Shown here: positions 1-64,000 of the stretch, piece by piece
Numbering within the stretch: the first letter of the stretch is position 1
Layout: each line of letters starts with the position of its first letter
Source: Paracoccaceae bacterium
Lineage (GTDB): Bacteria > Pseudomonadota > Alphaproteobacteria > Rhodobacterales > Rhodobacteraceae
Length of the DNA stretch: 64,000 nt
NCBI GenBank assembly: GCA_020447005.1
Contig: JAGRDO010000060.1
Coordinates: 3,228 to 67,227, forward strand
Direction: 5' to 3'
Translations under genes and position numbers: made by a program
The notes under the pieces: generated by a model
Database searches by the model: none
Seen by the model: the letters and a program-made list of their open reading frames with translations, nothing else
Told to the model about the DNA's origin: nothing

Positions 1-28
1 GTGCGGCAATCAAAACGTTTCTGTTCAT
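1..28 (-). CDS. 5' end of an unidentified gene running off the left edge (about 9 codons visible)
   Basis: The reverse strand reads GGAGGA-N7-ATG AAC AGA AAC GTT TTG ATT GCC GCA (MNRNVLIAA). That is a Shine-Dalgarno plus an ATG at 28 pointing out of the window, divergent from infC. The product cannot be assigned. Confidence 0.3.
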
Positions 29-199
29 CTCGTAATCCTCCACGATGAGGGAAACTGCATTTTGCGCGGCCGCTATGACAGAAAGTTCGGGCGGTTGAAA
101 GCACAGACCACATTCAGCCCCATTTGCGGCTTGAAACGGCCCATCGCCATGTCTACCTTGCGCGCCACCCGAACCGGCAACAATAGAAGGAGTGCCACC

Positions 200-739
200 A
201 TAGCTCGCAGACCCCACAACGCCCCGCCGCAAAGAGATACCGGCCCGCGCGTCAATGACCGCATCCGCGCCCCCGAGATACGCCTGATCGGCGCCGAGGG
301 CGAAAACGTCGGGGTCGTGACCCCCGCGCGTGCCATGCAGATGGCCGAGGAAGTCGGGCTGGATCTGGTCGAAATATCGCCCAATGCGGTTCCGCCGGTC
401 TGCAAGATCATGGATTTCGGCAAGTTCAAATACGAACAGCAAAAGAAAGAGGCCGAGGCCCGCAAGAAGCAGCATGTCATCGAGATCAAGGAAATCAAGT
501 TCCGCCCCGGAACCGATACCCATGACTACGACGTCAAGATGCGCTCGGTGAAGAAGTTCCTCGAAGAGGGCGACAAGGTGAAGGTCACGCTGCGCTTCCG
601 CGGCCGCGAGATGGCGCACCAGGAACTCGGCCTCGACCTGCTCAAGAGGGTCGCCGCCGATGTCGAGGAAATCGGCAAGATCGAGAACATGCCAAAGCTT
701 GAAGGCCGCCAGATGGTGATGATGATCGGCCCGAAATAA
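200..739 (+). CDS. infC: Translation initiation factor IF-3
   Basis: The translation has IF-3 N- and C-domain sequence: [24 protein letters not shown]... [15 protein letters not shown]... [18 protein letters not shown]... [13 protein letters not shown]. The track ORF opens at TTG 62, but GAAGGAG (186-192) sits 7 nt before an in-frame ATA at 200, giving a 179-aa protein of normal IF-3 size. An atypical start codon is the known IF-3 autoregulatory feature. Confidence 0.9.
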
Positions 740-763
740 TCCGTCATCGCGATCGTGACGTCA

Positions 764-793
764 GGCCCTCCCGGCGGGAGGGTCTTTTGCTTT
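764..793 (+). terminator. Rho-independent terminator after infC
   Basis: GGCCCTCCC-GGC-GGGAGGGTC hairpin followed by TTTTGCTTT, 25 nt after the infC stop. Confidence 0.6.
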
Positions 794-804
794 AAGGGGA
801 CAGG

Positions 805-1587
805 ATGCTTTCCTATCAGCACATCTATCACGCCGGGAATCTGGCCGATGTGCACAAGCACGCCCTGCTGGCGGCCGCCCTTTCCTATCTGACGCGCAAG
901 GACAAGCCGCTAACCTATATCGAGACCCACGCCGGACGGGCGCTTTATGCGCTGGACAGCGACGAGGCGCGAAAGACCGGCGAGGCCGAGGCCGGGATCG
1001 TCCGGGTCGAGGCGGCTTTTCCGGGCGATCACCCCTATCGGCGCGCGCTTGCATCTATCCGCGCGGAACATGGCGCGAAGGCTTATCCCGGCTCTCCCAT
1101 GATCGCGGCAAGCCTGCTGCGACCCACCGACCGGATGGTGCTTGCCGAGCTTCATCCCCAAGAGTTCGCGGCCCTGAAAGCCAACATGGCCCCTCGCGCC
1201 GCCGAGTGCCGGCAGACTGACGGGCAGCAACTGGCCCTTTCGGCCACCCCGCCCATGCCACGCCGGGGCATGATCCTGATTGACCCGAGCTATGAGGTGA
1301 AAACGGATTACGAGGCGATGCCCGCCCTTGTCGCGAAGCTGCACCGCAGGTGGAATGTCGGGATCGTCGCGCTCTGGTATCCGATCCTCGTATCCGGCCT
1401 TCACCGCCCGATGGCGGCTGCCCTGGCCGGGGCAAACCTGCCGGGCACCCTTCACCATGAGATTTCCTTCGCGCCATCGCGCGAAGGCCATGGCATGATC
1501 GGATCCGGCATGTACATCGTCAACGCCCCCTACGGGCTTGAGGCCGAGGCCCGCCGTCTGGAAGATATCTTCGGGAAGCTTGCCTGA
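805..1587 (+). CDS. rlmJ: 23S rRNA (adenine2030-N6)-methyltransferase RlmJ
   Basis: The N-terminus MLSYQHIYHAGNLADVHKHALL...KDKPLTYIETHAG closely matches the RlmJ/YhiR signature (MLSYRHSFHAGNHADVLKH...DTHAG). The length of 260 aa fits. Confidence 0.85.
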   Translation: MLSYQHIYHAGNLADVHKHALLAAALSYLTRKDKPLTYIETHAGRALYALDSDEARKTGEAEAGIVRVEAAFPGDHPYRRALASIRAEHGAKAYPGSPMIAASLLRPTDRMVLAELHPQEFAALKANMAPRAAECRQTDGQQLALSATPPMPRRGMILIDPSYEVKTDYEAMPALVAKLHRRWNVGIVALWYPILVSGLHRPMAAALAGANLPGTLHHEISFAPSREGHGMIGSGMYIVNAPYGLEAEARRLEDIFGKLA

Positions 1588-1669
1588 CCGGCCGGCACAG
1601 CCCGCGCGATACCGTTGACACCGGGCCGGCGCCATGGCTCGGTCAGCCACATTAAAACGGAGAAACGAC

Positions 1670-2293
1670 ATGTCATTTGATGTCTGGCTTACATTTGTCG
1701 CCGCCTCGACGGTCTTGCTGCTGATCCCCGGTCCGACGGTCCTTCTGGTCCTGAGTTACGCATTGTCGCGCGGGCGCAGTACGGCCGTCACCACCGCCGC
1801 CGGTGTCGCCCTTGGCGATTTCCTTGCGATGAGCGCGTCACTCGCTGGGCTTGGCGCGCTGGTTCTGACATCGGCAACGCTCTTTCACCTGTTGAAATGG
1901 ATCGGCGCTGCCTATCTGGTCTGGCTGGGCATCAAGCTGCTGCGTGAACGTCCCGCCGACGACCTCGCCGCGACACGGGCCATGCGCACGGACCACCTGG
2001 CCATTTTCAGCCATGCGACGGTCGTGACCGCTCTCAATCCGAAATCCATCGCGTTCTTCATTGCTTTCGTTCCGCAATTTCTGAACGCATCCGCACCTCT
2101 TTTGCCGCAATTCGCGGTTCTGATCGCGACATTTGTGACCTTGGCGCTGCTCAATGCGCTGGCCTATGCGCTTTTGGCGTCGGTGATGCGCCAGCGGATG
2201 ACGCGCCCGTCCGTGCGGCTTTGGCTTGGCCGTATCGGCGGCGGTGCCCTTATTGGCATGGGCCTGCTTACCGCGACCCTGCGCCGGGCCTGA
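1670..2293 (+). CDS. LysE/RhtB-family amino-acid exporter
   Basis: About 207-aa polytopic membrane protein. The start WLTFVAASTVLLLIPGPTVLLVLSYAL is typical of the LysE family (IPGP motif). The ATG at 1670 is preceded by GGAGA; the track ORF starts earlier at 1634. Confidence 0.8.
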   Translation: MSFDVWLTFVAASTVLLLIPGPTVLLVLSYALSRGRSTAVTTAAGVALGDFLAMSASLAGLGALVLTSATLFHLLKWIGAAYLVWLGIKLLRERPADDLAATRAMRTDHLAIFSHATVVTALNPKSIAFFIAFVPQFLNASAPLLPQFAVLIATFVTLALLNALAYALLASVMRQRMTRPSVRLWLGRIGGGALIGMGLLTATLRRA

Positions 2294-2506
2294 CACGGGG
2301 AGTTTTCGGGGCCGCCGTTCAGAAACCGTGGATATGGGGCGTTCTGCTTAGGGGCAGAAACGCCTGATATCTGGCCCTGCCCCCCTGCGTGAAGAGCCCA
2401 TGGTGGCCCGCGCTGCGCTGCGAATTGAGACCCTCTGCAACGATCCGCGGTTGACATGCCCACCCGCTGGCAGCTTTGTCCCGGTTGTAGCCTTACAGGA
2501 CAGAAC

Positions 2507-3223
2507 ATGACGTCTTTGGATTTTATCGACCTTTATTGTGAGAGGACGGCCGCCGGTTTCTGGAATGAGCCGGTGAACGCAATCAGCAATCTGGGTTTCG
2601 TGCTTGTCGCGATTGTTGCCTGGCGCGTAGCAAAACGCAGGTGTGATCCTTCGGCGGATCTTCTGGAATTAGTTCTGTTCGTTTTGGCAGCGTTGATTGG
2701 CGTCGGCTCGTTCCTGTTCCATACGCTCGCAAACAGCCGTGCGGAACTGGCGGATGTTATTCCAATCTGGAGTTTCGTCGGGCTTTACGTCTTCACGGTG
2801 ATTTACCGGTCCACGGGCCAAAATATTTTGAAAACCAGCCGCATAGCTGTCATTGCCCTCATCATCACAGGATCTGTTTTCTGGTTCACATCCGGTGAGG
2901 TCATCACAAATCAGCAGGCATCTGATCACAGCGCAGACCGGTTCAACGGGTCTTTGCAATACCTTCCCGCCTTGGTCGCCTTGGCGGGCTTTGGCTTTAT
3001 TGCGGTTTTGCGCCGCCACCCTGCCCGGGTCATGATCGTTGGCGCGGCTGTAACGTTTACGCTTTCATTGGTCATGAGGTCTGTTGATCTTATAGCGTGC
3101 GACGCGACGGGTATCGGGACGCATTTTCTATGGCATCTATTGAATGCCCTCATGGTGGGTATTTTGCTGATTGCCCTTGTCAAGGAATACCCACCGGCCT
3201 CGGCAGGGAAAAGGACGGCCTAA
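2507..3223 (+). CDS. Ceramidase-family (alkaline phytoceramidase-like) integral membrane protein
   Basis: Seven-TM-like protein. Its N-terminus DLYCERTAAGFWNEPVNAISNLGFV resembles the ceramidase-family signature (CE...AEFWNT.SNL). ATG at 2507 with AGGA upstream. Confidence 0.55.
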   Translation: MTSLDFIDLYCERTAAGFWNEPVNAISNLGFVLVAIVAWRVAKRRCDPSADLLELVLFVLAALIGVGSFLFHTLANSRAELADVIPIWSFVGLYVFTVIYRSTGQNILKTSRIAVIALIITGSVFWFTSGEVITNQQASDHSADRFNGSLQYLPALVALAGFGFIAVLRRHPARVMIVGAAVTFTLSLVMRSVDLIACDATGIGTHFLWHLLNALMVGILLIALVKEYPPASAGKRTA

Positions 3224-3311
3224 TGTCCAACTTCACAAGTGCGGACCGAATGACCGCTTCGCACCGCAGCGCTGCCTGCTGGTCGGGACGAAAACCTATG
3301 GCAATGACGTG

Positions 3312-4511
3312 ATGATCCTGACCAGTCGCTTTGCGCTGCTTTACGCGGCGCAGTGCGTGGCGCTCTTGGGAACGGGCCTGCTGACAATCGCACTGGCACT
3401 TCTGGCCTTTGACCTTGCCGGGGCGGAAGGCGGGCTTGTTCTTGGCTTTGCCCTGACGCTGAAGATGATTGCCTATGTCACGCTCGCGCCGCTTGCCAAT
3501 GCCTTTCTGGGCCGCCTGCCCCGACGCGGCCTGCTGATCACGCTTGATCTGATCCGTGCCGCCGTCGCCCTGATCCTGCCTTTCGTGACAGAGATCTGGC
3601 AGATCTATGCGCTTGTCTTCGTGCTGCAGGCCTCGTCCGCGGCATTCACGCCCGCGTTTCAGGCGACGATCCCGGATATTCTGCCGGATGAGGATGCGTA
3701 TACCAAAGCCCTGTCGCTGACGCGGCTGGCGCAGGAGATCGAGAACATCGCCAGCCCGGCGCTTGCGGGGGCGCTGTTGCTGGTGATCCCGTCAACCGGC
3801 CTTTTTGCCGGGACGGCGCTGGGGTTTCTCGGCTCGGCCCTGCTGATCTGGCGCGCCAACCCGCCGCGAGCGGGCGAAGCGCCGGCGGCCACGACATGGC
3901 AACGCATCTTCGCGGGCACGCGGTGCTATCTCGCGGCGCCGGAACTGAGAGGTTTGCTGGCACTGACCATGGCCGCGGCCGCCGGAAGCGCGATGATCAT
4001 CGTCAATACGGCGGTCATTGTCGGCAGCCTGTTCGGACGCGGCAAGACCGAGGTCGCGCTGGCCACCGGAGCCTTCGGGCTGGGTGCCGCGGCGGCGGCA
4101 CTGGTTCTGCCCCGCGCGCTTGCCCTTGTTTCGGACAGAAGACTCATGATCGCCGCCGCCGCCGGCCTTGCCGTGACGCTGATCTTCGGCTCGATCCTGA
4201 TCGCCCTTGCCCCCGCGTTCGCAGACGCCGTCTGGTCAGGCTATCTGCTATGGATGATGGTCACCGGCTTTTGCTACTCGGCGATCCTGACCCCGACGGG
4301 GCGGGTCGTCGTGCGCAATTCCGGCACGGCCGGCAAGCCTGCGCTTTTCGCGGCGCAGTTCGCGCTTTCCCATGCCTGTTGGCTGATCACCTATCCCCTG
4401 GCCGGCTGGCTTGGCAGCTATGCGGGGATGACGACGGCCGCTGTCCTTCTGGGCCTGCTCGCGGCGGCCGCGACGCTGGCTGCGACCCGGCTCTGGACGG
4501 TTCGGGATTAA
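3312..4511 (+). CDS. MFS transporter
   Basis: About 400 aa with roughly 12 hydrophobic segments. It has an MFS-type loop, GRLPRRGLLITLDLIR, after TM2. The start is at ATG 3312 or GTG 3309; the upstream part of the track ORF overlaps the previous gene. Confidence 0.75.
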   Translation: MILTSRFALLYAAQCVALLGTGLLTIALALLAFDLAGAEGGLVLGFALTLKMIAYVTLAPLANAFLGRLPRRGLLITLDLIRAAVALILPFVTEIWQIYALVFVLQASSAAFTPAFQATIPDILPDEDAYTKALSLTRLAQEIENIASPALAGALLLVIPSTGLFAGTALGFLGSALLIWRANPPRAGEAPAATTWQRIFAGTRCYLAAPELRGLLALTMAAAAGSAMIIVNTAVIVGSLFGRGKTEVALATGAFGLGAAAAALVLPRALALVSDRRLMIAAAAGLAVTLIFGSILIALAPAFADAVWSGYLLWMMVTGFCYSAILTPTGRVVVRNSGTAGKPALFAAQFALSHACWLITYPLAGWLGSYAGMTTAAVLLGLLAAAATLAATRLWTVRD

Positions 4512-4574
4512 GCCCGGTGCTTGCGCCCCGGACGCGCTGTGGTACCTCTGATGGCAGAATGAAAGCCGGGAGGC

Positions 4575-5660
4575 ATGATGGCACAGAAGGACGGAGCAGC
4601 AGCCGCGACCGGGCATGAGACCGCAAGCCCCCGCGCGCTGGCGATCCTCACGGTCAGGAACGAAGGCGCGTTCCTGATCGACTGGCTGGCCCATCACCGC
4701 GCCACCGGCTTTACCGATTTTCTGGTCCTGTCGAACGATTGCGATGACGGGACCGATACGATGCTGGACCGGATGGAAGACCTGGGCTGGCTGACCCACC
4801 TGCGCAACCCCGGCCCGCATGAAAAGGGCCCGCAATGGGAGGCTTTGAAGCGCGCCGACGCGCACCCGCTGACGGCGGCCGCGGACTGGGTGCTTTTCAT
4901 CGACATAGACGAGTATGTGAACATACATGCCGGCGACCGGACCGTTGCGGCCCTGCTGTCCGCCCTGCCCGAGGCGACCGCCATCCCGCTGACATGGCGG
5001 GTTTTCGGCAATGCGGGCCTGCGTGACTACGTGGATCGCCCGATCACCGAACAATTCACCTTCGCGGCGCCCGCCGTGATGGGCTGGCCGTGGCGGGCGG
5101 CGATGTTCAAGACGCTTTTTCGCAACAATGGTGCCTATGGTAAACTTGGCGTGCACCGCCCGCGTCAGCCCGATGCGAGGATGATCAAGAAGCAGCGCTG
5201 GTTCGACGGCTCGGGGCGCGAACTGCCGGCCGAATATCACACCGGGCGCATATTCTCGCCCTATGGGCGTGACAACTATCGTCTGGTTCAACTGAACCAT
5301 TACGCCCTTGGCGCCATGGAAAGTTACGTCCTGAAATGCGACCGGGGCCGCGCCAATCGCGATGCCTCGGCCACCGGCCTTTCCTATTGGGTCGAGCGCA
5401 ATCTTTGCACCGACGAGGACCGGTCCATCACGGAAATGGCGCCGCGGTCCGCCCCGTACCGGGACGCGCTTCTTTCCGATGCCCGCCTGCAGTCTTTGCA
5501 CGCCGCGGCGGTTCTGTGGCGCAAGGAAAGATTTGGCGCCCTGATGCAGGTCGAGGAAAACCGCAGCCTTTACGGCCGGCTTCTGATGACGCCGCCAAGC
5601 CGCCCCCTGACGCCTGAAGAGCACCGATTCCTGACCGGGTTTGCGGTGCAAGCAAGATAA
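4575..5660 (+). CDS. Glycosyltransferase, GT2/GT92-like (Glyco_tranf_2_4-type)
   Basis: Motifs: LTVRNEGAFLIDWLAHHRATGFTDFLVLSNDCDDGT, a DxD-like FIDIDEYV, and LTWRVFGNAG. It is a clear paralogue of the N-terminal half of 45162..47009. Confidence 0.7.
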   Translation: MMAQKDGAAAATGHETASPRALAILTVRNEGAFLIDWLAHHRATGFTDFLVLSNDCDDGTDTMLDRMEDLGWLTHLRNPGPHEKGPQWEALKRADAHPLTAAADWVLFIDIDEYVNIHAGDRTVAALLSALPEATAIPLTWRVFGNAGLRDYVDRPITEQFTFAAPAVMGWPWRAAMFKTLFRNNGAYGKLGVHRPRQPDARMIKKQRWFDGSGRELPAEYHTGRIFSPYGRDNYRLVQLNHYALGAMESYVLKCDRGRANRDASATGLSYWVERNLCTDEDRSITEMAPRSAPYRDALLSDARLQSLHAAAVLWRKERFGALMQVEENRSLYGRLLMTPPSRPLTPEEHRFLTGFAVQAR

Positions 5661-5827
5661 ACTTGTCCGTAGGAAACAGATGCCGCACCACCCCGGCATT
5701 AACCGTGGCGGGCGAAACAGTTGTAACCACAATACCTTGTATTTTCGCCCTCGGATCATTGCCCGCTTGCGCTGATGGCGACGCCACGGGCAAAATCGGT
5801 CCGGGAAGTGTATGGGTGCTGATATTC

Positions 5828-6766
5828 ATGACCGAGACTGGTGCGCCAACAGCGGACCCGGGATCCCTGTCGGATGCCGACTGGTTCGCCCGTCTGTCGC
5901 AGATCGGCGAAGCCTCGGGGCATTTCAGATGGCTGGGCCGCGATCATGCGGCATTCTACCTTGATGGCAGCGCCACGCTTCTGGTGACGTTCGAAACCCT
6001 GCACAGCATCCGCGAGACCCAGCCGGGCCAGTTGCCGCTGGGCTATCACGTTGCCAAGGGCCGCAAGTGGTCGCATTTGTGTATCGTGGCCAAATCCGAC
6101 ACCTGGTACCGCGATCCGTCTGTCTATGCCTATTTCGACAGGCTTGTCGACACGGGGGCGTTTGACGACTACGACCAGATCGTCTTTTACGGCGCCGGGA
6201 TGGCGGGCTATGCCGCAGCCGGGTTTTCCGTGGCCGCGCCCGGATCAACCGTGGTCGTCCTGCAACCTCAGGCGACGCTCGATCCGCGCATCGCGGGCTG
6301 GGACCCGCGCTGGCCGGAGATGCGGCGCACGTCGTTCACCGACCGGTATGGCTATGCGCCGGACATGCTTGACGGGGCCGCGCAGGGCTATGTCATATTC
6401 GACCCCGAGCAGAATCTGGATTTCATGCATGCCGCGCTTTTCGCCGGACGGCATGTCCAGCTGTTGCCCTGCAGGAATCTCGGCCGCGATATTGCCGGCG
6501 CGCTTGGCCAGATGCGCGTGTTGCCCTCGATCCTGGCGGCTGCCTGCACCAACAGTTTCGACGATCATCTGTTTCGCATATTCTACCGCGCGCGCCGGAA
6601 CTACCGGCCCTATCTGCGGACCCTACTGAAACGGCTTGAGGAAGATGGCAGGCTTCATCTTGCGGCGATGCTGTGCCGGAACGTCATCTCTCGAATAGAT
6701 GCGCCCGCGTTCAAGACGCGCCTTAACGAGATCGAATCCATCGCGAAAATGACGCGCCACAGGTGA
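5828..6766 (+). CDS. Hypothetical protein, alpha/beta-hydrolase-like fold, paralogue of 47016..47942
   Basis: It aligns by eye with 47016..47942 (IVFYGAGMAGYAAAGFSVAAPGSTVVVLQPQATL versus VVFTGASMGGFAALNFAPIVPGAAVLAFSPQSTM). The start is placed at ATG 5828; the upstream part of the track ORF looks non-coding. Confidence 0.5.
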   Translation: MTETGAPTADPGSLSDADWFARLSQIGEASGHFRWLGRDHAAFYLDGSATLLVTFETLHSIRETQPGQLPLGYHVAKGRKWSHLCIVAKSDTWYRDPSVYAYFDRLVDTGAFDDYDQIVFYGAGMAGYAAAGFSVAAPGSTVVVLQPQATLDPRIAGWDPRWPEMRRTSFTDRYGYAPDMLDGAAQGYVIFDPEQNLDFMHAALFAGRHVQLLPCRNLGRDIAGALGQMRVLPSILAAACTNSFDDHLFRIFYRARRNYRPYLRTLLKRLEEDGRLHLAAMLCRNVISRIDAPAFKTRLNEIESIAKMTRHR

Positions 6767-6798
6767 TCCGGCCCATATCGGCCGGGGTCGCCGGCGGG

Positions 6799-7479
6799 TT
6801 AGTTCCCGGAGGTGGAGAGCGCGACCAGCGCCCTTGCGCGTCTGCCGCCGTCGCCGGATGCCGATTGCCCGGTCGTGACCGCGAACCCGAGATCGGTGAA
6901 CCAGATCAGGTCCAACGCGACCCAGTCGCCTTCCGCGTCGATAAAGCTCGCCTTGACCGGAACCGTCCGAAAACTGCATTCCCCGATCTTGCGCGCCACG
7001 TCGGCGCGCCCGAAGACATAGACCGCGGTTTCAGTCAGTTCTGCTCCATCCGGATATTCCGTGGTGACGGTACCGACCCACGCATCGCCCGGTTTGGGGA
7101 CAGGCAGGTCCGCCGGATCGGTTGAATAGCGATAAGTCAGGCTTTGCCCGGGATCGGCCTTGCCCCCGCGCATGGATGAGGCGGACAGATCGTAAAGCCC
7201 TGCCTTCGCCTCATAGATCATCCCGGGGTCCGGCTGCCCCGCCGCCGTGAACCGAACGGTCACGATATCGTTGTCCGTTGCACGGTATTCGGCCAGACCG
7301 CCGTCCGAAAATTCGGCACGGATACCCTTTGACAGATCTTCCGGCACCGGGCACCCGAACGCCGCAAAGCCGGCGGCTTCCAGCGCCGCCGCTGCGATGG
7401 CGACCCGCGCCAGTTTTCGGGGGGGAAAACCCGCGCGGCCATGATCGGCCGGAAATTTCACGTCACGCGTCAGCGGCAT
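6799..7479 (-). CDS. Hypothetical lipoprotein
   Basis: N-terminal signal with a lipobox-like AAFGC. No recognisable family. It sits 6 nt downstream of the preceding lipoprotein gene, so an operon is likely. Confidence 0.45.
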   Translation of the reverse strand: MPLTRDVKFPADHGRAGFPPRKLARVAIAAAALEAAGFAAFGCPVPEDLSKGIRAEFSDGGLAEYRATDNDIVTVRFTAAGQPDPGMIYEAKAGLYDLSASSMRGGKADPGQSLTYRYSTDPADLPVPKPGDAWVGTVTTEYPDGAELTETAVYVFGRADVARKIGECSFRTVPVKASFIDAEGDWVALDLIWFTDLGFAVTTGQSASGDGGRRARALVALSTSGN

Positions 7480-7485
7480 CCGACA

Positions 7486-7821
7486 TTACCCACAGCGATA
7501 GGCCGTTGCGTGCAACTCATAGACATCCGCCCCCGGCACGACCGTGTCAAACACCATCGCATCGGCACCGGCACTTCGCGCATCAGACCGCATGCGGTTG
7601 CGCGCATATTTCAGGCCCTGACCGGCCAATAGCCCATAAGTCCCCGGCTTCATGCGATAATCTGCAACATAAGCGCAGGAGGTGACTTCGGCGGCCGTCG
7701 CGTCCCGAATGCCCGCGACACCGGTAAAACCCGGGTCGTTGGTGCAGGAGGCAAGGGCCGCCAACAGCAAGACGGCCGACCCGAGGCCAGCAGGTCCGTA
7801 GCTTGCGGTTTCTTTGGCCAT
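7486..7821 (-). CDS. Small lipoprotein
   Basis: Signal peptide plus the classic lipobox LLLAALASC. 111 aa. Family not recognised. Confidence 0.55.
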   Translation of the reverse strand: MAKETASYGPAGLGSAVLLLAALASCTNDPGFTGVAGIRDATAAEVTSCAYVADYRMKPGTYGLLAGQGLKYARNRMRSDARSAGADAMVFDTVVPGADVYELHATAYRCG

Positions 7822-8001
7822 TCATCCTTCTCCCGCTTCTGTGCGACGGTCGCGCCCGAGCTTGCGACGGGCGTGGGCGAATGGCAAGCCTCCTTGGCCG
7901 CGCCACACTGCAGACGGGGCAGTGCCGGCGCCGTCCTGCCAGGACACCGATCCACCCATCGAGCGCTGGAATTTGGTTTCATGTCGGTGTAGGTCGCACC
8001 C

Positions 8002-9045
8002 ATGGTAAGCGAAATCACACTCAGACGCCCTGACGATATGCATCTTCATCTGCGCGATGGCGCGATGATGAGAGCGGTCCTGCCCGAAACCACGCGCCAC
8101 TTCGCCCGCGCCATCGTGATGCCGAATCTGGTGCCTCCGGTGGTGACGTCGCGGGACGCCTCTGCCTATCGCGACCGGATTTTGGCAGAGCTGCCGGCGG
8201 ACGCCGCCTTTGAACCGCTGATGACGCTTTATCTGACCGAGGCAACGGACCCGGCCGATCTGGTGGCGGCCCATGAAAGCGGCCTGATCAAGGCGGTGAA
8301 ACTCTACCCGGCCGGGGCGACGACCAATTCCCAGTCGGGCGTCCGGGATTTTGAAAAGATCCGGGCCGTCCTTGACGCGATGGCCGAGACCGGAGTGCCG
8401 CTTTGCGTTCATGGCGAGGTCACCGACCCGTCCGTCGATATCTTCGACCGCGAGGCCGCGTTCATCGACCGCGTCCTTGACCCGATCCGGCGCGCGACAC
8501 CGGGCCTGCGGGTGGTGATGGAACATGTCACCACCAAGGATGGCGTCGATTATGCGCGAAGCGGCGGTCCCGATCTGGCCGCGACGATCACGACCCATCA
8601 TCTGGTCATCAACCGCAACCACATCCTGGCGGGCGGAATCAGGCCCCATTACTATTGCCTTCCCGTCGCGAAACGTGAAAAGCACCGCCTTGCCCTGCGC
8701 GCGGCGGCGACAAGCGGCGAGGCGCGGTTCTTTCTCGGCACCGATTCAGCGCCCCATCCCGACCATTTGAAAGAGCATGCCTGCGGCTGTGCCGGCTGCT
8801 TCACGGCAACCAACACGATGCCATTGCTCGCCCATATCTTCGAGGAGGAGACTGCGCTGGACCGGCTGGAGGCCTTTGCGTCGATAAACGGCGCGACATT
8901 CTATGGCCTGCCTTTGAACGAGGCCCGGCTGACGCTGAAAAAACGTGACGCCGCAATGGTATGGCCCGAAAAGATCGGCACCGAAGCGGGCCCGGTCACG
9001 GTGTTCGACCCCGGATTTCCGGTTTTCTGGCATGTGAGCGAATGA
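8002..9045 (+). CDS. pyrC: Dihydroorotase (homodimeric type)
   Basis: Motifs: [49 protein letters not shown]. Confidence 0.9.
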
Positions 9046-9148
9046 TGCATCTTCGTGGCCCGAACACTCGGCGCAACAGGCCTGATGCGAGGACGGACGC
9101 CTCCGGCGGAGGTATTTTTGCCACGATGAAAGCACGAAAGGACAAGAC

Positions 9149-9829
9149 ATGATCCCGAGCTCTTTCCCACCGAAAGACGAGATCGCCCGTCTGACCGCGC
9201 GGATGCTTCTGGAGATCAAGGCCGTGCATTTCAACGCGGCCGAGCCGTTCACCCTGGCCTCTGGTCTGCCCTCGCCCACCTATATCGACTGCCGGAAACT
9301 GATTTCCTACCCGCGCATTCGCGCGACGCTGATGGACTTTCTGGCGGTCACGGTGATGCGCGACGCGGGGTTCGAGGCGTTCGACAATATCGCGGGCGGG
9401 GAGACGGCCGGTATTCCCTTCGCCGCGATGGTGGCCGAGCGTCTTTCCCTGCCGATGACCTATGTGCGCAAGAAGCCGAAGGGCTATGGGCGAAACGCGC
9501 GGATCGAAGGCGTCATGACCGAGGGGCAACGCGTGCTTCTTGTCGAGGATCTGACCACCGATGGCGGATCGAAGCTGAGTTTCGTCGACGCCATCCGCGA
9601 AACCGGCGCAAGCTGCGCCCATACGGCGGTGATCTTCTATTACGGGATTTTCCCGGAAACCGTCGAAACACTGGGCAAGCATGGCGTGACGCTGCATCAC
9701 CTTTGCACCTGGTGGGATGTTCTGGCGGAAGCGCGCGAATCACGGGTCTTCGATGCTGCCACCTTGTCGGAGGTCGAGGCGTTTCTGACCGCGCCGAGGG
9801 CATGGCAAGCGGCGCGCGCCAAGGCCTGA
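9149..9829 (+). CDS. pyrE: Orotate phosphoribosyltransferase
   Basis: Motifs: [27 protein letters not shown], and the PRPP loop [13 protein letters not shown]. Confidence 0.9.
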
Positions 9830-10013
9830 CCTTACGTAAGCCGGATTCCCGGCCGATACCGCCTGCCGAAGGACCTCAGGATATTGACATTCTGTCAGGC
9901 CCGGACGCAACATCTGCGAGTAGCGCATTGTCCACAGGCCATCCACAGCGATATACAATTTGCGCTGCAGCGTGCCATCACGCATATCCCTTGGCCAAAG
10001 ACGGGGGACAAGA

Positions 10014-11507
10014 ATGAACGAAGTTGCGGCGATCCGTGCAGTCAAACCCGATCCGGACGCAGAGACCGAAGCGGTACCGCACAATATCGAGGCCGAGCAG
10101 CAGCTCTTGGGCGCGATCCTGACCAATAACGATATCTACGACCGGATCGCGGCGCTGGTGAAGTCGGATCACTTCTATGAGCCGGTTCACAAGCGCATCT
10201 TCGAGATCGCGGTGGCGCGCATCCAGAAGAACGCGCTGGCTTCGCCCGTGACGCTCAAGGGGTTTCTTGAGGATGATGAGGGGCTGAAAGCCCTTGGCGG
10301 GCCGGCCTATCTTGCGCGGTTGGCGGGGGCGGCGATCTCTGCCTACGCGGCGCGCGACTATGCCCAGATGATCTATGATCTGGCGGTACGGCGCGAGTTG
10401 ATGCGGCTTGGCCAGGAGATTCGCGATCAGGCGCGAAGCATCGAGCTGGACAATGATCCGAAGGACCAGATCGTCGCGGCCGAGCAGCGGCTTTACACCC
10501 TGGCCGAGCAGGGGAGTGTCGAAAAGGGCTTTGTCTCGTTTCTGAAGGCGACCACGGAAGCGGTGCAATCGGCCCATGCGGCCTATCATCGGGACGGCGC
10601 GCTTTCCGGCGTTTCGACCGGGCTGGTCGACCTTGACAAGAAGCTGGGCGGGCTGCACCCCTCCGATCTCCTGATCCTCGCGGGGAGGCCGTCGATGGGC
10701 AAGACCTCGCTGGCGACGAATATCGCCTTCAACATCGCGAAAGCCTATAAGCGCGGGAAACGGCCCGATGGCAGCGAAGGCGCGGTGAACGGCGGGGTCG
10801 TCGGGTTCTTTTCGCTGGAGATGTCGTCCGAGCAGCTTGCCGCGCGCATCCTGTCCGAAGCCTCCGAAGTGCCTTCGGAACAGATCCGGCGCGGGGATAT
10901 GAGCGAGACGGAATTCCGCCGGTTCATCAGTGCGGCGAAAGAACTGGAAAGCTGCCCGCTCTATATCGACGATACTCCGGCTTTGCCGATCAGCCAGGTC
11001 GCCGCCCGATGCCGGCGGCTGAAGCGGACGCATGGGCTCGACGTCATATTCGTTGACTATCTGCAACTGCTTCGCGGCACGGGCAAAGGGGACAACCGCG
11101 TTCAGGAAATCGCCGAAATTTCCATGGGGCTCAAGGCCTTGGCGAAGGAACTTAGTGTGCCGGTCGTGGCCCTGTCGCAATTGTCGCGCCAGGTTGAGAA
11201 CCGTGATGACAAGCGTCCGCAGCTTTCAGACCTTCGCGAAAGCGGATCGATCGAGCAGGATGCCGATGTCGTCATGTTCGTCTACCGTGACGAATATTAC
11301 AAAGAGCGTGAGAAGCCGGGGGATGACAATCTTGAGGCCATGGCAAAGTGGCAAGAGACGATGGAGCGCGTTCATGGCAAGGCCGAGGTGATCATCGGCA
11401 AGCAGCGTCACGGGCCCATTGGCACGGTCGAGCTGTCCTTCGAGGGGCGTTTCACCCGTTTCGGCAATCTGGTCAGACCCTGGCAGCAGGATCAGAACGG
11501 ATTCTGA
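10014..11507 (+). CDS. dnaB: Replicative DNA helicase DnaB
   Basis: Motifs: PHNIEAEQQLLGAIL, Walker A GRPSMGKTSLA, VIFVDYLQLL, QLSRQVENRDDKRPQLSDLRESGSIEQDADVV. ATG at 10014 (M19 of the track ORF). Confidence 0.95.
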   Translation: MNEVAAIRAVKPDPDAETEAVPHNIEAEQQLLGAILTNNDIYDRIAALVKSDHFYEPVHKRIFEIAVARIQKNALASPVTLKGFLEDDEGLKALGGPAYLARLAGAAISAYAARDYAQMIYDLAVRRELMRLGQEIRDQARSIELDNDPKDQIVAAEQRLYTLAEQGSVEKGFVSFLKATTEAVQSAHAAYHRDGALSGVSTGLVDLDKKLGGLHPSDLLILAGRPSMGKTSLATNIAFNIAKAYKRGKRPDGSEGAVNGGVVGFFSLEMSSEQLAARILSEASEVPSEQIRRGDMSETEFRRFISAAKELESCPLYIDDTPALPISQVAARCRRLKRTHGLDVIFVDYLQLLRGTGKGDNRVQEIAEISMGLKALAKELSVPVVALSQLSRQVENRDDKRPQLSDLRESGSIEQDADVVMFVYRDEYYKEREKPGDDNLEAMAKWQETMERVHGKAEVIIGKQRHGPIGTVELSFEGRFTRFGNLVRPWQQDQNGF

Positions 11508-11584
11508 TGTCTGGCTTTCGACTTGCGGCGCCACCGGCCCGCGATAGGTCTTGACCTTGCGGTAAAGGCTGGCAAAAGGCAGTC

Positions 11585-12631
11585 ATGGCACGCGGTATCC
11601 TGGACATCGACCTTGACGCAATCGTCGCGAACTGGCGCGCGCTTGGCCGGCTTTCCGGCTCGGCCAGAGCCGGCGCCGTCGTCAAGGCGAATGCCTATGG
11701 GCTGGGGGTCGCGCCGGTTGCGCGAGCGCTGGCGAAAGCGGGTGCACGGCTGTTTTTCGTGGTCTCTGCCGAAGAGGGTGCCGAGTTGCGCTCTTGCCTC
11801 GGGCCGGAGATCGAAATCATGCTGTTGTCGGGCCATATGAGCGGAGACACGGACCTTATCTCGGGTGCCGATCTCATCCCGCTTCTGAGTTCGCCCGGGC
11901 AGGTGGCCCGCCATCGCGGTGCCCTTCCGGGCCGGCGCTACGGTATCCAGCTTGATACCGGGATGAACAGGCTGGGCATTGGGCCCGGGGATTGGCAAGG
12001 TCTGGCGCCGGTGATCGCCGCCGAACATCCGGCACTTGTCATGTCGCATCTCGCCTGCGCCGATGATGCCGAAAATCCGGGGAATGCGGCGCAGCTGTCC
12101 TGTTTCCGCAAGATGACGGGCGAGATTTCCGCCGAACGTTCGCTGGCGGCGACCGGCGGCATTCTTCTCGGGCCGGACTATCACTTTGACGTGACGCGGC
12201 CGGGGATCGGGATTTACGGGTGCCGGCCATTTGCGGAAGGCCGGCCCGTTGTCCGGCTTACGCTGCCCGTTATCCAGATCCGCCACGTTCCCCCGGGTCA
12301 GGCGGTTGGTTATGGCGGAACCTGGGTGGCCGGGGTGCCCAGCCGCATCGCGCTGGTCGCGGCCGGCTATGCTGACGGTTTGCTTCGTGCGCTGACGGGT
12401 CGCGGCAGTGTCATGATCAATGGCCAGCGGTGCCCCATGGTCGGCCGCGTTTCGATGGATTCGCTTGCGGTCGACATCACGAACCTTGGCGAAGACCCTG
12501 AGATGATTTGCATGATCGGCGATGAGCAACCGGTTGATGCGGTTGCGGACATGGCCGGAACGATCGGCTATGAAATTCTGACATCCTTCGGCGCCCGGTA
12601 TGAAAAGACGTACAGGGAGGCCGGGGAATGA
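11585..12631 (+). CDS. alr: Alanine racemase
   Basis: PLP-site motif VVKANAYGLG, with C-terminal GYADG and VSMD motifs. The stop overlaps the mlaE start (ATGA). Confidence 0.9.
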   Translation: MARGILDIDLDAIVANWRALGRLSGSARAGAVVKANAYGLGVAPVARALAKAGARLFFVVSAEEGAELRSCLGPEIEIMLLSGHMSGDTDLISGADLIPLLSSPGQVARHRGALPGRRYGIQLDTGMNRLGIGPGDWQGLAPVIAAEHPALVMSHLACADDAENPGNAAQLSCFRKMTGEISAERSLAATGGILLGPDYHFDVTRPGIGIYGCRPFAEGRPVVRLTLPVIQIRHVPPGQAVGYGGTWVAGVPSRIALVAAGYADGLLRALTGRGSVMINGQRCPMVGRVSMDSLAVDITNLGEDPEMICMIGDEQPVDAVADMAGTIGYEILTSFGARYEKTYREAGE

Positions 12632-13410
12632 CCGCGCTCGCTCCGTTTTCCATCCTTGGACGCCCGGTTCTGGGCGGATTGGCACTGCTGGGCCGGATCG
12701 CCATCTTCGCGGCCGAAACGATCAGCCACCTTGCGCGCCCCCCCTTTTACCCGAAGGAATTTCTGGCGGCCCTGATGCAGATCGGCTGGTTCAGCCTGCC
12801 GGTGGTTGCATTGACATCGCTTTTCACCGGCGGGGCGCTGGCGTTGCAGATCTACGCGGGCGGCGCACGTTTTTCAGCCGAGGCGGTTGTTCCCTCCATC
12901 GTGGCGATCGGCATGGTCCGAGAGCTTGGCCCCGTCCTTGGCGGGCTGATGGTCGCCGCACGGGTCGCGTCGTCCATTGCCGCCGAGATCGGCACGATGA
13001 AGGTCACAGAACAGATCGATGCGCTTGTAACATTGTCGACCAACCCCATGAAATACCTTACAGTTCCCCGAGTTCTGGCAGCGACGATCGCGGTCCCTGC
13101 CCTTGTGGCGGTCGGCGACAGCATCGGAATATTTGGCGGGTATCTGGTCGGCGTGAACCGGCTGGGCTTCAACCCCGCAACCTATCTGAAGAACACCCGG
13201 GACTTTCTGGAGGTCTGGGACATCGCCTCGGGCCTGTGGAAGGGGGCGGCATTCGGCTTCATCGTCGCGCTGATGGGGTGCTATTACGGTATGAATTCCG
13301 GCCGGGGCGCTCAGGGCGTCGGGCGGGCAACCAAGGCGGCCGTGGTTGCCGCGTCGGTCCTGATCCTTGCCACGAACTATATTCTGACCGAGGTGTTCTT
13401 TTCGGCATGA
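12628..13410 (+). CDS. mlaE: Mla-type ABC transporter permease (MlaE family)
   Basis: 260-aa polytopic protein. REL.P.L..L..A.R..S...AE.G.M.V.EQIDAL is present as VRELGPVLGGLMVAARVASSIAAEIGTMKVTEQIDAL. Confidence 0.85.
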   Translation: MTALAPFSILGRPVLGGLALLGRIAIFAAETISHLARPPFYPKEFLAALMQIGWFSLPVVALTSLFTGGALALQIYAGGARFSAEAVVPSIVAIGMVRELGPVLGGLMVAARVASSIAAEIGTMKVTEQIDALVTLSTNPMKYLTVPRVLAATIAVPALVAVGDSIGIFGGYLVGVNRLGFNPATYLKNTRDFLEVWDIASGLWKGAAFGFIVALMGCYYGMNSGRGAQGVGRATKAAVVAASVLILATNYILTEVFFSA

Positions 13411-14153
13411 TCCAGCTGACCGACATCGAAAAAGCCTTCGGCGCCAATCGTGTGCTGCGCGGGGTCAATCTGACGGTCCCAAGCGGCGAAAGCATGGTCA
13501 TCATTGGTGGATCCGGAACAGGAAAATCCGTTCTTCTCAAGTGCATCCTTGGCCTTGTTAAACCGGATAGCGGCAAGATCACCGTCAACGGAGAGGTTGC
13601 CGACACCTCGGCAAGGGACGCATTTCTGGCCCGGTTCGGGATGCTCTTTCAGGGCGGTGCGCTCTTTGACTCGCTTCCGGTCTGGCAGAATGTCGCGTTT
13701 CGTCTTTTGCGCGGGTCGCTGAAACGGCCACGGGCCGAGGCGCGGGATATCGCCATCGAGAAGCTGCGTCGCGTCGGGCTGCGGCCCGAAACCGCCGATC
13801 TTTTTCCCGCCGAGCTGTCCGGCGGCATGCAAAAACGCGTGGGGCTGGCGCGGGCAATCGCCGCCGAGCCCGAGATCATCTTCTTCGACGAGCCGACCAC
13901 CGGGCTGGACCCGATCATGGCCGGCGTGATCAATGAGCTGATCCGCGAGATCGTGACGGAAATGGGTGCGACCGCGATGACGATCACCCATGACATGACC
14001 TCTGTAAGGGCGATCGCGGACCGTGTGGCGATGCTGCATGACGGGGCGATAAAATGGACCGGCCGGATCGCGGAGATGGAAGAAACTTCTGATCCTTACG
14101 TGCAGCAATTCATCCACGGCCGGGCCGAAGGGCCGATCATGGCCATTCGCTGA
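13407..14153 (+). CDS. mlaF: Mla-type ABC transporter ATP-binding protein (MlaF family)
   Basis: Walker A GGSGTGKS, signature LSGGMQKRVGLARA, Walker B IIFFDEPTTGLD. The ATG at 13407 overlaps the mlaE stop (ATGA). The 5' two-thirds of track ORF 12600..14153 is just an alternate frame of mlaE. Confidence 0.85.
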   Translation: MIQLTDIEKAFGANRVLRGVNLTVPSGESMVIIGGSGTGKSVLLKCILGLVKPDSGKITVNGEVADTSARDAFLARFGMLFQGGALFDSLPVWQNVAFRLLRGSLKRPRAEARDIAIEKLRRVGLRPETADLFPAELSGGMQKRVGLARAIAAEPEIIFFDEPTTGLDPIMAGVINELIREIVTEMGATAMTITHDMTSVRAIADRVAMLHDGAIKWTGRIAEMEETSDPYVQQFIHGRAEGPIMAIR

Positions 14154-14252
14154 AGGCGCCTGCTTCCGGGGCGGTTCGAGGACTGGACGGTCCGGATTTG
14201 ACAGCCATTCCGCGCGCGCCTAAACTTTTTGTTCACCCGGCTGGAGGGAAGC

Positions 14253-14594
14253 ATGGCTTCGGCACAGGGAACATTGTCGGCCGTATTGGTGCTACTTGTT
14301 CTTTATTGTGTTCCGCCGCTCTTGTGTCTTTTGGTATCGCTGCGCTGGCTCCGGCGCCGCGCCCGGCATCATGGGCCCCGTCGCGGCGCGCTGCTCGCCC
14401 TGGTTTTTTCGGGCATCTGTCTGGCGATCAATGGTGTGGTCACGATCCTTCATGCGCATACGGCCCTTGGCGGCGCGGTGTCGGGTTTTGGGCAGGCTGA
14501 CTATCTTGCGGCAGCGCTGTCCTGGCTTTGCCTGTGGTTGACCGTGGTCGTCGCCTATGTGTCGCGGCGCCGGCTGCGCCGGATGATCTACTGA
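14253..14594 (+). CDS. Small hypothetical membrane protein (about 3 TM)
   Basis: GGAGGG lies 4-5 nt before the ATG at 14253. Three hydrophobic stretches are separated by Arg-rich loops. No family recognised. Confidence 0.4.
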   Translation: MASAQGTLSAVLVLLVLYCVPPLLCLLVSLRWLRRRARHHGPRRGALLALVFSGICLAINGVVTILHAHTALGGAVSGFGQADYLAAALSWLCLWLTVVVAYVSRRRLRRMIY

Positions 14595-14636
14595 CAGGCC
14601 CTTGGCGCGGGATGCGGCCGGGAATATTCATGTCCC

Positions 14637-15071
14637 ATGCTGCGCTATGCCAACCTTTGCCTTTTTGTCCTGTTTCCCGTCTCGTGGTTTGCCCCCCTGA
14701 TGCGGGCGGGTTTGCTGCCCTTTTTCGAACTGGACGAAATCTCGATCGCAACGGGGCTGCAGGCGCTCTGGACCAAGGATATTCTGCTGGCGCTTGTCGT
14801 CGCCAGCTTCGCCTTGGCTGCGCCCATGGCCAAAACCCTTGTCCTGACATTGGTTCAATTCGGATATCTGGGACGGCCGTGGCTTCGATTCGTGCGACTG
14901 GCCGGCCGGTTCGCCATGGCCGACATTTTCCTGGTCGCGCTTTACATCATCCTGGCCGAAGGCGTTGGCCTGGGCAGGGTCGAGACCGCTTGGGGCCTTT
15001 ATCTCTTTTCGGCCTGTGTACTTGCGTCACTTGCCCTTTCCCATTTGGCCGAGCGGGACGCGTCTGATTGA
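14637..15071 (+). CDS. Single-domain PqiA-like (paraquat-inducible protein A family) membrane protein
   Basis: 144 aa, about 4 TM. The pattern ...APLMRAGL... / RFAMADIFLVALYIIL resembles one PqiA repeat (a W/M-[SA]-M-x-[DE]-V/I-F-like motif). Confidence 0.5.
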   Translation: MLRYANLCLFVLFPVSWFAPLMRAGLLPFFELDEISIATGLQALWTKDILLALVVASFALAAPMAKTLVLTLVQFGYLGRPWLRFVRLAGRFAMADIFLVALYIILAEGVGLGRVETAWGLYLFSACVLASLALSHLAERDASD

Positions 15072-15138
15072 ACCGGCGGCAACGACAATGGCGTCATAGT
15101 CTCTTGCGGCCCGGTCTGGCATCGGGCAGGTAGGCGGC

Positions 15139-16506
15139 ATGGCACGCTCTCAACCCACCTTCACCTGTTTGGATTGCGGCGCGGTTCACGGCAAATGGGC
15201 CGGACGTTGTGACGCTTGTGGCGCATGGAACTCGATTGCCGAGGAAGCCCCGCTGTCAGCCGGGCCGGCCAAGAAATCGCTTGGATCCCAACGGGGAAGG
15301 CAGGTTTCTCTTTCAACGCTGAACAGCAATGAGCCCCCGCCGCCACGAAGCGCCACGGGTCTGGAAGAGGTCGACCGCGTGTTGGGAGGCGGCCTTGTCG
15401 CGGCATCCGCGATTCTGGTGGGCGGCGATCCGGGCATAGGCAAGTCGACGCTTCTGCTGCAGGTCGCGGCGAGCATCGCCAAGCGCGGACAGACCTGCCT
15501 TTACGTGTCGGGAGAGGAAGCCTCGGCCCAGATCCGGATGCGCGCCGCAAGGCTTGGCCTTGCCGAAGCCCCGGTGCAACTGGCGGCCGAAACCAACCTG
15601 CGGGATATCCTGACCACGCTCGACGCGGTGGCGCCCGACCTTGCGATCATCGATTCCATCCAGACGATGTGGGCCGACAATGTCGAGGCGGCCCCCGGAT
15701 CGGTCAGTCAGGTCCGCGCGGCGGCGCATGAACTGGTGACCTTCGCCAAACGGCGCGGCATCGCGGTGATCCTGGTCGGCCATGTCACCAAGGAAGGCCA
15801 GATCGCCGGGCCGCGCGTCGTCGAACATATGGTCGATACCGTGCTTTATTTCGAAGGCGAGCGCGGTCATCAGTTTCGCATCCTGCGCGCGGTCAAGAAC
15901 CGCTTCGGCCCGGCGGACGAAATCGGCGTTTTCGAGATGACCGGCGCAGGCCTTGCCGAGGTCGCGAACCCGTCGGCCCTGTTCCTGTCGGACCGCGGCC
16001 GGTCGAGCCCGGGATCAGCCGTATTCGCGGGGATCGAGGGCACCCGGCCTGTCCTGACCGAAATTCAGGCACTGGTCACGCCATCGCCCCTTGGCACCCC
16101 GCGCCGCACGGTTGTGGGGCTGGACGGCGGACGGCTGTCGACAATCCTCGCGGTTCTCGAGGCGCGCTGCGGCATCCCCTTTGCCGGGCTTGACGTCTTT
16201 CTGAACGTCGCAGGGGGAATGCGGGTCAGCGAACCGGCTGCCGATCTTGCGGTTGCCGCGGCGCTTTTGTCCGCCCGTGAAGACGTAGCCCTGCCGCCCG
16301 ATATGGTCATCTTCGGCGAAATCAGCCTTTCGGGCGCGCTTCGCCCGGTCAGTCAGACAGAAAACAGGTTGAAAGAAGCACGAAAACTTGGTTTCTCACA
16401 AGCGGTCGCGCCGGAGAAAAGCAAGGCGGACGGCGGCACCGGAATGCAGGTACGCCGAATGCCTGATCTGACGACGTTCGTCGGCGAAATGTTCGCTGCA
16501 GGCTAA
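15139..16506 (+). CDS. radA: DNA repair protein RadA
   Basis: N-terminal zinc finger CLDCGAVHGKWAGRCDACGAWNS, Walker A GGDPGIGKSTLLLQ, the KNRFG motif, and a Lon-like C-terminal domain. Confidence 0.95.
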   Translation: MARSQPTFTCLDCGAVHGKWAGRCDACGAWNSIAEEAPLSAGPAKKSLGSQRGRQVSLSTLNSNEPPPPRSATGLEEVDRVLGGGLVAASAILVGGDPGIGKSTLLLQVAASIAKRGQTCLYVSGEEASAQIRMRAARLGLAEAPVQLAAETNLRDILTTLDAVAPDLAIIDSIQTMWADNVEAAPGSVSQVRAAAHELVTFAKRRGIAVILVGHVTKEGQIAGPRVVEHMVDTVLYFEGERGHQFRILRAVKNRFGPADEIGVFEMTGAGLAEVANPSALFLSDRGRSSPGSAVFAGIEGTRPVLTEIQALVTPSPLGTPRRTVVGLDGGRLSTILAVLEARCGIPFAGLDVFLNVAGGMRVSEPAADLAVAAALLSAREDVALPPDMVIFGEISLSGALRPVSQTENRLKEARKLGFSQAVAPEKSKADGGTGMQVRRMPDLTTFVGEMFAAG

Positions 16507-16524
16507 GGCATAAGGAGCGCGCGA

Positions 16525-17145
16525 ATGGAAGGTTTTACGATTGTCGACGCCATCGTGGCGGTTGTTATCCTCTTGTCGGCGATCCTCGCCTATAGCCGCG
16601 GCTTTGTGCGTGAGGTGTTGGCCATCGCCGGCTGGGTGGTCGCGGCGGTCGTTGCCTTTCTCTTCGCGCCCAAGGCCGAACCGCTGATCCGGCAGGTCCC
16701 GATGCTCGACACATATCTGGGCGAAAGCTGCGAATTGTCGATCATTGCAGCATTCCTTGCTGTATTCGCGCTGGCGCTCATCGTGATGTCCATTTTCACG
16801 CCGATCTTTTCGTCGGCGGTGCAACGGTCTGCCCTTGGCGGAACCGATCAGGGATTGGGGTTCCTTTTCGGTGCGTTGCGCGGGTTCGTACTCGTGGCGA
16901 TTGCCTTCGCCGTCTACAGCCGCGTTCTGGTCGGATCATCAATACCGGTGGTCGACAATTCCCAGTCGGCAAAGATTTTCGCGTCCATGGAAGGCCGGAT
17001 CAATCAGGAAATGCCGCAGGACGTACCCAGCTGGATACGCGACCGGTATCGCCAATTGACCGGCAGCTGCGGCGCCCCCACCAGTGCACCGACGGACGGC
17101 ACCGGGGCAAAAAACCTGACCGCGCCATCGTCAAGCGGCAACTGA
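16525..17145 (+). CDS. cvpA: CvpA-family membrane protein
   Basis: The N-terminus FTIVDAIVAVVILLSAILAYSRGFVREVLAIAGWVVA and four TM segments are typical of CvpA. It sits in the conserved radA-cvpA-purF context. Confidence 0.8.
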   Translation: MEGFTIVDAIVAVVILLSAILAYSRGFVREVLAIAGWVVAAVVAFLFAPKAEPLIRQVPMLDTYLGESCELSIIAAFLAVFALALIVMSIFTPIFSSAVQRSALGGTDQGLGFLFGALRGFVLVAIAFAVYSRVLVGSSIPVVDNSQSAKIFASMEGRINQEMPQDVPSWIRDRYRQLTGSCGAPTSAPTDGTGAKNLTAPSSSGN

Positions 17146-17237
17146 AGGGTTCAAATTCGTGTCAACCGCGTGACAGTGGCGCCGCGACACACTACATGGG
17201 GGTCAATCCCAGCTGCCCGGATTCGGAGAGACGGCCG

Positions 17238-18701
17238 ATGCGCCCATTCCTGAGCCACCCTTTTGACGACGACAAGCTGAAGGAAGAATGCGGCGTCTTT
17301 GGCGTGATCGGCGTCGGCGAAGCCGCGAATTTTGCCGCCCTCGGCCTTCATGCGCTTCAGCATCGCGGGCAGGAGGCCGGCGGCATTGTCGCCTATGATC
17401 CTGAAACCGGTTTCAATTCGGTCCGCCGCTTCGGCTATGTACGCGACAATTTCACCAAGTCCGATGTCATGCAGACGCTGCCCGGCAGCCTCGCGATCGG
17501 TCATGTGCGCTATTCGACCGCCGGATCCAAGGGGGCCACCGCCATTCGCGATGTTCAGCCCTTCTTTGGCGAATTCGCGATGGGGGGCTGTGCGGTTGCC
17601 CATAACGGAAATCTGACCAACGCCACCCAGCTTCGGCGGGATCTGATCGAACGTGGTGCGATATTCCAGTCTTCGTCGGACAGCGAATGCATCATTCACC
17701 TGATGGCGCGTTCGATCCAGAAGAGCATCCCTGAACGGATGAAGGACGCCTTGCGCGCCGTCGAGGGGGCGTTTTCGGTGATCGCCATGACGCGGACGAA
17801 GCTGATCGGTGTCCGCGATCCGCTTGGCGTGCGGCCACTGGTTCTGGGCCGGATCGGCGATGACGGGTTTGCCCTTTCTTCCGAGACCTGCGGTCTTGAC
17901 ATCATCGGCGCCGAATTTGTCCGCGAGGTCGAGCCGGGCGAGATGGTCGTCATATCGAAGGGCAAGATCGAAAGCTCGCGTCCGTTCGGTCCCGCGCGGT
18001 CGCGGTTCTGCATTTTCGAACATGTCTATTTCTCGCGGCCGGATTCGATTCTCGGCGGCCGTTCCGTCTATGAGACGCGGCGCCAGATCGGCGTCGAACT
18101 GGCAAAGGAAAGCCCGGTTGAGGCCGATCTTGTCTGTCCGGTCCCCGATAGCGGCACGCCAGCCGCCATCGGATATGCGGCCGAAAGCGGCATCCCCTAC
18201 GGCATGGGGATCATTCGCAATCAGTATATGGGCCGTACCTTCATCGAGCCGACCGAACAGATCCGGAATATGGGCGTGCGGCTGAAGCTGAACGTCAACC
18301 GGGCGCTGATCAAGGGCAAGCGCGTGATCCTTGTCGACGACTCGGTCGTGCGCGGCACGACAAGCCGCAAGATCAAGGACATGATCCTGGATGCAGGTGC
18401 GGCCGAGGTCCATTTCCGTATCGCTTCGCCCCCGACCGCATGGCCCTGCTTTTATGGTGTCGACACGCCAGAGCGCGGCAAGCTGCTTGCCGCCACCATG
18501 TCCGAAGACGAGATGCGCGACTGGATCGGGGTGGACAGCCTCAAGTTCATTTCGCTCGACGGTCTTTATCGCGCGGTCGGCGAAGCGAAGGGCCGCAACC
18601 GGGCCTGCCCGCAATATTGCGACGCCTGTTTTTCAGGCGAATACCCTGTCGCCCCTGCCGACCAGATTGCCAAGGGGTTCGCAATGAAGGCGGCGGAGTG
18701 A
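17238..18701 (+). CDS. purF: Amidophosphoribosyltransferase
   Basis: A propeptide is followed by the catalytic CGVFGV. Other motifs: HRGQE, GHVRYSTAG, NGNLTN, and the PRPP loop VILVDDSVVRGTT. GGAGAG lies 7 nt before the ATG at 17238 (the track ORF starts at 17196). Confidence 0.95.
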   Translation: MRPFLSHPFDDDKLKEECGVFGVIGVGEAANFAALGLHALQHRGQEAGGIVAYDPETGFNSVRRFGYVRDNFTKSDVMQTLPGSLAIGHVRYSTAGSKGATAIRDVQPFFGEFAMGGCAVAHNGNLTNATQLRRDLIERGAIFQSSSDSECIIHLMARSIQKSIPERMKDALRAVEGAFSVIAMTRTKLIGVRDPLGVRPLVLGRIGDDGFALSSETCGLDIIGAEFVREVEPGEMVVISKGKIESSRPFGPARSRFCIFEHVYFSRPDSILGGRSVYETRRQIGVELAKESPVEADLVCPVPDSGTPAAIGYAAESGIPYGMGIIRNQYMGRTFIEPTEQIRNMGVRLKLNVNRALIKGKRVILVDDSVVRGTTSRKIKDMILDAGAAEVHFRIASPPTAWPCFYGVDTPERGKLLAATMSEDEMRDWIGVDSLKFISLDGLYRAVGEAKGRNRACPQYCDACFSGEYPVAPADQIAKGFAMKAAE

Positions 18702-19120
18702 GCGCGCGGCCGATCCGCTATCGCCCGCATCATTTCCTGTGCTCCCTCGGGTTCGAGGGCAAGGGCTATTCCGACGCGTTCACCGCCAATATGGATGCGA
18801 TCGTCATGGGAAGGCTTCGGGCCGAAAACGGCGATGCGACCCTTATCGAAGTCACCGGCGCAACCGACGATATCTGCGCGCCCTGCCCCAAACGGCGTGG
18901 GCGGCTGTGCACGAACGAGACGAAGATCAGGGTGCTTGATCGGGCGCATGCCGCCGCGCTGAACCTTGCGCCGCGTGAAAGGCTGAGTTGGGGCGAGGCC
19001 AAGGCGCGGATCCGGGAGAATGTGCTGCCGGGCGGTCTGAAGCTGCTCTGCCGTGGCTGCGAATGGGAGCCCTATGGCATGTGCGAGGCAGCCCTTGCCC
19101 GTTTGCACGCCGAGGGGTGA
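18698..19120 (+). CDS. DUF1284-family Cys-rich protein
   Basis: RYRPHHFLCSLGFEGKGYSDAF plus CAPCP and CRGCEW cysteine pairs. The GTG at 18698 overlaps the purF stop (GTGA). The upstream part of track ORF 18440..19120 is an alternate frame of purF. Confidence 0.65.
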   Translation: MSARPIRYRPHHFLCSLGFEGKGYSDAFTANMDAIVMGRLRAENGDATLIEVTGATDDICAPCPKRRGRLCTNETKIRVLDRAHAAALNLAPRERLSWGEAKARIRENVLPGGLKLLCRGCEWEPYGMCEAALARLHAEG

Positions 19121-19123
19121 CCC

Positions 19124-19154
19124 AAAGAAAAACGCCGCCCCCCGGGGCGGCGTT
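19124..19154 (-). terminator. Intrinsic terminator for bioY (possibly bidirectional)
   Basis: AACGCCGCCCC/GGGGCGGCGTT hairpin (19131-19154). On the minus strand it is followed by TTTTTCTTT (19124-19132). It lies between the convergent DUF1284 gene and bioY. Confidence 0.6.
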
Positions 19155-19183
19155 CAAGCCACTTCTTCGGCAAGGCCGGAAGA

Positions 19184-19774
19184 TCAGGCCTTGCGGCCCT
19201 TGATCGCAGCCCAGCCACCGGCGACGATAAGCGCCGCGATTACCGCCTTTACCGCATCGCCGATCAGGAACGGCGCCATGTAGTATTGCCAGATCATCGA
19301 GACATTATCCGCACCCCACTGGGCCGTATCGAGCCCCGCGCGTTCGGCAAGCGACATCGCCCAGACAACGCCGGGGACATAGATCGCGGCAGATGCCAGC
19401 AGGGCCACCGCAGCCGTTCCGACGAAGCCCTTGATACCGCGGTCGGCGGCATAGCCGGCGATCCAGGCCATCAAGACGAACCCGATCAGAAAACCGGCGG
19501 TCGGGCCGAAAAACGCCAACCCGTTGTGGAAGTTCGCGAAAACCGGCAATCCGGCCGCCCCTTCGGCGAGATAGGCCAAGAGGGTTGCAACCCCCATCCG
19601 CGCCCCGAAGGTAAATCCGACCAAAAGAATCGCCAGCGTTTGCAGTGTCATCGGAACGGGCAGCATCGGCACGGAAATCTGCGCGGCGATGGAAATGAAC
19701 AAGCTGCCGCCCAATACCATGAACAATCTGCTCGGCAGCGATTGCGACGGCATAAGGGCCTTGGAGAGCGTCAT
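19184..19774 (-). CDS. bioY: Biotin transporter BioY
   Basis: 196-aa protein with 5-6 TM segments. The start ...GGSLFISIAAQISVPMLPVPMTLQTLAILLVG is characteristic of BioY. Confidence 0.85.
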   Translation of the reverse strand: MTLSKALMPSQSLPSRLFMVLGGSLFISIAAQISVPMLPVPMTLQTLAILLVGFTFGARMGVATLLAYLAEGAAGLPVFANFHNGLAFFGPTAGFLIGFVLMAWIAGYAADRGIKGFVGTAAVALLASAAIYVPGVVWAMSLAERAGLDTAQWGADNVSMIWQYYMAPFLIGDAVKAVIAALIVAGGWAAIKGRKA

Positions 19775-19839
19775 CGGGGAATTCCTTCGTCCGGTTTGAT
19801 TTGATGCGCAATTTCGCGGCAGCGCGGCGACAAGTCAAT

Positions 19840-19855
19840 CAATTCTGTTGAATTG
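19840..19855. promoter_or_regulatory. Inverted repeat CAATTC-N4-GAATTG in the bioY/SDR divergent intergenic region
   Basis: Perfect 6-bp arms at 19840-19845 and 19850-19855. No known operator is assigned. Confidence 0.2.
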
Positions 19856-19882
19856 CCGTGCGACCAATGCGAAAGGAGCGCC

Positions 19883-20539
19883 ATGATCGACCCTTCCGAC
19901 AAAAAAATCGCCCTTGTCACCGGCGCCTCTCGCGGGCTTGGCTTTGCCTTCGCCTCGGCGCTTGGCCAAGAGGGCTGGCATGTTCTGGCCGTGGCGCGGA
20001 CGACGGGCGGGCTCGAAGAGCTGGACGACCAGGTACAGTCGGCCGGCGGGAGCACGACGCTCGCGCCGATGGACATCACCGACGACGCGGCGATGCTGCA
20101 TCTGGCAGGTTCGATCGGGCAACGCTGGGGCAAGCTCGACCTTTGGGTTCATGCGGCGATCCACGCGGCACCCCTCAGCCCGGCAGGGCACCTCGACCCC
20201 AAGGATTTCGACAAGTCGACCGCCTGCAACCTTCGCGCGACGGCCGCGCTGATCACCATGCTCGATCCGCTTTTGCGTGCGGGAAATGGAACGGCGCTGT
20301 TCCTTGACGACCCGCGAGGCGGCGAAAAGTTCTTTGGCGCTTACGGTGCGACCAAGGCCGGGCAGATTGCCTTGGCACGGTCATGGAAGTCTGAAAGCGA
20401 GAAAATCGGGCCAAGGGTCTTGATCGAAACACCGAGGCCGATGGCCACCGCCACCCGCGCGCGCTTCTTTCCAGGGGAAGACCGCGCATCGCTTGCCGAT
20501 ATTCATGACGAAGCCCGGCGCATTCTCGCGGCTCTCTGA
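19883..20539 (+). CDS. SDR-family oxidoreductase
   Basis: Cofactor motif ALVTGASRGLG and active-site-region YGATKAG. AAAGGAG lies upstream of the ATG at 19883. Confidence 0.8.
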   Translation: MIDPSDKKIALVTGASRGLGFAFASALGQEGWHVLAVARTTGGLEELDDQVQSAGGSTTLAPMDITDDAAMLHLAGSIGQRWGKLDLWVHAAIHAAPLSPAGHLDPKDFDKSTACNLRATAALITMLDPLLRAGNGTALFLDDPRGGEKFFGAYGATKAGQIALARSWKSESEKIGPRVLIETPRPMATATRARFFPGEDRASLADIHDEARRILAAL

Positions 20540-20717
20540 GCGTCCTTTTGGCACGAATTCGCACGTTCTTCATCACGGGGCTGAGAAGGCTTGTCGCGGC
20601 CTGCCGCGGGGGGGCCGCCGAGGGATGCGGTCAAACCCGGTTTGAAGGTGCCTCCATCGCTGCTTTACCCGCACCGTCCGCTCGTCTAAGCAGAGAGAAA
20701 GCACCAAGAGGCCGGGC

Positions 20718-21503
20718 ATGCGCATCCTGATTACCAATGACGACGGGATCAATGCACCGGGGCTTGAGGTCCTTGGTGCCATCGCCGCCGAGATCGCGGG
20801 CCCCAAGGGCGAGGTCTGGACCGTCGCACCCGCGTTTGAACAATCCGGCGTCGGGCATTGCATATCCTACACGCATCCGATGATGATCGCCAAACTCGGC
20901 CCGCGCCGTTACGCGGCGGAAGGCAGCCCGGCCGATTGCGTCCTGGCGGGCATCTACGATGTTTTGGAGGGCGGGCGCCCCGATCTGGTGCTGTCGGGCG
21001 TGAACCGGGGCAACAATGCCGGAGAGAACGTCCTTTATTCCGGAACGGTCGGCGGGGCGATGGAGGCCGCGCTGCAAGGCGTCCCGGCAATCGCACTTTC
21101 GCAATTCATGGGTCCGGGCACTCAGGATCTTTCCACCCCTTTCGAGGCCGCCCGAGACCACGGCACCGCGATCGTGCGGATGCTGATCGACAAGGCGATC
21201 TGGGACGGGAATGACTACCGTCTGTTTTACAACGTCAATTTTCCACCCGTCGCGGGCAAGGACGTGAAAGGCATGAAGGTCGCGGCCCAGGGCTATCGGA
21301 CGGATACTTTCTTTGGTGTGGAACCGCATGTTTCGCCGTCGGGGCGGAAATTCCTGTGGATCACGGGCGGGCCGCAACATCACCCGACGTCACCGGGCAC
21401 GGATGTCGCGGTCAACCTCGATGGCTGGATATCGGTTACCCCGATGCGCGCCGATCTGACGGCGCATGACGCCATAGATGCGCTGAAGGCGCGGCTCGAA
21501 TGA
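20718..21503 (+). CDS. surE: 5'/3'-nucleotidase SurE
   Basis: Motifs [39 protein letters not shown]. Confidence 0.9.
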
Positions 21504-22141
21504 CCGACCCGGCGGAACTCAAGATGCGGTTTCTTTTTGCCCTGCGCTCCAAGGGCGTCACCGACGGTCGGGTACTTGGGGTGATGGAGCGGATCGACAG
21601 GGGGGACTTTGTTCGGGGTCTTTTCGCCGAACGCGCATATGATGACATGCCGCTGCCGATCGGATGCGGCCAGACCATCAGCCAGCCCTCCGTGGTCGCC
21701 CTGATGACCCAGGCCCTGGAAGTGTCGCCGCGCGACAAGGTGCTCGAGGTCGGGACCGGTTCCGGCTATCAGGCCGCAATTCTCAGCCATCTTGCCCGCC
21801 GCGTCTATACGGTAGACCGCCACCGCCGCCTGATCCGCGAGGCAGAGGCGATTTTCAGAAAGCTCGATCTGACAAATATCACCGCCGTCACCGCCGATGG
21901 CAGCTTCGGCCTGCCCGAACAGGCCCCGTTCGACCGCATTATCGTGACGGCGGCGGCCGAAGACCCGCCGGGGCCCCTATTGGCTCAGCTTCGGATCGGC
22001 GGTATCATGGTTTTGCCAGTCGGGCAGTCGGACACGGTGCAAAGTTTGATCAAGGTGGTCCGGACGCCCGAAGGTTACGAGTACGAGGAGTTGCGACCGG
22101 TTCGGTTCGTGCCTCTGGTCGAAGGGCTGGGGCAAGACTGA
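21500..22141 (+). CDS. pcm: Protein-L-isoaspartate O-methyltransferase
   Basis: Motifs [28 protein letters not shown]. The ATGA overlaps the surE stop. Confidence 0.9.
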
Positions 22142-22204
22142 GACAGTCTGAAAATGGTTATTAATGGCCCGACCAACAGGGCCAGCGAGATGAGGAATTG
22201 AGCA

Positions 22205-23377
22205 ATGGTTCTCAGGACAACCCATGCCAGAAACGCGGTGTTGGCCGGATTTGGGCTTGCCGTTCTGGCGGCCTGCGACGGCAATGGCAATTTCGACCCC
22301 GATATCAGGCGCTTTGGCGGCACCAACCTCGACACTTCGGCCGCGGCGGCCCAGATCGGGCAAGGCCGGCCGGCCGCCGATGCCCGTGGTATCATCGCCT
22401 ATCCGGGCTATCAGATCGCGGTAGCGAGGCGTGGCGACACGGTCAGCAGTGTCGCCGCAAGGATTGGCATGTCGCCCGAGGAGCTTGGCGGTTACAACGC
22501 CATCGCGCCGAACGCGCCCTTGCGCGAGGGTGAGGTGCTGGCACTCCCGCGACGCGTGGCCGAACCTTCGCCGTCGACCGGCGGCTCCGCCGGCGCGATA
22601 GATGTCACGGCAATCGCATCGGGCGCGATCGATCGGGCGGGTGCAACCCAGCCATCGACGGCGGCGACGGGCGGCGGCATTGGCCCGACCGAGCCGATCC
22701 GCCACCGTGTTTCGCGCGGTGAAACCGCCTATACGGTTGCCCGGCTTTATGGTGTCGATGTCAAGGCGCTGGCGGACTGGAACGGGCTTGGGCCCGACCT
22801 TGAGGTGCGCGAGGGGCAGACGCTTCTGATCCCGATCGCGGCCCTTCCCGCGGCGGCCTCAGCCGTCACGGCCCCGGGTGCCGGATCTCCGACACCGGTT
22901 CCGCCATCCGCGGCCAAACCGCTGCCCGACGAAAAGACAGCACCCGTCGCCGAAGCGGCGCCCCTGCCGGCAGCCCCCGACATGGGTGCGGACCGAACCA
23001 CCGCCTCGGGCGCGTCCCAGCTTGCCATGCCGGTTTCGGGCAAGATCGTGCGCGGCTACAAGAAGGGCAAGAACGAGGGGATCGACATAGCCGCCGCTGC
23101 CGGCACCGCCGTTTCGGCCGCCGGCGACGGTATCGTGGCCGCGATCACAAAGGACACCAATCAGGTGCCGATCCTTGTGATCCGGCATGGTGACCCCAGC
23201 GACAAGAACGCGCTCTTGACCGTTTACGCGCGCATCAGCGGTGTGTCGGTAGCCAAGGGCGACCGCGTCAAGCGTGGCCAGAAGATCGCCACCGTCGCCG
23301 CGGGCGATCCGGCCGTACTGCATTTCGAAGTTCGCAAGGGGTTTGACAGCGTCGACCCGCTGCCCTTCCTGCAATGA
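22205..23377 (+). CDS. nlpD: LysM-domain M23 peptidase (NlpD-like)
   Basis: Two LysM-like repeats (ARRGDTVSSVAARIGMSPEELGGYN and VSRGETAYTVARLYGVDVKALADWNG), a Pro/Ala linker, and a C-terminal M23 region (GIDIAA..GT.V.AAGDG, HFEVRKG). It sits in the classical surE-pcm-nlpD context. Confidence 0.8.
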   Translation: MVLRTTHARNAVLAGFGLAVLAACDGNGNFDPDIRRFGGTNLDTSAAAAQIGQGRPAADARGIIAYPGYQIAVARRGDTVSSVAARIGMSPEELGGYNAIAPNAPLREGEVLALPRRVAEPSPSTGGSAGAIDVTAIASGAIDRAGATQPSTAATGGGIGPTEPIRHRVSRGETAYTVARLYGVDVKALADWNGLGPDLEVREGQTLLIPIAALPAAASAVTAPGAGSPTPVPPSAAKPLPDEKTAPVAEAAPLPAAPDMGADRTTASGASQLAMPVSGKIVRGYKKGKNEGIDIAAAAGTAVSAAGDGIVAAITKDTNQVPILVIRHGDPSDKNALLTVYARISGVSVAKGDRVKRGQKIATVAAGDPAVLHFEVRKGFDSVDPLPFLQ

Positions 23378-23382
23378 CGGAT

Positions 23383-23401
23383 GAGGGGGCCTTGCCCCCT
23401 C
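23383..23401. terminator. Hairpin between convergent nlpD and the DUF815 gene
   Basis: GAGGGGGC-CTT-GCCCCCTC. There is no clear T-tract. Confidence 0.35.
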
Positions 23402-23462
23402 GCCCCCAGGGTATTTGTGCAATGAAGAAGGCAGTTGCGGCCTTTCCGGCCCTGACATGCTT

Positions 23463-24305
23463 TCAGATGGCAATGCCGCGGCGGCCGGCAAGGTCGGTTA
23501 CGAATTGCCACGCCACCCGGCCGGAACGCGCGCCGCGCGTGGCCTGCCATTCGATCGCCTCAGCGCGCAATTCGGCATCGTCGATCTTGATTTCGAGCGC
23601 ATCGCAATAGCCCCTGATCATCGCGAGATAATCCTCTTGCGAGCAAGGGTGAAAGCCGAGCCAGAGCCCGAACCGGTCGGAGAGCGACACCTTTTCTTCG
23701 ACCGCCTCGGACGGGTTGATCGCGGTTGAACGTTCGTTCTCGATCATGTCACGGGGCATCAGGTGACGGCGGTTCGACGTTGCATAGAAAAGCACATTGG
23801 CGGGCCGTCCCTCGATCCCTCCGTCGAGGACAGCCTTGAGGGATTTGTAGTGCTGATCGTCATGCGAGAAGGAAAGGTCGTCGCAGTAAAGCAGAAAGCG
23901 ATGCGGCGCGGCCGCACGCAGAAGCGTCAGAAGCCGGGGAATGGATGGCAGGTCTTCGCGGCTGAGCTCCACGATTTTCAAAGGCAGACCCTGGCGAACC
24001 ACCTCGGCATGGACGGATTTGACCAGCGAGGATTTGCCCATCCCCCGCGCGCCCCAGAGAAGCGCATTGTTCGCCGGCAAGCCGCGGGCGAATTGAGATG
24101 TGTTGGCCAAAAGCGTATCGCGCGCCCTGTCGATGCCGACAAGCAGGGAAAGATCGACCCGGGCGACGGTCTCTACCCGTTCAAGCCGGTCGGGTCCGGT
24201 GTGCCAGACAAAAGCCGTGCCATTTGAAAAATCCGGTTCTTCAAGCGGCGCCGGTGACATGCGTTCCAGCGCCTCGGCAATCCTCTGGAGCATCGTTTCC
24301 GTCAT
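23463..24305 (-). CDS. DUF815-family AAA-type ATPase
   Basis: P-loop LLWGARGMGKSSLVKS and FLLYCDDLSF, typical of DUF815. Its start overlaps the tatC stop (ATGA). Confidence 0.8.
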   Translation of the reverse strand: MTETMLQRIAEALERMSPAPLEEPDFSNGTAFVWHTGPDRLERVETVARVDLSLLVGIDRARDTLLANTSQFARGLPANNALLWGARGMGKSSLVKSVHAEVVRQGLPLKIVELSREDLPSIPRLLTLLRAAAPHRFLLYCDDLSFSHDDQHYKSLKAVLDGGIEGRPANVLFYATSNRRHLMPRDMIENERSTAINPSEAVEEKVSLSDRFGLWLGFHPCSQEDYLAMIRGYCDALEIKIDDAELRAEAIEWQATRGARSGRVAWQFVTDLAGRRGIAI

Positions 24306-25192
24306 GCCTTGGCGTCTTCTTCCACGTCGTCTTCAGGTTCGTCAAACAGGCTTTCGCCCTCGCCGATCAGCCCTTCGGCCCGCGCGTCTTCATCTTTCTT
24401 TTTCTCGACCCAGGCCACAAGGAAGATCGATATCTCATACAACCCGTAGATCACGAAAAAGAGGATCAGCTGCGTCGTGACATCCGGCGGCGTGACAATG
24501 GCGGCCACGGTCAGAATGCCTACGATGGCATATTTGCGAACGTTTCGCAGGCCGCGCGAACTGGCCAGCCCGGCCTTGCCCATCAAGGTCAGCAGGACCG
24601 GAAGCTGAAAGCAGAGGCCGAAGGCCACAATCATTTTCAGCGTGATGTCGAGGGTTTCGTTCACCTTGCCGTTGAAGACGATGTGGATATGGTCCCCGGC
24701 GCTGGCATCGCTGCCCGAAACATAGGCTGCAACCATTGACGGGAGATCCGCGAACCCAAGGAAAAACGCCATTGCCAGCGGCACGACGACGAAATGCGCG
24801 AAAGAGGCCCCGAGAAGGAAGAGCACCGGCGACGCGATGATGAACGGAAGGAACGCAGCCTTTTCGTTGCGGTAAAGGCCGGGCGCCACGAAGCGCCACA
24901 TCTGATAGGCAATGACCGGGAATGACAGTGCCAGCCCGCCAACCATCGATATCCGGATCAAGGTGAAGAAATATTCCTGCGGCGCGGTGTATTGCATCAC
25001 CGGATTGTCATTGCCGAGTTGGCGCATGGTTCTTTCGATCGGCCCGAGCAGGAAATCGAGAAGGTAGGAGCCGAAGGAAAAGCAGACCACCATGGCAATG
25101 ACAAAGGCCAGAACCGACCAGATCAGGCGGTTGCGAAGCTCGGCCAGGTGCTCGACCAGCGGTGCCGCGGAATCATCCAGATCGTCAGCCAT
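24302..25192 (-). CDS. tatC: Twin-arginine translocase subunit TatC
   Basis: PLVEHLAELRNRLI, six TM segments, and FQLPV... motifs. The ATG at 25192 overlaps the tatB stop (TGATG). Confidence 0.9.
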   Translation of the reverse strand: MADDLDDSAAPLVEHLAELRNRLIWSVLAFVIAMVVCFSFGSYLLDFLLGPIERTMRQLGNDNPVMQYTAPQEYFFTLIRISMVGGLALSFPVIAYQMWRFVAPGLYRNEKAAFLPFIIASPVLFLLGASFAHFVVVPLAMAFFLGFADLPSMVAAYVSGSDASAGDHIHIVFNGKVNETLDITLKMIVAFGLCFQLPVLLTLMGKAGLASSRGLRNVRKYAIVGILTVAAIVTPPDVTTQLILFFVIYGLYEISIFLVAWVEKKKDEDARAEGLIGEGESLFDEPEDDVEEDAKA

Positions 25193-25797
25193 CAACCCGT
25201 ACTCGTCTTTCCGCGCGGCTTGGCCGCCGCCTTGGCCTTTGGTGCCGAAGGCGCGCCCGCCTTCGTGCCTTTGCCCATCGCACCGGACTTTGCCGGTGCC
25301 TTGGCAGTTTGTTGTTTTGCGGCCGTGGCAGTCTTTGCCGGGGCTGATTTTGGGGTCGCGGCTGTCCGCGCCCCCGCTTTCGCCGCGGCCTTTGCTGCCG
25401 GCTTGGCGGGCGCGGCAGGCTTCTCCGCGTCAGCGGCCGCGAGCGCGCGTTCGGCCCGCTCGGCCGACTGCTTGTCGGCCAGCGCCTGCGTCGCCGGGCC
25501 CTTCGGCTTGGTTGACTTGGTGGGATCCCATTTCTCGAAGCTCGTGGCCGCGCGGTCAAGCGCGTCAAGCCCGAGGTTCTTTTTCGAGGTCAGCGCCTTC
25601 AGGTCCTTGGCCGTTTCGTTGACGCCGGTCTCTTTCGCCGCCTCGTCCATGGCACGCTGGAATTCACGCCCCATCGCACGGGCTTTTGCGGTAAAGCGCC
25701 CCAAGGTGCGGAACATGACGGGCAAATCCTTGGGGCCGACGACAATCAGCGCCACGATCCCGATGAGCAGAAGCTCACTCCATCCGATATCCATCAT
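25192..25797 (-). CDS. tatB: Twin-arginine translocase subunit TatB with a long Ala/Lys/Pro-rich tail
   Basis: The N-terminus MDIGWSELLLIGIVALIVVGPKDLP is followed by an amphipathic helix. About 100 aa of the C-terminal half is AKP-rich low complexity. Confidence 0.85.
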   Translation of the reverse strand: MMDIGWSELLLIGIVALIVVGPKDLPVMFRTLGRFTAKARAMGREFQRAMDEAAKETGVNETAKDLKALTSKKNLGLDALDRAATSFEKWDPTKSTKPKGPATQALADKQSAERAERALAAADAEKPAAPAKPAAKAAAKAGARTAATPKSAPAKTATAAKQQTAKAPAKSGAMGKGTKAGAPSAPKAKAAAKPRGKTSTG

Positions 25798-25830
25798 GTT
25801 GTCCGCCCGAACCTATTCAAGCCGCAGGGA

Positions 25831-26046
25831 TCAGGCCTTGTCCTTGCCATTGTCGGGCGTGACGTCGCGCGCGGCTTCGGCGGAAGCCTGTTCGATTTCC
25901 TCGGTCCCGTCTTTCACGCCTTTCTTGAAGGCGGTGATGCCTTTGCCGACTTCACCCATCAGTGACGAAACCTTGCCGCGGCCGAACAGAACGAGCACGA
26001 CAACCGCGATAAGAAGAAAGCCCACGGGGCCGATATTATTGAGCAT
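25831..26046 (-). CDS. tatA: Twin-arginine translocase subunit TatA
   Basis: [26 protein letters not shown]... is the TatA/E signature. GGAGGA lies 7 nt before the ATG at 26046; the longer track ORF start is unlikely. Confidence 0.85.
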
Positions 26047-26213
26047 GTCCATTCCTCCCTCGGGCGCAAGAACGGCGCCCTTGAACCACGGGACAGATTT
26101 AGTCACTCCACCGGTGAAGGCAAAGCGGCAAATCCCCGGTTCGGTGGCGTCGAGGCTTGCCGCAGGGGGCTAACTGACAGTATTTTGTCAGTTGCACCAC
26201 GGAATTTGAACGC

Positions 26214-26876
26214 ATGCGCCGCAACGACCGTCTTTTCGAGCTTCTCCGCCTGCTTCAGGACGGGCGGTTGCATCGTGGAACCGATCTTGCGCGAAGCCTT
26301 GGCGTCTCAACCCGGACGATCTGGCGCGACATGGCCACCCTTGCGGATCGGGGCCTGCCAATCACCGGCGAACGCGGGATTGGCTATGTCTTGCGCGATC
26401 CCGTCACCCTGCCCCCCGTCGCGCTGACCAAGGATGAGTTCGAGGTCCTGCGCCTGGGAATCAGTCTGGTCGGCGGCGCGGCCGATCCGGTGCTGGCGCG
26501 CGCGTCGGAAAGTTTGCGGGCAAAGATTGCTGCGGTGTCCCCGGCCGATGTCAGCGATACCGGAGCGGATACATTTGTGTTCTCAAGCGCGGAAGCCGCC
26601 GTGGCGGCACCGCTTCTTGGCCTTTTGCGCCGCGCCGCTCGTGAACATCTGACACTGGCGCTAAGCTATCGCGACCGGCCGCCCGCACGGATCAGGCCCT
26701 TGCACCTCGATTATTGGGGTAAGGTGTGGACCCTTACATGCTGGAACGAATCCATAAATGATTTCAGTGTATTCAGGGTTGACCTTATCAAATCCCTTGA
26801 ACTGGATGGTGGTGCGTTCATGCCCGAGGCCGGAAAGACCGTCGATGACTATCTAAACCGGATTACGCGGACCTAG
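26214..26876 (+). CDS. YafY-type HTH/WYL-domain transcriptional regulator
   Basis: N-terminal HTH RLFELLRLLQDGRLHRGTDLARSLGVSTRTIWRDMATL. The C-terminal WYL-like block is YRDR...RIRPLHLDYWGKVWTLTCW...FRVDLI. Confidence 0.75.
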   Translation: MRRNDRLFELLRLLQDGRLHRGTDLARSLGVSTRTIWRDMATLADRGLPITGERGIGYVLRDPVTLPPVALTKDEFEVLRLGISLVGGAADPVLARASESLRAKIAAVSPADVSDTGADTFVFSSAEAAVAAPLLGLLRRAAREHLTLALSYRDRPPARIRPLHLDYWGKVWTLTCWNESINDFSVFRVDLIKSLELDGGAFMPEAGKTVDDYLNRITRT

Positions 26877-26879
26877 GGT

Positions 26880-27968
26880 TCACACTTTCCGACCGAAGAC
26901 AAAGCAGCGGTCGCGCCGGACCATCAGCCACATCGCAGTACCGGGTTTTGGAAGAAATACCGCCGGGACCGTCGCCTTGAGGATATCGCCGCCGAAATCG
27001 AGCTTGAATTCCACAAGGCTTTCGCGGCCGAGAAAGCGGGATCGAACAACGGTGGCACGGGCGGCGGTGCCATCGGCTGGCGTCGGATTTGGCCCCTTGC
27101 CGCCCCGGTCAAAGTCGATTTTCAGGTGCTGCGGACGGATGACAATCTCGACCTCGGAACCATCGGGGTGCCCGGGCGCCAGAAATTCACCGAAGGCGGT
27201 TTTCACCAATGCCCCTTGAACGGATCCGCGCAAAATATTGATATCAGAGAAAAACGCCGCCGCTTCACGATCAACCGGCGCGTTGTAGATATTGTAGGGG
27301 GCGCCTTGCTGGACAATACGCCCCCCGCGCATCAGGGCGATTTCATCGGCCATCCTCATGGCCTCATGCGGTTCATGCGTGACCAGAAGAACGGCCGCAC
27401 GCTCTTCTTTCAAGAGCGCAAGCGTATCGTCGCGAATGCCGTCGCGAAGCCTTTCGTCAAGGCCCGAGAACGGCTCGTCCATCAAAAGGATGCGCGGTTT
27501 CGGCGCGAGCGCCCGCGCCAGCGCCACGCGCTGTTGCTCGCCCCCTGACAGTTCATGCGGGTATTTCGGCCCAAAGCCGCTGAGCGATACGCGCTCGAGA
27601 AGCGCGTCGACACGTGCCTGCCGCCCGGCCTGACCGCGTGGCAAGCCGAAGGCCACATTCTCGCTTACGCTGAGATGGGGGAAAAGCGCGAAATCCTGAA
27701 ATATCAGGCCAATTTCCCTGCGTTCGGGGGGAACGCGAAACACCGTGTCGCAAATCAGATTGCCATCGACGAGAATTCGCCCGCTGTCCTGCATGTCGAC
27801 ACCGGCAATCATTCGCAGCGTCGTGGACTTGCCGCACCCCGAAGGCCCGAGCAGACAGGTCACCTGCCCGGCGGCAATCGTCAGCGACACACCATCGACG
27901 ACCGTATTCTGGCCGAATCGGCGCGTGATGTTTTCCACCTGAAGCCGTGGGGGGGATTGGATATTCAC
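26880..27968 (-). CDS. ABC importer ATP-binding protein (PotA/FbpC/MalK type, with a TOBE-like C-terminus)
   Basis: Walker A GPSGCGKST, signature LSGGEQQRVALARAL, Walker B ILLMDEPFSGLD, and about 120 aa of C-terminal OB-like extension. GTG start. There is no permease or binding-protein gene adjacent. Confidence 0.85.
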   Translation of the reverse strand: MNIQSPPRLQVENITRRFGQNTVVDGVSLTIAAGQVTCLLGPSGCGKSTTLRMIAGVDMQDSGRILVDGNLICDTVFRVPPERREIGLIFQDFALFPHLSVSENVAFGLPRGQAGRQARVDALLERVSLSGFGPKYPHELSGGEQQRVALARALAPKPRILLMDEPFSGLDERLRDGIRDDTLALLKEERAAVLLVTHEPHEAMRMADEIALMRGGRIVQQGAPYNIYNAPVDREAAAFFSDINILRGSVQGALVKTAFGEFLAPGHPDGSEVEIVIRPQHLKIDFDRGGKGPNPTPADGTAARATVVRSRFLGRESLVEFKLDFGGDILKATVPAVFLPKPGTAMWLMVRRDRCFVFGRKV

Positions 27969-28138
27969 AGTACCTACCTTGCCCGACCGAATTGGTCGGA
28001 TTTCCTACCCGATAGCAGCACCTCGCACGGCTCGCAAGCGATGCTCCGCCAACCCATGTTTCATTGCCATTGCGTCGCAATAACCCAGTTGCAATACTTT
28101 GCGGGGGATATTCGGGTAAAGTTCAGTAGGTTCGATCG

Positions 28139-29149
28139 ATGAACAGTCGCGGCGGCTTCGTACCTTCGCAGTCCGCGCATGCCTATGACGCGCAGGCATT
28201 ACGGGTTGCCATCGGGGCAAACCTGCACGATCCGATCGCCGAGTCCAGCTTGTGCGAACTGGGCGACGTGTACCGTCTTGATGCCGATGCGCGGATGTAC
28301 AAGCTGACGCTTTTGCCCGAGGTTTCGGATGGCGGATTCCAACGCGTTGCCGAGGGGTCAGAGATCGGGGAACCCGGCGATTCCATCGAGCTGCAGTCGG
28401 TATTGACCCTGATAGCGCCCGACGGCGAGACCGTCGAAGTCCTTTATGTGCGTCACGGGGCGGCGGGGCGCGGATTTGCGATACCGCTCTCGCCCATGGC
28501 GCCGCGAACGGACTATGCCTTGATAAATGCCAGTGACGATATCGGCGATGTTCATATCACCGACATCGTCTGCGTTTCCTTTGCGGCCGGCACGATGATT
28601 ACCCTGCCCAGCGGCCTGCAACGGCCGATCGACAAGCTGAAGACAGGGGAAAAGGTCCTGACCCGCGATCACGGCGGGCAGGAGATCCGTTGGATCGGCA
28701 AGGCGACAATGCGGGCGCGCGGTGCCTTTGCGCCTGTGGTTATCAGCGCCGGCACGCTTGGCAATCTCGGTGATCTTGCCGTCAGCCCGCATCATCGGGT
28801 CTTTGTCTATCAGCAAGGCGACGATCGGCTTGGCGACACGGCCGCGCTGTTCATTCAGGCCAAACATCTAATCGATGGCAATCGGGTGACCCGGCGCGAA
28901 GGCGGTTTCGTCGATTACTACTTTCTCATCTTCGACCGGCACGAAGTGATCTATGCCGAGGGCATCCCGTCAGAGAGCCTGATGATCAACGACGCAACGA
29001 TCAGCAATCTGCCGCCCGAGATCGCGCGGGCGGTCGATGCTCATCTTCCCGGTCTGCGCCACGCGCCGCATTTTGGAACCGAAATCGGCGCCGAACTGCT
29101 GGACGAAAAGGCCCGGCGCCGGCTGTTCCGGCGAAGCGACAGCTTCTGA
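28139..29149 (+). CDS. Hint (Hedgehog/intein-like) domain protein
   Basis: The C-terminal half carries Hint blocks: VCVSFAAGTMITLPSG (nucleophile Cys), GEKVLTRDHG, VSPHHRVFV (a TxxH-like block), and HEVIYAEGIPSES. About 150 aa at the N-terminus has unknown function. No signal peptide is seen. Confidence 0.7.
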   Translation: MNSRGGFVPSQSAHAYDAQALRVAIGANLHDPIAESSLCELGDVYRLDADARMYKLTLLPEVSDGGFQRVAEGSEIGEPGDSIELQSVLTLIAPDGETVEVLYVRHGAAGRGFAIPLSPMAPRTDYALINASDDIGDVHITDIVCVSFAAGTMITLPSGLQRPIDKLKTGEKVLTRDHGGQEIRWIGKATMRARGAFAPVVISAGTLGNLGDLAVSPHHRVFVYQQGDDRLGDTAALFIQAKHLIDGNRVTRREGGFVDYYFLIFDRHEVIYAEGIPSESLMINDATISNLPPEIARAVDAHLPGLRHAPHFGTEIGAELLDEKARRRLFRRSDSF

Positions 29150-29230
29150 GAACGCCCCGGACGCTACGTTACACTTTGCGAATCTCCATTCGTGACGGCA
29201 AATATCCAGCGAACAAGGGAGGTTTCGTTC

Positions 29231-29614
29231 ATGAACAAACTGGTTGCGGCACTTGCATTTTCGGTCATCGCCGGCACGTCCAATGCCGACCCGCTTGAGG
29301 GGATCTGGCAGACCGAAGCCGATGATGGCGCTTACGCGCATGTCACCATCGCACCTTGCGGCGATGCCTTTTGCGGCGTCCTGTCGCGTACCTTCAATGC
29401 TGACGGCGAATACAAGTCGCCCAATCTGGGCCGGCAAATCGTAATCGACATGGTGCCGAACGGACCGGGCAACTACAAGGGCAAGGTCTGGCGCCCGTCG
29501 AACGACAAGATCTATATCGGCAAGATCGAACTTGACGGCGACAAAATGAAACTTGCCGGCTGCATCGCAGGCGGACTGCTTTGCAAGAAGCAAAGCTGGC
29601 AGCGCCTGAAGTAA
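29231..29614 (+). CDS. DUF2147-like secreted protein
   Basis: Signal peptide MNKLVAALAFSVIAGTSNA, then DPLEGIWQTE...V.I.PCGDAFCGVL...GKVW.P...K.Y.GKIEL.GDKMKL.GC, which resembles DUF2147. Confidence 0.55.
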   Translation: MNKLVAALAFSVIAGTSNADPLEGIWQTEADDGAYAHVTIAPCGDAFCGVLSRTFNADGEYKSPNLGRQIVIDMVPNGPGNYKGKVWRPSNDKIYIGKIELDGDKMKLAGCIAGGLLCKKQSWQRLK

Positions 29615-29615
29615 G

Positions 29616-30527
29616 CTAGCCGAAAACAGACCATCCGGTTGACTTGGCGAGGCGTTCGACCGCCTCGGTCCCGAGCTTGGAGTTGCCCTGGCTGTTAAGC
29701 CCGGGCGACCAGACCGCTATCGACGCGCGGCCGGGCGCGATGACAAGGATACCGCCGCCCACGCCGGATTTTCCGGGAAGGCCCACGCGATATGCAAAAT
29801 CGCCCGAGCCGTCATAATGGCCACAGGTCAGCATAAGGGCGTTGATCCGCCGCACCCGGCTGGGAGACACGAGCCCTGCCATCCCCGGCATCCCGGCAAG
29901 GAACCGTCCCGATCGTGCAAGCTGCTCGCAGGTCATTTCGATTGCGCATTGGTGAAAATAGGCGCCAAGGGTCATTTCGGGCGGGTTGGTAAGGTTGCCA
30001 AAGGCCCGCATATAGTGGGCAAGCGCAAAGTTGCGGTGCCCGGTTTCGGTTTCTGACCGCGCAACGTCTTGATTGATGTGAATATCGTCGTCCCCGGCGG
30101 CGGTGCGGACGAAGCGCAGCAATTCGCCCAGATATTCACGCGGCGCATAGCCCGCCAGCACGGCGTCGGTCACCACGATGGCACCGGCGTTGATGAACGG
30201 ATTTCTCGGAATGCCCCGGTCGTGTTCAAGCTGGAGAATTGAATTGAATGCCAGACCTGACGGCTCGCGCCCGACGCGCTGCCACAGCCGGTCACCAAGC
30301 CGGCCCAGCGCGAGGGCGAGTGCGAAGACCTTGGACACGCTCTGAATAGAAAACGGCAGTCTGGCGTCCCCGACCGAATGCTGACGGCCGTCGGCCATAA
30401 CGATAGACATGCCGAATCGGTCCGGGTCGATCGAGGCCAGTTCGGGGATATAGTCGGCGACACGACCGCGGTCCGGGCTGTTCTTCGCCGCAACCTCGAT
30501 CGCTTGCAATATCGCCGCGACGTCCAT
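29616..30527 (-). CDS. glsA: Glutaminase A
   Basis: Motifs [43 protein letters not shown]. The start overlaps the hisH stop (TGATG). Confidence 0.9.
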
Positions 30528-31165
30528 CAGGGACGCCAGCGCAAAAAGTTCTCGATCAGGCGCAGCCCGGTCGACTGGCTTTTTTCCGGGTGAAACTGTG
30601 TTCCCACGATGTTGTCACGCCCGACGATTGCCGTGATCGGGCCGCCATAGTCGCTATGCGCCAGAAGATGCGAGGGATCCTTGGGGTGAAAATGGAAGGA
30701 ATGAACAAAATACGCGTGCCGCCCGCTTTCGATCCCCTCCAGGATCGGGTGAGGCCGGTCAAGCAAAAGCTCGTTCCAGCCCATATGCGGGATTTTCAAA
30801 TCGGCCGCGGACGGAACAATTCGCACAACGTCGCCGGGGATCCAGCCAAAACCATGGGTCTGGCCATTCTCATGGCCGCGACTGGCCAGCATCTGCATTC
30901 CGATGCAAATGCCGAGAAAGGGTCGGCGGCGGGCGATGACGGCATCTTCAATCGCCGCGAACAATCCGTCGACCCGGTCCAGGGCCGTCCGGCATGACGG
31001 GAAAGCCCCGTCGCCCGGCAAGACGATGCGGTCGGCGCCGGCAACCTGATCGGGGTCGGAGGTGACAAGCACCCTGCCCTGCCCGGTTTCCGAGGCGATG
31101 CGCTGGAACGCCTTTTCTGCTGAGTGAAGATTCCCTGAATCGTAGTCGACAAGAACGGTCAGCAT
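30527..31165 (-). CDS. hisH: Imidazole glycerol phosphate synthase, glutamine amidotransferase subunit HisH
   Basis: Motifs [24 protein letters not shown] (catalytic Cys), GTQFHPEKS. Confidence 0.9.
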
Positions 31166-31168
31166 CTC

Positions 31169-31756
31169 TCAGAGTGCGCCTTTGGTCGATGGCAGTTCAC
31201 CGGCTGCGCGCGGGTCCGTCTCGACGGCCATTCGCAGCGCGCGCGCCACGGATTTGAACGCCGCCTCGGCGATGTGATGGCTGTTGATGCCATGCACAAG
31301 ATCGACATGCAGCGTGATCCCGCCATGGGTTGCGACTGCCTGAAAGAACTCGCGCACAAGCTCGGTATCGAAGGTTCCGATTTTCGCGGTCGGAAAGGCG
31401 ACATTCCAGACCAGATAGGGCCGTCCGGAAAGATCAAGCGCCGTTGCCACCTGCGCGTCATCCATGGCGAGGGCAAAATGGCCATACCGGCGAATGCCCT
31501 TCTTGTCACCCAAGGCCCGCGCAAGGGCCTGCCCAATGACAATGCCCGCGTCTTCGACCGTGTGGTGATCGTCGATATGAAGATCGCCTGTGGCTGCAAC
31601 TTCGATGTCGATCAAGGAATGGCGCGCCAACTGGTCGAGCATGTGATCAAAGAACCCGACACCGGTTGCGTTGGAATACCGGCCGGTTCCATCCAGAGAC
31701 AGCGCCACAGATATTTCGGTTTCAGCGGTCTTTCTGACGATCTTTGCACTACGCAT
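31169..31756 (-). CDS. hisB: Imidazoleglycerol-phosphate dehydratase HisB
   Basis: Motifs [47 protein letters not shown]. Confidence 0.9.
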
Positions 31757-31980
31757 GGCATTCTCCCGCCGTTCGGCGCCCCGCTTATAGGGTTAATGGC
31801 CGCATGAGGAAAGCCCTGAGACGTCACCGGCCGCCCCCAGCAAAGCCTGTGATCCGAGTGGGTTAGAAAAAACTTTCTCAATCGCGATTGATGGTTAATA
31901 CTTTTCCGATGGGGGAACTGTTTCCGAGTTCGAATCGTCCGGCACTGCCGGGCCGCGTCCTGCCGCGAGAGCGACGCAGG

Positions 31981-32613
31981 ATGTATGTGTTCCACCGTGC
32001 CGTTGCCCTGATCGGCTTGTGGCTTGCCGTGAGTGTCTTGCCTGCGACACCCGTGCATGCCGGTTCATCCGGAAACGCCAACGCCACAGAAAGTTCGGCT
32101 TTTCTTCCAGTCGGCAAGGCAACCGTTCCCCCGCCGGGATTTGACGGGGTATGCGACCGTTACGCCTGGGCCTGCGGGCGCAAGGCGGGCGTATTGGCAG
32201 TGGGCATCGACATGCTTGCCCTTGCCGCCCGGATCAATCGCGCGGTCAACGAGACCGTTCATCAACTCAGCGATTATGCGCAATACGGGCGCAACGAATA
32301 CTGGGAACTTCCGACGCAGCGCGGGGGCGATTGCGAAGATCTTGCCCTTTTGAAGAAGTTCAGGTTGATCAGCGCGGGGGTTCCGGCAGATCGGTTGCTG
32401 ATGGCAACGGTTCTGGACCGGCAGCAGCGGCCCCATGCCGTGCTGGTTGTCCGCAGCCAAGACGGCGACTTCGTGCTGGACAGTGCCGGCGACCGCATTC
32501 TCAACTGGCGCGACACCGGATATTCCTTTTTGCGGATGCAAAGACCCGATGCGCCCAGTCGTTGGAACGCGGTCCTTGCCGGCGGTCTTTTCCCGATCGA
32601 TCCCTCGCTTTGA
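31981..32613 (+). CDS. Bacterial transglutaminase-like cysteine proteinase (BTLCP family), secreted
   Basis: Signal peptide MYVFHRAVALIGLWLAVSVLPATPVHA. Catalytic-type blocks are YWELPTQRGGDCEDLALLK (Cys), RPHAVLVV (His) and DFVLDS (Asp). The start at ATG 31981 is uncertain (the track ORF starts at 31888). Confidence 0.7.
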   Translation: MYVFHRAVALIGLWLAVSVLPATPVHAGSSGNANATESSAFLPVGKATVPPPGFDGVCDRYAWACGRKAGVLAVGIDMLALAARINRAVNETVHQLSDYAQYGRNEYWELPTQRGGDCEDLALLKKFRLISAGVPADRLLMATVLDRQQRPHAVLVVRSQDGDFVLDSAGDRILNWRDTGYSFLRMQRPDAPSRWNAVLAGGLFPIDPSL

Positions 32614-32670
32614 CTTACGGCATCGCACCTAAATCCGAAGCTGACCTGACAGCCAAGCCCGCAGAGTGAC

Positions 32671-32693
32671 AGGCTGGGCGATACGCCCAGCCT
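32671..32693. terminator. Hairpin between the convergent BTLCP and Gly-rich protein genes
   Basis: AGGCTGGGCG-ATA-CGCCCAGCCT, a 10-bp perfect stem. There is no strong T-tract on either side. Confidence 0.4.
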
Positions 32694-32719
32694 AAAAGTA
32701 TCCGCGTTTGTGCGATGCC

Positions 32720-33508
32720 TCAGTCTTCTGCAGACCCTTGGCCTTCGCTCTCGGACTCATGGTTTTCCTTGCCACGATCCGAACGCCCGGGACCGTCTTC
32801 GCGCTTGCCGGGGCCGTTTTCACGTTTTCCGGGCCCGTCTTCGCGCTTTCCGGGCCCGTCCTTGTGCTTGCCGGGGCCGTCTCCATCATGGTCATGATGG
32901 CCGTCGCCATCGCCATCGCCGCCACCCGAGCCGCCACCATCGCCACCGCCCGAGCCGCCACCATCGCCACCGCCCGAGCCGCCACCATCGCCACCGCCCG
33001 AGCCGCCACCATCGCCGCCACCCGTGCCACCGCCATCGCCGCCACCCGAGCCGCCGCCATCGCCGCCACCCGAGCCGCCGCCATCGCCACCGCCCGAACC
33101 GCCGCCGTCGCCACCGCCCGAACCGCCGCCGTCGCCGTCGCCGCCAGAGCCACCGCCGCCGCCACCCGAGCCGCCGCCAGAGCCACCGCCGCCACCGCTG
33201 CCGCCGTCCCCGTTTCCTTCGCCGTCGCCGTCAGGCACAATGGTCCCGGTCGCCGCATCTGTGAGCAGCGCGGCGACCGCCGGGCAATGTTCAAGCGTGT
33301 ATTCCAGGATCAGGGGAAAATTGGCGCTGCGGCGAATTTTCCGCAAAGCAAAATCCGACATCTGATCGTTCTGGCATGTGCATGCACCGCGCTCGTCGGC
33401 ATTCAGCTTGTCGCAGATGTCATTTGCCGCGGCCGGGCCGGACCATGCCAGCCCCGCGACCGCGCTCATCACACCGAATGTGAGCAGTTTCGGCTTCAAC
33501 AAAATCAT
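32720..33508 (-). CDS. Secreted Gly/Asp/Ser-rich tandem-repeat protein (unknown family)
   Basis: AAAGG lies 7 nt before the ATG at 33508. Signal peptide MILLKPKLLTFGVMSAVAGLAWSGPAAA. A 60-aa four-Cys domain is followed by about 110 aa of (GGGSGGGD)n, then HHDHD, four to five GPGKRED repeats, and an acidic tail. This frame is chosen over the other five open frames because only it has a signal peptide and a non-repetitive N-domain. Confidence 0.6.
   Translation of the reverse strand: MILLKPKLLTFGVMSAVAGLAWSGPAAANDICDKLNADERGACTCQNDQMSDFALRKIRRSANFPLILEYTLEHCPAVAALLTDAATGTIVPDGDGEGNGDGGSGGGGGSGGGSGGGGGGSGGDGDGGGSGGGDGGGSGGGDGGGSGGGDGGGSGGGDGGGTGGGDGGGSGGGDGGGSGGGDGGGSGGGDGGGSGGGDGDGDGHHDHDGDGPGKHKDGPGKREDGPGKRENGPGKREDGPGRSDRGKENHESESEGQGSAED
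32786..32881 (-). repeat. 21-bp coding tandem repeat, about 4.5 units (GPGK[HR][KE][DN])
   Basis: GPGKHKD GPGKRED GPGKREN GPGKRED GPGRSD, read directly from the translation and the DNA. Confidence 0.8.
32915..33133 (-). repeat. 24-bp coding tandem repeat, about 9 units (GGGSGGGD), within a wider G/D/S tract 32882..33235
   Basis: The plus strand shows ccgagccgccaccatcgccaccgc-type units repeated head to tail with a few substitutions (one S-to-T unit). Confidence 0.85.
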
Positions 33509-33694
33509 AACGTTACCTTTCACTCCAGCTTGCCCCACCCGGTGCAGGTGCCAGAAGCTGACCTTGCTGCCCGGAGATGGATGCACGTTACCGCCCGCAC
33601 CCGGTCCGCGACAAATTCGTGACCGAATTGTGTCAAAAAAAGATTAAATACGGCGGAAATGTGGCCGATGTCGCCGGCGCCGCTCGAAAGATCT

Positions 33695-34444
33695 CTATCG
33701 CAGGCTTTGCAACAGGATCGGCGCGCCCGGTTTGGCATCTGGCGCCACGCCTGCGAGCGTCATCATGTGCCAAGCGAGCGCAAGATTCGACGAAATTACC
33801 GGACGGGCGATTCTGGCTTCTGCCTGCGCGGCGATATTCGCCACGCGCAGGTTGGTGCAGGACACGAAAACCGCATCGCAATCCGAACCGGCCGCGACGG
33901 CTTCGATCGCATGAAGGATGCTTTCCGGCGAAATCCGCGCCACGACCCGGTCATCACTCTCCATGAAGCTGCCGAAGCCGGCAATCTCGAAGCCGCTGCG
34001 TTCAAGCAGATCGCGCATCGCGGCGGAAACGGTCTCCACATAGGGTGTAACGAAGCCGATCCGCCTTGCTTCCAGTTTCCGGCAGGCGGCTATCGTTGCG
34101 CTGACGGGATCGCTTGTCTGTGCCTCGGGATGAACGTCGCGGATGATTGCGGCAACCCGATCCGGCCCGATCATCGTCGCGCCCGAAGTGCAGCCATACC
34201 CGATCACGTCAAGCTTGCACGACGGCAAAAGCGAAACGGCCGCCGGCAGTGCCGCCTCCATCGATGCGAGCGTTTCGGGGGAAACCTCGGGCGGCATATC
34301 GATGCGGCTGTGATACATTGCGACACCATCACGAGGCAAAAGCCCGCGCATCTCGTTCTCAAGCGTTTCGTCTGCAGGCAAAACGACAAGCCCGAGCGCG
34401 GCCGCCGCACCCATGCCGTCATCGATCTGGAAGGGCAGTTTCAA
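33695..34444 (-). CDS. Asp/Glu/hydantoin-racemase superfamily protein (maleate isomerase / arylmalonate decarboxylase-like)
   Basis: Two Cys-containing blocks typical of the family, IGYGCTSGA and VFVSCTNLR. 249 aa. Confidence 0.65.
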   Translation of the reverse strand: MKLPFQIDDGMGAAAALGLVVLPADETLENEMRGLLPRDGVAMYHSRIDMPPEVSPETLASMEAALPAAVSLLPSCKLDVIGYGCTSGATMIGPDRVAAIIRDVHPEAQTSDPVSATIAACRKLEARRIGFVTPYVETVSAAMRDLLERSGFEIAGFGSFMESDDRVVARISPESILHAIEAVAAGSDCDAVFVSCTNLRVANIAAQAEARIARPVISSNLALAWHMMTLAGVAPDAKPGAPILLQSLR

Positions 34445-34495
34445 TTCACGTCTCCGCGCGTGAGCTTTGTGCCGATCCCGACCTGAAAAGCGCGG

Positions 34496-35269
34496 TCATA
34501 TCCAATCGAGATTGACCTTTGTAATCGGAAAGCGCCCGGCGATCGCGTGACGAAGCGCGCGAAACCGTGGCCGCAATTCGTGAAACTTCTTTTCATGCGT
34601 TTCAGCGACAGTCAGCCCGATATTCTCGAACAGGTCCTGCTCGAGCATCGCTTCCAAAAGATCAAGCTCGGCACCTTCGATATCCATCTTCAGAAACGCT
34701 ATACGACCGTGATCCTTCACCACGGTACGGATGAAATCCGGCAGGTCGACAAGGGTGACGTCTATGCCGCTGCCATCCGCCTCATCGATATTCCGTCCAC
34801 CCGCGATCACGGTGCTTTTCACCGATCCGCCTTTGGGATTGTCGTCGAAGTTCGCGGCGCGCATCAGCCGGACCGAACCGGAAGCGGTTCCGACGGCGGC
34901 ATTGTGCAAGGTGACATTCGGCAGATCGGCACAGCGTTCGCTGATCTTGCCAAATGCGTAAGGATCGGGTTCGAACGCGTGGACAAATGCCCCGGTTTCG
35001 GCCAGCGGGAAGGTAACGTCGCCGACATTGGCGCCGCAGTCGAGAACCACGTCACCCGGCCGCAGCATGGACAAAATCCCCTGCATCAGCCCTTTGGCAT
35101 GAGCATGGCGCAGATTACGCTTTTGCCTGCGCTTTTCCTTTTCCTTCTCAAGCTCTTCGGCGCTTTTTTCGACCTTGTTGTTGCGTTCGACCATAGGAAC
35201 CCCGTCTGTCGACAGCCCTAGCCGCAGCTGCATTTGCCATCCGTTCAACAATGCCGCCGTGTCCGGCAA
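34496..35269 (-). CDS. FkbM-family methyltransferase (island gene 1)
   Basis: VVLDCGANVGDVTFPLAE.GAFVHAFEPDP..F, then a C-terminal FLKMDIEGAELDLL. These are FkbM hallmarks. The true start may be ATG 35233 or 35194. Confidence 0.75.
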   Translation of the reverse strand: MPDTAALLNGWQMQLRLGLSTDGVPMVERNNKVEKSAEELEKEKEKRRQKRNLRHAHAKGLMQGILSMLRPGDVVLDCGANVGDVTFPLAETGAFVHAFEPDPYAFGKISERCADLPNVTLHNAAVGTASGSVRLMRAANFDDNPKGGSVKSTVIAGGRNIDEADGSGIDVTLVDLPDFIRTVVKDHGRIAFLKMDIEGAELDLLEAMLEQDLFENIGLTVAETHEKKFHELRPRFRALRHAIAGRFPITKVNLDWI

Positions 35270-35359
35270 GCTACAAGTCTCAATTGCCGGGCCCTTCGCA
35301 CGGTTGACAGGGGACTCGCCCCGACTGCTATAGCTTGGTTAACGCATTCTTACCCGCGG

Positions 35360-36883
35360 GTGACCGTAGTGACCGCCAGCCTGCCAAAACGGATGGGCCA
35401 TATCTGGATCGGACCAAAACCTGCGCCGGAATCCTGGATGCGGAGCTGGCCCGAAAAACACCCGGATTGGGACTATCGGATCTACGACAACCAGTTTTTG
35501 CAGGACTACAGGTTCCGTACCCGCAACCTGATCAACGAATACTTCTGGCGCGGCGAATATGCCGGTGTTCAGGACCTCATGCGGTACGAAATTCTGTATG
35601 AATTCGGCGGCTTCATGGCGGATGCCGATTCCATCTGCCTTCACCCCGTCGACGAGCTGCTAACCGGACCGGGCGCCTATACCGTCTATGACGGGCCCAA
35701 TGAGGAAGAGCGCGGCGTGTCGCCGTTTCTGGCCTGCGAGCCCCGCAATCCACTGGTGGGTGAAGTGATCGAGAGGTTAAGTCGGCTGGAACCGTGGGAA
35801 CTGCGAAAACCCTTTCAATCGACTGGAAACCGTTTCCTGATGTCTCTCATCCGGCAATGGGGTGAGGACAGTCTTACGATCTGGCCTTCGCATTATTTCA
35901 TTCCATGGCACCACACCGAGCCGGAGAATGTCTATCGCGGGCCGGACAAGATTTATGCCGAACAGAAATGGGGCACGACCACCTGGAGCTATAACCGCGG
36001 CGAGGATGAGGGCAGTCAGAGGGTTTTGTCGCGCAACGAAGTGTCCGAGCGGGCGGCCACCCTGCGCCGCAGGCTGGCGGAACGGCTGCAACCCGCTCTT
36101 GCCCGGACCGGCCTTGCCGAAGCCGCCCGGCCGTTCGTCGGGGCCGGGGATCTGCCAGAACAGCAACCCGAATTTCGCGACCGCGTTCAGCGTCTGAACA
36201 CGGCACTGATCGCGAAAATGACGCAAGCAGAACTCGATCCGCTGTTCCACGGGCGGCTTTTTTACCGCGACAGGCAGCGCTACCCCTTGACCGAAAGCCC
36301 CTTCATGAGCCGCACTGCGGCCCTGCGCGCCCATCTTGCCACGCGGCTCGCCGGCTTTCGCAACGCCATTCAGATCGGGGTCGATACCGGGCATCTGATC
36401 CTTCTGCACAAGACCGCTCAACCGGATGCGAGTATTCTTGCATTCGACGCCTGCCAACCATCTGGCCGCCATGCGGCGCGCACCGATGTCTATGTCCCCG
36501 CCGCCATGCAGTGGCTAAAGGACGAGTTCCCCGAAAGCCTCACCTTCCTTGGTGGCAGACCCGCGCGCACCATTCCGGGCCATCTGTCCCGCGTGCCGGA
36601 CTGGAAGGCGGACCTGCTGCATTTCAACGGCATCGATGTAAACTTCCTGAAAAGCTACGGCGCCGCGATCGGCGCCCTTGAGCCTGATGGTGAGATCCTC
36701 ATCCATGACATTGATGCCAACGCGGTTCAGTCGCGGATCGAGGAATTGCAGATGATCGGGGAAGTCGCCGATCCGCTGGAATACGTTGACTTCGGCACGG
36801 GCGGAGGGGCTTGCGCGCGGCTGCAGCGCCGGCCCGAGGGTGAAATGGCGCCAGCGGCATATCAGGCCAAAGTCAGTAATTGA
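35360..36883 (+). CDS. GT32-like glycosyltransferase (DXD sugar-binding region) with a C-terminal methyltransferase-like domain (island gene 2)
   Basis: LPKRMGHIWIGPKP...DWDYRIYDN..., YAGVQDLMRYEILYEFGGFMADADSICL (DXD), as in Gly_transf_sug/OCH1-type enzymes. The C-terminal about 170 aa (IQIGVDTGH...ILIHDID) looks like a class I MTase but is weak. The start (GTG 35360) is uncertain. Confidence 0.6.
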   Translation: MTVVTASLPKRMGHIWIGPKPAPESWMRSWPEKHPDWDYRIYDNQFLQDYRFRTRNLINEYFWRGEYAGVQDLMRYEILYEFGGFMADADSICLHPVDELLTGPGAYTVYDGPNEEERGVSPFLACEPRNPLVGEVIERLSRLEPWELRKPFQSTGNRFLMSLIRQWGEDSLTIWPSHYFIPWHHTEPENVYRGPDKIYAEQKWGTTTWSYNRGEDEGSQRVLSRNEVSERAATLRRRLAERLQPALARTGLAEAARPFVGAGDLPEQQPEFRDRVQRLNTALIAKMTQAELDPLFHGRLFYRDRQRYPLTESPFMSRTAALRAHLATRLAGFRNAIQIGVDTGHLILLHKTAQPDASILAFDACQPSGRHAARTDVYVPAAMQWLKDEFPESLTFLGGRPARTIPGHLSRVPDWKADLLHFNGIDVNFLKSYGAAIGALEPDGEILIHDIDANAVQSRIEELQMIGEVADPLEYVDFGTGGGACARLQRRPEGEMAPAAYQAKVSN

Positions 36884-37577
36884 TGTAGTGGCTCTGGATG
36901 ACCTGACCCGGGGGACCTTGGCGCGGCTCTTTGCGGACAACGTAGAAAATGAATTGCGGCGCGGTATAGCGGTGCTCGGCTCCGCGCGCTTGCAGTGTCG
37001 GGTCATCTATCGGGCGGGGCGGTTCGCCACCCTTGCGCGAGAATGTCCAGCATCCCAGCATGCTGTAGCCCATGCTGGCGACCCAGTACCTCCAGGGGAT
37101 GTCCGGACCAACCTGATAGAACCCATGCCCGAACCAACCGTCGGTCCCGACACAGGAAACGAAGATGCCGCCCTCGTTCAGCATGGCGTCAACGTTGCGG
37201 AAAGACTGGGCTATGTCGAAAACATGCTCGGTCGTTCCGCCGTCATAGATCAGATCAAAACGGTTCCTGAGGTCATCGCCGACCGGAACACTGAGGTCAT
37301 GAACATGTTCGGCCCCTTCAATCGCCGAGAAGTCCAGACTTTCAAGCACGGGCCAGCCGATCGTGCGCAGATAGGTTTCGCAGAACCCGTCGTCCTGAAA
37401 CAGGTCTTCGCGTCCGGCCTTGATACCCATCTTGTCAAGCTCGGCGATCAGGCGCTCGGCCCAGCCGGCGGGGCGGAAGTGCATTTTCTGCCGGCCCAGC
37501 ATGATACCGCCCTTGCAGTCCTTCACGAGGGGCGCGATCCGGGCCAGCTGGATCGCGATATTGATGCTGATGCCCAT
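36873..37577 (-). CDS. Methyltransferase-like protein (island gene 3)
   Basis: RFDLIYDGGTTEHVFDIAQSFRNVDAMLNEGGIFV matches the post-I/II/III blocks of class I SAM methyltransferases. Motif I is atypical. The 3' end overlaps the convergent upstream gene by 11 nt. Confidence 0.5.
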   Translation of the reverse strand: MGISINIAIQLARIAPLVKDCKGGIMLGRQKMHFRPAGWAERLIAELDKMGIKAGREDLFQDDGFCETYLRTIGWPVLESLDFSAIEGAEHVHDLSVPVGDDLRNRFDLIYDGGTTEHVFDIAQSFRNVDAMLNEGGIFVSCVGTDGWFGHGFYQVGPDIPWRYWVASMGYSMLGCWTFSRKGGEPPRPIDDPTLQARGAEHRYTAPQFIFYVVRKEPRQGPPGQVIQSHYINY

Positions 37578-37724
37578 GATCTGGCCCCGTCCTCCATGCC
37601 CTTGCTTGCGGCTTTTGCCCGATGCAGCTAGCTTCGGCAACAGTTAGTGGCTGGCTGCCGAAGGGATGGTTTGCATAGAAGCCACACACCGGCAGAACTT
37701 CATATGGAGGATAGGGCGGGGTTA

Positions 37725-38801
37725 ATGGCAGAAACTTCGCATCCCTACGCGACACTGGCACCCGACGCATTCTGGCGCAGCGCGGTCGCCGAACGCGATG
37801 CCATGGAAATTACCGGCCTCTGGAAGCCGAAATTTCCGATCACGCAGGACATGCGGATTGTCACCGCCGGATCCTGCTTTGCCCAGCACATTTCCCGCGC
37901 CGTGCAAGAGCGTGGCTTCAACTGGTATAATGCGGAAACGGCCCCCGGTTCGGCCGAGCTTGCCCGCCGCTACAATTACGGTGTCTTCAGTTTCCGAACC
38001 GGGAACATCTATACGACCCGGATGCTGAACCAATGGTTCCGCTGGGCACGCAGGCCTGACGACTGCCCCGATATCTACTGGACGTCGGACCTCGGATTCC
38101 AGGATCCGTTTCGCCCCAACATCGAGCCCGACGGCTTCGCCACGCTGAGCGAGGCGCGCGCTTCGCGCCGGGCGGTTCTGGCGGCCGTCGGCGACGCCAT
38201 GCGCAAGGCCGACATATTCGTGTTCACGCTCGGTCTTACGGAATGCTGGAGGAGTGCCGACGGCCAGATCGAATTCGCGGCCTGTCCGGGGACTTCGGCC
38301 GGTCACTTTGACCCTGTGGAGCATGTGTTTCACAACATGGGGTTCAAGGATGTAACGCGGGAATTGAGCCGCGCGCTTGCGAACCTTCGTGCCGTCAACA
38401 AGCGCGTGAAAATCCTTCTGACCGTATCGCCGGTGCCGCTGACAGCGACGGCATCCGGCCAGCATGTTCTGACTGCGACCTCGCATTCCAAGGCCATTCT
38501 TCGCGCGGCGGCCGGGACAATCGCCGCCGAACATGAAGACGTCGACTATTTCCCCTCATACGAAATCATCACGCATCCCGTTTGGGGGGGGCGTTTTTAT
38601 GCCGAAAACCGGCGTTCGGTCCTGCCGGAGGGTGTCGCTTTCGTAATGGACCAGTTTTTCGCCGCGATCGGGGCGGAAGCCGCGGCGGCGCCGAAACAGA
38701 AGCCCCGTCGCGCAACCATGACCGCAGATACAGACGATCTGGTCTGTGAAGAGGAAATGCTTGCGGCTTTTGCGCCCAATTCCACCCGCGGCGCATCATG
38801 A
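37725..38801 (+). CDS. GSCFA-domain protein (island gene 4)
   Basis: Literal family motif IVTAGSCFAQHI near the N-terminus, and TVSPVPL later in the protein. About 358 aa. Confidence 0.75.
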   Translation: MAETSHPYATLAPDAFWRSAVAERDAMEITGLWKPKFPITQDMRIVTAGSCFAQHISRAVQERGFNWYNAETAPGSAELARRYNYGVFSFRTGNIYTTRMLNQWFRWARRPDDCPDIYWTSDLGFQDPFRPNIEPDGFATLSEARASRRAVLAAVGDAMRKADIFVFTLGLTECWRSADGQIEFAACPGTSAGHFDPVEHVFHNMGFKDVTRELSRALANLRAVNKRVKILLTVSPVPLTATASGQHVLTATSHSKAILRAAAGTIAAEHEDVDYFPSYEIITHPVWGGRFYAENRRSVLPEGVAFVMDQFFAAIGAEAAAAPKQKPRRATMTADTDDLVCEEEMLAAFAPNSTRGAS

Positions 38802-39535
38802 CCAGGAAAGTCATTCTTTTCGGTGACAGCCATCTGGCGGCGTTGAAACTGGCGACAGGCCGGATCGCACCACCCGAGGGGTGGGAGGTTTCCTTCTGGG
38901 GTACTGCCGGAACGCGCTTTCGCAACATATCCTGGCGCGATGGCTGTATCTGCCCGGATGATACGGCCACCGAACAGGCGTTTGCGCGTTTCAGTGGCGA
39001 AGGAATTACCAGACTTGATCCGGCGGAATATGACGCGGTCGTCTTCGTTGGCGCGCGGATCCGGCCGGGTGCCATCCTGCCCGACATCCTGAACCATGTC
39101 GCCCACCCGACCCGTCACCTGACCCGCGAATACATCGGCCTCGTATTGGCTGAACACCTGCTTCGCCACAGTACCTATCAGATGGCGGCCGCAATGGCGG
39201 CCGGTGGCAAGACAAAGGTTTACCTTAATCCCATTTCGTTCGAGACCGCTGGAAAGCAGCCACGGCCGCGCGCCTACAAGGTCGCGCGCGAGGCCACGCA
39301 TGATCATGTTTCAGAAATCTGGCGGCTAACGGAGCGGCTGCTGGCGGAAGACGGGATCACCCTGATCGCTCAACCCGTCGAGACGATCGTCGAGGGATAT
39401 TATACGGATGCCCGCTTTGGCGTTGGGCAGAAGGACCATGTTCACAAGAACGCCGAATATGGCGCCCTGATCCTGGAAAGGATATTTGACGCGCTGTCGC
39501 AGAAGACGAAGACGGCGATCAGAAAAGCGTCGTGA
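38798..39535 (+). CDS. Hypothetical SGNH-like protein (island gene 5)
   Basis: Block-I-like VILFGDSHL at the N-terminus and block-V-like DHVHKNAEYG near the C-terminus. ATGA overlap with the GSCFA gene. Confidence 0.4.
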   Translation: MTRKVILFGDSHLAALKLATGRIAPPEGWEVSFWGTAGTRFRNISWRDGCICPDDTATEQAFARFSGEGITRLDPAEYDAVVFVGARIRPGAILPDILNHVAHPTRHLTREYIGLVLAEHLLRHSTYQMAAAMAAGGKTKVYLNPISFETAGKQPRPRAYKVAREATHDHVSEIWRLTERLLAEDGITLIAQPVETIVEGYYTDARFGVGQKDHVHKNAEYGALILERIFDALSQKTKTAIRKAS

Positions 39536-41384
39536 AACGGTCGGGCAGGCGATAAAGATCCTTGCTGCGCATGTTCTTGAAGAACCAGTTGCCGGTGGAC
39601 GGCGCCTGGCTGCGCCCCTCGACCATCGCCTTGCGGAAATCGGGAAAATCCATGGTTTCTGCAACCGGTTCCAGCCGCGACAAGAGATCGAAGCTTTCGG
39701 TTCCGGTATCCCATGAATTCTTGGCCCGGCCGGTTTCGTCCATCGCCCCCAACCGAGATTCATTTAGTGATTTCCGACTGTTAAGCCGAAGTGTGGAAAT
39801 TTCGACATCCACGAAACGCAAGTGAAACAGGTAAAGGCTGGGGTCCAGCGCCACGTTTTGCAGGTTGGATCCGTGCCCGCCGATGGAAAAATTGGTGCGG
39901 CCGCGAATGATGCAGGGCTTGGCGTAGTTCGAGTTCAGCCGGAAATTGCGGCGCACTGACAGGATGGGGGCGTCCGCCCGGATCGGATCGGGCTCGCTTG
40001 CCGGGGTGTGGACCATCTCGACCGCGAAAGGAGAGAGCGCCGGAGGAGGCCGGCCATTGGCAAACTTGGAGTTCAGATAGTCGCGGATATTGCCCCCGGC
40101 ATCCGGGTCGAGCACGACAAGCTCGTCAACATCGTTGCAGATCACCCAGTTGTAATAAAGCGTCAGACCGCTTGCGAACGACGACAGGGCGCCCCAGCGC
40201 CGCCGGTCAAAGCGGGAGTTGTCATCCTCTCGCGGCATGTGGATGACGTTCGCGCCCTTGGCGATCCGGTCGATCTCGGGGTCCTCGCCATGGCGCAGGA
40301 TGTAAAGATTTTCGCGCCCGATCTGACGTTCCCAATGCGCGACCCAGCGTTCAAGGAAGAAGTGGTCGCGGTAGAGCATCGTGACGGCGGCCACATCCGC
40401 CTTGCTTGGGTCGGGGCCGGGTTTAACCGCAGGCGCCGGCTGAACCCGTTCCTTTGCGGCCGGCTCTGCTTCCAGGTCAGATTGCGGTGCGGCGGGTTCG
40501 ATCCCCTCGGGCAGCGGCTGCTTTCCGATCCAGCTGATCCGCCGCGTGCCGACCGTCGCGCGCAGCGCGTCATAGCCGATCTGGGCAAGTCCGGCCTCGG
40601 TCAGGACCTCCCATTTGCGGTAATGGACGGTGTAGATCTTGCGGTCTTCCGGCAGCGGCTCGCCCCGCAGAACACCACCAAGAATGTAGTGCTGCGCTTC
40701 GGGCAGTTCGCGCCATTTGAGGCCGGCGCGCTGGATGGCGATGGGCAGGCTCATCTGGTCGAGATAGGGGCGCTTGTTCTCCAGATCCGGGATTGCGTCG
40801 ATGGTCTGGGCGGTCTCCAGCCAGACCTCGGGGAAGCGTTTGCCGTCGCCATTTCTGTGCTGCTCGGGAAACAGCACGAAACCCGAACTGTAGTAGGGGA
40901 TCATCGGTTTGCGCTGATCGCGCATCAGGGTGACCCGTTCATCGGGAACATTCATCCCGAATGCGCCATAGATCGGTTCCCAGACCGTTTGCGGCGCCCA
41001 GTACATCGAAGCCGCGACCGAGGCCGAGACATGCCCTTCGCGAACCAGATTGCTGATCCGGTTCTTGCGAAGCATCAGGATGTCGGAATCCATGAAGCCT
41101 GAAAATTCGGTATCGCGCGGCTCAAGGCTGGCAAGGATCTTGTTGCCGTGCGGATAGGCCGGGTCGAACATGCCCTCGGTGCGGAACGGCCGAACGTCGC
41201 AGCGCATCCGCCTAAGGGTTTCGACGACGTCCTTGTCCACCTCGCCGATCCGGTGTTCCGGACAATAGCCGACAAGCCTTACTTCGGAAGACAGGCATTG
41301 GCGGATCGACGCCGCAAGATAGCACGCCATGTTCTGATAGCGTGGCGGCTCGACGATGAAGAAAAGAGTAAGCGTCGGGGACAT
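39519..41384 (-). CDS. Two-domain glycosyltransferase (island gene 6)
   Basis: The N-terminal half (PHGNKILASL...FMDSDILML, YLDQMSLPIAI) is paralogous to 52750..53754. The C-terminal half (YYNWVICNDVDELVVLDP, LNSNYAKPCI, GGHGSN, LFHLRFVD, ...YRLPDRFTTLF) is paralogous to 43355..44281. Confidence 0.65.
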   Translation of the reverse strand: MSPTLTLFFIVEPPRYQNMACYLAASIRQCLSSEVRLVGYCPEHRIGEVDKDVVETLRRMRCDVRPFRTEGMFDPAYPHGNKILASLEPRDTEFSGFMDSDILMLRKNRISNLVREGHVSASVAASMYWAPQTVWEPIYGAFGMNVPDERVTLMRDQRKPMIPYYSSGFVLFPEQHRNGDGKRFPEVWLETAQTIDAIPDLENKRPYLDQMSLPIAIQRAGLKWRELPEAQHYILGGVLRGEPLPEDRKIYTVHYRKWEVLTEAGLAQIGYDALRATVGTRRISWIGKQPLPEGIEPAAPQSDLEAEPAAKERVQPAPAVKPGPDPSKADVAAVTMLYRDHFFLERWVAHWERQIGRENLYILRHGEDPEIDRIAKGANVIHMPREDDNSRFDRRRWGALSSFASGLTLYYNWVICNDVDELVVLDPDAGGNIRDYLNSKFANGRPPPALSPFAVEMVHTPASEPDPIRADAPILSVRRNFRLNSNYAKPCIIRGRTNFSIGGHGSNLQNVALDPSLYLFHLRFVDVEISTLRLNSRKSLNESRLGAMDETGRAKNSWDTGTESFDLLSRLEPVAETMDFPDFRKAMVEGRSQAPSTGNWFFKNMRSKDLYRLPDRFTTLF

Positions 41385-42262
41385 CAGCGCGCCGCCTTCT
41401 GATGGGGCACATGGGCGAGGTAACCGTCAAGGGCCCCCTGCCCCAGCTTTCCGCGTTCCAGAAGAATATCAAGGCAACGGATCGCCAGATCGAAGGTTTC
41501 AAAGACCGCGTCGGCGAGGATGGCGAGGTGTTTCAACGCCTCGTCGCCCCAATCGGCGCCGATCATCCGGCGCATGAACAGCGCGTCGCCGTCGATCAGC
41601 TGGCCCTGATGCCTGCGCCAGTCGAGCGTGGCCATCGACGGGCCGCCCAGCGCCTTGGACTTCAGCGTCAGGAAGCGGACCAGATCGAAGCCCTGCGCGG
41701 CCAGTTCCGCCGCCTGATCGTGGAACAGCGGCTGGTTTTGGTAAAGCGGGACAAAGCCCACCTCGGTCACCACGGCCACCGCCTGTTTCAGTTTTTCGCG
41801 GCCGTTCCCGAAGACATCACGCTCGCCACCCTGAATGTCGATCTTGAGGAAATCCGGGGGCGGCAATTCGGCGATATCGTCAAGCCGCCGGGTCTTGACT
41901 GGAAGGGTCTCGACCACCTGCATGGCCTTGTGCCAGCGCCCCAGATGGTCGAGCGTTCTTTTGTCGGGCGGCAGCAGCGAAGTAAAGCCGCCGCTCGCGC
42001 AGACATGCAGGGTCCCGTCCTCGCCCGTGCCGATCGCATGGGGCAGATAGGTCTCGCCCGGCCGTGCATTTGCAACCAGCGCGGCATGGGCCTCGGGCTG
42101 CGGTTCGAACCCCCAGACCTCGCAGCCGCCCATCTGCCGCAGCGCGTCATAGTCGGGCACGTGGATCGGATTGGCGCCTATATCGACAATGCGGGTCAGC
42201 CGCGCGGGCTTCAGCATCCCGATCAGCGCGGCCACCCTTTCCTTGTCGAAATGCTCTGGCAT
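41384..42262 (-). CDS. FkbM-family methyltransferase (island gene 7)
   Basis: IVDIGANPI...VWGFEPQPEAH and FLKIDIQGGERDV. TGATG overlap with the downstream GT gene. Confidence 0.75.
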   Translation of the reverse strand: MPEHFDKERVAALIGMLKPARLTRIVDIGANPIHVPDYDALRQMGGCEVWGFEPQPEAHAALVANARPGETYLPHAIGTGEDGTLHVCASGGFTSLLPPDKRTLDHLGRWHKAMQVVETLPVKTRRLDDIAELPPPDFLKIDIQGGERDVFGNGREKLKQAVAVVTEVGFVPLYQNQPLFHDQAAELAAQGFDLVRFLTLKSKALGGPSMATLDWRRHQGQLIDGDALFMRRMIGADWGDEALKHLAILADAVFETFDLAIRCLDILLERGKLGQGALDGYLAHVPHQKAAR

Positions 42263-42289
42263 GTCGGGCCTTTCCGTGCAGACGGGCGA

Positions 42290-43102
42290 TCAGCCGTCCA
42301 GTGCCGCTGCCGGATCGATGCCGACCTGCTGGCACATACGCCAGGCATAGGAGTTTTCGAGGGGTACGTTCTTCTGCCACCACGGCTTGGTGCCGTTGGT
42401 GTAAAGGTGGACCGAGACGGTCTGATCGGTGAACCAGCCTTCGACGCGGCCATGCGGATCATAGAAAATATCGTTAAGCTGGAAGGGCACCGGGTACAGA
42501 ACGTCGGGCGTCATCGCCCTGTCGTAGTCGCCGGTTTCCTTGGCGAAATGGGTGAAGGCCTGGGGGCCGAAGGCGGTGCGCTCGGTCTTGTAGATGCGTA
42601 CGGCCAGCGGTTCGCGGCTGTCCTGCTTGTCCATCTTCTTGCGCTGATGCTTGCCCCACCAGGCCGGATAGTCAGGCAGGTTGTCGTAATAATCGAGGAG
42701 CTGGTCCATCAGCTCGCTTTGTTGCGGCAGGCCGACGACACCACAATTCAATGCGCCGCGCATTCCGTGGCCGGCGAAGATATAGTCCCACTCGTCCGGG
42801 AAAGGCCGGTGGCAGAAGGCATCGCAGTCGATCCAGATGGCGCCGGTCTTCCGGATCATCTTGTAGCGAAAGACATTCGACAGAAACGATGCCGAGGTCG
42901 CCTCGACCACAGACATGTTGATGTCCATGATCTCTGACGCAGGGCGAATTTCGACCCCCTCGGGTGCGTTCTGCACGTCATCGGTGCAGTAAAGTGTCAC
43001 CGGATGCCCCTGCAGAAGATGAGATTTAAGGCAGAGCTGGTTGAGGTAGTGGAGGCGCTCGCCAATCCAAAGCGAGGCGACGGGGCGGCGGGTCTGGGAC
43101 AC
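42290..43102 (-). CDS. GT32/Gb3-synthase-like glycosyltransferase (island gene 8)
   Basis: LWIGERLHYLNQLCLKSHLLQGHPVTLY, FLSNVFRYKMI, and AIWIDCDAFC (DXD-like). The start is placed at GTG 43102 because the 62 codons upstream in the track ORF are R/K/Q-rich and look non-coding. This placement is uncertain. Confidence 0.5.
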   Translation of the reverse strand: MSQTRRPVASLWIGERLHYLNQLCLKSHLLQGHPVTLYCTDDVQNAPEGVEIRPASEIMDINMSVVEATSASFLSNVFRYKMIRKTGAIWIDCDAFCHRPFPDEWDYIFAGHGMRGALNCGVVGLPQQSELMDQLLDYYDNLPDYPAWWGKHQRKKMDKQDSREPLAVRIYKTERTAFGPQAFTHFAKETGDYDRAMTPDVLYPVPFQLNDIFYDPHGRVEGWFTDQTVSVHLYTNGTKPWWQKNVPLENSYAWRMCQQVGIDPAAALDG

Positions 43103-43354
43103 GTGCGTAAAGTCCTGTTGCTGTTCTTGTTCTTGTCTGCTCGGGTTCTTTTTTCGCCGATTTGCCTTTCTGACGCAAAACCTTTCGGGTGTTCGTCCCC
43201 GGGCCCGGGCGCATTGTTGCCTTTGCACACCTCCGGGCAGCGATTTCTCGTCCGGAACCGGGGGGCAAAGCTTGACCTCGCCATCCACTGCCCGGCATGA
43301 TCATCGCGCGGGTTCCGGCGAAAACAGCCGTGAAAGGCGGTCCGGACCCATGGC

Positions 43355-44281
43355 ATGAGCACAGATGACAGACGGGCAATACACATGAACCCCGCCAAGG
43401 CACCCTGCGCCGCACTGACCATGGTGCGCGGCGAGGATTTTTTCCTCGACCGCTGGCTGGCGCATTACCGCAAGTGGCTGCCGGACAAGCACATCTATGT
43501 TCTGAACCATGGCGGGGATGAAGCCGTCGCACATATCGCGCGGGGTGTGAATGTCATCAGCCTGCCCTATGACGAAACCAAGAAATCGGTCAATCAGCGC
43601 CGCTGGCAGATCCTGTCGCTGTATACCTCGGGGTTGACCCAGTTTTACAATTGGGTGATCTGCAATGACGTCGACGAACTTGTGGTCCTTGATCCAGAGG
43701 CGGGCGATGATCTGGTTGGCTATCTTCTCCGCCACGGGGCCATCGCGGGATCGGCACCCGTCCTGATCCCCTTTGCCATCGAAATGGTCCATGTCCCCGA
43801 ACTGGAGCCCGAACCCCTGACGCAAGACGCCCCGATCCTTGGTCGGCGGCGTGTGTACCGGTTGAATTCCAACTATGCCAAGCCCTGCATCACCTCGGTT
43901 CCGCTTGAATTCAAGGCGGGTGGGCATGGCAGCAATGCCCGAAAATTCGCGGTCGACCCCCATCTTTACAACTTTCATCTGCGGTTCGTCGATTATCCGA
44001 TGTGCATGGCCCGGCTTGACAAGTCGCTCGCGAGGCGGCTGGACGGCAAGAGCCCCGAGGAAGTGTCCGCGATGACCAAGGCGGGGTGGGGCTGGAATTC
44101 GGCCGCCGGAACCTTTGACGCGCTGTCAAGACAACATCCCGAACGAGAAACGATCGATCACCCGGAGTTTCGCAAGAAAATGGTCGAGGCCCAGATCAGC
44201 CGCCCCCCCTTCACGCTGATGGGCGGCGGCCGCCCCGCCGGCACCTATCGGTTGCCCGAACGCTTTTCGGGCCTGTTCTGA
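43355..44281 (+). CDS. GT2-like glycosyltransferase (island gene 9)
   Basis: LTMVRGEDFFLDRWLAHY, FYNWVICNDVDELVVLDP, LNSNYAKPCI, GGHGSN, and a C-terminal YRLPERFSGLF. It is a paralogue of the C-terminal half of 39519..41384. Confidence 0.65.
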   Translation: MSTDDRRAIHMNPAKAPCAALTMVRGEDFFLDRWLAHYRKWLPDKHIYVLNHGGDEAVAHIARGVNVISLPYDETKKSVNQRRWQILSLYTSGLTQFYNWVICNDVDELVVLDPEAGDDLVGYLLRHGAIAGSAPVLIPFAIEMVHVPELEPEPLTQDAPILGRRRVYRLNSNYAKPCITSVPLEFKAGGHGSNARKFAVDPHLYNFHLRFVDYPMCMARLDKSLARRLDGKSPEEVSAMTKAGWGWNSAAGTFDALSRQHPERETIDHPEFRKKMVEAQISRPPFTLMGGGRPAGTYRLPERFSGLF

Positions 44282-44289
44282 GGCCTGCG

Positions 44290-45165
44290 ATGAAGATTTA
44301 CGGGCATTGCCGCTTTTCCTTTTTCGGACAGACGGATACTGGCCGCGCGGTCGGCTCGGTTGAAGATGCGAGGGCGCTTTTGTGGAACAAGGATCGTATG
44401 GCGGTTCGATTCCACCTTCTTGAAAACCTGATGCTGCCGTCGATCCGGAACCAGACCGACCAAGGTTTCGAATTCGTCATCGTGACATCCGTCGAAATGC
44501 CCGAGGCCTATCACGATCGCCTTGATCGCGCGATCGGCGGAATGAAGAACGCGCGGATTGTCCGAACCGGTGAGCGCGATATCGGGCGGGCGTTGAAAGC
44601 CGTCATGGTAGAGGCGAGCGATGGGCGCGAAGCGCCTGCCGTTCACTTCCGTATCGATGACGATGATGCGGTCTGCGCGGGCTATGTCGACCGGCTGCGG
44701 GCTGCGGCGGCCGGATTGCGCCCGACGACGCTGGTGACGTTTTCGACCGGAGTTCTGGGATTTACCGATGGCGATGCCGCAAGGCATCGCGCCTTCAACA
44801 AACATTCGATAGCGATCGGCCTCGCCCGGATCAATGCGCCGGCGGACACCCGGACACCGTTCCAGATTCAGCACCGTGCCTACGCACAGAAGAACCCTGT
44901 CTACGCGGACCCGACCTTTCCGGCCTATCACTATACCCGCCACACAACCAACAACACCAACGGATATGATCACACGGTTCACCGGTCCGGTGGCGTGGTC
45001 GATATCGTCGCGGCCAATTCGCGCAAGGTACACCCGGAATTCGCAGAGGGTGCCGTCACGACGGACGAGGCAGAGCGAATGATCGCCGAAGCCTTTCCCT
45101 ATACGGACGGACCGGCCCTGCGCGCCATCATTGCGGCGACGCTGACCCCCGAGGCGTTGCAATGA
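44290..45165 (+). CDS. Glycosyltransferase, rhamnosyltransferase-like (Rhamno_transf-type) (island gene 10)
   Basis: CRFSFFG...MLPSIRNQTDQGFEFVIVTS and FRIDDDDAV (acidic DXD cluster). The family assignment comes from recollection of the motif pattern only. Confidence 0.5.
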   Translation: MKIYGHCRFSFFGQTDTGRAVGSVEDARALLWNKDRMAVRFHLLENLMLPSIRNQTDQGFEFVIVTSVEMPEAYHDRLDRAIGGMKNARIVRTGERDIGRALKAVMVEASDGREAPAVHFRIDDDDAVCAGYVDRLRAAAAGLRPTTLVTFSTGVLGFTDGDAARHRAFNKHSIAIGLARINAPADTRTPFQIQHRAYAQKNPVYADPTFPAYHYTRHTTNNTNGYDHTVHRSGGVVDIVAANSRKVHPEFAEGAVTTDEAERMIAEAFPYTDGPALRAIIAATLTPEALQ

Positions 45166-47009
45166 CGGGTCCCGCCGCCAAAACGGACGCTTCGGCACTG
45201 CTCAGGGCGCTTGCCGCACGCGAAAGCCCCCATGGCAGGGTCATGGCGGTGTCGATGATGAAGGATGAAGCGCCCTTTCTTCTGGAGTGGTTTGCCCATC
45301 ATCTTGCCGTCGGCTTCACCGACATTCTTGTCTATACCAACGACTGCTCCGACGGCACGGTCGAGATGCTGCAACGGCTTGAGGCGCTCGGGCTCGGGTA
45401 TCACCGGCCGAACAACATTCGCGAAGGGATCAAACCGCAGCCTTCGGCGTTGAACCATGCCCAGATCGAACCCCTTGTCGGGCAGGCGGACTGGGTGCTT
45501 GTCTTCGACGCCGACGAATTCCTTTCGATCAATCACCCGTCGGGCACGCTTGACGGGATGCTTGACGATGCGGTGGCGCGCGGCGCGAACGGCATCGTCA
45601 TCACCTGGCGCATCTTCGGGTCGTCCGGCATCATCGACTGGTCACGCGCGCCGGTGACCGAACAATATACGCATGCCGCGCCGCCCCTGTGGAACAAGGG
45701 TTGGGGGGTCAAGACGCTGTTCCGGTTTGACCCTGCTTACTGGAAGCTCGGGATTCACCGCCCAACGATCAAGAACAAGCATCTCGATACCGATTTTCCG
45801 CAAACCGTGAAGTGGCTGAACGGCTCGGGCCAGCCGATGGAGGAATATTTCACCTTTCGCGGGTGGCGGTCGATCCGGCGAACGCTGGGCTATGACTGGG
45901 CCCAGATGAACCATTATGCCGTCAAATCGGTCGACAGCTATGCGGTGCGCAAGTTCCGCGGCAACGTCAACAACAAGGCGGACAAGTATAATTCCGACTA
46001 CTGGGCGCTTCAGGATCGCAACGAAGTGGAGGACCGGGCAATCCTGCGCCACGCACCGCGCCGGGCCGAGATCATGGCGGCGCTGATGGAAGATCCGGTG
46101 CTGAACCGGCTTCACTTCGCGGCTTTGGAAAGGGTTGAGGCGCGACTTGCCGATTATCGCAAGACCGAGGCCTATCAGGCATTGCGCGACGGGTTGGTCG
46201 CTGCATCGGCTGTCCCGATCACCCAGGTTGAAGCCAAACCGCCAAAGGCCCGTGACCCCGCGAAGATAGCGGAACTGATGAGCCGGGTGGAAAAGAAAGT
46301 CGCGGAAAAGCCGGTCAGCGAGCGCCGCAACACTCCCGTCGAGGGCTGGAATGCGGAAGACGATGGCACCTATCTCGGGGTTGCCGACGATCTTGCGCCC
46401 GACGGCACTTGCGACTGGGTGTCCAACCACGATATCGAGCTGCCCGCCGATGCGCGGGTTTTTACCCCGGTGGCGCTCAATGCCCTTTTGAAGGGCCGTT
46501 TCGACCGCCGCAATGCCCGAAACATCGAAGGCTACCTTGAAGGCTGCAACCGGCTTTTGGACATCGGTTGCGGTATCGGGTTTGTGGCGATGCGCGCGAT
46601 TGCCCGGCGCAGGGATCTGGTCGTGATGGCGCAGGACAGGCGCGGCGGATTGATCGACCTGGCCAAGCGGATCGCCGCGCGAAACAATCTGACCGACACA
46701 TCCCGGCTGAAGCTTTCCGATGGAAAGCTGGTATTCGCAAATGAACCCGACGACATGGCATCCGGACTAGCCGCCTACCTGCGCGATTTCAGACCCGATG
46801 TCCTGCGCCTCTCAGAGACGACCCACTTGCCGCCGGCGCGTCTTGCGACTTGTGACCTTGCCGGCATCCGGCGTGTCATTCTGCCATTCGACCGGGATGC
46901 TGACGCCGAAAATCTTCGACGTTCGTACAATAAGGTTTTGGCAGGCAAGGGGCTGGTCGAGGTGGTCGAGCGCGCGGCTTCAGGGTCTTTGCAATTCGAC
47001 AGGCGCTAG
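45162..47009 (+). CDS. Bifunctional GT2/GT92-like glycosyltransferase plus class I SAM methyltransferase (island gene 11)
   Basis: The N-terminal half is paralogous to 4575..5660 (KDEAPFLLEWFAHHLAVGFTDILVYTNDCSDGT, VFDADEFL, ITWRIFGSSG). The C-terminal part has a canonical SAM motif I, LLDIGCGIGFVA. ATGA overlap with gene 10. Confidence 0.7.
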   Translation: MTGPAAKTDASALLRALAARESPHGRVMAVSMMKDEAPFLLEWFAHHLAVGFTDILVYTNDCSDGTVEMLQRLEALGLGYHRPNNIREGIKPQPSALNHAQIEPLVGQADWVLVFDADEFLSINHPSGTLDGMLDDAVARGANGIVITWRIFGSSGIIDWSRAPVTEQYTHAAPPLWNKGWGVKTLFRFDPAYWKLGIHRPTIKNKHLDTDFPQTVKWLNGSGQPMEEYFTFRGWRSIRRTLGYDWAQMNHYAVKSVDSYAVRKFRGNVNNKADKYNSDYWALQDRNEVEDRAILRHAPRRAEIMAALMEDPVLNRLHFAALERVEARLADYRKTEAYQALRDGLVAASAVPITQVEAKPPKARDPAKIAELMSRVEKKVAEKPVSERRNTPVEGWNAEDDGTYLGVADDLAPDGTCDWVSNHDIELPADARVFTPVALNALLKGRFDRRNARNIEGYLEGCNRLLDIGCGIGFVAMRAIARRRDLVVMAQDRRGGLIDLAKRIAARNNLTDTSRLKLSDGKLVFANEPDDMASGLAAYLRDFRPDVLRLSETTHLPPARLATCDLAGIRRVILPFDRDADAENLRRSYNKVLAGKGLVEVVERAASGSLQFDRR

Positions 47010-47015
47010 CCCCCC

Positions 47016-47942
47016 CTAGCCCGCCGCGCGTTTGCGCATGTCGAGGCCGGGGTTTGCAGAAAGAATATCGTCGCGCGCCTTCAGGGCAAAAAGATAGTTG
47101 TCCTGATCGATCAGCACCCGTGCGGCACCAAGCGTCAGCTTTGGATGACGGCTTTGCATCGCGGCGTCGATCAGGCTGCGCGCCCACTTGCGCACTGTCC
47201 GGCGGCTTCGCATCTGCTGCCAGAACCGGTGGCCCAATTGACCCGTTTCCGCGAAGTCGCGCAACGCGAGTTCGAGTGCCCCGGACTTGATCACCACACG
47301 CACGGCCTCATGCGTTGCATGGCCAAGGCGGACCATCTGTACTCCGCGACCAGCAAGGCGCGCGGCATGGGCCTTGTCCTCGGGCACGAAGGGATCAAAC
47401 AGGACAGCCGCGTTTTCAAGCTTTTGCACGGCCTCGGCGGCATCAAGAAATTCAGGCCTTTCCCAGTCACTGTTTCTTACCGCCCAGGGAAAGCGCCGCT
47501 CAAATGGCGCGATCTTCCGGCTCATCGTGGATTGCGGGGAAAAGGCAAGGACCGCCGCGCCGGGAACAATTGGCGCAAAGTTCAAAGCGGCAAAGCCACC
47601 CATCGATGCGCCGGTGAACACAACGCGCGAAAAGCCACGGAAAAAACCCCTTTCCGCGAGCGATGCTATAAGCCTTGGAGCGGTTTCCTGACGAAACCAG
47701 TCTTTGGCGTGGCTCTGAACGCCCAGAAGCGAATACCCAAGCCCCCGGGCCTGACGATGCAGCCATGGCAGTCGCGGATAGGGTTCATCGAGGGTTGCAA
47801 GATTGTCAAAGGCGACAAGAAGCACCTCGCCACGTGGTTCGTACCAAAGATAGGCCGTATCGGCGACAACGCGGAACGCGGCGTCCGGCCGGGCCGCGCC
47901 AAGTTCGCGAATAGGGGGCATGGCTTGCTCGATCTCGGCCAT
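47016..47942 (-). CDS. Alpha/beta-hydrolase-like protein with an intact GxSxG (island gene 12)
   Basis: VVFTGASMGGFAALNF is a nucleophile elbow G-A-S-M-G. It is a paralogue of 5828..6766. Confidence 0.5.
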   Translation of the reverse strand: MAEIEQAMPPIRELGAARPDAAFRVVADTAYLWYEPRGEVLLVAFDNLATLDEPYPRLPWLHRQARGLGYSLLGVQSHAKDWFRQETAPRLIASLAERGFFRGFSRVVFTGASMGGFAALNFAPIVPGAAVLAFSPQSTMSRKIAPFERRFPWAVRNSDWERPEFLDAAEAVQKLENAAVLFDPFVPEDKAHAARLAGRGVQMVRLGHATHEAVRVVIKSGALELALRDFAETGQLGHRFWQQMRSRRTVRKWARSLIDAAMQSRHPKLTLGAARVLIDQDNYLFALKARDDILSANPGLDMRKRAAG

Positions 47943-48054
47943 TCCTGTCGTCCTTTACTTCTGTTTGACACGAAGCCGCGCGTTGTTTCAACTGGCATGG
48001 CGCACCCGGATCGCCTATCGTCCGGGTGGACGAACGGAACCCGCGCCCAGGTCG

Positions 48055-49581
48055 ATGAACCCGAGAGCGCAGGACTGGGCAGAGAGAGGGCATCCATTGG
48101 CGCGAAAGTCGAAACTGGTCGCGGGCCATGGCGTCATCGTCAAGGCGGCGAACGGGGATGTGATAAGCTACGATCAGACCGGGCTTACAATGCGCCTGTC
48201 GGACCGCGTCATCGAGGATATTGCGCTTCGCCTGGGCACGTCGCGCGGCGAAACCGGATCGATGGGTGCAGAGGCAGGCAAATCTGCCAATGCGCGCGAG
48301 GTCGCCGACCTTCTTGACGGGATCGACGCCTGGGACCCGCAGATCGACGGTGACTGGCTGGTCTTTTCCGCCCGGCTTCCCGGCCGCCAGGGCGTGCGTC
48401 GCTATCGCAGACCCATCACGGGCGGTCAGGTGATCGCCGACACCCCGGGCCCGATCTACGGGCTGCTCGGCCTTGGCGGCCCGCGCGCCGCCCATGCCTT
48501 CGATGGCCGTCCCGACTTTCCGCAACATATCCTGGCGCCCGCCGACGATATCGGGGCGGTGGGACATGCCGGCGTCGAACGCGCGGCGATCAGCGCGGGG
48601 CTCGAACAGGTGCGGGAGATGACGCGCGAGGCCCTGGTTGCAAATGCACTTTTGAACTGGCGGCTGGATGAATATGACAGCCTGCCGCTGATCATGACGC
48701 GCGTAGAGACGGACAGTTCCGCGACCAGTGCCTCATTGAGCGACGGAATGGCGTTCGACAATATGATCGCTGCGGCAAAATGCCTGAAGATGGCCGCGCA
48801 AAGCCTTGGGAAAAAACCAAAACTGCTCGCGATCCTGTTGGACTTCGCGCTTGAGGAAATGTCGGGGTCGGCATCGGCATATCGCGACGGCATGCTGGCG
48901 CTTATGGCGCGGGCCGAAGATGAACTGGGCAAGCTTGGTTATGATCGGCCGCTTTTCGTGGCCCTGTTCGAAAGCGGAACGCCCGAGATCGCAACATCGG
49001 CCGCGATCGAAGGACAATGGGAACTGGCGTGGAACCATGGCGAACATCGGCTGGTCTTTGCGGCCCCCAGCTACATGTTCGCGCTCGACCCTTTCGACCG
49101 GCTGACCGAGGACGGCGCGCGTGACGCCGCCGAGATGGTCGCGCGGGCGGTGCTGGCAGAGGAAACCTGGCGCTGCCCGGTCCTGCATCTGGCCGAGCGA
49201 AGCGTCTTGGGGGGCGGCAAGACCATCCGGGTCGTCGCGCGCTCCATCGCGCCGCTGATCATCGATGCCGACGATCCGTTTGGCGCCGGGAAAAGCGCGG
49301 GCTTCACCCTTGTCGGTGCCGAAAACGGCGCGAAGATCAAGAAGGTGGAATGCGATTCCTCCGATCCGATGGCGATCCTTGTGCATTGTGACAAGCGCCC
49401 TGAAGGCACAAATCTGCGGCTGGGATACGCCCATGACCCTCAGGCGGGCAAATCCCCGGGGGCCAATGCCGGTTCGCTGCGCGATGACTGGCAGCTTCAA
49501 GGGCGCTCCGGGCGGATGTTGTATCGCTGGGCGTTGCCTGTCCTGTTGCCGATAACGGACGGGGGTGGCCGGGATGCTTGA
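48055..49581 (+). CDS. Hypothetical protein (island gene 13)
   Basis: About 508 aa. No motif identified with confidence. The start is at ATG 48055 (the track ORF begins at 47920, inside the divergent intergenic region). Confidence 0.4.
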   Translation: MNPRAQDWAERGHPLARKSKLVAGHGVIVKAANGDVISYDQTGLTMRLSDRVIEDIALRLGTSRGETGSMGAEAGKSANAREVADLLDGIDAWDPQIDGDWLVFSARLPGRQGVRRYRRPITGGQVIADTPGPIYGLLGLGGPRAAHAFDGRPDFPQHILAPADDIGAVGHAGVERAAISAGLEQVREMTREALVANALLNWRLDEYDSLPLIMTRVETDSSATSASLSDGMAFDNMIAAAKCLKMAAQSLGKKPKLLAILLDFALEEMSGSASAYRDGMLALMARAEDELGKLGYDRPLFVALFESGTPEIATSAAIEGQWELAWNHGEHRLVFAAPSYMFALDPFDRLTEDGARDAAEMVARAVLAEETWRCPVLHLAERSVLGGGKTIRVVARSIAPLIIDADDPFGAGKSAGFTLVGAENGAKIKKVECDSSDPMAILVHCDKRPEGTNLRLGYAHDPQAGKSPGANAGSLRDDWQLQGRSGRMLYRWALPVLLPITDGGGRDA

Positions 49582-50353
49582 GCTGCCCGACAGCCTTCCC
49601 CCAGGCGCGCTGACCGGTGCGTCGCCCGAGATCTTTGCCGGGGCGGCCGGTGCCTCGGACTGTCTTTGGTTCCACGGACGCAAGGATCAGTTCGAGGTGG
49701 AGGGCCAGATCGTCCGGGGCTGGCACGCGCTGACCGGATCGCGTGAAGCATTGCCGACGCAACCCAATGCCGGGAACGCGGTACTGGCGGAAAGCGAAGA
49801 TCGTTACGGGCTGCAGTGCCAGACGGGTCTTCATTGCGGGCTGTCGGTCGCCGGTGCGCTGCGAAGTGCGGCAAGATTTTCGATGTCGGTGATTTATCTG
49901 CCCCCGCCTGAAGCCGAGGCGCGGACGTTGCTTACCGTCAATACCGGCCATTCGGGCGGAAAGGATTCCGACGCGAACTATCTGTTCCTGTCCGATGGCG
50001 GCGATACCTATACGATCAAGGATACCAAGGAGGCGCTTGAACTCTCGGTGCCGGTCGCCGCCCGACCGGACGGACCGCGACTTGCCACCGTGACCATGAC
50101 CGGGGCTAACCTTGCGTTTCAGGAAAACCGTGGACCAATCGCCCGGATGACAGGCTCCGACCCGGGAATGGATGCCGCGGCCGAATTCTTCATCGCGGCG
50201 CGGAGCCACAGAAAAGGCTTGCAAAAGACATTGGGCGGCGGGGTGATCCTTGACGTCATGCTTTGGCCGAACCACACCCTTCTTCTGCCGCGCGGACCCG
50301 AGGATATCGCGCAGCTACAGGCGCTGCACCGATATTTCCTGTGGGAATACTGA
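49574..50353 (+). CDS. Hypothetical protein (island gene 14)
   Basis: The ATG at 49574 overlaps the upstream stop (ATGCTTGA). About 259 aa. No family recognised. Confidence 0.4.
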   Translation: MLELPDSLPPGALTGASPEIFAGAAGASDCLWFHGRKDQFEVEGQIVRGWHALTGSREALPTQPNAGNAVLAESEDRYGLQCQTGLHCGLSVAGALRSAARFSMSVIYLPPPEAEARTLLTVNTGHSGGKDSDANYLFLSDGGDTYTIKDTKEALELSVPVAARPDGPRLATVTMTGANLAFQENRGPIARMTGSDPGMDAAAEFFIAARSHRKGLQKTLGGGVILDVMLWPNHTLLLPRGPEDIAQLQALHRYFLWEY

Positions 50354-50356
50354 GCC

Positions 50357-52666
50357 TTGTCTTTCGCGCCAGATACGATCCGCGGCGGCAATATCTGCGT
50401 GATCTGGGTGGACGACATGATCGATGTCCACACGTGGCGCGATACGTTCGGCCTGCGGATTCAGACGCCCAACCTTGATCGATTCATGTCTCGCGGCGTC
50501 CGTTTCACCAATGCCTATGCGACGGTTCCGCTTTGCGCCCCTTGCCGGGCGGAACTGGCCACCGGCCTGTCGCCCTTCAAGTCGGGACTGGTCGATCTCA
50601 ATCGCTTCTGGCGCGATCTTTATCCGCCCGAGCGCGCCTGGGCCTATGATCTGCGCCGCGCGGGGTTTTACAACTTCACGACCGGAAAGGTGGACGCAAA
50701 TTACCGCCCGATGCCGGAAGAATACCGCCGTATGCTCTTTCATGAGGACGTACCGGCGGCCGACAGCTCTGACCGTACAAAAATCAAGGAATATCTGGGC
50801 CGTGGCCCCGGCATTCGCGGCATCAACCATCCGGATGACGATGGCAGCCAGGACGACCGGTTCTATGATAACCGCGTGGCGCAGAATGCGATCGACTTTC
50901 TGGAACGGGCCGATACGAAACGCCGCCACCTGATCCAGCTTGGTTTCAAGCATCCTCATTACAACCTCGACTGCCCGGACCGGTTCTACCAGCGTTACGA
51001 TCCAAGCCAGATCCGCTGGCCGGCCATCGCCGCGGAAGAGGACTACTATGGCCCCCAGCCCGGCTTTGCCGTCTATGAGGCTGCCTATATCGCCAATGGC
51101 CGCTGGACACCGGAAAAGTCCGGCGATGAGGCTTGGCGGCAGGTCGTGCGCGCCTATTTCGCCGCGATAAGCCATGTCGACCACGAAATCGGCCGGTTTC
51201 TCGACGCGCTGGAATCGTCGCCACTTGGCGCAAGCACGACGGTCATCTTTCTGTCCGACAATGGCTTCAACCTCGGCAATCACGACAGTTTTCACAAGAT
51301 GAGTCAGTGGGACAGCGCGGCTCATGTTCCGCTGGCGATCTGGCATCCGTCGATGAAGGAAGGGCGCGAAGTCGACCTTCCGATTTCTTTGCACAATGTT
51401 CCCAAGACCATCATGCAGCTTGCCGGTCTTCCCCCCCGGCCCGACTGGACATCCGGGCAATCGCTCCTGCCGCTTATCAACCCTGAATTCGGCCGCTACG
51501 ACGACACGAAATCGCCCGTTACCTGCGTTTTCGGAACGCTTTCGGTGCGACCCTCGGTCGAAGGATATCGCCAGTTCAGGTACTTCCGCTATCCGAACGG
51601 CGAGGAGCACGTCTATGACATTGTCGCCGATCCCGGCGAAACGACCAACCTGATAGAAACCGCTCCGATCGAGTTCCTGCGCAAGGAACTGGTCGATGGC
51701 GCATTGGGGCTTGGGCTTGATCTGCGCGGGTTCGAGAATCCGGCGTCGGGTGTCAATGCAATGATGGCCGTCGATGGAAGCGTCATTCTTGCGGGTGGCG
51801 GCGGCGACAACGATTATTGGGCCTATGGCGCGGATGCCGAAAAGATCCGGGAAGAAAAGGACGGAGGAACCGACACGCTTTGGTACATGGCCGGCCCGGA
51901 CGATTATGTTCTTCATTGCCCGCCCTATGTCGAAAAGATCCGCATCGCGACGGTCGTTGCGCGTCAGGAATCGGACGTGCAGCTCGGTAAAACGATCAAG
52001 ATCGTTGCCCATCCCGACAGCCCGATCGAGTTCGAGACATCCGAGCGGGTGACGGTAGAAGTTTCCGGCTCGGACGGCGACGATATCATGCGGGGGCCGA
52101 AATACGGCGGGGCGACGTTCCATGGCGGCGCAGGCAACGATCTGCTGGAAGCCACCGCGACGCTGCCGAACAGCCGGCATTTCTTTTACGGGGGGGCCGG
52201 GGACGACACACTCTCGGGCGGTCCGGGAAACGACGTGCTGGACGGCGGGACCGGCAATGACGTGATTTACGGCAGACGCGGCAACAACAGGATTTACGGC
52301 GGCCACGGTAACGATTTCATTCAGGACGGGGATGGCGCGTCTTTCATCGATACCGGGCCGGGCCGCAATACGGTTGTGCTTGGCGACGGCGACGATGAGG
52401 TTCTGGTCGGGACAGGGACAAATCACATCAGCCCCGGCACGGGCGCCGTCACGTTTCGCGTGGCCTATGGTGGGGTGACGGTTGTCAACCGCTGGTCGGC
52501 CGAACAGATCTATGATCTCAGCCAGTGGCCGGGACCACCTGTCATCAGCCGACGGGACGACCAGACTGTGCGCCTTCGGCTTGGCCTGTCCATCGTCGAT
52601 ATATACCAGGTCGGAGACGCCGGGGCGGTTGCATCGCAGATCGTACAGACCGGCCAAGAAAGCTGA
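50357..52666 (+). CDS. Cys-type sulfatase fused to C-terminal RTX (hemolysin-type Ca-binding) repeats (island gene 15)
   Basis: The N-terminus NICVIWVDD... is followed by the sulfatase signature PLCAPCRAELATGLSP (C-x-P-x-R at 50534-50548). FLSDNG and a HK-type block are also present. Near the C-terminus are GGAGNDLLEA, GGAGDDTLSGGPGNDVLDGGTGNDVIYG..GNNRIYGGHGNDFI (about 52105-52420). TTG start, 3 nt after the upstream stop. Confidence 0.8.
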   Translation: MSFAPDTIRGGNICVIWVDDMIDVHTWRDTFGLRIQTPNLDRFMSRGVRFTNAYATVPLCAPCRAELATGLSPFKSGLVDLNRFWRDLYPPERAWAYDLRRAGFYNFTTGKVDANYRPMPEEYRRMLFHEDVPAADSSDRTKIKEYLGRGPGIRGINHPDDDGSQDDRFYDNRVAQNAIDFLERADTKRRHLIQLGFKHPHYNLDCPDRFYQRYDPSQIRWPAIAAEEDYYGPQPGFAVYEAAYIANGRWTPEKSGDEAWRQVVRAYFAAISHVDHEIGRFLDALESSPLGASTTVIFLSDNGFNLGNHDSFHKMSQWDSAAHVPLAIWHPSMKEGREVDLPISLHNVPKTIMQLAGLPPRPDWTSGQSLLPLINPEFGRYDDTKSPVTCVFGTLSVRPSVEGYRQFRYFRYPNGEEHVYDIVADPGETTNLIETAPIEFLRKELVDGALGLGLDLRGFENPASGVNAMMAVDGSVILAGGGGDNDYWAYGADAEKIREEKDGGTDTLWYMAGPDDYVLHCPPYVEKIRIATVVARQESDVQLGKTIKIVAHPDSPIEFETSERVTVEVSGSDGDDIMRGPKYGGATFHGGAGNDLLEATATLPNSRHFFYGGAGDDTLSGGPGNDVLDGGTGNDVIYGRRGNNRIYGGHGNDFIQDGDGASFIDTGPGRNTVVLGDGDDEVLVGTGTNHISPGTGAVTFRVAYGGVTVVNRWSAEQIYDLSQWPGPPVISRRDDQTVRLRLGLSIVDIYQVGDAGAVASQIVQTGQES

Positions 52667-52749
52667 GGCTTTGCTTTCGGACGGCTTCAACCCTGTTATA
52701 GTCCGACCAACAAGAATGGCGCGAAAAGCGAATGTCAGCGGGTTAGCAG

Positions 52750-53754
52750 ATGGGCGACATGGGCAAGAGCGACGCAAGCGGCGTCAATGTATTCTTCATT
52801 GCCCAGGATGGGCGGCTGGCCTATGAGGCCATCATTTTCGCGGCGACGTTTCGCGCTGCCAATCCGGAGTTTTCCGGCAAGCTGATCGCGGGCGAACCGC
52901 AGCCTGGCCCGCTATGGCAGGGCGACCCGAGGCTTAAACCCGAGTTTCGCGAATTGCTTGTGCATTTCGGGGTGGAAATTCGGCCGTTTGAAAACGCGCA
53001 CTTTGGCCAGAAATACCCATATGGCAACAAAATAGAGGGGCTGTCCGCCCTTCCTGCTGGTGAGCCTTTTCACTTTTTCGACACGGACACCATTTTCACC
53101 GCACCGCTTTCGGACTTGAGCATTGACTATCGCCGCCCTTCGGCTTCGATGCGGCGCGAAGGTACTTGGCCACAGATCGAGCTTTACGGACCGGGCTATG
53201 GAGCGATCTGGAAGTCGCTATACGATCGGTTCGGGCTTGACTTCGAAACCACGCTCGATCTTGGCCAGCCGGATGAATACTGGGAGCGGTATCTCTACTT
53301 CAACGCCGGCTGGTTCTTCCATGAATGCCCGCGAAAGTTCGGTGAGCGCTTCCTCGAATTTGCCCTGACGATCCGGGACGACGCGCCAGAGACGCTGGTC
53401 TGCCAGGAGCTTGACCCATGGCTGGACCAGGTGGCCCTGCCCCTTGTCATTCACTCTTTCGGCGGCGGCAGGCCGGGAAAAGGGCTTGAAGGTCTCGATG
53501 GCGATGTCTCGTGCCATTACCGCACCCTGCCCCTGCTTTACGCGCGCGAATCCAATGCCGCCGTCACCGCACTTGAGACGGCGATCGCGCCGAACCCGAT
53601 CAAGAAGGTGCTGAAGACCTATGATCCGCTTCGAAAGCTCGTCTACCAGGAAAAAGGCCGGAAAATCCGCGAGATGTTTGATCGAAACGATCTGCCGAGG
53701 CGCGAGGCGATGATCCGCAACCGGATCAAGAAGGCGGGTCTGTGGATGAGGTAG
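52750..53754 (+). CDS. Nucleotide-diphospho-sugar transferase-like protein (island gene 16)
   Basis: Paralogue of the N-terminal half of 39519..41384 (YPYGNKIEGLSAL...FFDTDTIFT, WLDQVALPLVI). Confidence 0.5.
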   Translation: MGDMGKSDASGVNVFFIAQDGRLAYEAIIFAATFRAANPEFSGKLIAGEPQPGPLWQGDPRLKPEFRELLVHFGVEIRPFENAHFGQKYPYGNKIEGLSALPAGEPFHFFDTDTIFTAPLSDLSIDYRRPSASMRREGTWPQIELYGPGYGAIWKSLYDRFGLDFETTLDLGQPDEYWERYLYFNAGWFFHECPRKFGERFLEFALTIRDDAPETLVCQELDPWLDQVALPLVIHSFGGGRPGKGLEGLDGDVSCHYRTLPLLYARESNAAVTALETAIAPNPIKKVLKTYDPLRKLVYQEKGRKIREMFDRNDLPRREAMIRNRIKKAGLWMR

Positions 53755-53763
53755 GGGAAGGCC

Positions 53764-54720
53764 TCAGCCGACAAATCGGTCAAGCAGCGGGCTGACCACC
53801 CGGGTCACGATGGGTATCAGGACAAGCCCGAGGGCGAGCCCGAGGGCGCCATCGCAAAGCGCGGTCACCAGCCATTCGACAAAACCTTCAATACCCGTGG
53901 GAACCGCGCCGGCCGCCGCAACGGCCAGGTGATGGAAGAAGTCATAAAGCCAGGGTTGCCCAAGAACATCCAGCCCGTGCGAGATGATGGCACCGCCCAC
54001 CCAGAGCATTGCAGCGGTTCCGACGGTTGACAGGATGGACATGAGCTTTGGCATTCCTTTGACCAGCCCGGTTCCAATCGCGCGCCCGAAATCGGTCTTT
54101 GCCGTCGCCGCGACAAACAGGCCGATATCATCCATTTTCACGATCAACGCCACGGTCCCGTAAACCACGGCCGTGATGGCGACGGCAACGACGGCCAAGG
54201 CCGTCGCTTCCAACCAGATGGTGTTTTCCGGAATGGCGGCAAGGGTGATGGTCATGATTTCGGCGGACAGGACAAAGTCGGTCTTGATCGCGCCGCGCAC
54301 GCGCTTTTCCTCCAGATGCACCGGGTCGCCGACATCCAGATCGGCGTCCACCTCTTTGTCTTGGTGGGGGAAAAGATGATGGAACACCTTCTCCGCGCCT
54401 TCAAAGCACAGATAGGTCCCGCCCAGCATCAACAAGGGGGTGATCAGCCATGGCGCAAACGAACTCATCAACAGTGCGGCCGGAAGAAGGATCACCAGCT
54501 TGTTGAAAAGCGATCCCTTGGTGATCTTCCAGATGATTGGCAGTTCGCGGCGGGCATCGAAGCCGTGCACGTATTTCGGCGTTACCGCAGCATCGTCGAT
54601 GACAACCCCGGCCACCTTGCTTCCCGCTTTCGCGGCCATGCCGGCCACATCGTCAACGCTTGCCGCGGCCATCTTCGCGATCGCCGTAACATCGTCCAGA
54701 AGCGCCAACAACCCGCTCAT
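53764..54720 (-). CDS. DUF808 (YedI-like) membrane protein
   Basis: MSGLLALLDDVTAIAKMAAASVDDVA...AGVVIDDAAVTPKYV matches the YedI/DUF808 N-terminus. Several TM segments follow. Confidence 0.8.
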   Translation of the reverse strand: MSGLLALLDDVTAIAKMAAASVDDVAGMAAKAGSKVAGVVIDDAAVTPKYVHGFDARRELPIIWKITKGSLFNKLVILLPAALLMSSFAPWLITPLLMLGGTYLCFEGAEKVFHHLFPHQDKEVDADLDVGDPVHLEEKRVRGAIKTDFVLSAEIMTITLAAIPENTIWLEATALAVVAVAITAVVYGTVALIVKMDDIGLFVAATAKTDFGRAIGTGLVKGMPKLMSILSTVGTAAMLWVGGAIISHGLDVLGQPWLYDFFHHLAVAAAGAVPTGIEGFVEWLVTALCDGALGLALGLVLIPIVTRVVSPLLDRFVG

Positions 54721-54832
54721 ACCCGTCCCATCCACCAAACAAGATCAGCCTGACCCTAGCGTTTCGCCCGGCAGTGGCAAGGTTGCAAAGCAATTGCAGA
54801 CAGTCGAACCTTGCAAAAGCGATTGTCGATAG

Positions 54833-54866
54833 TGTTTTCGCTAACACGCCGCTGTTTTCGCTAACA
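54833..54866. promoter_or_regulatory. Two direct copies of the 14-bp near-palindrome TGTTTTCGCTAACA upstream of the first GAPDH gene
   Basis: Identical 14-mers at 54833-54846 and 54853-54866, 20 bp centre to centre. The second copy ends 104 bp before the ATG at 54970. Confidence 0.45.
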
Positions 54867-54969
54867 TGTTGAATTCCCGGGTTTATCAAGCTTTTTCAAT
54901 TTGCTATCGGGAGAGAGTTGGTCCTGCGGCAATAGCCATGCCGGGATTGCCGCTATGGGAGAGTGGGAA

Positions 54970-55971
54970 ATGACGGTAACGGTTGGTATCAATGGTTTCG
55001 GTCGGATCGGGCGCTGCACGCTTGCCCATATCGCCGAAGCCGCCCGCAACGATGTTCAGGTCGTCAAGATCAATGCCACGGGCCCGATCGAAACCAATGC
55101 CCATCTTTTGAAATACGACAGTGTTCACGGCCGATTTGGAGGGCCGGTGAAGGTTTCGGGCAATACGCTCGACCTTGGCCGTGGTCCGATCGAGGTCATG
55201 TCGACATATAACCCCGAAGAACTGGACTGGGACGGTGTCGACGTCGTGCTGGAATGCACCGGCAAGTTCAATGACCGTGACAAGGCCGCCGTTCACCTTT
55301 CACGCGGGGCCAAGCGTGTCCTCGTTTCGGCGCCGGCGAAACGCGCCGACAAGACGATCGTCTACGGGGTCAATCATCGAGAACTGAAGTCCGATCATCT
55401 CGTGGTCTCGAACGGCTCCTGCACCACGAATTGCCTTGCACCTCTGGCGAAGGTTCTGAACGATGCGATCGGGATCGAGTCCGGTATCATGACGACAATC
55501 CATTCCTACACCGGCGATCAGCCATCCCTGGACCGGCGCCATAACGATCTGTATCGCGCCCGAGCCGCTGCCATGGCGATGATCCCGACTTCGACAGGTG
55601 CCGCCAAGGCCTTGGGCGAGGTGCTTCCGGAACTGGCGGGCAAGCTTGACGGAACCGCGATCCGCGTTCCGACACCAAATGTCTCGGCGGTCGACCTGAC
55701 CTTTCAGGCCGCACGCGACGTGACAGTTGCCGAGGTCAACGATATCGTAAGACAAGCCGCGGCAGGATATATGGGAATGGTTCTGTCCTATGACCCCGAA
55801 CCAAAGGTGTCGATTGACTTCAACCACACGCCCTATTCATCGATATTCGCCCCGGATCAGACAAAGGTCGTCGGTGGCCGTACCGTCCGCGTTCTGTCGT
55901 GGTACGACAATGAATGGGGCTTTTCCTGCCGCATGGCCGATGTCGCCGGCGCCATGGGCCGCTTGCTCTGA
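54970..55971 (+). CDS. gap: Type I glyceraldehyde-3-phosphate dehydrogenase (paralogue 1)
   Basis: Motifs INGFGRIGR, active site [24 protein letters not shown] at 54970 (M24 of the track ORF). Confidence 0.9.
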   Translation: MTVTVGINGFGRIGRCTLAHIAEAARNDVQVVKINATGPIETNAHLLKYDSVHGRFGGPVKVSGNTLDLGRGPIEVMSTYNPEELDWDGVDVVLECTGKFNDRDKAAVHLSRGAKRVLVSAPAKRADKTIVYGVNHRELKSDHLVVSNGSCTTNCLAPLAKVLNDAIGIESGIMTTIHSYTGDQPSLDRRHNDLYRARAAAMAMIPTSTGAAKALGEVLPELAGKLDGTAIRVPTPNVSAVDLTFQAARDVTVAEVNDIVRQAAAGYMGMVLSYDPEPKVSIDFNHTPYSSIFAPDQTKVVGGRTVRVLSWYDNEWGFSCRMADVAGAMGRLL

Positions 55972-56001
55972 GCGTGCCACCCCTAAGGATAGGCATCGGC
56001 C

Positions 56002-56142
56002 ATGACGAATCGCATCGCGCTCGTCCTTGGCCTCTTTATTGCGGCATTCTTCGTCACTGACTTTGCGCTCGGTCTGGGCGGATCGCTGTTTATTGGCCAG
56101 AAATTCGTGGCTTTCGTCGAATTTCTCGCATTCTGGCGGTAA
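56002..56142 (+). CDS. Possible 46-aa two-TM mini-protein between the two GAPDH genes
   Basis: ATG...TAA, 47 codons: MTNRIALVLGLFIAAFFVTDFALGLGGSLFIGQKFVAFVEFLAFWR. It is below the track's length cutoff. G/C at third positions is about two-thirds by my count. The SD is weak. Confidence 0.3.
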   Translation: MTNRIALVLGLFIAAFFVTDFALGLGGSLFIGQKFVAFVEFLAFWR

Positions 56143-56182
56143 CGTGATTACTCTGCCATTGATCTTCTGCTTTTTTTGCGGA

Positions 56183-56196
56183 TGTTAGCGCAAACA
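56183..56196. promoter_or_regulatory. Third copy (inverted, 1 mismatch) of the TGTTWKCGCTAACA-type palindrome, upstream of the second GAPDH gene
   Basis: TGTTAGCGCAAACA, whose reverse complement is TGTTTGCGCTAACA. It ends 27 bp before the ATG at 56223. Confidence 0.45.
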
Positions 56197-56222
56197 TAAA
56201 CTGGTGCGAGAAGGAGAGTTCG

Positions 56223-57224
56223 ATGGCAGTCAAGGTGGCAATCAACGGATTTGGCCGGATCGGCCGGAATGTGTTGCGCGCGATAATCGAATCCGGTCGC
56301 AAGGATATCGAGGTTATCGCGATCAATGACCTTGGACCTGTCGAGACGAATGCGCATCTGCTGCGATTTGACAGCGTCCACGGCCGGTTCCCGGCCGAAG
56401 TGACCACGACAGCAACCACGATCGATGTCGGCCGCGGGCCTATCGAAGTCACGGCGCTGCGAAATCCCGCCGATCTGCCGTGGTCCGATGTCGATGTCGT
56501 CATGGAATGCACCGGCATCTTCACCTCAAAGGAAGCAAGCCAGGCGCATCTTGATAACGGGTCGTCGCGTGTGCTCATTTCAGCGCCGGGCAAGGATGTC
56601 GACAAGACCATCGTCTATGGTGTGAACCACGACACGCTGACAAGAAACGATACCGTCGTCTCCAACGCGTCCTGTACGACGAACTGCCTTTCGCCGGTCG
56701 CCAAGGTGCTGAATGACAGCATCGGTATCACCAAGGGATTCATGACGACGATCCATTCGTACACGGGCGATCAGCCGACGCTTGATACGATGCACAAGGA
56801 TTTGTACCGGGCGCGCGCGGCGGCTTTGTCGATGATCCCGACATCGACCGGGGCGGCCAAGGCGGTCGGTCTCGTTCTGCCTGAATTGAACGGCAAGCTT
56901 GACGGGGTGGCCATCCGCGTGCCGACGCCGAACGTATCGGTCGTCGATTTCGTGTTCGAAGCCAGCCGCGACACATCGGTCGAGGAAATAAACACCGCCA
57001 TCCGGACTGCCGCCGGCGGCAATTTGAAGGGCATTCTGGCATTTACTGACCAGCCGAACGTATCGTCCGATTTCAACCACGATCCGCATTCCAGCATTTT
57101 CCACATGGATCAGACCAAGGTTCTGGATCGCCGCATGTGCCGGATCCTTACCTGGTACGATAACGAATGGGGCTTTTCCAACCGCATGGCCGACACGGCC
57201 GTCGCGATGGGCAAACTGATCTGA
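56223..57224 (+). CDS. gap: Type I glyceraldehyde-3-phosphate dehydrogenase (paralogue 2)
   Basis: [44 protein letters not shown] lies upstream. Confidence 0.95.
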
Positions 57225-57291
57225 GGTCCGCTTTTTCTTGCCGCATGGGCCTGGCTCTGTTCAACTGGGGTCAGGCCAATGCGGAGACAGG

Positions 57292-58419
57292 ATGACCGAG
57301 CCTGATTTTACCATCGGTATTGAGGAAGAATACCTGCTGGTCGACCGCGAAAGCCTTGCACTCGCCGTCGCACCGACCGAACTGATGGCCGCCTGCCGGG
57401 CGGAGATGGACGGACAGGTCAGCCCCGAATTCCTGCAATGCCAGATCGAGGTCGGGACGCGCGTCTGCGCTGATGTGAGCGCAGCCCGCGATGATCTGCG
57501 ACGCCTGCGATCCTGCGTTTCCCGAAATTCCGCCCGGTTCGGTCTGGTCCCGATAGCGGCCTCTTGTCATCCGTTCGCCGATTGGAAGGACCAGCACCAT
57601 ACGCCGAAGGAACGCTACGACGACCTGCGGCGCGACCTGGGCGGCGTTGCCCGCCGGATGCTGATCTGTGGCATGCATGTCCATGTGGGCATCCCGCAAA
57701 CGGACATGCGCATCGATCTGGTAAATCAGCTGTCCTATTTCCTGCCGCATCTTCTGGCGATGTCGGCATCATCACCATTCTGGCAGGGTGACGATACGGG
57801 TCTGGCCAGTTATCGCCTGACGATCTTCGACAATCTTCCGCGCACGGGCCTTCCGCCCAGTTTTGCCAGTTGGGGCGAATATCAGCGTTGTGTCAGCTTG
57901 CTGACCGACATGGGGATCATCGAGGACAGTTCGAAGATCTGGTGGGACCTGCGCCCTTCGGCCCGCTTTCCCACGATCGAAGCCCGGATCTGTGATGTGC
58001 AGCCGCGTCTGGAGTTCGCGCTGTCGCTTGCGGCAGCGGTTCAGTGTCTGACGCGGATGCTCTGGCGACTGAAGCGGCAGAACCAGCGCTGGCGGATCTA
58101 TGACAACTTTCTTATTGCCGAAAATCGCTGGCGGGCGCAGCGCTATGGCGTTTCGGGCGGGCTGATAGATTTCGGGCGCGGCGAAGTTGTGGAATTTGCC
58201 GAACTCCTTGCCGAACTGCACGAAGCGCTGGCAGAGGATGCCGCGGCTTTGGGCTGCGAAAGGGAATTGGAGCATCTGAAGAGCGTTCTGACCGACGGCA
58301 CAAGTGCGGATCGGCAACGCGCGGCGCTGGACGCGGCCTTGAATGCCGGCGAAAGCGACGCTTCCGCGTTACGCGCAGTGGTCGGCCATCTGATCGAGGA
58401 ATTTCACGCGGACCTGTAG
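57292..58419 (+). CDS. ybdK: Carboxylate-amine ligase, YbdK / glutamate-cysteine ligase family 2
   Basis: [27 protein letters not shown]...PTIEARICD. Confidence 0.85.
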
Positions 58420-58429
58420 ATATAAACAA

Positions 58430-58454
58430 TAGGGGCGCTGCCAGAGCGCCCCTA
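58430..58454. terminator. Hairpin terminator between convergent ybdK and the VPLPA-CTERM gene
   Basis: TAGGGGCGCT-GCCAG-AGCGCCCCTA. The flanks are A/T-rich (ATATAAACAA on the left). Confidence 0.55.
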
Positions 58455-58477
58455 GGTTCAAAATCTTCCCCGTCGGC

Positions 58478-59083
58478 TTACGCCTGACGCCGTTTCCTTC
58501 GCGATGCAGCAAGCGCCCCGAGCGCACCGACCATCAGCACCCCCGCCGCAGGCAGCGGAACCGCTGCCGGAACCAGCTGGCCGTAAAGGTTCACGTGAGA
58601 CAGCGACTGGCTCCCGTTATTGATCGACCATGTGCCGCTGGTTACGCCGGCAGAAAGTCCAAAGGCCGCCCAATCCGGGTTGAGCTGGGCCACACCGCTC
58701 TTGAACGCGATGACCAGATTCGACCACATCGACCCCTTAGGGGCCGGTGGAAGCAAAAAAGACCACATTCCCGACAGCCCCCCGACGCCGGAAACCGACA
58801 TGGCGCTGCCGCTCACATCCGACTTGTCGATAAGCTGATAGCCCGACCCGAGAATTGCAAACAGCGGATCAGGATTGGCGCCGCCCGGATTGCCGCTGAT
58901 ATTGCCCACGCCCGAAGCAATACATGTTGCGCCGGGCGCTACCGTCGTGACCGAAAATTCCCGGTCATTTGTTGCGGCCGTCCCGGGGCAGAGCGTCGTG
59001 ACCGTCGCCCCGTGAGCCGAAATGGCCATGAAAACCGAGGAAACCAAAGCCGCAACAAAAACGCGGCCAGCACTCATAGGCAT
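58478..59083 (-). CDS. VPLPA-CTERM sorting-domain protein
   Basis: Signal peptide MPMSAGRVFVAALVSSVFMAISAHG. The C-terminus ...VPLPAAGVLMVGALGALAASRRKRRQA gives VPLPA, then a TM helix, then a basic tail. AAGGA lies 7 nt before the ATG at 59083. Confidence 0.7.
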   Translation of the reverse strand: MPMSAGRVFVAALVSSVFMAISAHGATVTTLCPGTAATNDREFSVTTVAPGATCIASGVGNISGNPGGANPDPLFAILGSGYQLIDKSDVSGSAMSVSGVGGLSGMWSFLLPPAPKGSMWSNLVIAFKSGVAQLNPDWAAFGLSAGVTSGTWSINNGSQSLSHVNLYGQLVPAAVPLPAAGVLMVGALGALAASRRKRRQA

Positions 59084-59430
59084 GATTCGATCCTTTACAC
59101 CCCGAACACCCAACACCGCCACAATCTCGACACATTCGGGGCCGGTGTCAAAATGAATTTGGTTTCGCCGAAAACTGCGCTGTCACTCGCCTCCAAATCC
59201 GGGACATTGGCACCGAATTCCCCAAAAACAATGCGTTTGTGATAACAATCGCCAATGCGCAGCGTTTATCGGGGGGAAGAGGCCACCGGCAGGCGACAGT
59301 GCCGCCGGATGGCCCGGAAAGGCTCGACCGCATCGGAACCGGGCGGCCGACGAACGGAAGCCCTTGCAAATGCGGGCCACGCAATGGAATTTAACGCACG
59401 TTCAATTCATATGTCACAGGGGCGCGCCGA

Positions 59431-60576
59431 ATGGACTTCATGCCAACAGAGGAACAGCTGGCAATCATTGATATGGTGCGCGGATTTGGCCGCGAACACA
59501 TCGCCCCCTTCGCGCGCCAATGGGAAGCCGAAGGCAGCATCCCCAGATCGCTTTGGCCAAAAGCAGCGGCGCTTGGCCTTGGCGGGATAAACGTCAGCGA
59601 GGACCATGGCGGGGCCGGGCTTTCACGTCTGGATTCGACGCTGATCTTTGAAGCCCTGGCAATGTCATGCCCTGCGGTCGGATCGTTCCTGTCAATCCAT
59701 AACATGTGCGGCGGGATGATCGACCGCTTCGGCTCGGCAGCCGCGAAGGAACGGTGGCTTCCGGACCTTGTGGCGATGAAAACGGTCTTTTCCTACTGCC
59801 TTACCGAGCCCGGATCAGGATCCGATGCTTCCGCCCTGCAAACGAAGGCAGAGCGGATCGAGGCAGGGTATCAGTTGAACGGGACCAAAGCGTTCATTTC
59901 GGGCGGTTCGTATTCAGATGCATATCTCACGATGGTTCGAACCGGTCGGGCGGGCCCTGCCGGAATATCGGCGGTCATCGTCGAAAAGGACCGGCCGGGG
60001 CTTTCCTTCGGGGCGCTGGAAAACAAGATGGGTTGGCGGGCGCAACCGACCACTCAGGTCCGGTTTGACGACTGTATGATCCCGGGCGACAACCTGCTGG
60101 GTGAGGAAGGCAGGGGGTTTTTCTACGCCATGGCCGGGCTTGATGGCGGACGGCTGAACATCGCGGCTTCGGCACTGGGCGGCGCCCAGGCCGCCCTTGA
60201 TGCGACGCTGACCTACATGGCCGAGCGCGAGGCTTTCGGTTCGACGCTTGACCAGTTTCAGGCGCTGCAATTCCGTCTTGCAGAGATGGAAGTCAAACTT
60301 CAGTCCGCCCGCACTTTCCTGCGGCACGCGGCGTGGAAACTGGACAACAAGGCCACCGACGCGACGAAATTCTGCGCCATGGCCAAGTTGCTTGTCACCG
60401 ACAATGCATTCGATGTGGCAAACCAGTGCCTGCAACTCCATGGAGGTTATGGCTATCTTGCCGATTACGGCATCGAAAAGATCGTCCGCGATCTCCGCGT
60501 CCATCAGATTCTGGAAGGCACGAATGAAATCATGCGGTTAATCACCGCCCGGGCGCTTCTGGGCGAGCGGAACTGA
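59431..60576 (+). CDS. Acyl-CoA dehydrogenase (probably isobutyryl-CoA dehydrogenase, from context)
   Basis: CLTEPGSGSD, the ACAD fold throughout, and QLHGGYGY near the C-terminus. Two valine-catabolism genes follow it. Confidence 0.85.
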   Translation: MDFMPTEEQLAIIDMVRGFGREHIAPFARQWEAEGSIPRSLWPKAAALGLGGINVSEDHGGAGLSRLDSTLIFEALAMSCPAVGSFLSIHNMCGGMIDRFGSAAAKERWLPDLVAMKTVFSYCLTEPGSGSDASALQTKAERIEAGYQLNGTKAFISGGSYSDAYLTMVRTGRAGPAGISAVIVEKDRPGLSFGALENKMGWRAQPTTQVRFDDCMIPGDNLLGEEGRGFFYAMAGLDGGRLNIAASALGGAQAALDATLTYMAEREAFGSTLDQFQALQFRLAEMEVKLQSARTFLRHAAWKLDNKATDATKFCAMAKLLVTDNAFDVANQCLQLHGGYGYLADYGIEKIVRDLRVHQILEGTNEIMRLITARALLGERN

Positions 60577-61622
60577 TGAGTGAGGTGAACATTCGCGCCG
60601 AGGGGCGCGCCGGCCGGATCACTTTGAACAGACCGCATGCATTGAACGCGCTGACGCATGGCATGTGCCGGAAGATCACTTCCGCGCTGACAGCGTGGCA
60701 GAGTGACCGCGAAATCACGTTGATCCTGATCGACGCGACGGGCGACCGTGCCTTCTGTGCCGGCGGCGACATCGCTGAAATGTACGAGACGGGACGCCGT
60801 GGCGATTTCAGCTATGGCCGGACGTTTTGGGCGGACGAGTACCGGATGAACGCGCAGATCGCCGAATATCCGAAACCGGTCGTCAGTTTCCTGCATGGGT
60901 TCACGATGGGCGGCGGCGTCGGTGTCGGCTGCCTTGGCAGTCACCGCATCGTTGGCGAAAGCGCCCAGATCGCCATGCCCGAATGCAGCATAGGACTGAT
61001 ACCCGATGTGGGCGGCAGCGCGATACTGGCCACCGCGCCCGGGCGGTTGGGCGAGTATCTGGGCATCACCTGCCGCCGCATGGGCCCATCCGACGCTATT
61101 CTTGCCGGTTTTGCCGATGGCTTTGTACCCGAAGCCGAGTGGAAGAAGCTGCTGAAATTGCTGGTCGACCATGGCGATGTCGGGGCCATATCCACATTCA
61201 GACGCGATGCGCCCGCAGGTTGGCTGGAAGATCTGCAATCGGAGGTCGACCGCCATTTCGCGGGCGAGACCCTCGGCGACATCGTGCGATCGTTGAAACA
61301 TTCCGACACTGCCTTCGCGGCCGAAACCTTGAAGGCGATCGGGCGCGTCTCGCCCCTTTCCGCGGCATGTACAGTCGAGATGATCCATCGGATTCGCGCG
61401 GTGCCGAGCCTGCGCCGGGCTCTGGAAATGGAATATCGCTTCACCTATCGTTCGATGGAAATGGCCGACTTCCTTGAAGGCATCCGCGCCAAGATCATCG
61501 ACAAGGATCATGAACCGCGCTGGCGCCATGACGGGCCCGAGGCTGTGCCCGCGGCCGATGTCGCGAGGATGTTGATGCCGCTCGGCGATGCCGCGTTGAA
61601 CTTTGAAGGGAGTGACGAATGA
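60576..61622 (+). CDS. Enoyl-CoA hydratase/isomerase family, 3-hydroxyisobutyryl-CoA hydrolase-like
   Basis: ITLNRPHALNAL, FCAGGDI, GFTMGGGVG, and a long C-terminal extension typical of HIBCH. TGATG overlap with the upstream gene. Confidence 0.8.
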   Translation: MSEVNIRAEGRAGRITLNRPHALNALTHGMCRKITSALTAWQSDREITLILIDATGDRAFCAGGDIAEMYETGRRGDFSYGRTFWADEYRMNAQIAEYPKPVVSFLHGFTMGGGVGVGCLGSHRIVGESAQIAMPECSIGLIPDVGGSAILATAPGRLGEYLGITCRRMGPSDAILAGFADGFVPEAEWKKLLKLLVDHGDVGAISTFRRDAPAGWLEDLQSEVDRHFAGETLGDIVRSLKHSDTAFAAETLKAIGRVSPLSAACTVEMIHRIRAVPSLRRALEMEYRFTYRSMEMADFLEGIRAKIIDKDHEPRWRHDGPEAVPAADVARMLMPLGDAALNFEGSDE

Positions 61623-62491
61623 AGATAGGATTCATCGGGCTTGGCAATATGGGTGCGCCAATGGCCCGGAACCTCGTGGCAGCGGGTCATATCGTCACCG
61701 GCTATGATACTCATGCCGCCATGCCGGATGGCGTGACCGGCGCGATCAGCGCCGCCGGGGCCGCCCATGACGCCGATGTCGTCATCACCATGCTGCCAAA
61801 CGGGGCAATATTGCGGACGGTGGCGAAGGAAGTGATGCCCGCGCTCAAGCCGGGGGCTGTTCTTTGCGATTGCTCGACGGTCGATGTGGAAACGGCGCGT
61901 ATCGTCGCTGATGAGGCGGCCCGCGCGGGCTGTCTGGCGATAGACGCACCGGTTTCAGGCGGAATTGGCGGCGCGGCCGCCGGGACGCTGACGTTCATGG
62001 CCGGCGGCACATCTGCCGCCTTTGAAATCGTTCGCCCGCTTTTCGACATCATGGGGCAGAAAGCCGTTCACTGCGGCGGCGCAGGCGCCGGTCAGGCGGC
62101 CAAGATCTGCAACAACATGATCCTTGGCGTCACGATGATCGCCACCTGCGAAGCCTTTGCGCTTGCGGATAAACTGGGGCTTGACCGACAAAAGATGTTT
62201 GACGTCGTGTCCACCTCTTCGGGGTATTCATGGAGCATGAATGCCTATTGCCCCGCCCCCGGGGTTGGGCCGAAATCACCTTCTGACAACGGGTATCAAC
62301 CGGGGTTTGCGGCGGAACTCATGCTGAAGGATCTGCGGTTGTCGCAGCAGGCGGCCGAACTTGCCGATGCGGATACGCCCATGGGTCAGCTTGCCGCCTT
62401 GCTCTACGAAACATTCGTGGAGGCCGAGGATGGCCGCGGCAGGGATTTTTCTGCCATGCTGCCCCGCTTCGAAAAGCGGCAGCGCGGCTGA
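61619..62491 (+). CDS. mmsB: 3-hydroxyisobutyrate dehydrogenase
   Basis: MKIGFIGLGNMGAPMARNL, DAPVSGG, GAGQAAKICNN. ATGA overlap. Confidence 0.85.
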   Translation: MKIGFIGLGNMGAPMARNLVAAGHIVTGYDTHAAMPDGVTGAISAAGAAHDADVVITMLPNGAILRTVAKEVMPALKPGAVLCDCSTVDVETARIVADEAARAGCLAIDAPVSGGIGGAAAGTLTFMAGGTSAAFEIVRPLFDIMGQKAVHCGGAGAGQAAKICNNMILGVTMIATCEAFALADKLGLDRQKMFDVVSTSSGYSWSMNAYCPAPGVGPKSPSDNGYQPGFAAELMLKDLRLSQQAAELADADTPMGQLAALLYETFVEAEDGRGRDFSAMLPRFEKRQRG

Positions 62492-62512
62492 CAATCTGGC
62501 GGAGGAAGGTGC

Positions 62513-63184
62513 ATGACAGCGGCTGTGTCCCGGAACTGGCTTGCCACCGCCCGGCAACTTGACCGGCTGGACCCGCGGGCAACCGAACGTCTGGCCGAGC
62601 TTGCGCCGACCGATATTCCGAAAGGGACAACGCTTTTCCGCCCTGGCGATGCGGCGAAAGGCTTTCTCGTCGTTCTTGAGGGGCGGGTCGAGGTTTACCT
62701 GACCGGTCCCTCCGGGCGCGATATTCTTCTTTATGCGGTGGAACCGGGTGGGTCTTGCGTGCAAACGACGCTCGGGTTGCTTGGCGGCGAGGATTATACG
62801 GGCGAGGCAGTGACCGCCCTGCCTTCGCGAGTGGTCTTGATTCCGCGCAGCCTGTTCCTGAGCCTCATGGACAGCTCGCCGGCGTTCCGCACCTTCGTGT
62901 TCGGTGCGTTTGCCGGACGTATGCAGGACATGATGCACCTGTTGGAACGCGTTGCCTTTCAGCGGATCGAAAGCCGGCTTGCGCGGGCATTGCTTGAACG
63001 CGCGGTCGACGGCTCGGTCGAAGCGACGCATCAGGAACTTGCCGCGCTGATCGGTTCGGCGCGCGAAGTCGTTTCGCGGCGGCTTGAGGTTTTCGCGCGC
63101 GAGGGCTGGGTTTCAACCGTGAGGGGCAGTGTCAGCCTGACGGATCCCGACACCCTGCGGCGGCTTGCCGCAGCCGCCGACTAG
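62513..63184 (+). CDS. Crp/Fnr-family transcriptional regulator
   Basis: cNMP-binding-like N-domain (LFRPGDAAKGFLVVLEGRVEVYL) and a C-terminal HTH (THQELAALIGSAREVVSRRL). Confidence 0.8.
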   Translation: MTAAVSRNWLATARQLDRLDPRATERLAELAPTDIPKGTTLFRPGDAAKGFLVVLEGRVEVYLTGPSGRDILLYAVEPGGSCVQTTLGLLGGEDYTGEAVTALPSRVVLIPRSLFLSLMDSSPAFRTFVFGAFAGRMQDMMHLLERVAFQRIESRLARALLERAVDGSVEATHQELAALIGSAREVVSRRLEVFAREGWVSTVRGSVSLTDPDTLRRLAAAAD

Positions 63185-63276
63185 CGTGACGAGGTCACAG
63201 ACATGCGCGTTGTCGCGGTTCAATATCAATTGGTCAGGAACGAAGCGAATGTGGCTTCGCAAACCGGAGAAAGAGA

Positions 63277-63486
63277 ATGTTCAAGACCAATGTTGGCGGC
63301 ATCGACCGCATTATTCGGATCGCTCTGGGGATCGCGCTCATTGCGTGGTGGTATCTTGCGCCGGGCATGGGCCTGCGCTGGTTGCCGCTGGTCCTTGGCA
63401 TCGTGGCCCTTGGCACGGGTGTGATGTCAACCTGCCCGCTTTATTCGCTGTTGGGCTTGAATACCTGCCCTGTCAAGAAAGCCTGA
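63277..63486 (+). CDS. DUF2892 (YgaP-like) small membrane protein
   Basis: NVGGIDRIIRIALGIALI...CPLYSLLGLNTC is the DUF2892 signature. Confidence 0.7.
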   Translation: MFKTNVGGIDRIIRIALGIALIAWWYLAPGMGLRWLPLVLGIVALGTGVMSTCPLYSLLGLNTCPVKKA

Positions 63487-63498
63487 AGGACCGATCCG

Positions 63499-63526
63499 GC
63501 GGATGGCCCCATGTCGGGCCATCCGC
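63499..63526. terminator. Hairpin between the convergent DUF2892 gene and uvrA
   Basis: GCGGATGGCCC-CATGTC-GGGCCATCCGC, an 11-bp perfect stem with no T-tract. Confidence 0.45.
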
Positions 63527-63560
63527 AATGCCTTGGAAAACCGCCCCTGCGGCGCGCCGT

Positions 63561-64000
63561 TTATTCGGCGGCGACGCGCCGCGGTTTCAACATGGGCAAA
63601 AGATAGCGGCCGGTGTGGCTGGCTTCGGCTTGCGCGACCTGTTCCGGGGTTCCGGTCGCGACGATACGCCCGCCCCCGTCCCCGCCTTCGGGACCGATGT
63701 CAATGATCCAGTCGGCCGTCTTGATGACGTCCAGATTGTGCTCGATAACGATGACGGTGTTGCCCTGCTCGACAAGCTCATGGAGCACTTCCAGCAATTT
63801 TCGAACATCTTCAAAGTGCAAACCTGTCGTCGGCTCATCCAGAATGTACAAAGTGCGACCAGTGGACCGTCTGGACAGTTCTTTCGACAGTTTCACCCGC
63901 TGCGCTTCGCCACCTGAAAGCGTGGTGGCCTGCTGGCCGACCTTGATATAGCCAAGGCCAACCTTGACCAGCGCATCCATCTTTTCGCGGATTGCCGGAA
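63561..64000 (-). CDS. uvrA: Excinuclease ABC subunit A, C-terminal end (gene continues beyond the right edge)
   Basis: [84 protein letters not shown] is the second ABC signature/Walker B region of UvrA. Confidence 0.95.

Follow-up and report, generated by a model that had tools for sequence, protein, structure and literature searches.

A variable, putative glycan-modification gene cluster of Rhodobacteraceae centred on an RTX sulfatase and its tail-fibre-like and lectin-like neighbours

The 19-kb block described here is one enlarged member of an undescribed gene-cluster family, found again at 80 or more Rhodobacteraceae genome loci, in which a near-invariant trio of genes (g13, g14 and g15; Table 1) is accompanied by a variable shell of soluble glycosyltransferases (GTs), O-methyltransferases and SGNH/GSCFA acyl-esterase-like genes that are gained and lost by lineage. 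We tentatively favour, at somewhat less than an even chance, a reading in which the cluster decorates a surface glycan in a strain-variable way and this decoration is coupled to a secreted module for glycan editing, the priming and export of the glycan being encoded elsewhere.

The window – the whole 64-kb stretch of DNA that was analysed – carries the block as 16 ORFs with coding-type GC3 at 34496-53754, in agreement with the gene calls on identical public metagenome contigs. The original prediction, made from the DNA letters, had 16 genes in at least seven alternating transcription units, and the ORF strands indeed give eight alternating blocks (-,+,-,++,---,+++,-,++++). As it also proposed, the 16 proteins lack transmembrane segments (no 19-residue Kyte-Doolittle window exceeds 1.7) and none has an N-terminus resembling a signal peptide. 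The block does encode, as a genuine set, soluble enzymes that add sugars or methyl groups or resemble esterases. Pfam annotation, which took in essentially every gene of the window, gave only housekeeping genes outside the island and, across the 64 kb, no WbaP/WecA, Wzx/Wzy, Wzm/Wzt, Kps or OPX/PCP components, no NDP-sugar or type I secretion (T1SS) genes and no integrase or transposase; nor was a tRNA or a GC anomaly found, which supports, for this genome, the earlier view that the island is not recently mobile.

Table 1. Genes of the island and of the satellite pair, in window coordinates
Feature	Position	Strand	Description
g01	34496..35233	-	FkbM-type SAM methyltransferase, in the variable shell of the family
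g02	35438..36883	+	GT32-type DXD glycosyltransferase with unassigned C-terminal domain
g03	36873..37577	-	Probable class I methyltransferase
g04	37725..38801	+	GSCFA protein (SGNH clan)
g05	38798..39535	+	SGNH-like protein, N-terminal GDS motif
g06	39519..41384	-	Two fused GT-like domains: g16-like N-terminal half, g09-like C-terminal half
g07	41384..42262	-	FkbM-type methyltransferase; presence differs among close strains
g08	42290..43102	-	Small GT32/toxin-type DXD glycosyltransferase-like protein
g09	43355..44281	+	PF13704 GT-A glycosyltransferase; sole GT of the minimal operon
g10	44290..45165	+	Putative rhamnosyltransferase family protein
g11	45162..47009	+	PF13704/GT92-type glycosyltransferase, helical linker, C-terminal methyltransferase domain
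g12	47016..47942	-	Alpha/beta-hydrolase-like serine enzyme
g13	48097..49581	+	SASA/SGNH-fold protein with beta-sandwich domains, kin to phage tail-fibre/tailspike receptor-binding proteins
g14	49574..50353	+	LamG/ConA-type lectin-like protein; start overlaps g13 end
g15	50357..52666	+	Cys-type (formylglycine) S1 sulfatase fused to RTX calcium-binding repeats
g16	52759..53754	+	GT-like protein, paralogue of g06 N-terminal half
Satellite pair	4575..6766	+	PF13704 GT and g12-like hydrolase

About eight GT domains with DXD-type motifs had been predicted. All eight candidates show a D-x-D in their translations (DAD, DSD, DVD, DCD, DVD, DDD, DAD and DTD), and five score above the Pfam gathering threshold: g02 (Gly_transf_sug, 31 bits against a cut-off of 23, with a weak TcdA_TcdB match besides), the C-terminal half of g06 (Glyco_tranf_2_4, 39 bits), g09 (Glyco_tranf_2_4, 34.7 bits against 27.5), g10 (Rhamno_transf, PF11316, 166 bits) and g11 (Glyco_tranf_2_4, 80 bits). 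The remainder fall short of that threshold: g08 is a sub-threshold GT, and the N-terminal half of g06 and g16 match no Pfam family, g16 being without a sequence match in NCBIfam or PDB as well. Whereas g06 is 48% identical to g09 in its C-terminal half, its N-terminal half (residues 5-221) is 27% identical to g16; free-standing homologues of this half occur in other genomes, and the alignment of the family keeps YPxGNK and DxD (FxDxD) motifs invariant. Homologues of g11 were found in 59 of the 80 loci (median identity 67%), of g09 in 55, of g02 in 13 and of g10 in 6. The best-conserved accessory gene is g08 (51/80 loci, 70-86% identity), whose sub-threshold Pfam matches are to Gly_transf_sug and Caps_synth, whose homologues share an invariant IWIDCDAF, and whose top profile match in the PDB is the Legionella glucosyltransferase SetA (E 0.008).

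Among the roughly five methyltransferase (MT) domains predicted, the profile matches make two FkbM assignments firm, those of g01 (Methyltransf_21, 64 bits, cut-off 22.7; homologues in 7/80 loci) and g07 (Methyltransf_21, 78.5 bits). Two more are plausible: g03, with sub-threshold matches to four MT families (Methyltransf_12, 23, 11 and 31) and homologues that are 63-84% identical where found, and the C-terminus of g11, with its LDIGCGIG motif, sub-threshold matches (MTS, Methyltransf_18, NCBIfam CpaM) and a PDB match to the O-methyltransferase 5gm1 (E 0.003). The C-terminal 202 aa of g02 gave neither a family nor MT support in profile searches. The GSCFA call for g04 is firm (Pfam, 167 bits); the gene occurs in 28/80 loci, with g05 alongside every time, and belongs to a family in which no member has a known function (PMC9487903). 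The SGNH-like and alpha/beta-hydrolase-like calls stay sub-threshold: g05 scores 20.8 bits for SGNH, under the cut-off of 27, with FGDSH at residues 8-12, and g12 has a weak match to Pfam Esterase, its homologues (41/80 loci) keeping a GASMGG nucleophile elbow and the Asp/His columns.

Conservation of this neighbourhood, which the original prediction had put forward as a check, is borne out by the cluster's recurrence. The 80 loci were anchored on g13, hence its presence in 80/80, and examined with 10 kb of flank per side; named cluster matches are almost entirely limited to Rhodobacteraceae/Paracoccaceae. Homologues of g14 occur in 77 loci and of g15 in 74 (66-81% identity), and the trio is contiguous, in the order g13-g14-g15, in 41 of the 72 loci holding all three, with gene starts and ends overlapping or almost touching in the window and in the three isolate genomes that were read. 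At least one PF13704-type GT (g09 and/or g11) adjoins the trio in 52/52 full loci, usually with a g12-type hydrolase nearby. The minimal form, in a freshwater clade (Tabrizicola, Rhodobacter spp.), is a five- to seven-gene operon that lacks methyltransferases and has one GT of 300 aa; its genes are interleaved on one strand as g14-g12-GT-g13-g15, with g09 between g12 and g13. This interleaving, the GT in every full locus and the contiguity of the trio together indicate that GT and trio form one unit.

Around that unit, the 52 full loci show 19 presence patterns of cluster genes, a rearranged 11-gene version exists, and a relative that is 90% identical and shares a flank lacks g07 between g06 and g08; taken together, these resemble the gene content of a serotype locus. 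Methyltransferases are missing from many of the 80 loci too, and the GT/MT wealth of the present island is a lineage-specific expansion. Across genera, the cluster family turns up in four or more unrelated chromosomal contexts, and its carriers include many alga-associated genera as well as the freshwater Tabrizicola and Gemmobacter. Within the 10-kb flanks, none of the 80 loci has an exporter or priming gene beside it, and the ABC genes there are importers only. The absence of priming, export and sugar-nucleotide genes noted at the outset thus holds for the window and for its relatives; the hydropathy scan and HMM searches of the island proteins brought out no membrane, priming or export function, and none of the 80 relatives places these genes inside a Wzx/Wzy or ABC capsule locus.

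Soluble GTs, several SAM-dependent MTs and four esterase/acyltransferase-like proteins without an exporter could be taken for an assembly line whose product is a polymethylated and acylated polysaccharide of the cytoplasm, on the same principle as the methylglucose and methylmannose polysaccharides of mycobacteria, as was originally suggested. We consider this very improbable: the MTs are dispensable, being missing from the minimal operon and many loci; gene content differs among close relatives, unlike that expected of a housekeeping cytosolic polymer; the invariant member carries RTX repeats, and domains of that kind fold in extracellular calcium only (PMC3034196); and the kin of g13 are proteins that recognise surface glycans.

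The RTX sulfatase, earlier handled as an incidental member, is placed by the comparison at the conserved centre of the cluster with g13 and g14. Both of its predicted domains are firm in Pfam (Sulfatase, 130 bits; HemolysinCabind, 57 bits). The formylglycine motif CAPCRAExxTG is intact in 55/55 orthologues, each with 5-11 GxGxD/N motifs, and g15 is apparently, as judged from sequence, a conserved enzyme with an active-looking site. Its conservation is uniform, without a variable or Ser/Thr-rich surface region, and its least conserved stretch is the C-terminal 50 aa; such variability at the C-terminus is consistent with a type I secretion signal, and g15 is presumed to be a type I substrate. 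No sulfotransferase turned up in the island to account for the sulfate ester on which g15 would act.

This last absence, the nearest solved structures of g15 (the ulvan rhamnose sulfatase 6hr5, a rhamnose-3-sulfatase, and choline sulfatases) and the alga-associated carriers would all suit two unrelated neighbours, namely a secreted sulfatase set acting on environmental (e.g. algal) sulfated glycans and an independent GT island. This seems to us quite unlikely, since a cluster-type GT adjoins in every full locus across those chromosomal contexts, the minimal operon places GT and g12 between g14 and g13 on one strand, and freshwater genera are also carriers.

A more substantial rival, although still an unlikely one, is that the RTX sulfatase, or else a different type I substrate, is modified ahead of its export by the soluble GTs, joined by MT and acyl enzymes in the loci that have them, yielding an RTX glycoprotein by the logic of flagellin glycosylation islands. 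Because cytoplasmic glycosylation needs no lipid carrier, flippase or exporter, this is the simplest account of the missing membrane components at 80 loci; it also explains the constant co-encoding of a secreted protein and the tight or overlapping spacing of the often contiguous trio, it fits a minimal operon with one GT, and g08 and g02 look like protein glycosyltransferases of the toxin type. We know of no demonstration, however, that a type I substrate is glycosylated before transport. The uniform surface of g15 is unlike the glycan-bearing regions of flagellin, profile searches detected none of the protein-GT families Maf, HMW1C/GT41, BAHT and EarP among the island proteins, and g13 and g14 would be left without a role. 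RTX glycoproteins as such are on record, in SwmA and oscillin (PMC3034196).

The two proteins formerly without a recognisable family, g13 and g14, now have confident predicted folds (AF2 models with pLDDT 85.5 and 87.8, respectively, searched with Foldseek). The g13 model matches the Pan3 cyanophage tailspike (9vyh_o, E 2e-18), the acetylesterase 7kmm (1e-11) and SIAE (2e-8), and in BFVD it matches phage proteins with E down to 1.5e-18, Rhodobacter phage RcapNL among them. Its distant profile matches (E 1e-15 to 1e-23) are proteins of 640-1027 aa; of nine that were tested, seven hit tail PHROGs, and six of these hit PHROG 4201 ('tail fiber protein'), with matches lying across, or overlapping, the part that g13 matches. 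By modelled fold, and transitively by sequence, g13 is thus related to phage tail fibres. The canonical Ser nucleophile is missing, the block I Ser being only 30-70% conserved, and the N-terminal 60 residues, although predicted to be disordered, show high conservation, twelve of them being invariant. The g14 model matches trans-sialidase lectin and neurexin LNS domains (E ~1e-7) and, over its full length, a second, separate chain of the same tailspike entry (9vyh_p, TM 0.64/0.62).

These matches might mean that g13 and g14 are domesticated tail-fibre or tailspike parts, freed by lysis and not by secretion, whose role is to bind or process the glycan that the neighbouring genes specify; the RTX domain would then be a calcium switch preventing the sulfatase from folding before it has left the cell. 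The conserved N-terminus of g13 resembles a docking segment, but we regard this reading as improbable: the window holds no phage or gene transfer agent (GTA) structural genes, phage genomes and viral contigs gave no sequence match, a search for a CtrA box found none, and tight spacing and co-orientation with a sulfatase are not, to our knowledge, GTA features. The receptor-binding genes of RcGTA, rcc01079/80 and rcc00171, do adjoin capsule and EPS genes, with which rcc01079/80 are co-regulated; rcc01079/80, however, are described as beta-strand dominated and patchily distributed (PMC5026251), and g13 and g14 do not match that description.

In the surface-glycan reading that we favour, the soluble GT, MT and acyl enzymes would work at the cytoplasmic face, building or decorating a surface glycan that varies by strain and carries O-methyl and O-acyl groups (like an O-antigen, capsule or EPS); the genes for the exporter and for the enzyme that primes the lipid carrier would lie in other parts of the genome. 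The sulfatase would leave the cell, probably through an unlinked type I system, fold in external calcium and edit or associate with the surface glycan, its recognition being supplied by g13 and g14. The observations themselves cover gene content and its variability, synteny, folds and conserved motifs; that the product lies at the surface, that g15 is secreted and that the trio proteins are partners, physically or functionally, is inferred. Precedents exist: in the same bacterial family, the capsule genes of R. capsulatus are dispersed over separate loci (rcc01081-86, the initiation gene rcc01932 and wzc/wzb/wza at rcc01958-60; PMC10218006), phage-type glycan-binder genes there adjoin the genes for their glycan (PMC5026251), and among RTX proteins ExpE1 is required for EPS II (PMC1403797) and RsaA is anchored by smooth LPS (PMC3034196).

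Several observations weigh against the surface-glycan reading. An ordinary polysaccharide locus should show wzm/wzt, wzx/wzy or a priming gene somewhere, and 0/80 do; the minimal operon, with one GT and no MT, is too small for a polymer and could only decorate something made elsewhere; g13 has no esterase serine; no sulfotransferase accounts for the presumed substrate of g15; and since g13 and g14 carry no signal peptide, their presumed extracellular role has no export route. Among the original proposals, cytoplasmic protein glycosylation with type I export survives as the main rival, and a dispersed envelope-glycan pathway, which the lack of linked exporters and the satellite fit, ranks somewhat above it. 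The satellite GT scores 71 bits for Glyco_tranf_2_4 and is 37% identical (blastp) to the GT domain of g11, and the hydrolase at 5663-6766 is a g12 paralogue (29%, blastp); as the original prediction held for its 4.6-6.8 kb satellite, such a paralogous pair fits dispersal.

Sixteen genes (g01 to g16) fill the island. They alternate between the strands in eight blocks, and their junctions overlap or are very short. The window, from the chromosome of an uncultured Rhodobacteraceae bacterium, is high in GC (about 61%); metagenome contigs at ENA and NCBI carry proteins identical to its own, g13 being the NCBI entry 'MAG: Rhodobacteraceae bacterium KDE03_10125'. Most of the protein families that had been proposed by eye were borne out by profile searches. 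Five glycosyltransferase (GT) domains rise above Pfam thresholds – those of g02 (GT32 type), the C-terminal half of g06, g09, g10 (Rhamno_transf) and g11 – and g08 falls below threshold (Gly_transf_sug/Caps_synth), the top PDB match of its profile being the Legionella glucosyltransferase SetA (E 0.008). Neither the N-terminal half of g06 nor its paralogue g16 matches any family, and both carry invariant YPxGNK and DxD motifs; the D-x-D motif noted by eye in each GT domain can indeed be read in the translations of all eight. Two methyltransferases (MTs) are firm members of the FkbM family, and the C-terminus of g11 and g03 are plausible class I enzymes, but the C-terminus of g02 found no support as an MT in the profile searches. 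The GSCFA assignment of g04 is firm; this family is part of the SGNH clan, and no function is known for any of its members (PMC9487903). Both g05 (GDS motif) and g12 (GASMGG elbow) resemble esterases or acyltransferases, and g15 is an S1 sulfatase carrying RTX repeats. Sequence and profile comparisons gave no useful PDB match for g13, g12, the g16/g06N family, g10 or the GT domain of g11. As for g06, it consists of a g16-like domain fused to a g09-like GT domain, and in other genomes the former has a gene to itself, coding for about 315 aa.

Coordinates of the features discussed, in the window and in numbered related loci
Feature	Sequence	Coordinates	Strand
MFS transporter and satellite pair	window	3171-6766	
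Satellite pair	window	4575-6766	
Hint_2-domain protein	window	28139-29149	
LapG-like BTLCP cysteine protease	window	31888-32613	+
Spurious ORF	window	32708-33622	+
Gene for the GGGSGGGD-repeat protein	window	32720-33586	-
24-bp tandem repeat, 11.7 copies	window	32911-33190	
Spurious ORF	window	33659-34486	+
Island, g01 to g16	window	34496-53754	
g06 N-terminal domain comparison	window	39519-41384	
g06 N-terminal domain comparison	L019	17956-20666	
g06 N-terminal domain comparison	L062	15315-16268	
g07	window	41384-42262	
Site corresponding to g07	L088	4076-4118	
12-mer between g08 and g09	window	43306-43317	
12-mer between g12 and g13	window	48035-48046	
g13 residues 1-62	window	48097-48280	
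Tandem GAPDH paralogues	window	54901-57224	
639-aa membrane protein	L078	17419-19338	

The absences that made the island conspicuous hold up well. No island protein contains a 19-mer exceeding 1.7 on the Kyte-Doolittle scale or has a signal-peptide-like N-terminus, as the original prediction had stated for membrane segments and signal peptides. With essentially all genes of the 64-kb window annotated, its further claims for the island stand too: the window has no priming transferase of the WbaP/WecA type, no flippase, polymerase, ABC exporter, OPX/PCP or sugar-nucleotide gene, and no tRNA, integrase or transposase that would mark a mobile flank. Genes for type I secretion are likewise absent from the window, no GC anomaly was found in it, and a plasmid origin was dismissed after a megablast search with the 19 kb returned nothing from 72,556 plasmids. 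Outside the island the genes are all housekeeping (infC, dnaB, alr, mlaE, radA, purF, surE, pcm, tatBC, hisBH, glutaminase, two GAPDH genes, valine-catabolism genes and Crp). A known anti-phage defence system was considered and set aside, PADLOC giving no match save one marginal MT similarity. The satellite is a pair made of a paralogous GT and a g12-like gene; directly upstream of it lies an MFS transporter (of the MFS_3 'transmembrane secretion effector' type), the sole membrane protein in the window to adjoin any island-type gene.

Relatives of g13 (494 aa) delimit a family of related loci. Its word-indexed matches number 408, which – among the matches listed – are all hypothetical or without a name, and those with a named organism come nearly all from Rhodobacteraceae; of 1.84 billion representative proteins, searched exhaustively, only 283 matched at E<=0.001. 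Scanning one genome per species yielded 127 relatives, from which 80 loci with 10-kb flanks were kept; ORF calling in these loci was heuristic, and statements on synteny rely on tblastn coordinates and public gene calls. Around the anchor g13 (80/80 loci, identity 45-61%), the most constant companions are g14 (77/80, 31-49%) and g15 (74/80, 66-81%), followed by g11 (59/80, median identity 67%), the g09 type (55/80, 26-80%), g08 (51/80, 70-86%), g12 (41/80, 50-64%) and the GSCFA and SGNH pair (28/80; 50-59% for GSCFA, 31-65% for SGNH), and each of the other GT and MT genes of the island occurs at 1-19 of the 80 loci. At least one cluster-type GT is present in 52/52 loci with full flanks, among which 19 differing gene contents are found. 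In three complete genomes the order is g11-like GT, g13, g14, sulfatase-RTX and g08, then differing GTs (GT61, GT92), and the chromosomal neighbourhoods of the cluster in these three are unrelated. A relative at 90% identity carries this island at the corresponding site (DUF808 flank), minus the FkbM gene g07, and one at 61% has a reshuffled, 11-gene version. In L088, whose g13 is 90% identical, the absence of g07 is a clean single-gene indel within an otherwise unrearranged operon. By homology and gene content, the island belongs to a conserved cluster family, of which our literature search found no published description. Clustering of all neighbouring ORFs within 10 kb of the 80 loci revealed no recurrent exporter, priming enzyme or type I secretion gene; the recurrent neighbours are housekeeping genes (acyl-CoA synthetase, SBF, TerC, chorismate synthase, DinB). 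The ABC genes seen beside three or four of these loci proved to be importers (MalK-type or binding-protein-dependent).

In its smallest version, that of Tabrizicola, Frigidibacter and freshwater Rhodobacter spp., the cluster forms one co-directional operon between dinB and terC, in the order GSCFA, SGNH, g14, g12, one g09-type GT, g13 and g15, with a single small GT and no MT at all; at least one genome has only g14-g12-GT-g13-g15. This operon indicates that the GT and the trio of g13, g14 and sulfatase g15 constitute one functional unit, and it also shows the wealth of GTs and MTs in the window to be an expansion around that unit. A merely adjacent placement of two separate modules is contradicted by the interleaving of their genes in the operon, and we regard it as very improbable. 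In L078 the minimal operon is followed, after about 3.7 kb, by a gene whose 639-aa product has about 9 transmembrane segments and matches no Pfam family; a protein of this type recurs about 4-5 kb downstream in three further Tabrizicola-clade loci (L075, L076, L085). No other large membrane protein recurs near any version of the cluster, and this one is probably unrelated to it because terC and aroC stand between it and the operon.

The 769-aa g15 product matches Pfam Sulfatase at 130 bits; among solved structures, the ulvan rhamnose-3-sulfatase 6hr5 and choline sulfatases come nearest to it. All of its orthologues examined (55/55) retain the formylglycine motif CAPCRAExxTG, which follows the S1 pattern C/S-x-P-x-R-x4-T-G. 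Metal-binding Asp residues (VDD, SDNG) are present, and the C-terminal RTX part is recognised by HemolysinCabind at 57 bits in 3 stretches, with ten GxGxD/N motifs (5-11 in orthologues). No formylglycine-generating enzyme or anaerobic maturase is encoded within the 64-kb window, no sulfotransferase is linked to g15, and neither the window nor the related loci have linked genes for an ABC transporter and membrane-fusion protein that might serve it. We infer both the nature of its sulfate ester and its secretion by a type I route; conservation is uniform except in the last 50 residues, whose poor conservation would be expected of a type I secretion signal.

Were g15 itself glycosylated directly in the cytoplasm, the never-linked membrane components would find their best account, and it would be clear why one GT is enough. 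The island does offer soluble GTs, an RTX protein is always linked to them, and RTX glycoproteins are known, namely SwmA and oscillin (PMC3034196). This reading is the main rival to the one that we prefer, and the less probable of the two. Against it, g15 has no variable, glycan-bearing Ser/Thr-rich region, no island protein matches Maf, HMW1C/GT41, BAHT, EarP or toxin-type GT44 in Pfam/NCBIfam, and similarity to toxin-type GTs is weak (TcdA_TcdB, E 0.0055; SetA, E 0.008).

The two proteins that had seemed to be without a recognisable family, g13 and g14, did receive folds from AlphaFold models. The g13 model (pLDDT 85.5, from a 42-sequence alignment) has an SGNH/SASA alpha/beta fold (7kmm, E 1e-11; 8f9p, 2e-8, by Foldseek on the predicted model); among solved structures, the Pan3 cyanopodophage tailspike ranks first (9vyh_o, E 2e-18), ahead of the carbohydrate acetylesterase XAC1771 and sialate O-acetylesterases. 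Against predicted viral structures (BFVD) it finds phage proteins down to E 1.5e-18, among them one from Rhodobacter phage RcapNL and a head-binding-domain tailspike of a Klebsiella phage. The g14 model (pLDDT 87.8) has a LamG/ConA lectin fold, with 9vyh_p, also of the Pan3 tailspike, as top full-length match (TM 0.64/0.62); adjacent g13 and g14 therefore resemble two chains of one phage receptor-binding assembly. Sequence comparison, in which g13 has no Pfam, NCBIfam or PDB match, leads the same way transitively: its distant profile matches (E 1e-15 to 1e-23) are proteins of 640-1027 aa, and in 6/9 of those tested, PHROG 4201 'tail fiber protein' covers the stretch aligned with g13 or overlaps it, while one more has other tail PHROGs in a different region. 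A tail-fibre relationship is found for both proteins by structure, and for g13 also by transitive sequence. Direct sequence homology to phages was sought by tblastn of phage genomes and two viral-contig scans, which returned nothing, so that the links are those of fold and transitive profile.

The esterase active site is not retained in g13: at the block I Ser, S207 is only 30% and S208 only 70% conserved, there is likewise no conserved block V His, and conserved E204/T205/D206 and Q307/W308/E309 (QWE) replace the SGNH/SASA blocks. Residues 1-62 contain twelve positions invariant across 42 homologues, yet are predicted to be disordered (pLDDT <50); such a highly conserved, disordered segment of about 60 residues suggests docking, and the N-terminus of g13 could be a peptide that docks a partner. 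A complex of g13, g14 and g15 may exist. Phage tailspikes and fibres with SGNH/SASA acetylesterase domains (Pan3 9vyh; PHROG 4201) share the fold of g13, but g13 and g14 are chromosomal and the catalytic serine of g13 is unconserved. A phage- or GTA-linked recognition module released by lysis would fit the tail-fibre relationship; with no prophage, gene transfer agent (GTA) or tailocin gene set around g13/g14 and no phage genes in the window, we rate it as improbable. That g13/g14 might be Rcc01079/01080, the head-spike proteins of RcGTA, was rejected because the published descriptions of the latter do not agree with them (beta-strand dominated; rcc01080 without other Rhodobacterales homologues), and TspA (rcc02623) is a different locus.

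Mycobacterial methylmannose and methylglucose polysaccharides and the chlorovirus PBCV-1 protein A064R (GT-GT-MT) exemplify soluble GTs, some fused to MTs, that make cytoplasmic glycans with heavy O-methylation; these systems need no lipid carrier or exporter, have a fixed gene content and are not known to include a secreted RTX partner. The island is similar in composition – soluble GTs, SAM-dependent MTs, hydrolase or acyl enzymes and no exporter – and a cytoplasmic methylated glycan of this type had been the first of the original hypotheses. It is unlikely because MTs, obligatory there, are optional here (the minimal operon and many loci are without every island MT), gene content is hypervariable, the RTX protein is invariant and g13 is akin to proteins that recognise surface glycans; nor do the island's Pfam families (FkbM, PF13704, GT32) point to homology with ManT/MeT1/MeT3/MmpH or Rv3030-3037.

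The reading that we tentatively favour is that of a locus whose enzymes would decorate a surface glycan in a strain-variable way from the cytoplasmic side, priming and export being encoded elsewhere; the locus would be coupled to a secreted or released module for glycan recognition and editing, and we infer the location of the glycan product. Strain-variable GTs and modifying enzymes, as expected of a surface-polysaccharide locus, are present (eight GT-like domains, 19 patterns among 52 loci, an MT indel), but the island has no Pfam family or transmembrane protein of an initiating transferase, the window none either, and a flippase/polymerase or Wzm/Wzt/KpsMT exporter with OPX/PCP is lacking from the window, no membrane or ABC-exporter gene recurring within 10 kb of the 80 loci.

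Surface-glycan decoration has precedents. The capsule of R. capsulatus, the RcGTA receptor, is encoded by rcc01081-01086, with rcc01932 and wzc/wzb/wza unlinked (PMC10218006), and the phage-type glycan-binding genes rcc01079/01080 lie directly beside these glycan genes, with which they share regulation (PMC5026251). That system comes from the same bacterial family and likewise has dispersed glycan genes, with initiation and export encoded elsewhere; it differs in possessing a sugar-nucleotide gene (lspL1) and no RTX sulfatase, a sequence relationship could not be shown, and rcc01080 has no homologues in other Rhodobacterales (PMC5026251), whereas g13 is widespread. The GT-rich exp/wge cluster for EPS II galactoglucan in S. 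meliloti also includes an RTX-like protein, the secreted, calcium-binding ExpE1, which is required for polymer production (PMC1403797); unlike the island, it has its own ExpD1/ExpD2 type I secretion and dTDP-sugar genes, and ExpE1 has no enzyme domain. In Caulobacter crescentus, the type I-secreted RTX S-layer protein RsaA is anchored by smooth LPS (PMC3034196). RsaA, SwmA and oscillin are structural surface-layer proteins, rsaA having adjacent secretion genes, whereas g15 is an enzyme with an intact sulfatase active site. The working model for g15 is the architecture of AlgE; the chemistry differs (epimerase versus sulfatase). The AlgE mannuronan C-5 epimerases of Azotobacter vinelandii combine a catalytic domain with RTX modules, are secreted and edit the polysaccharide after its export; algE genes are not known to be embedded among GTs.

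Alternatively, though this is doubtful, the GT, g12, g13, g14 and the RTX sulfatase could form a self-contained, undescribed system: either a cytoplasmic glycosylation/acylation line yielding a glycosylated RTX enzyme, or a tail-fibre-derived glycan-recognition pair acting outside the cell with a calcium-switched sulfatase. Under both versions, the variable shell of GTs and MTs would tune strain specificity, for instance in phage or GTA recognition. Rhodobacteraceae are dominant alga-associated and freshwater bacteria, whose surface glycans govern phage infection and GTA uptake. The cluster is widespread among them and unstudied: >100 sequenced species have it (the genome scan gave 127 relatives), metagenomes add hundreds of proteins, every one is annotated 'hypothetical', and several carriers are culturable type strains. 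It joins strain-variable soluble GTs and MTs, a presumably secreted RTX sulfatase and phage tail-fibre homologues of cellular origin, which to our knowledge are not normally found together. Solving it could uncover a new route to surface-glycan synthesis or editing, could account for the exchange of glycan-recognition domains between host and phage and, if glycosylation of the RTX enzyme proved true, could provide the first glycosylated type I substrate outside cyanobacteria.

A few minor observations concern regulation and flanks. Two divergent intergenic regions of the island each contain one exact copy of the 12-mer CGGAACCCGCGC; as a shared promoter motif it was rejected as not significant, 18/100 shuffles equalling its count at <=1 mismatch. 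The CtrA box TTAA-N7-TTAA is absent from the window. Two plus-strand ORFs before the island are spurious, the real genes there lying on the minus strand. One of these, adjoining the gene for a secreted, LapG-like BTLCP cysteine protease, encodes a protein with a signal peptide, about 13 GGGSGGGD repeats – arising from the 24-bp tandem repeat – and a DGPGKRE-repeat tail; it matches no Pfam family, and none of the other 80 loci has a homologue nearby. Beside a DUF2147 protein lies a Hint_2-domain protein of a kind typical of Rhodobacterales and unrelated to the island. On the other side, tandem GAPDH paralogues (356 and 333 aa) directly follow the island-flanking DUF808 membrane protein, and on public contigs, too, this pair comes after the island.
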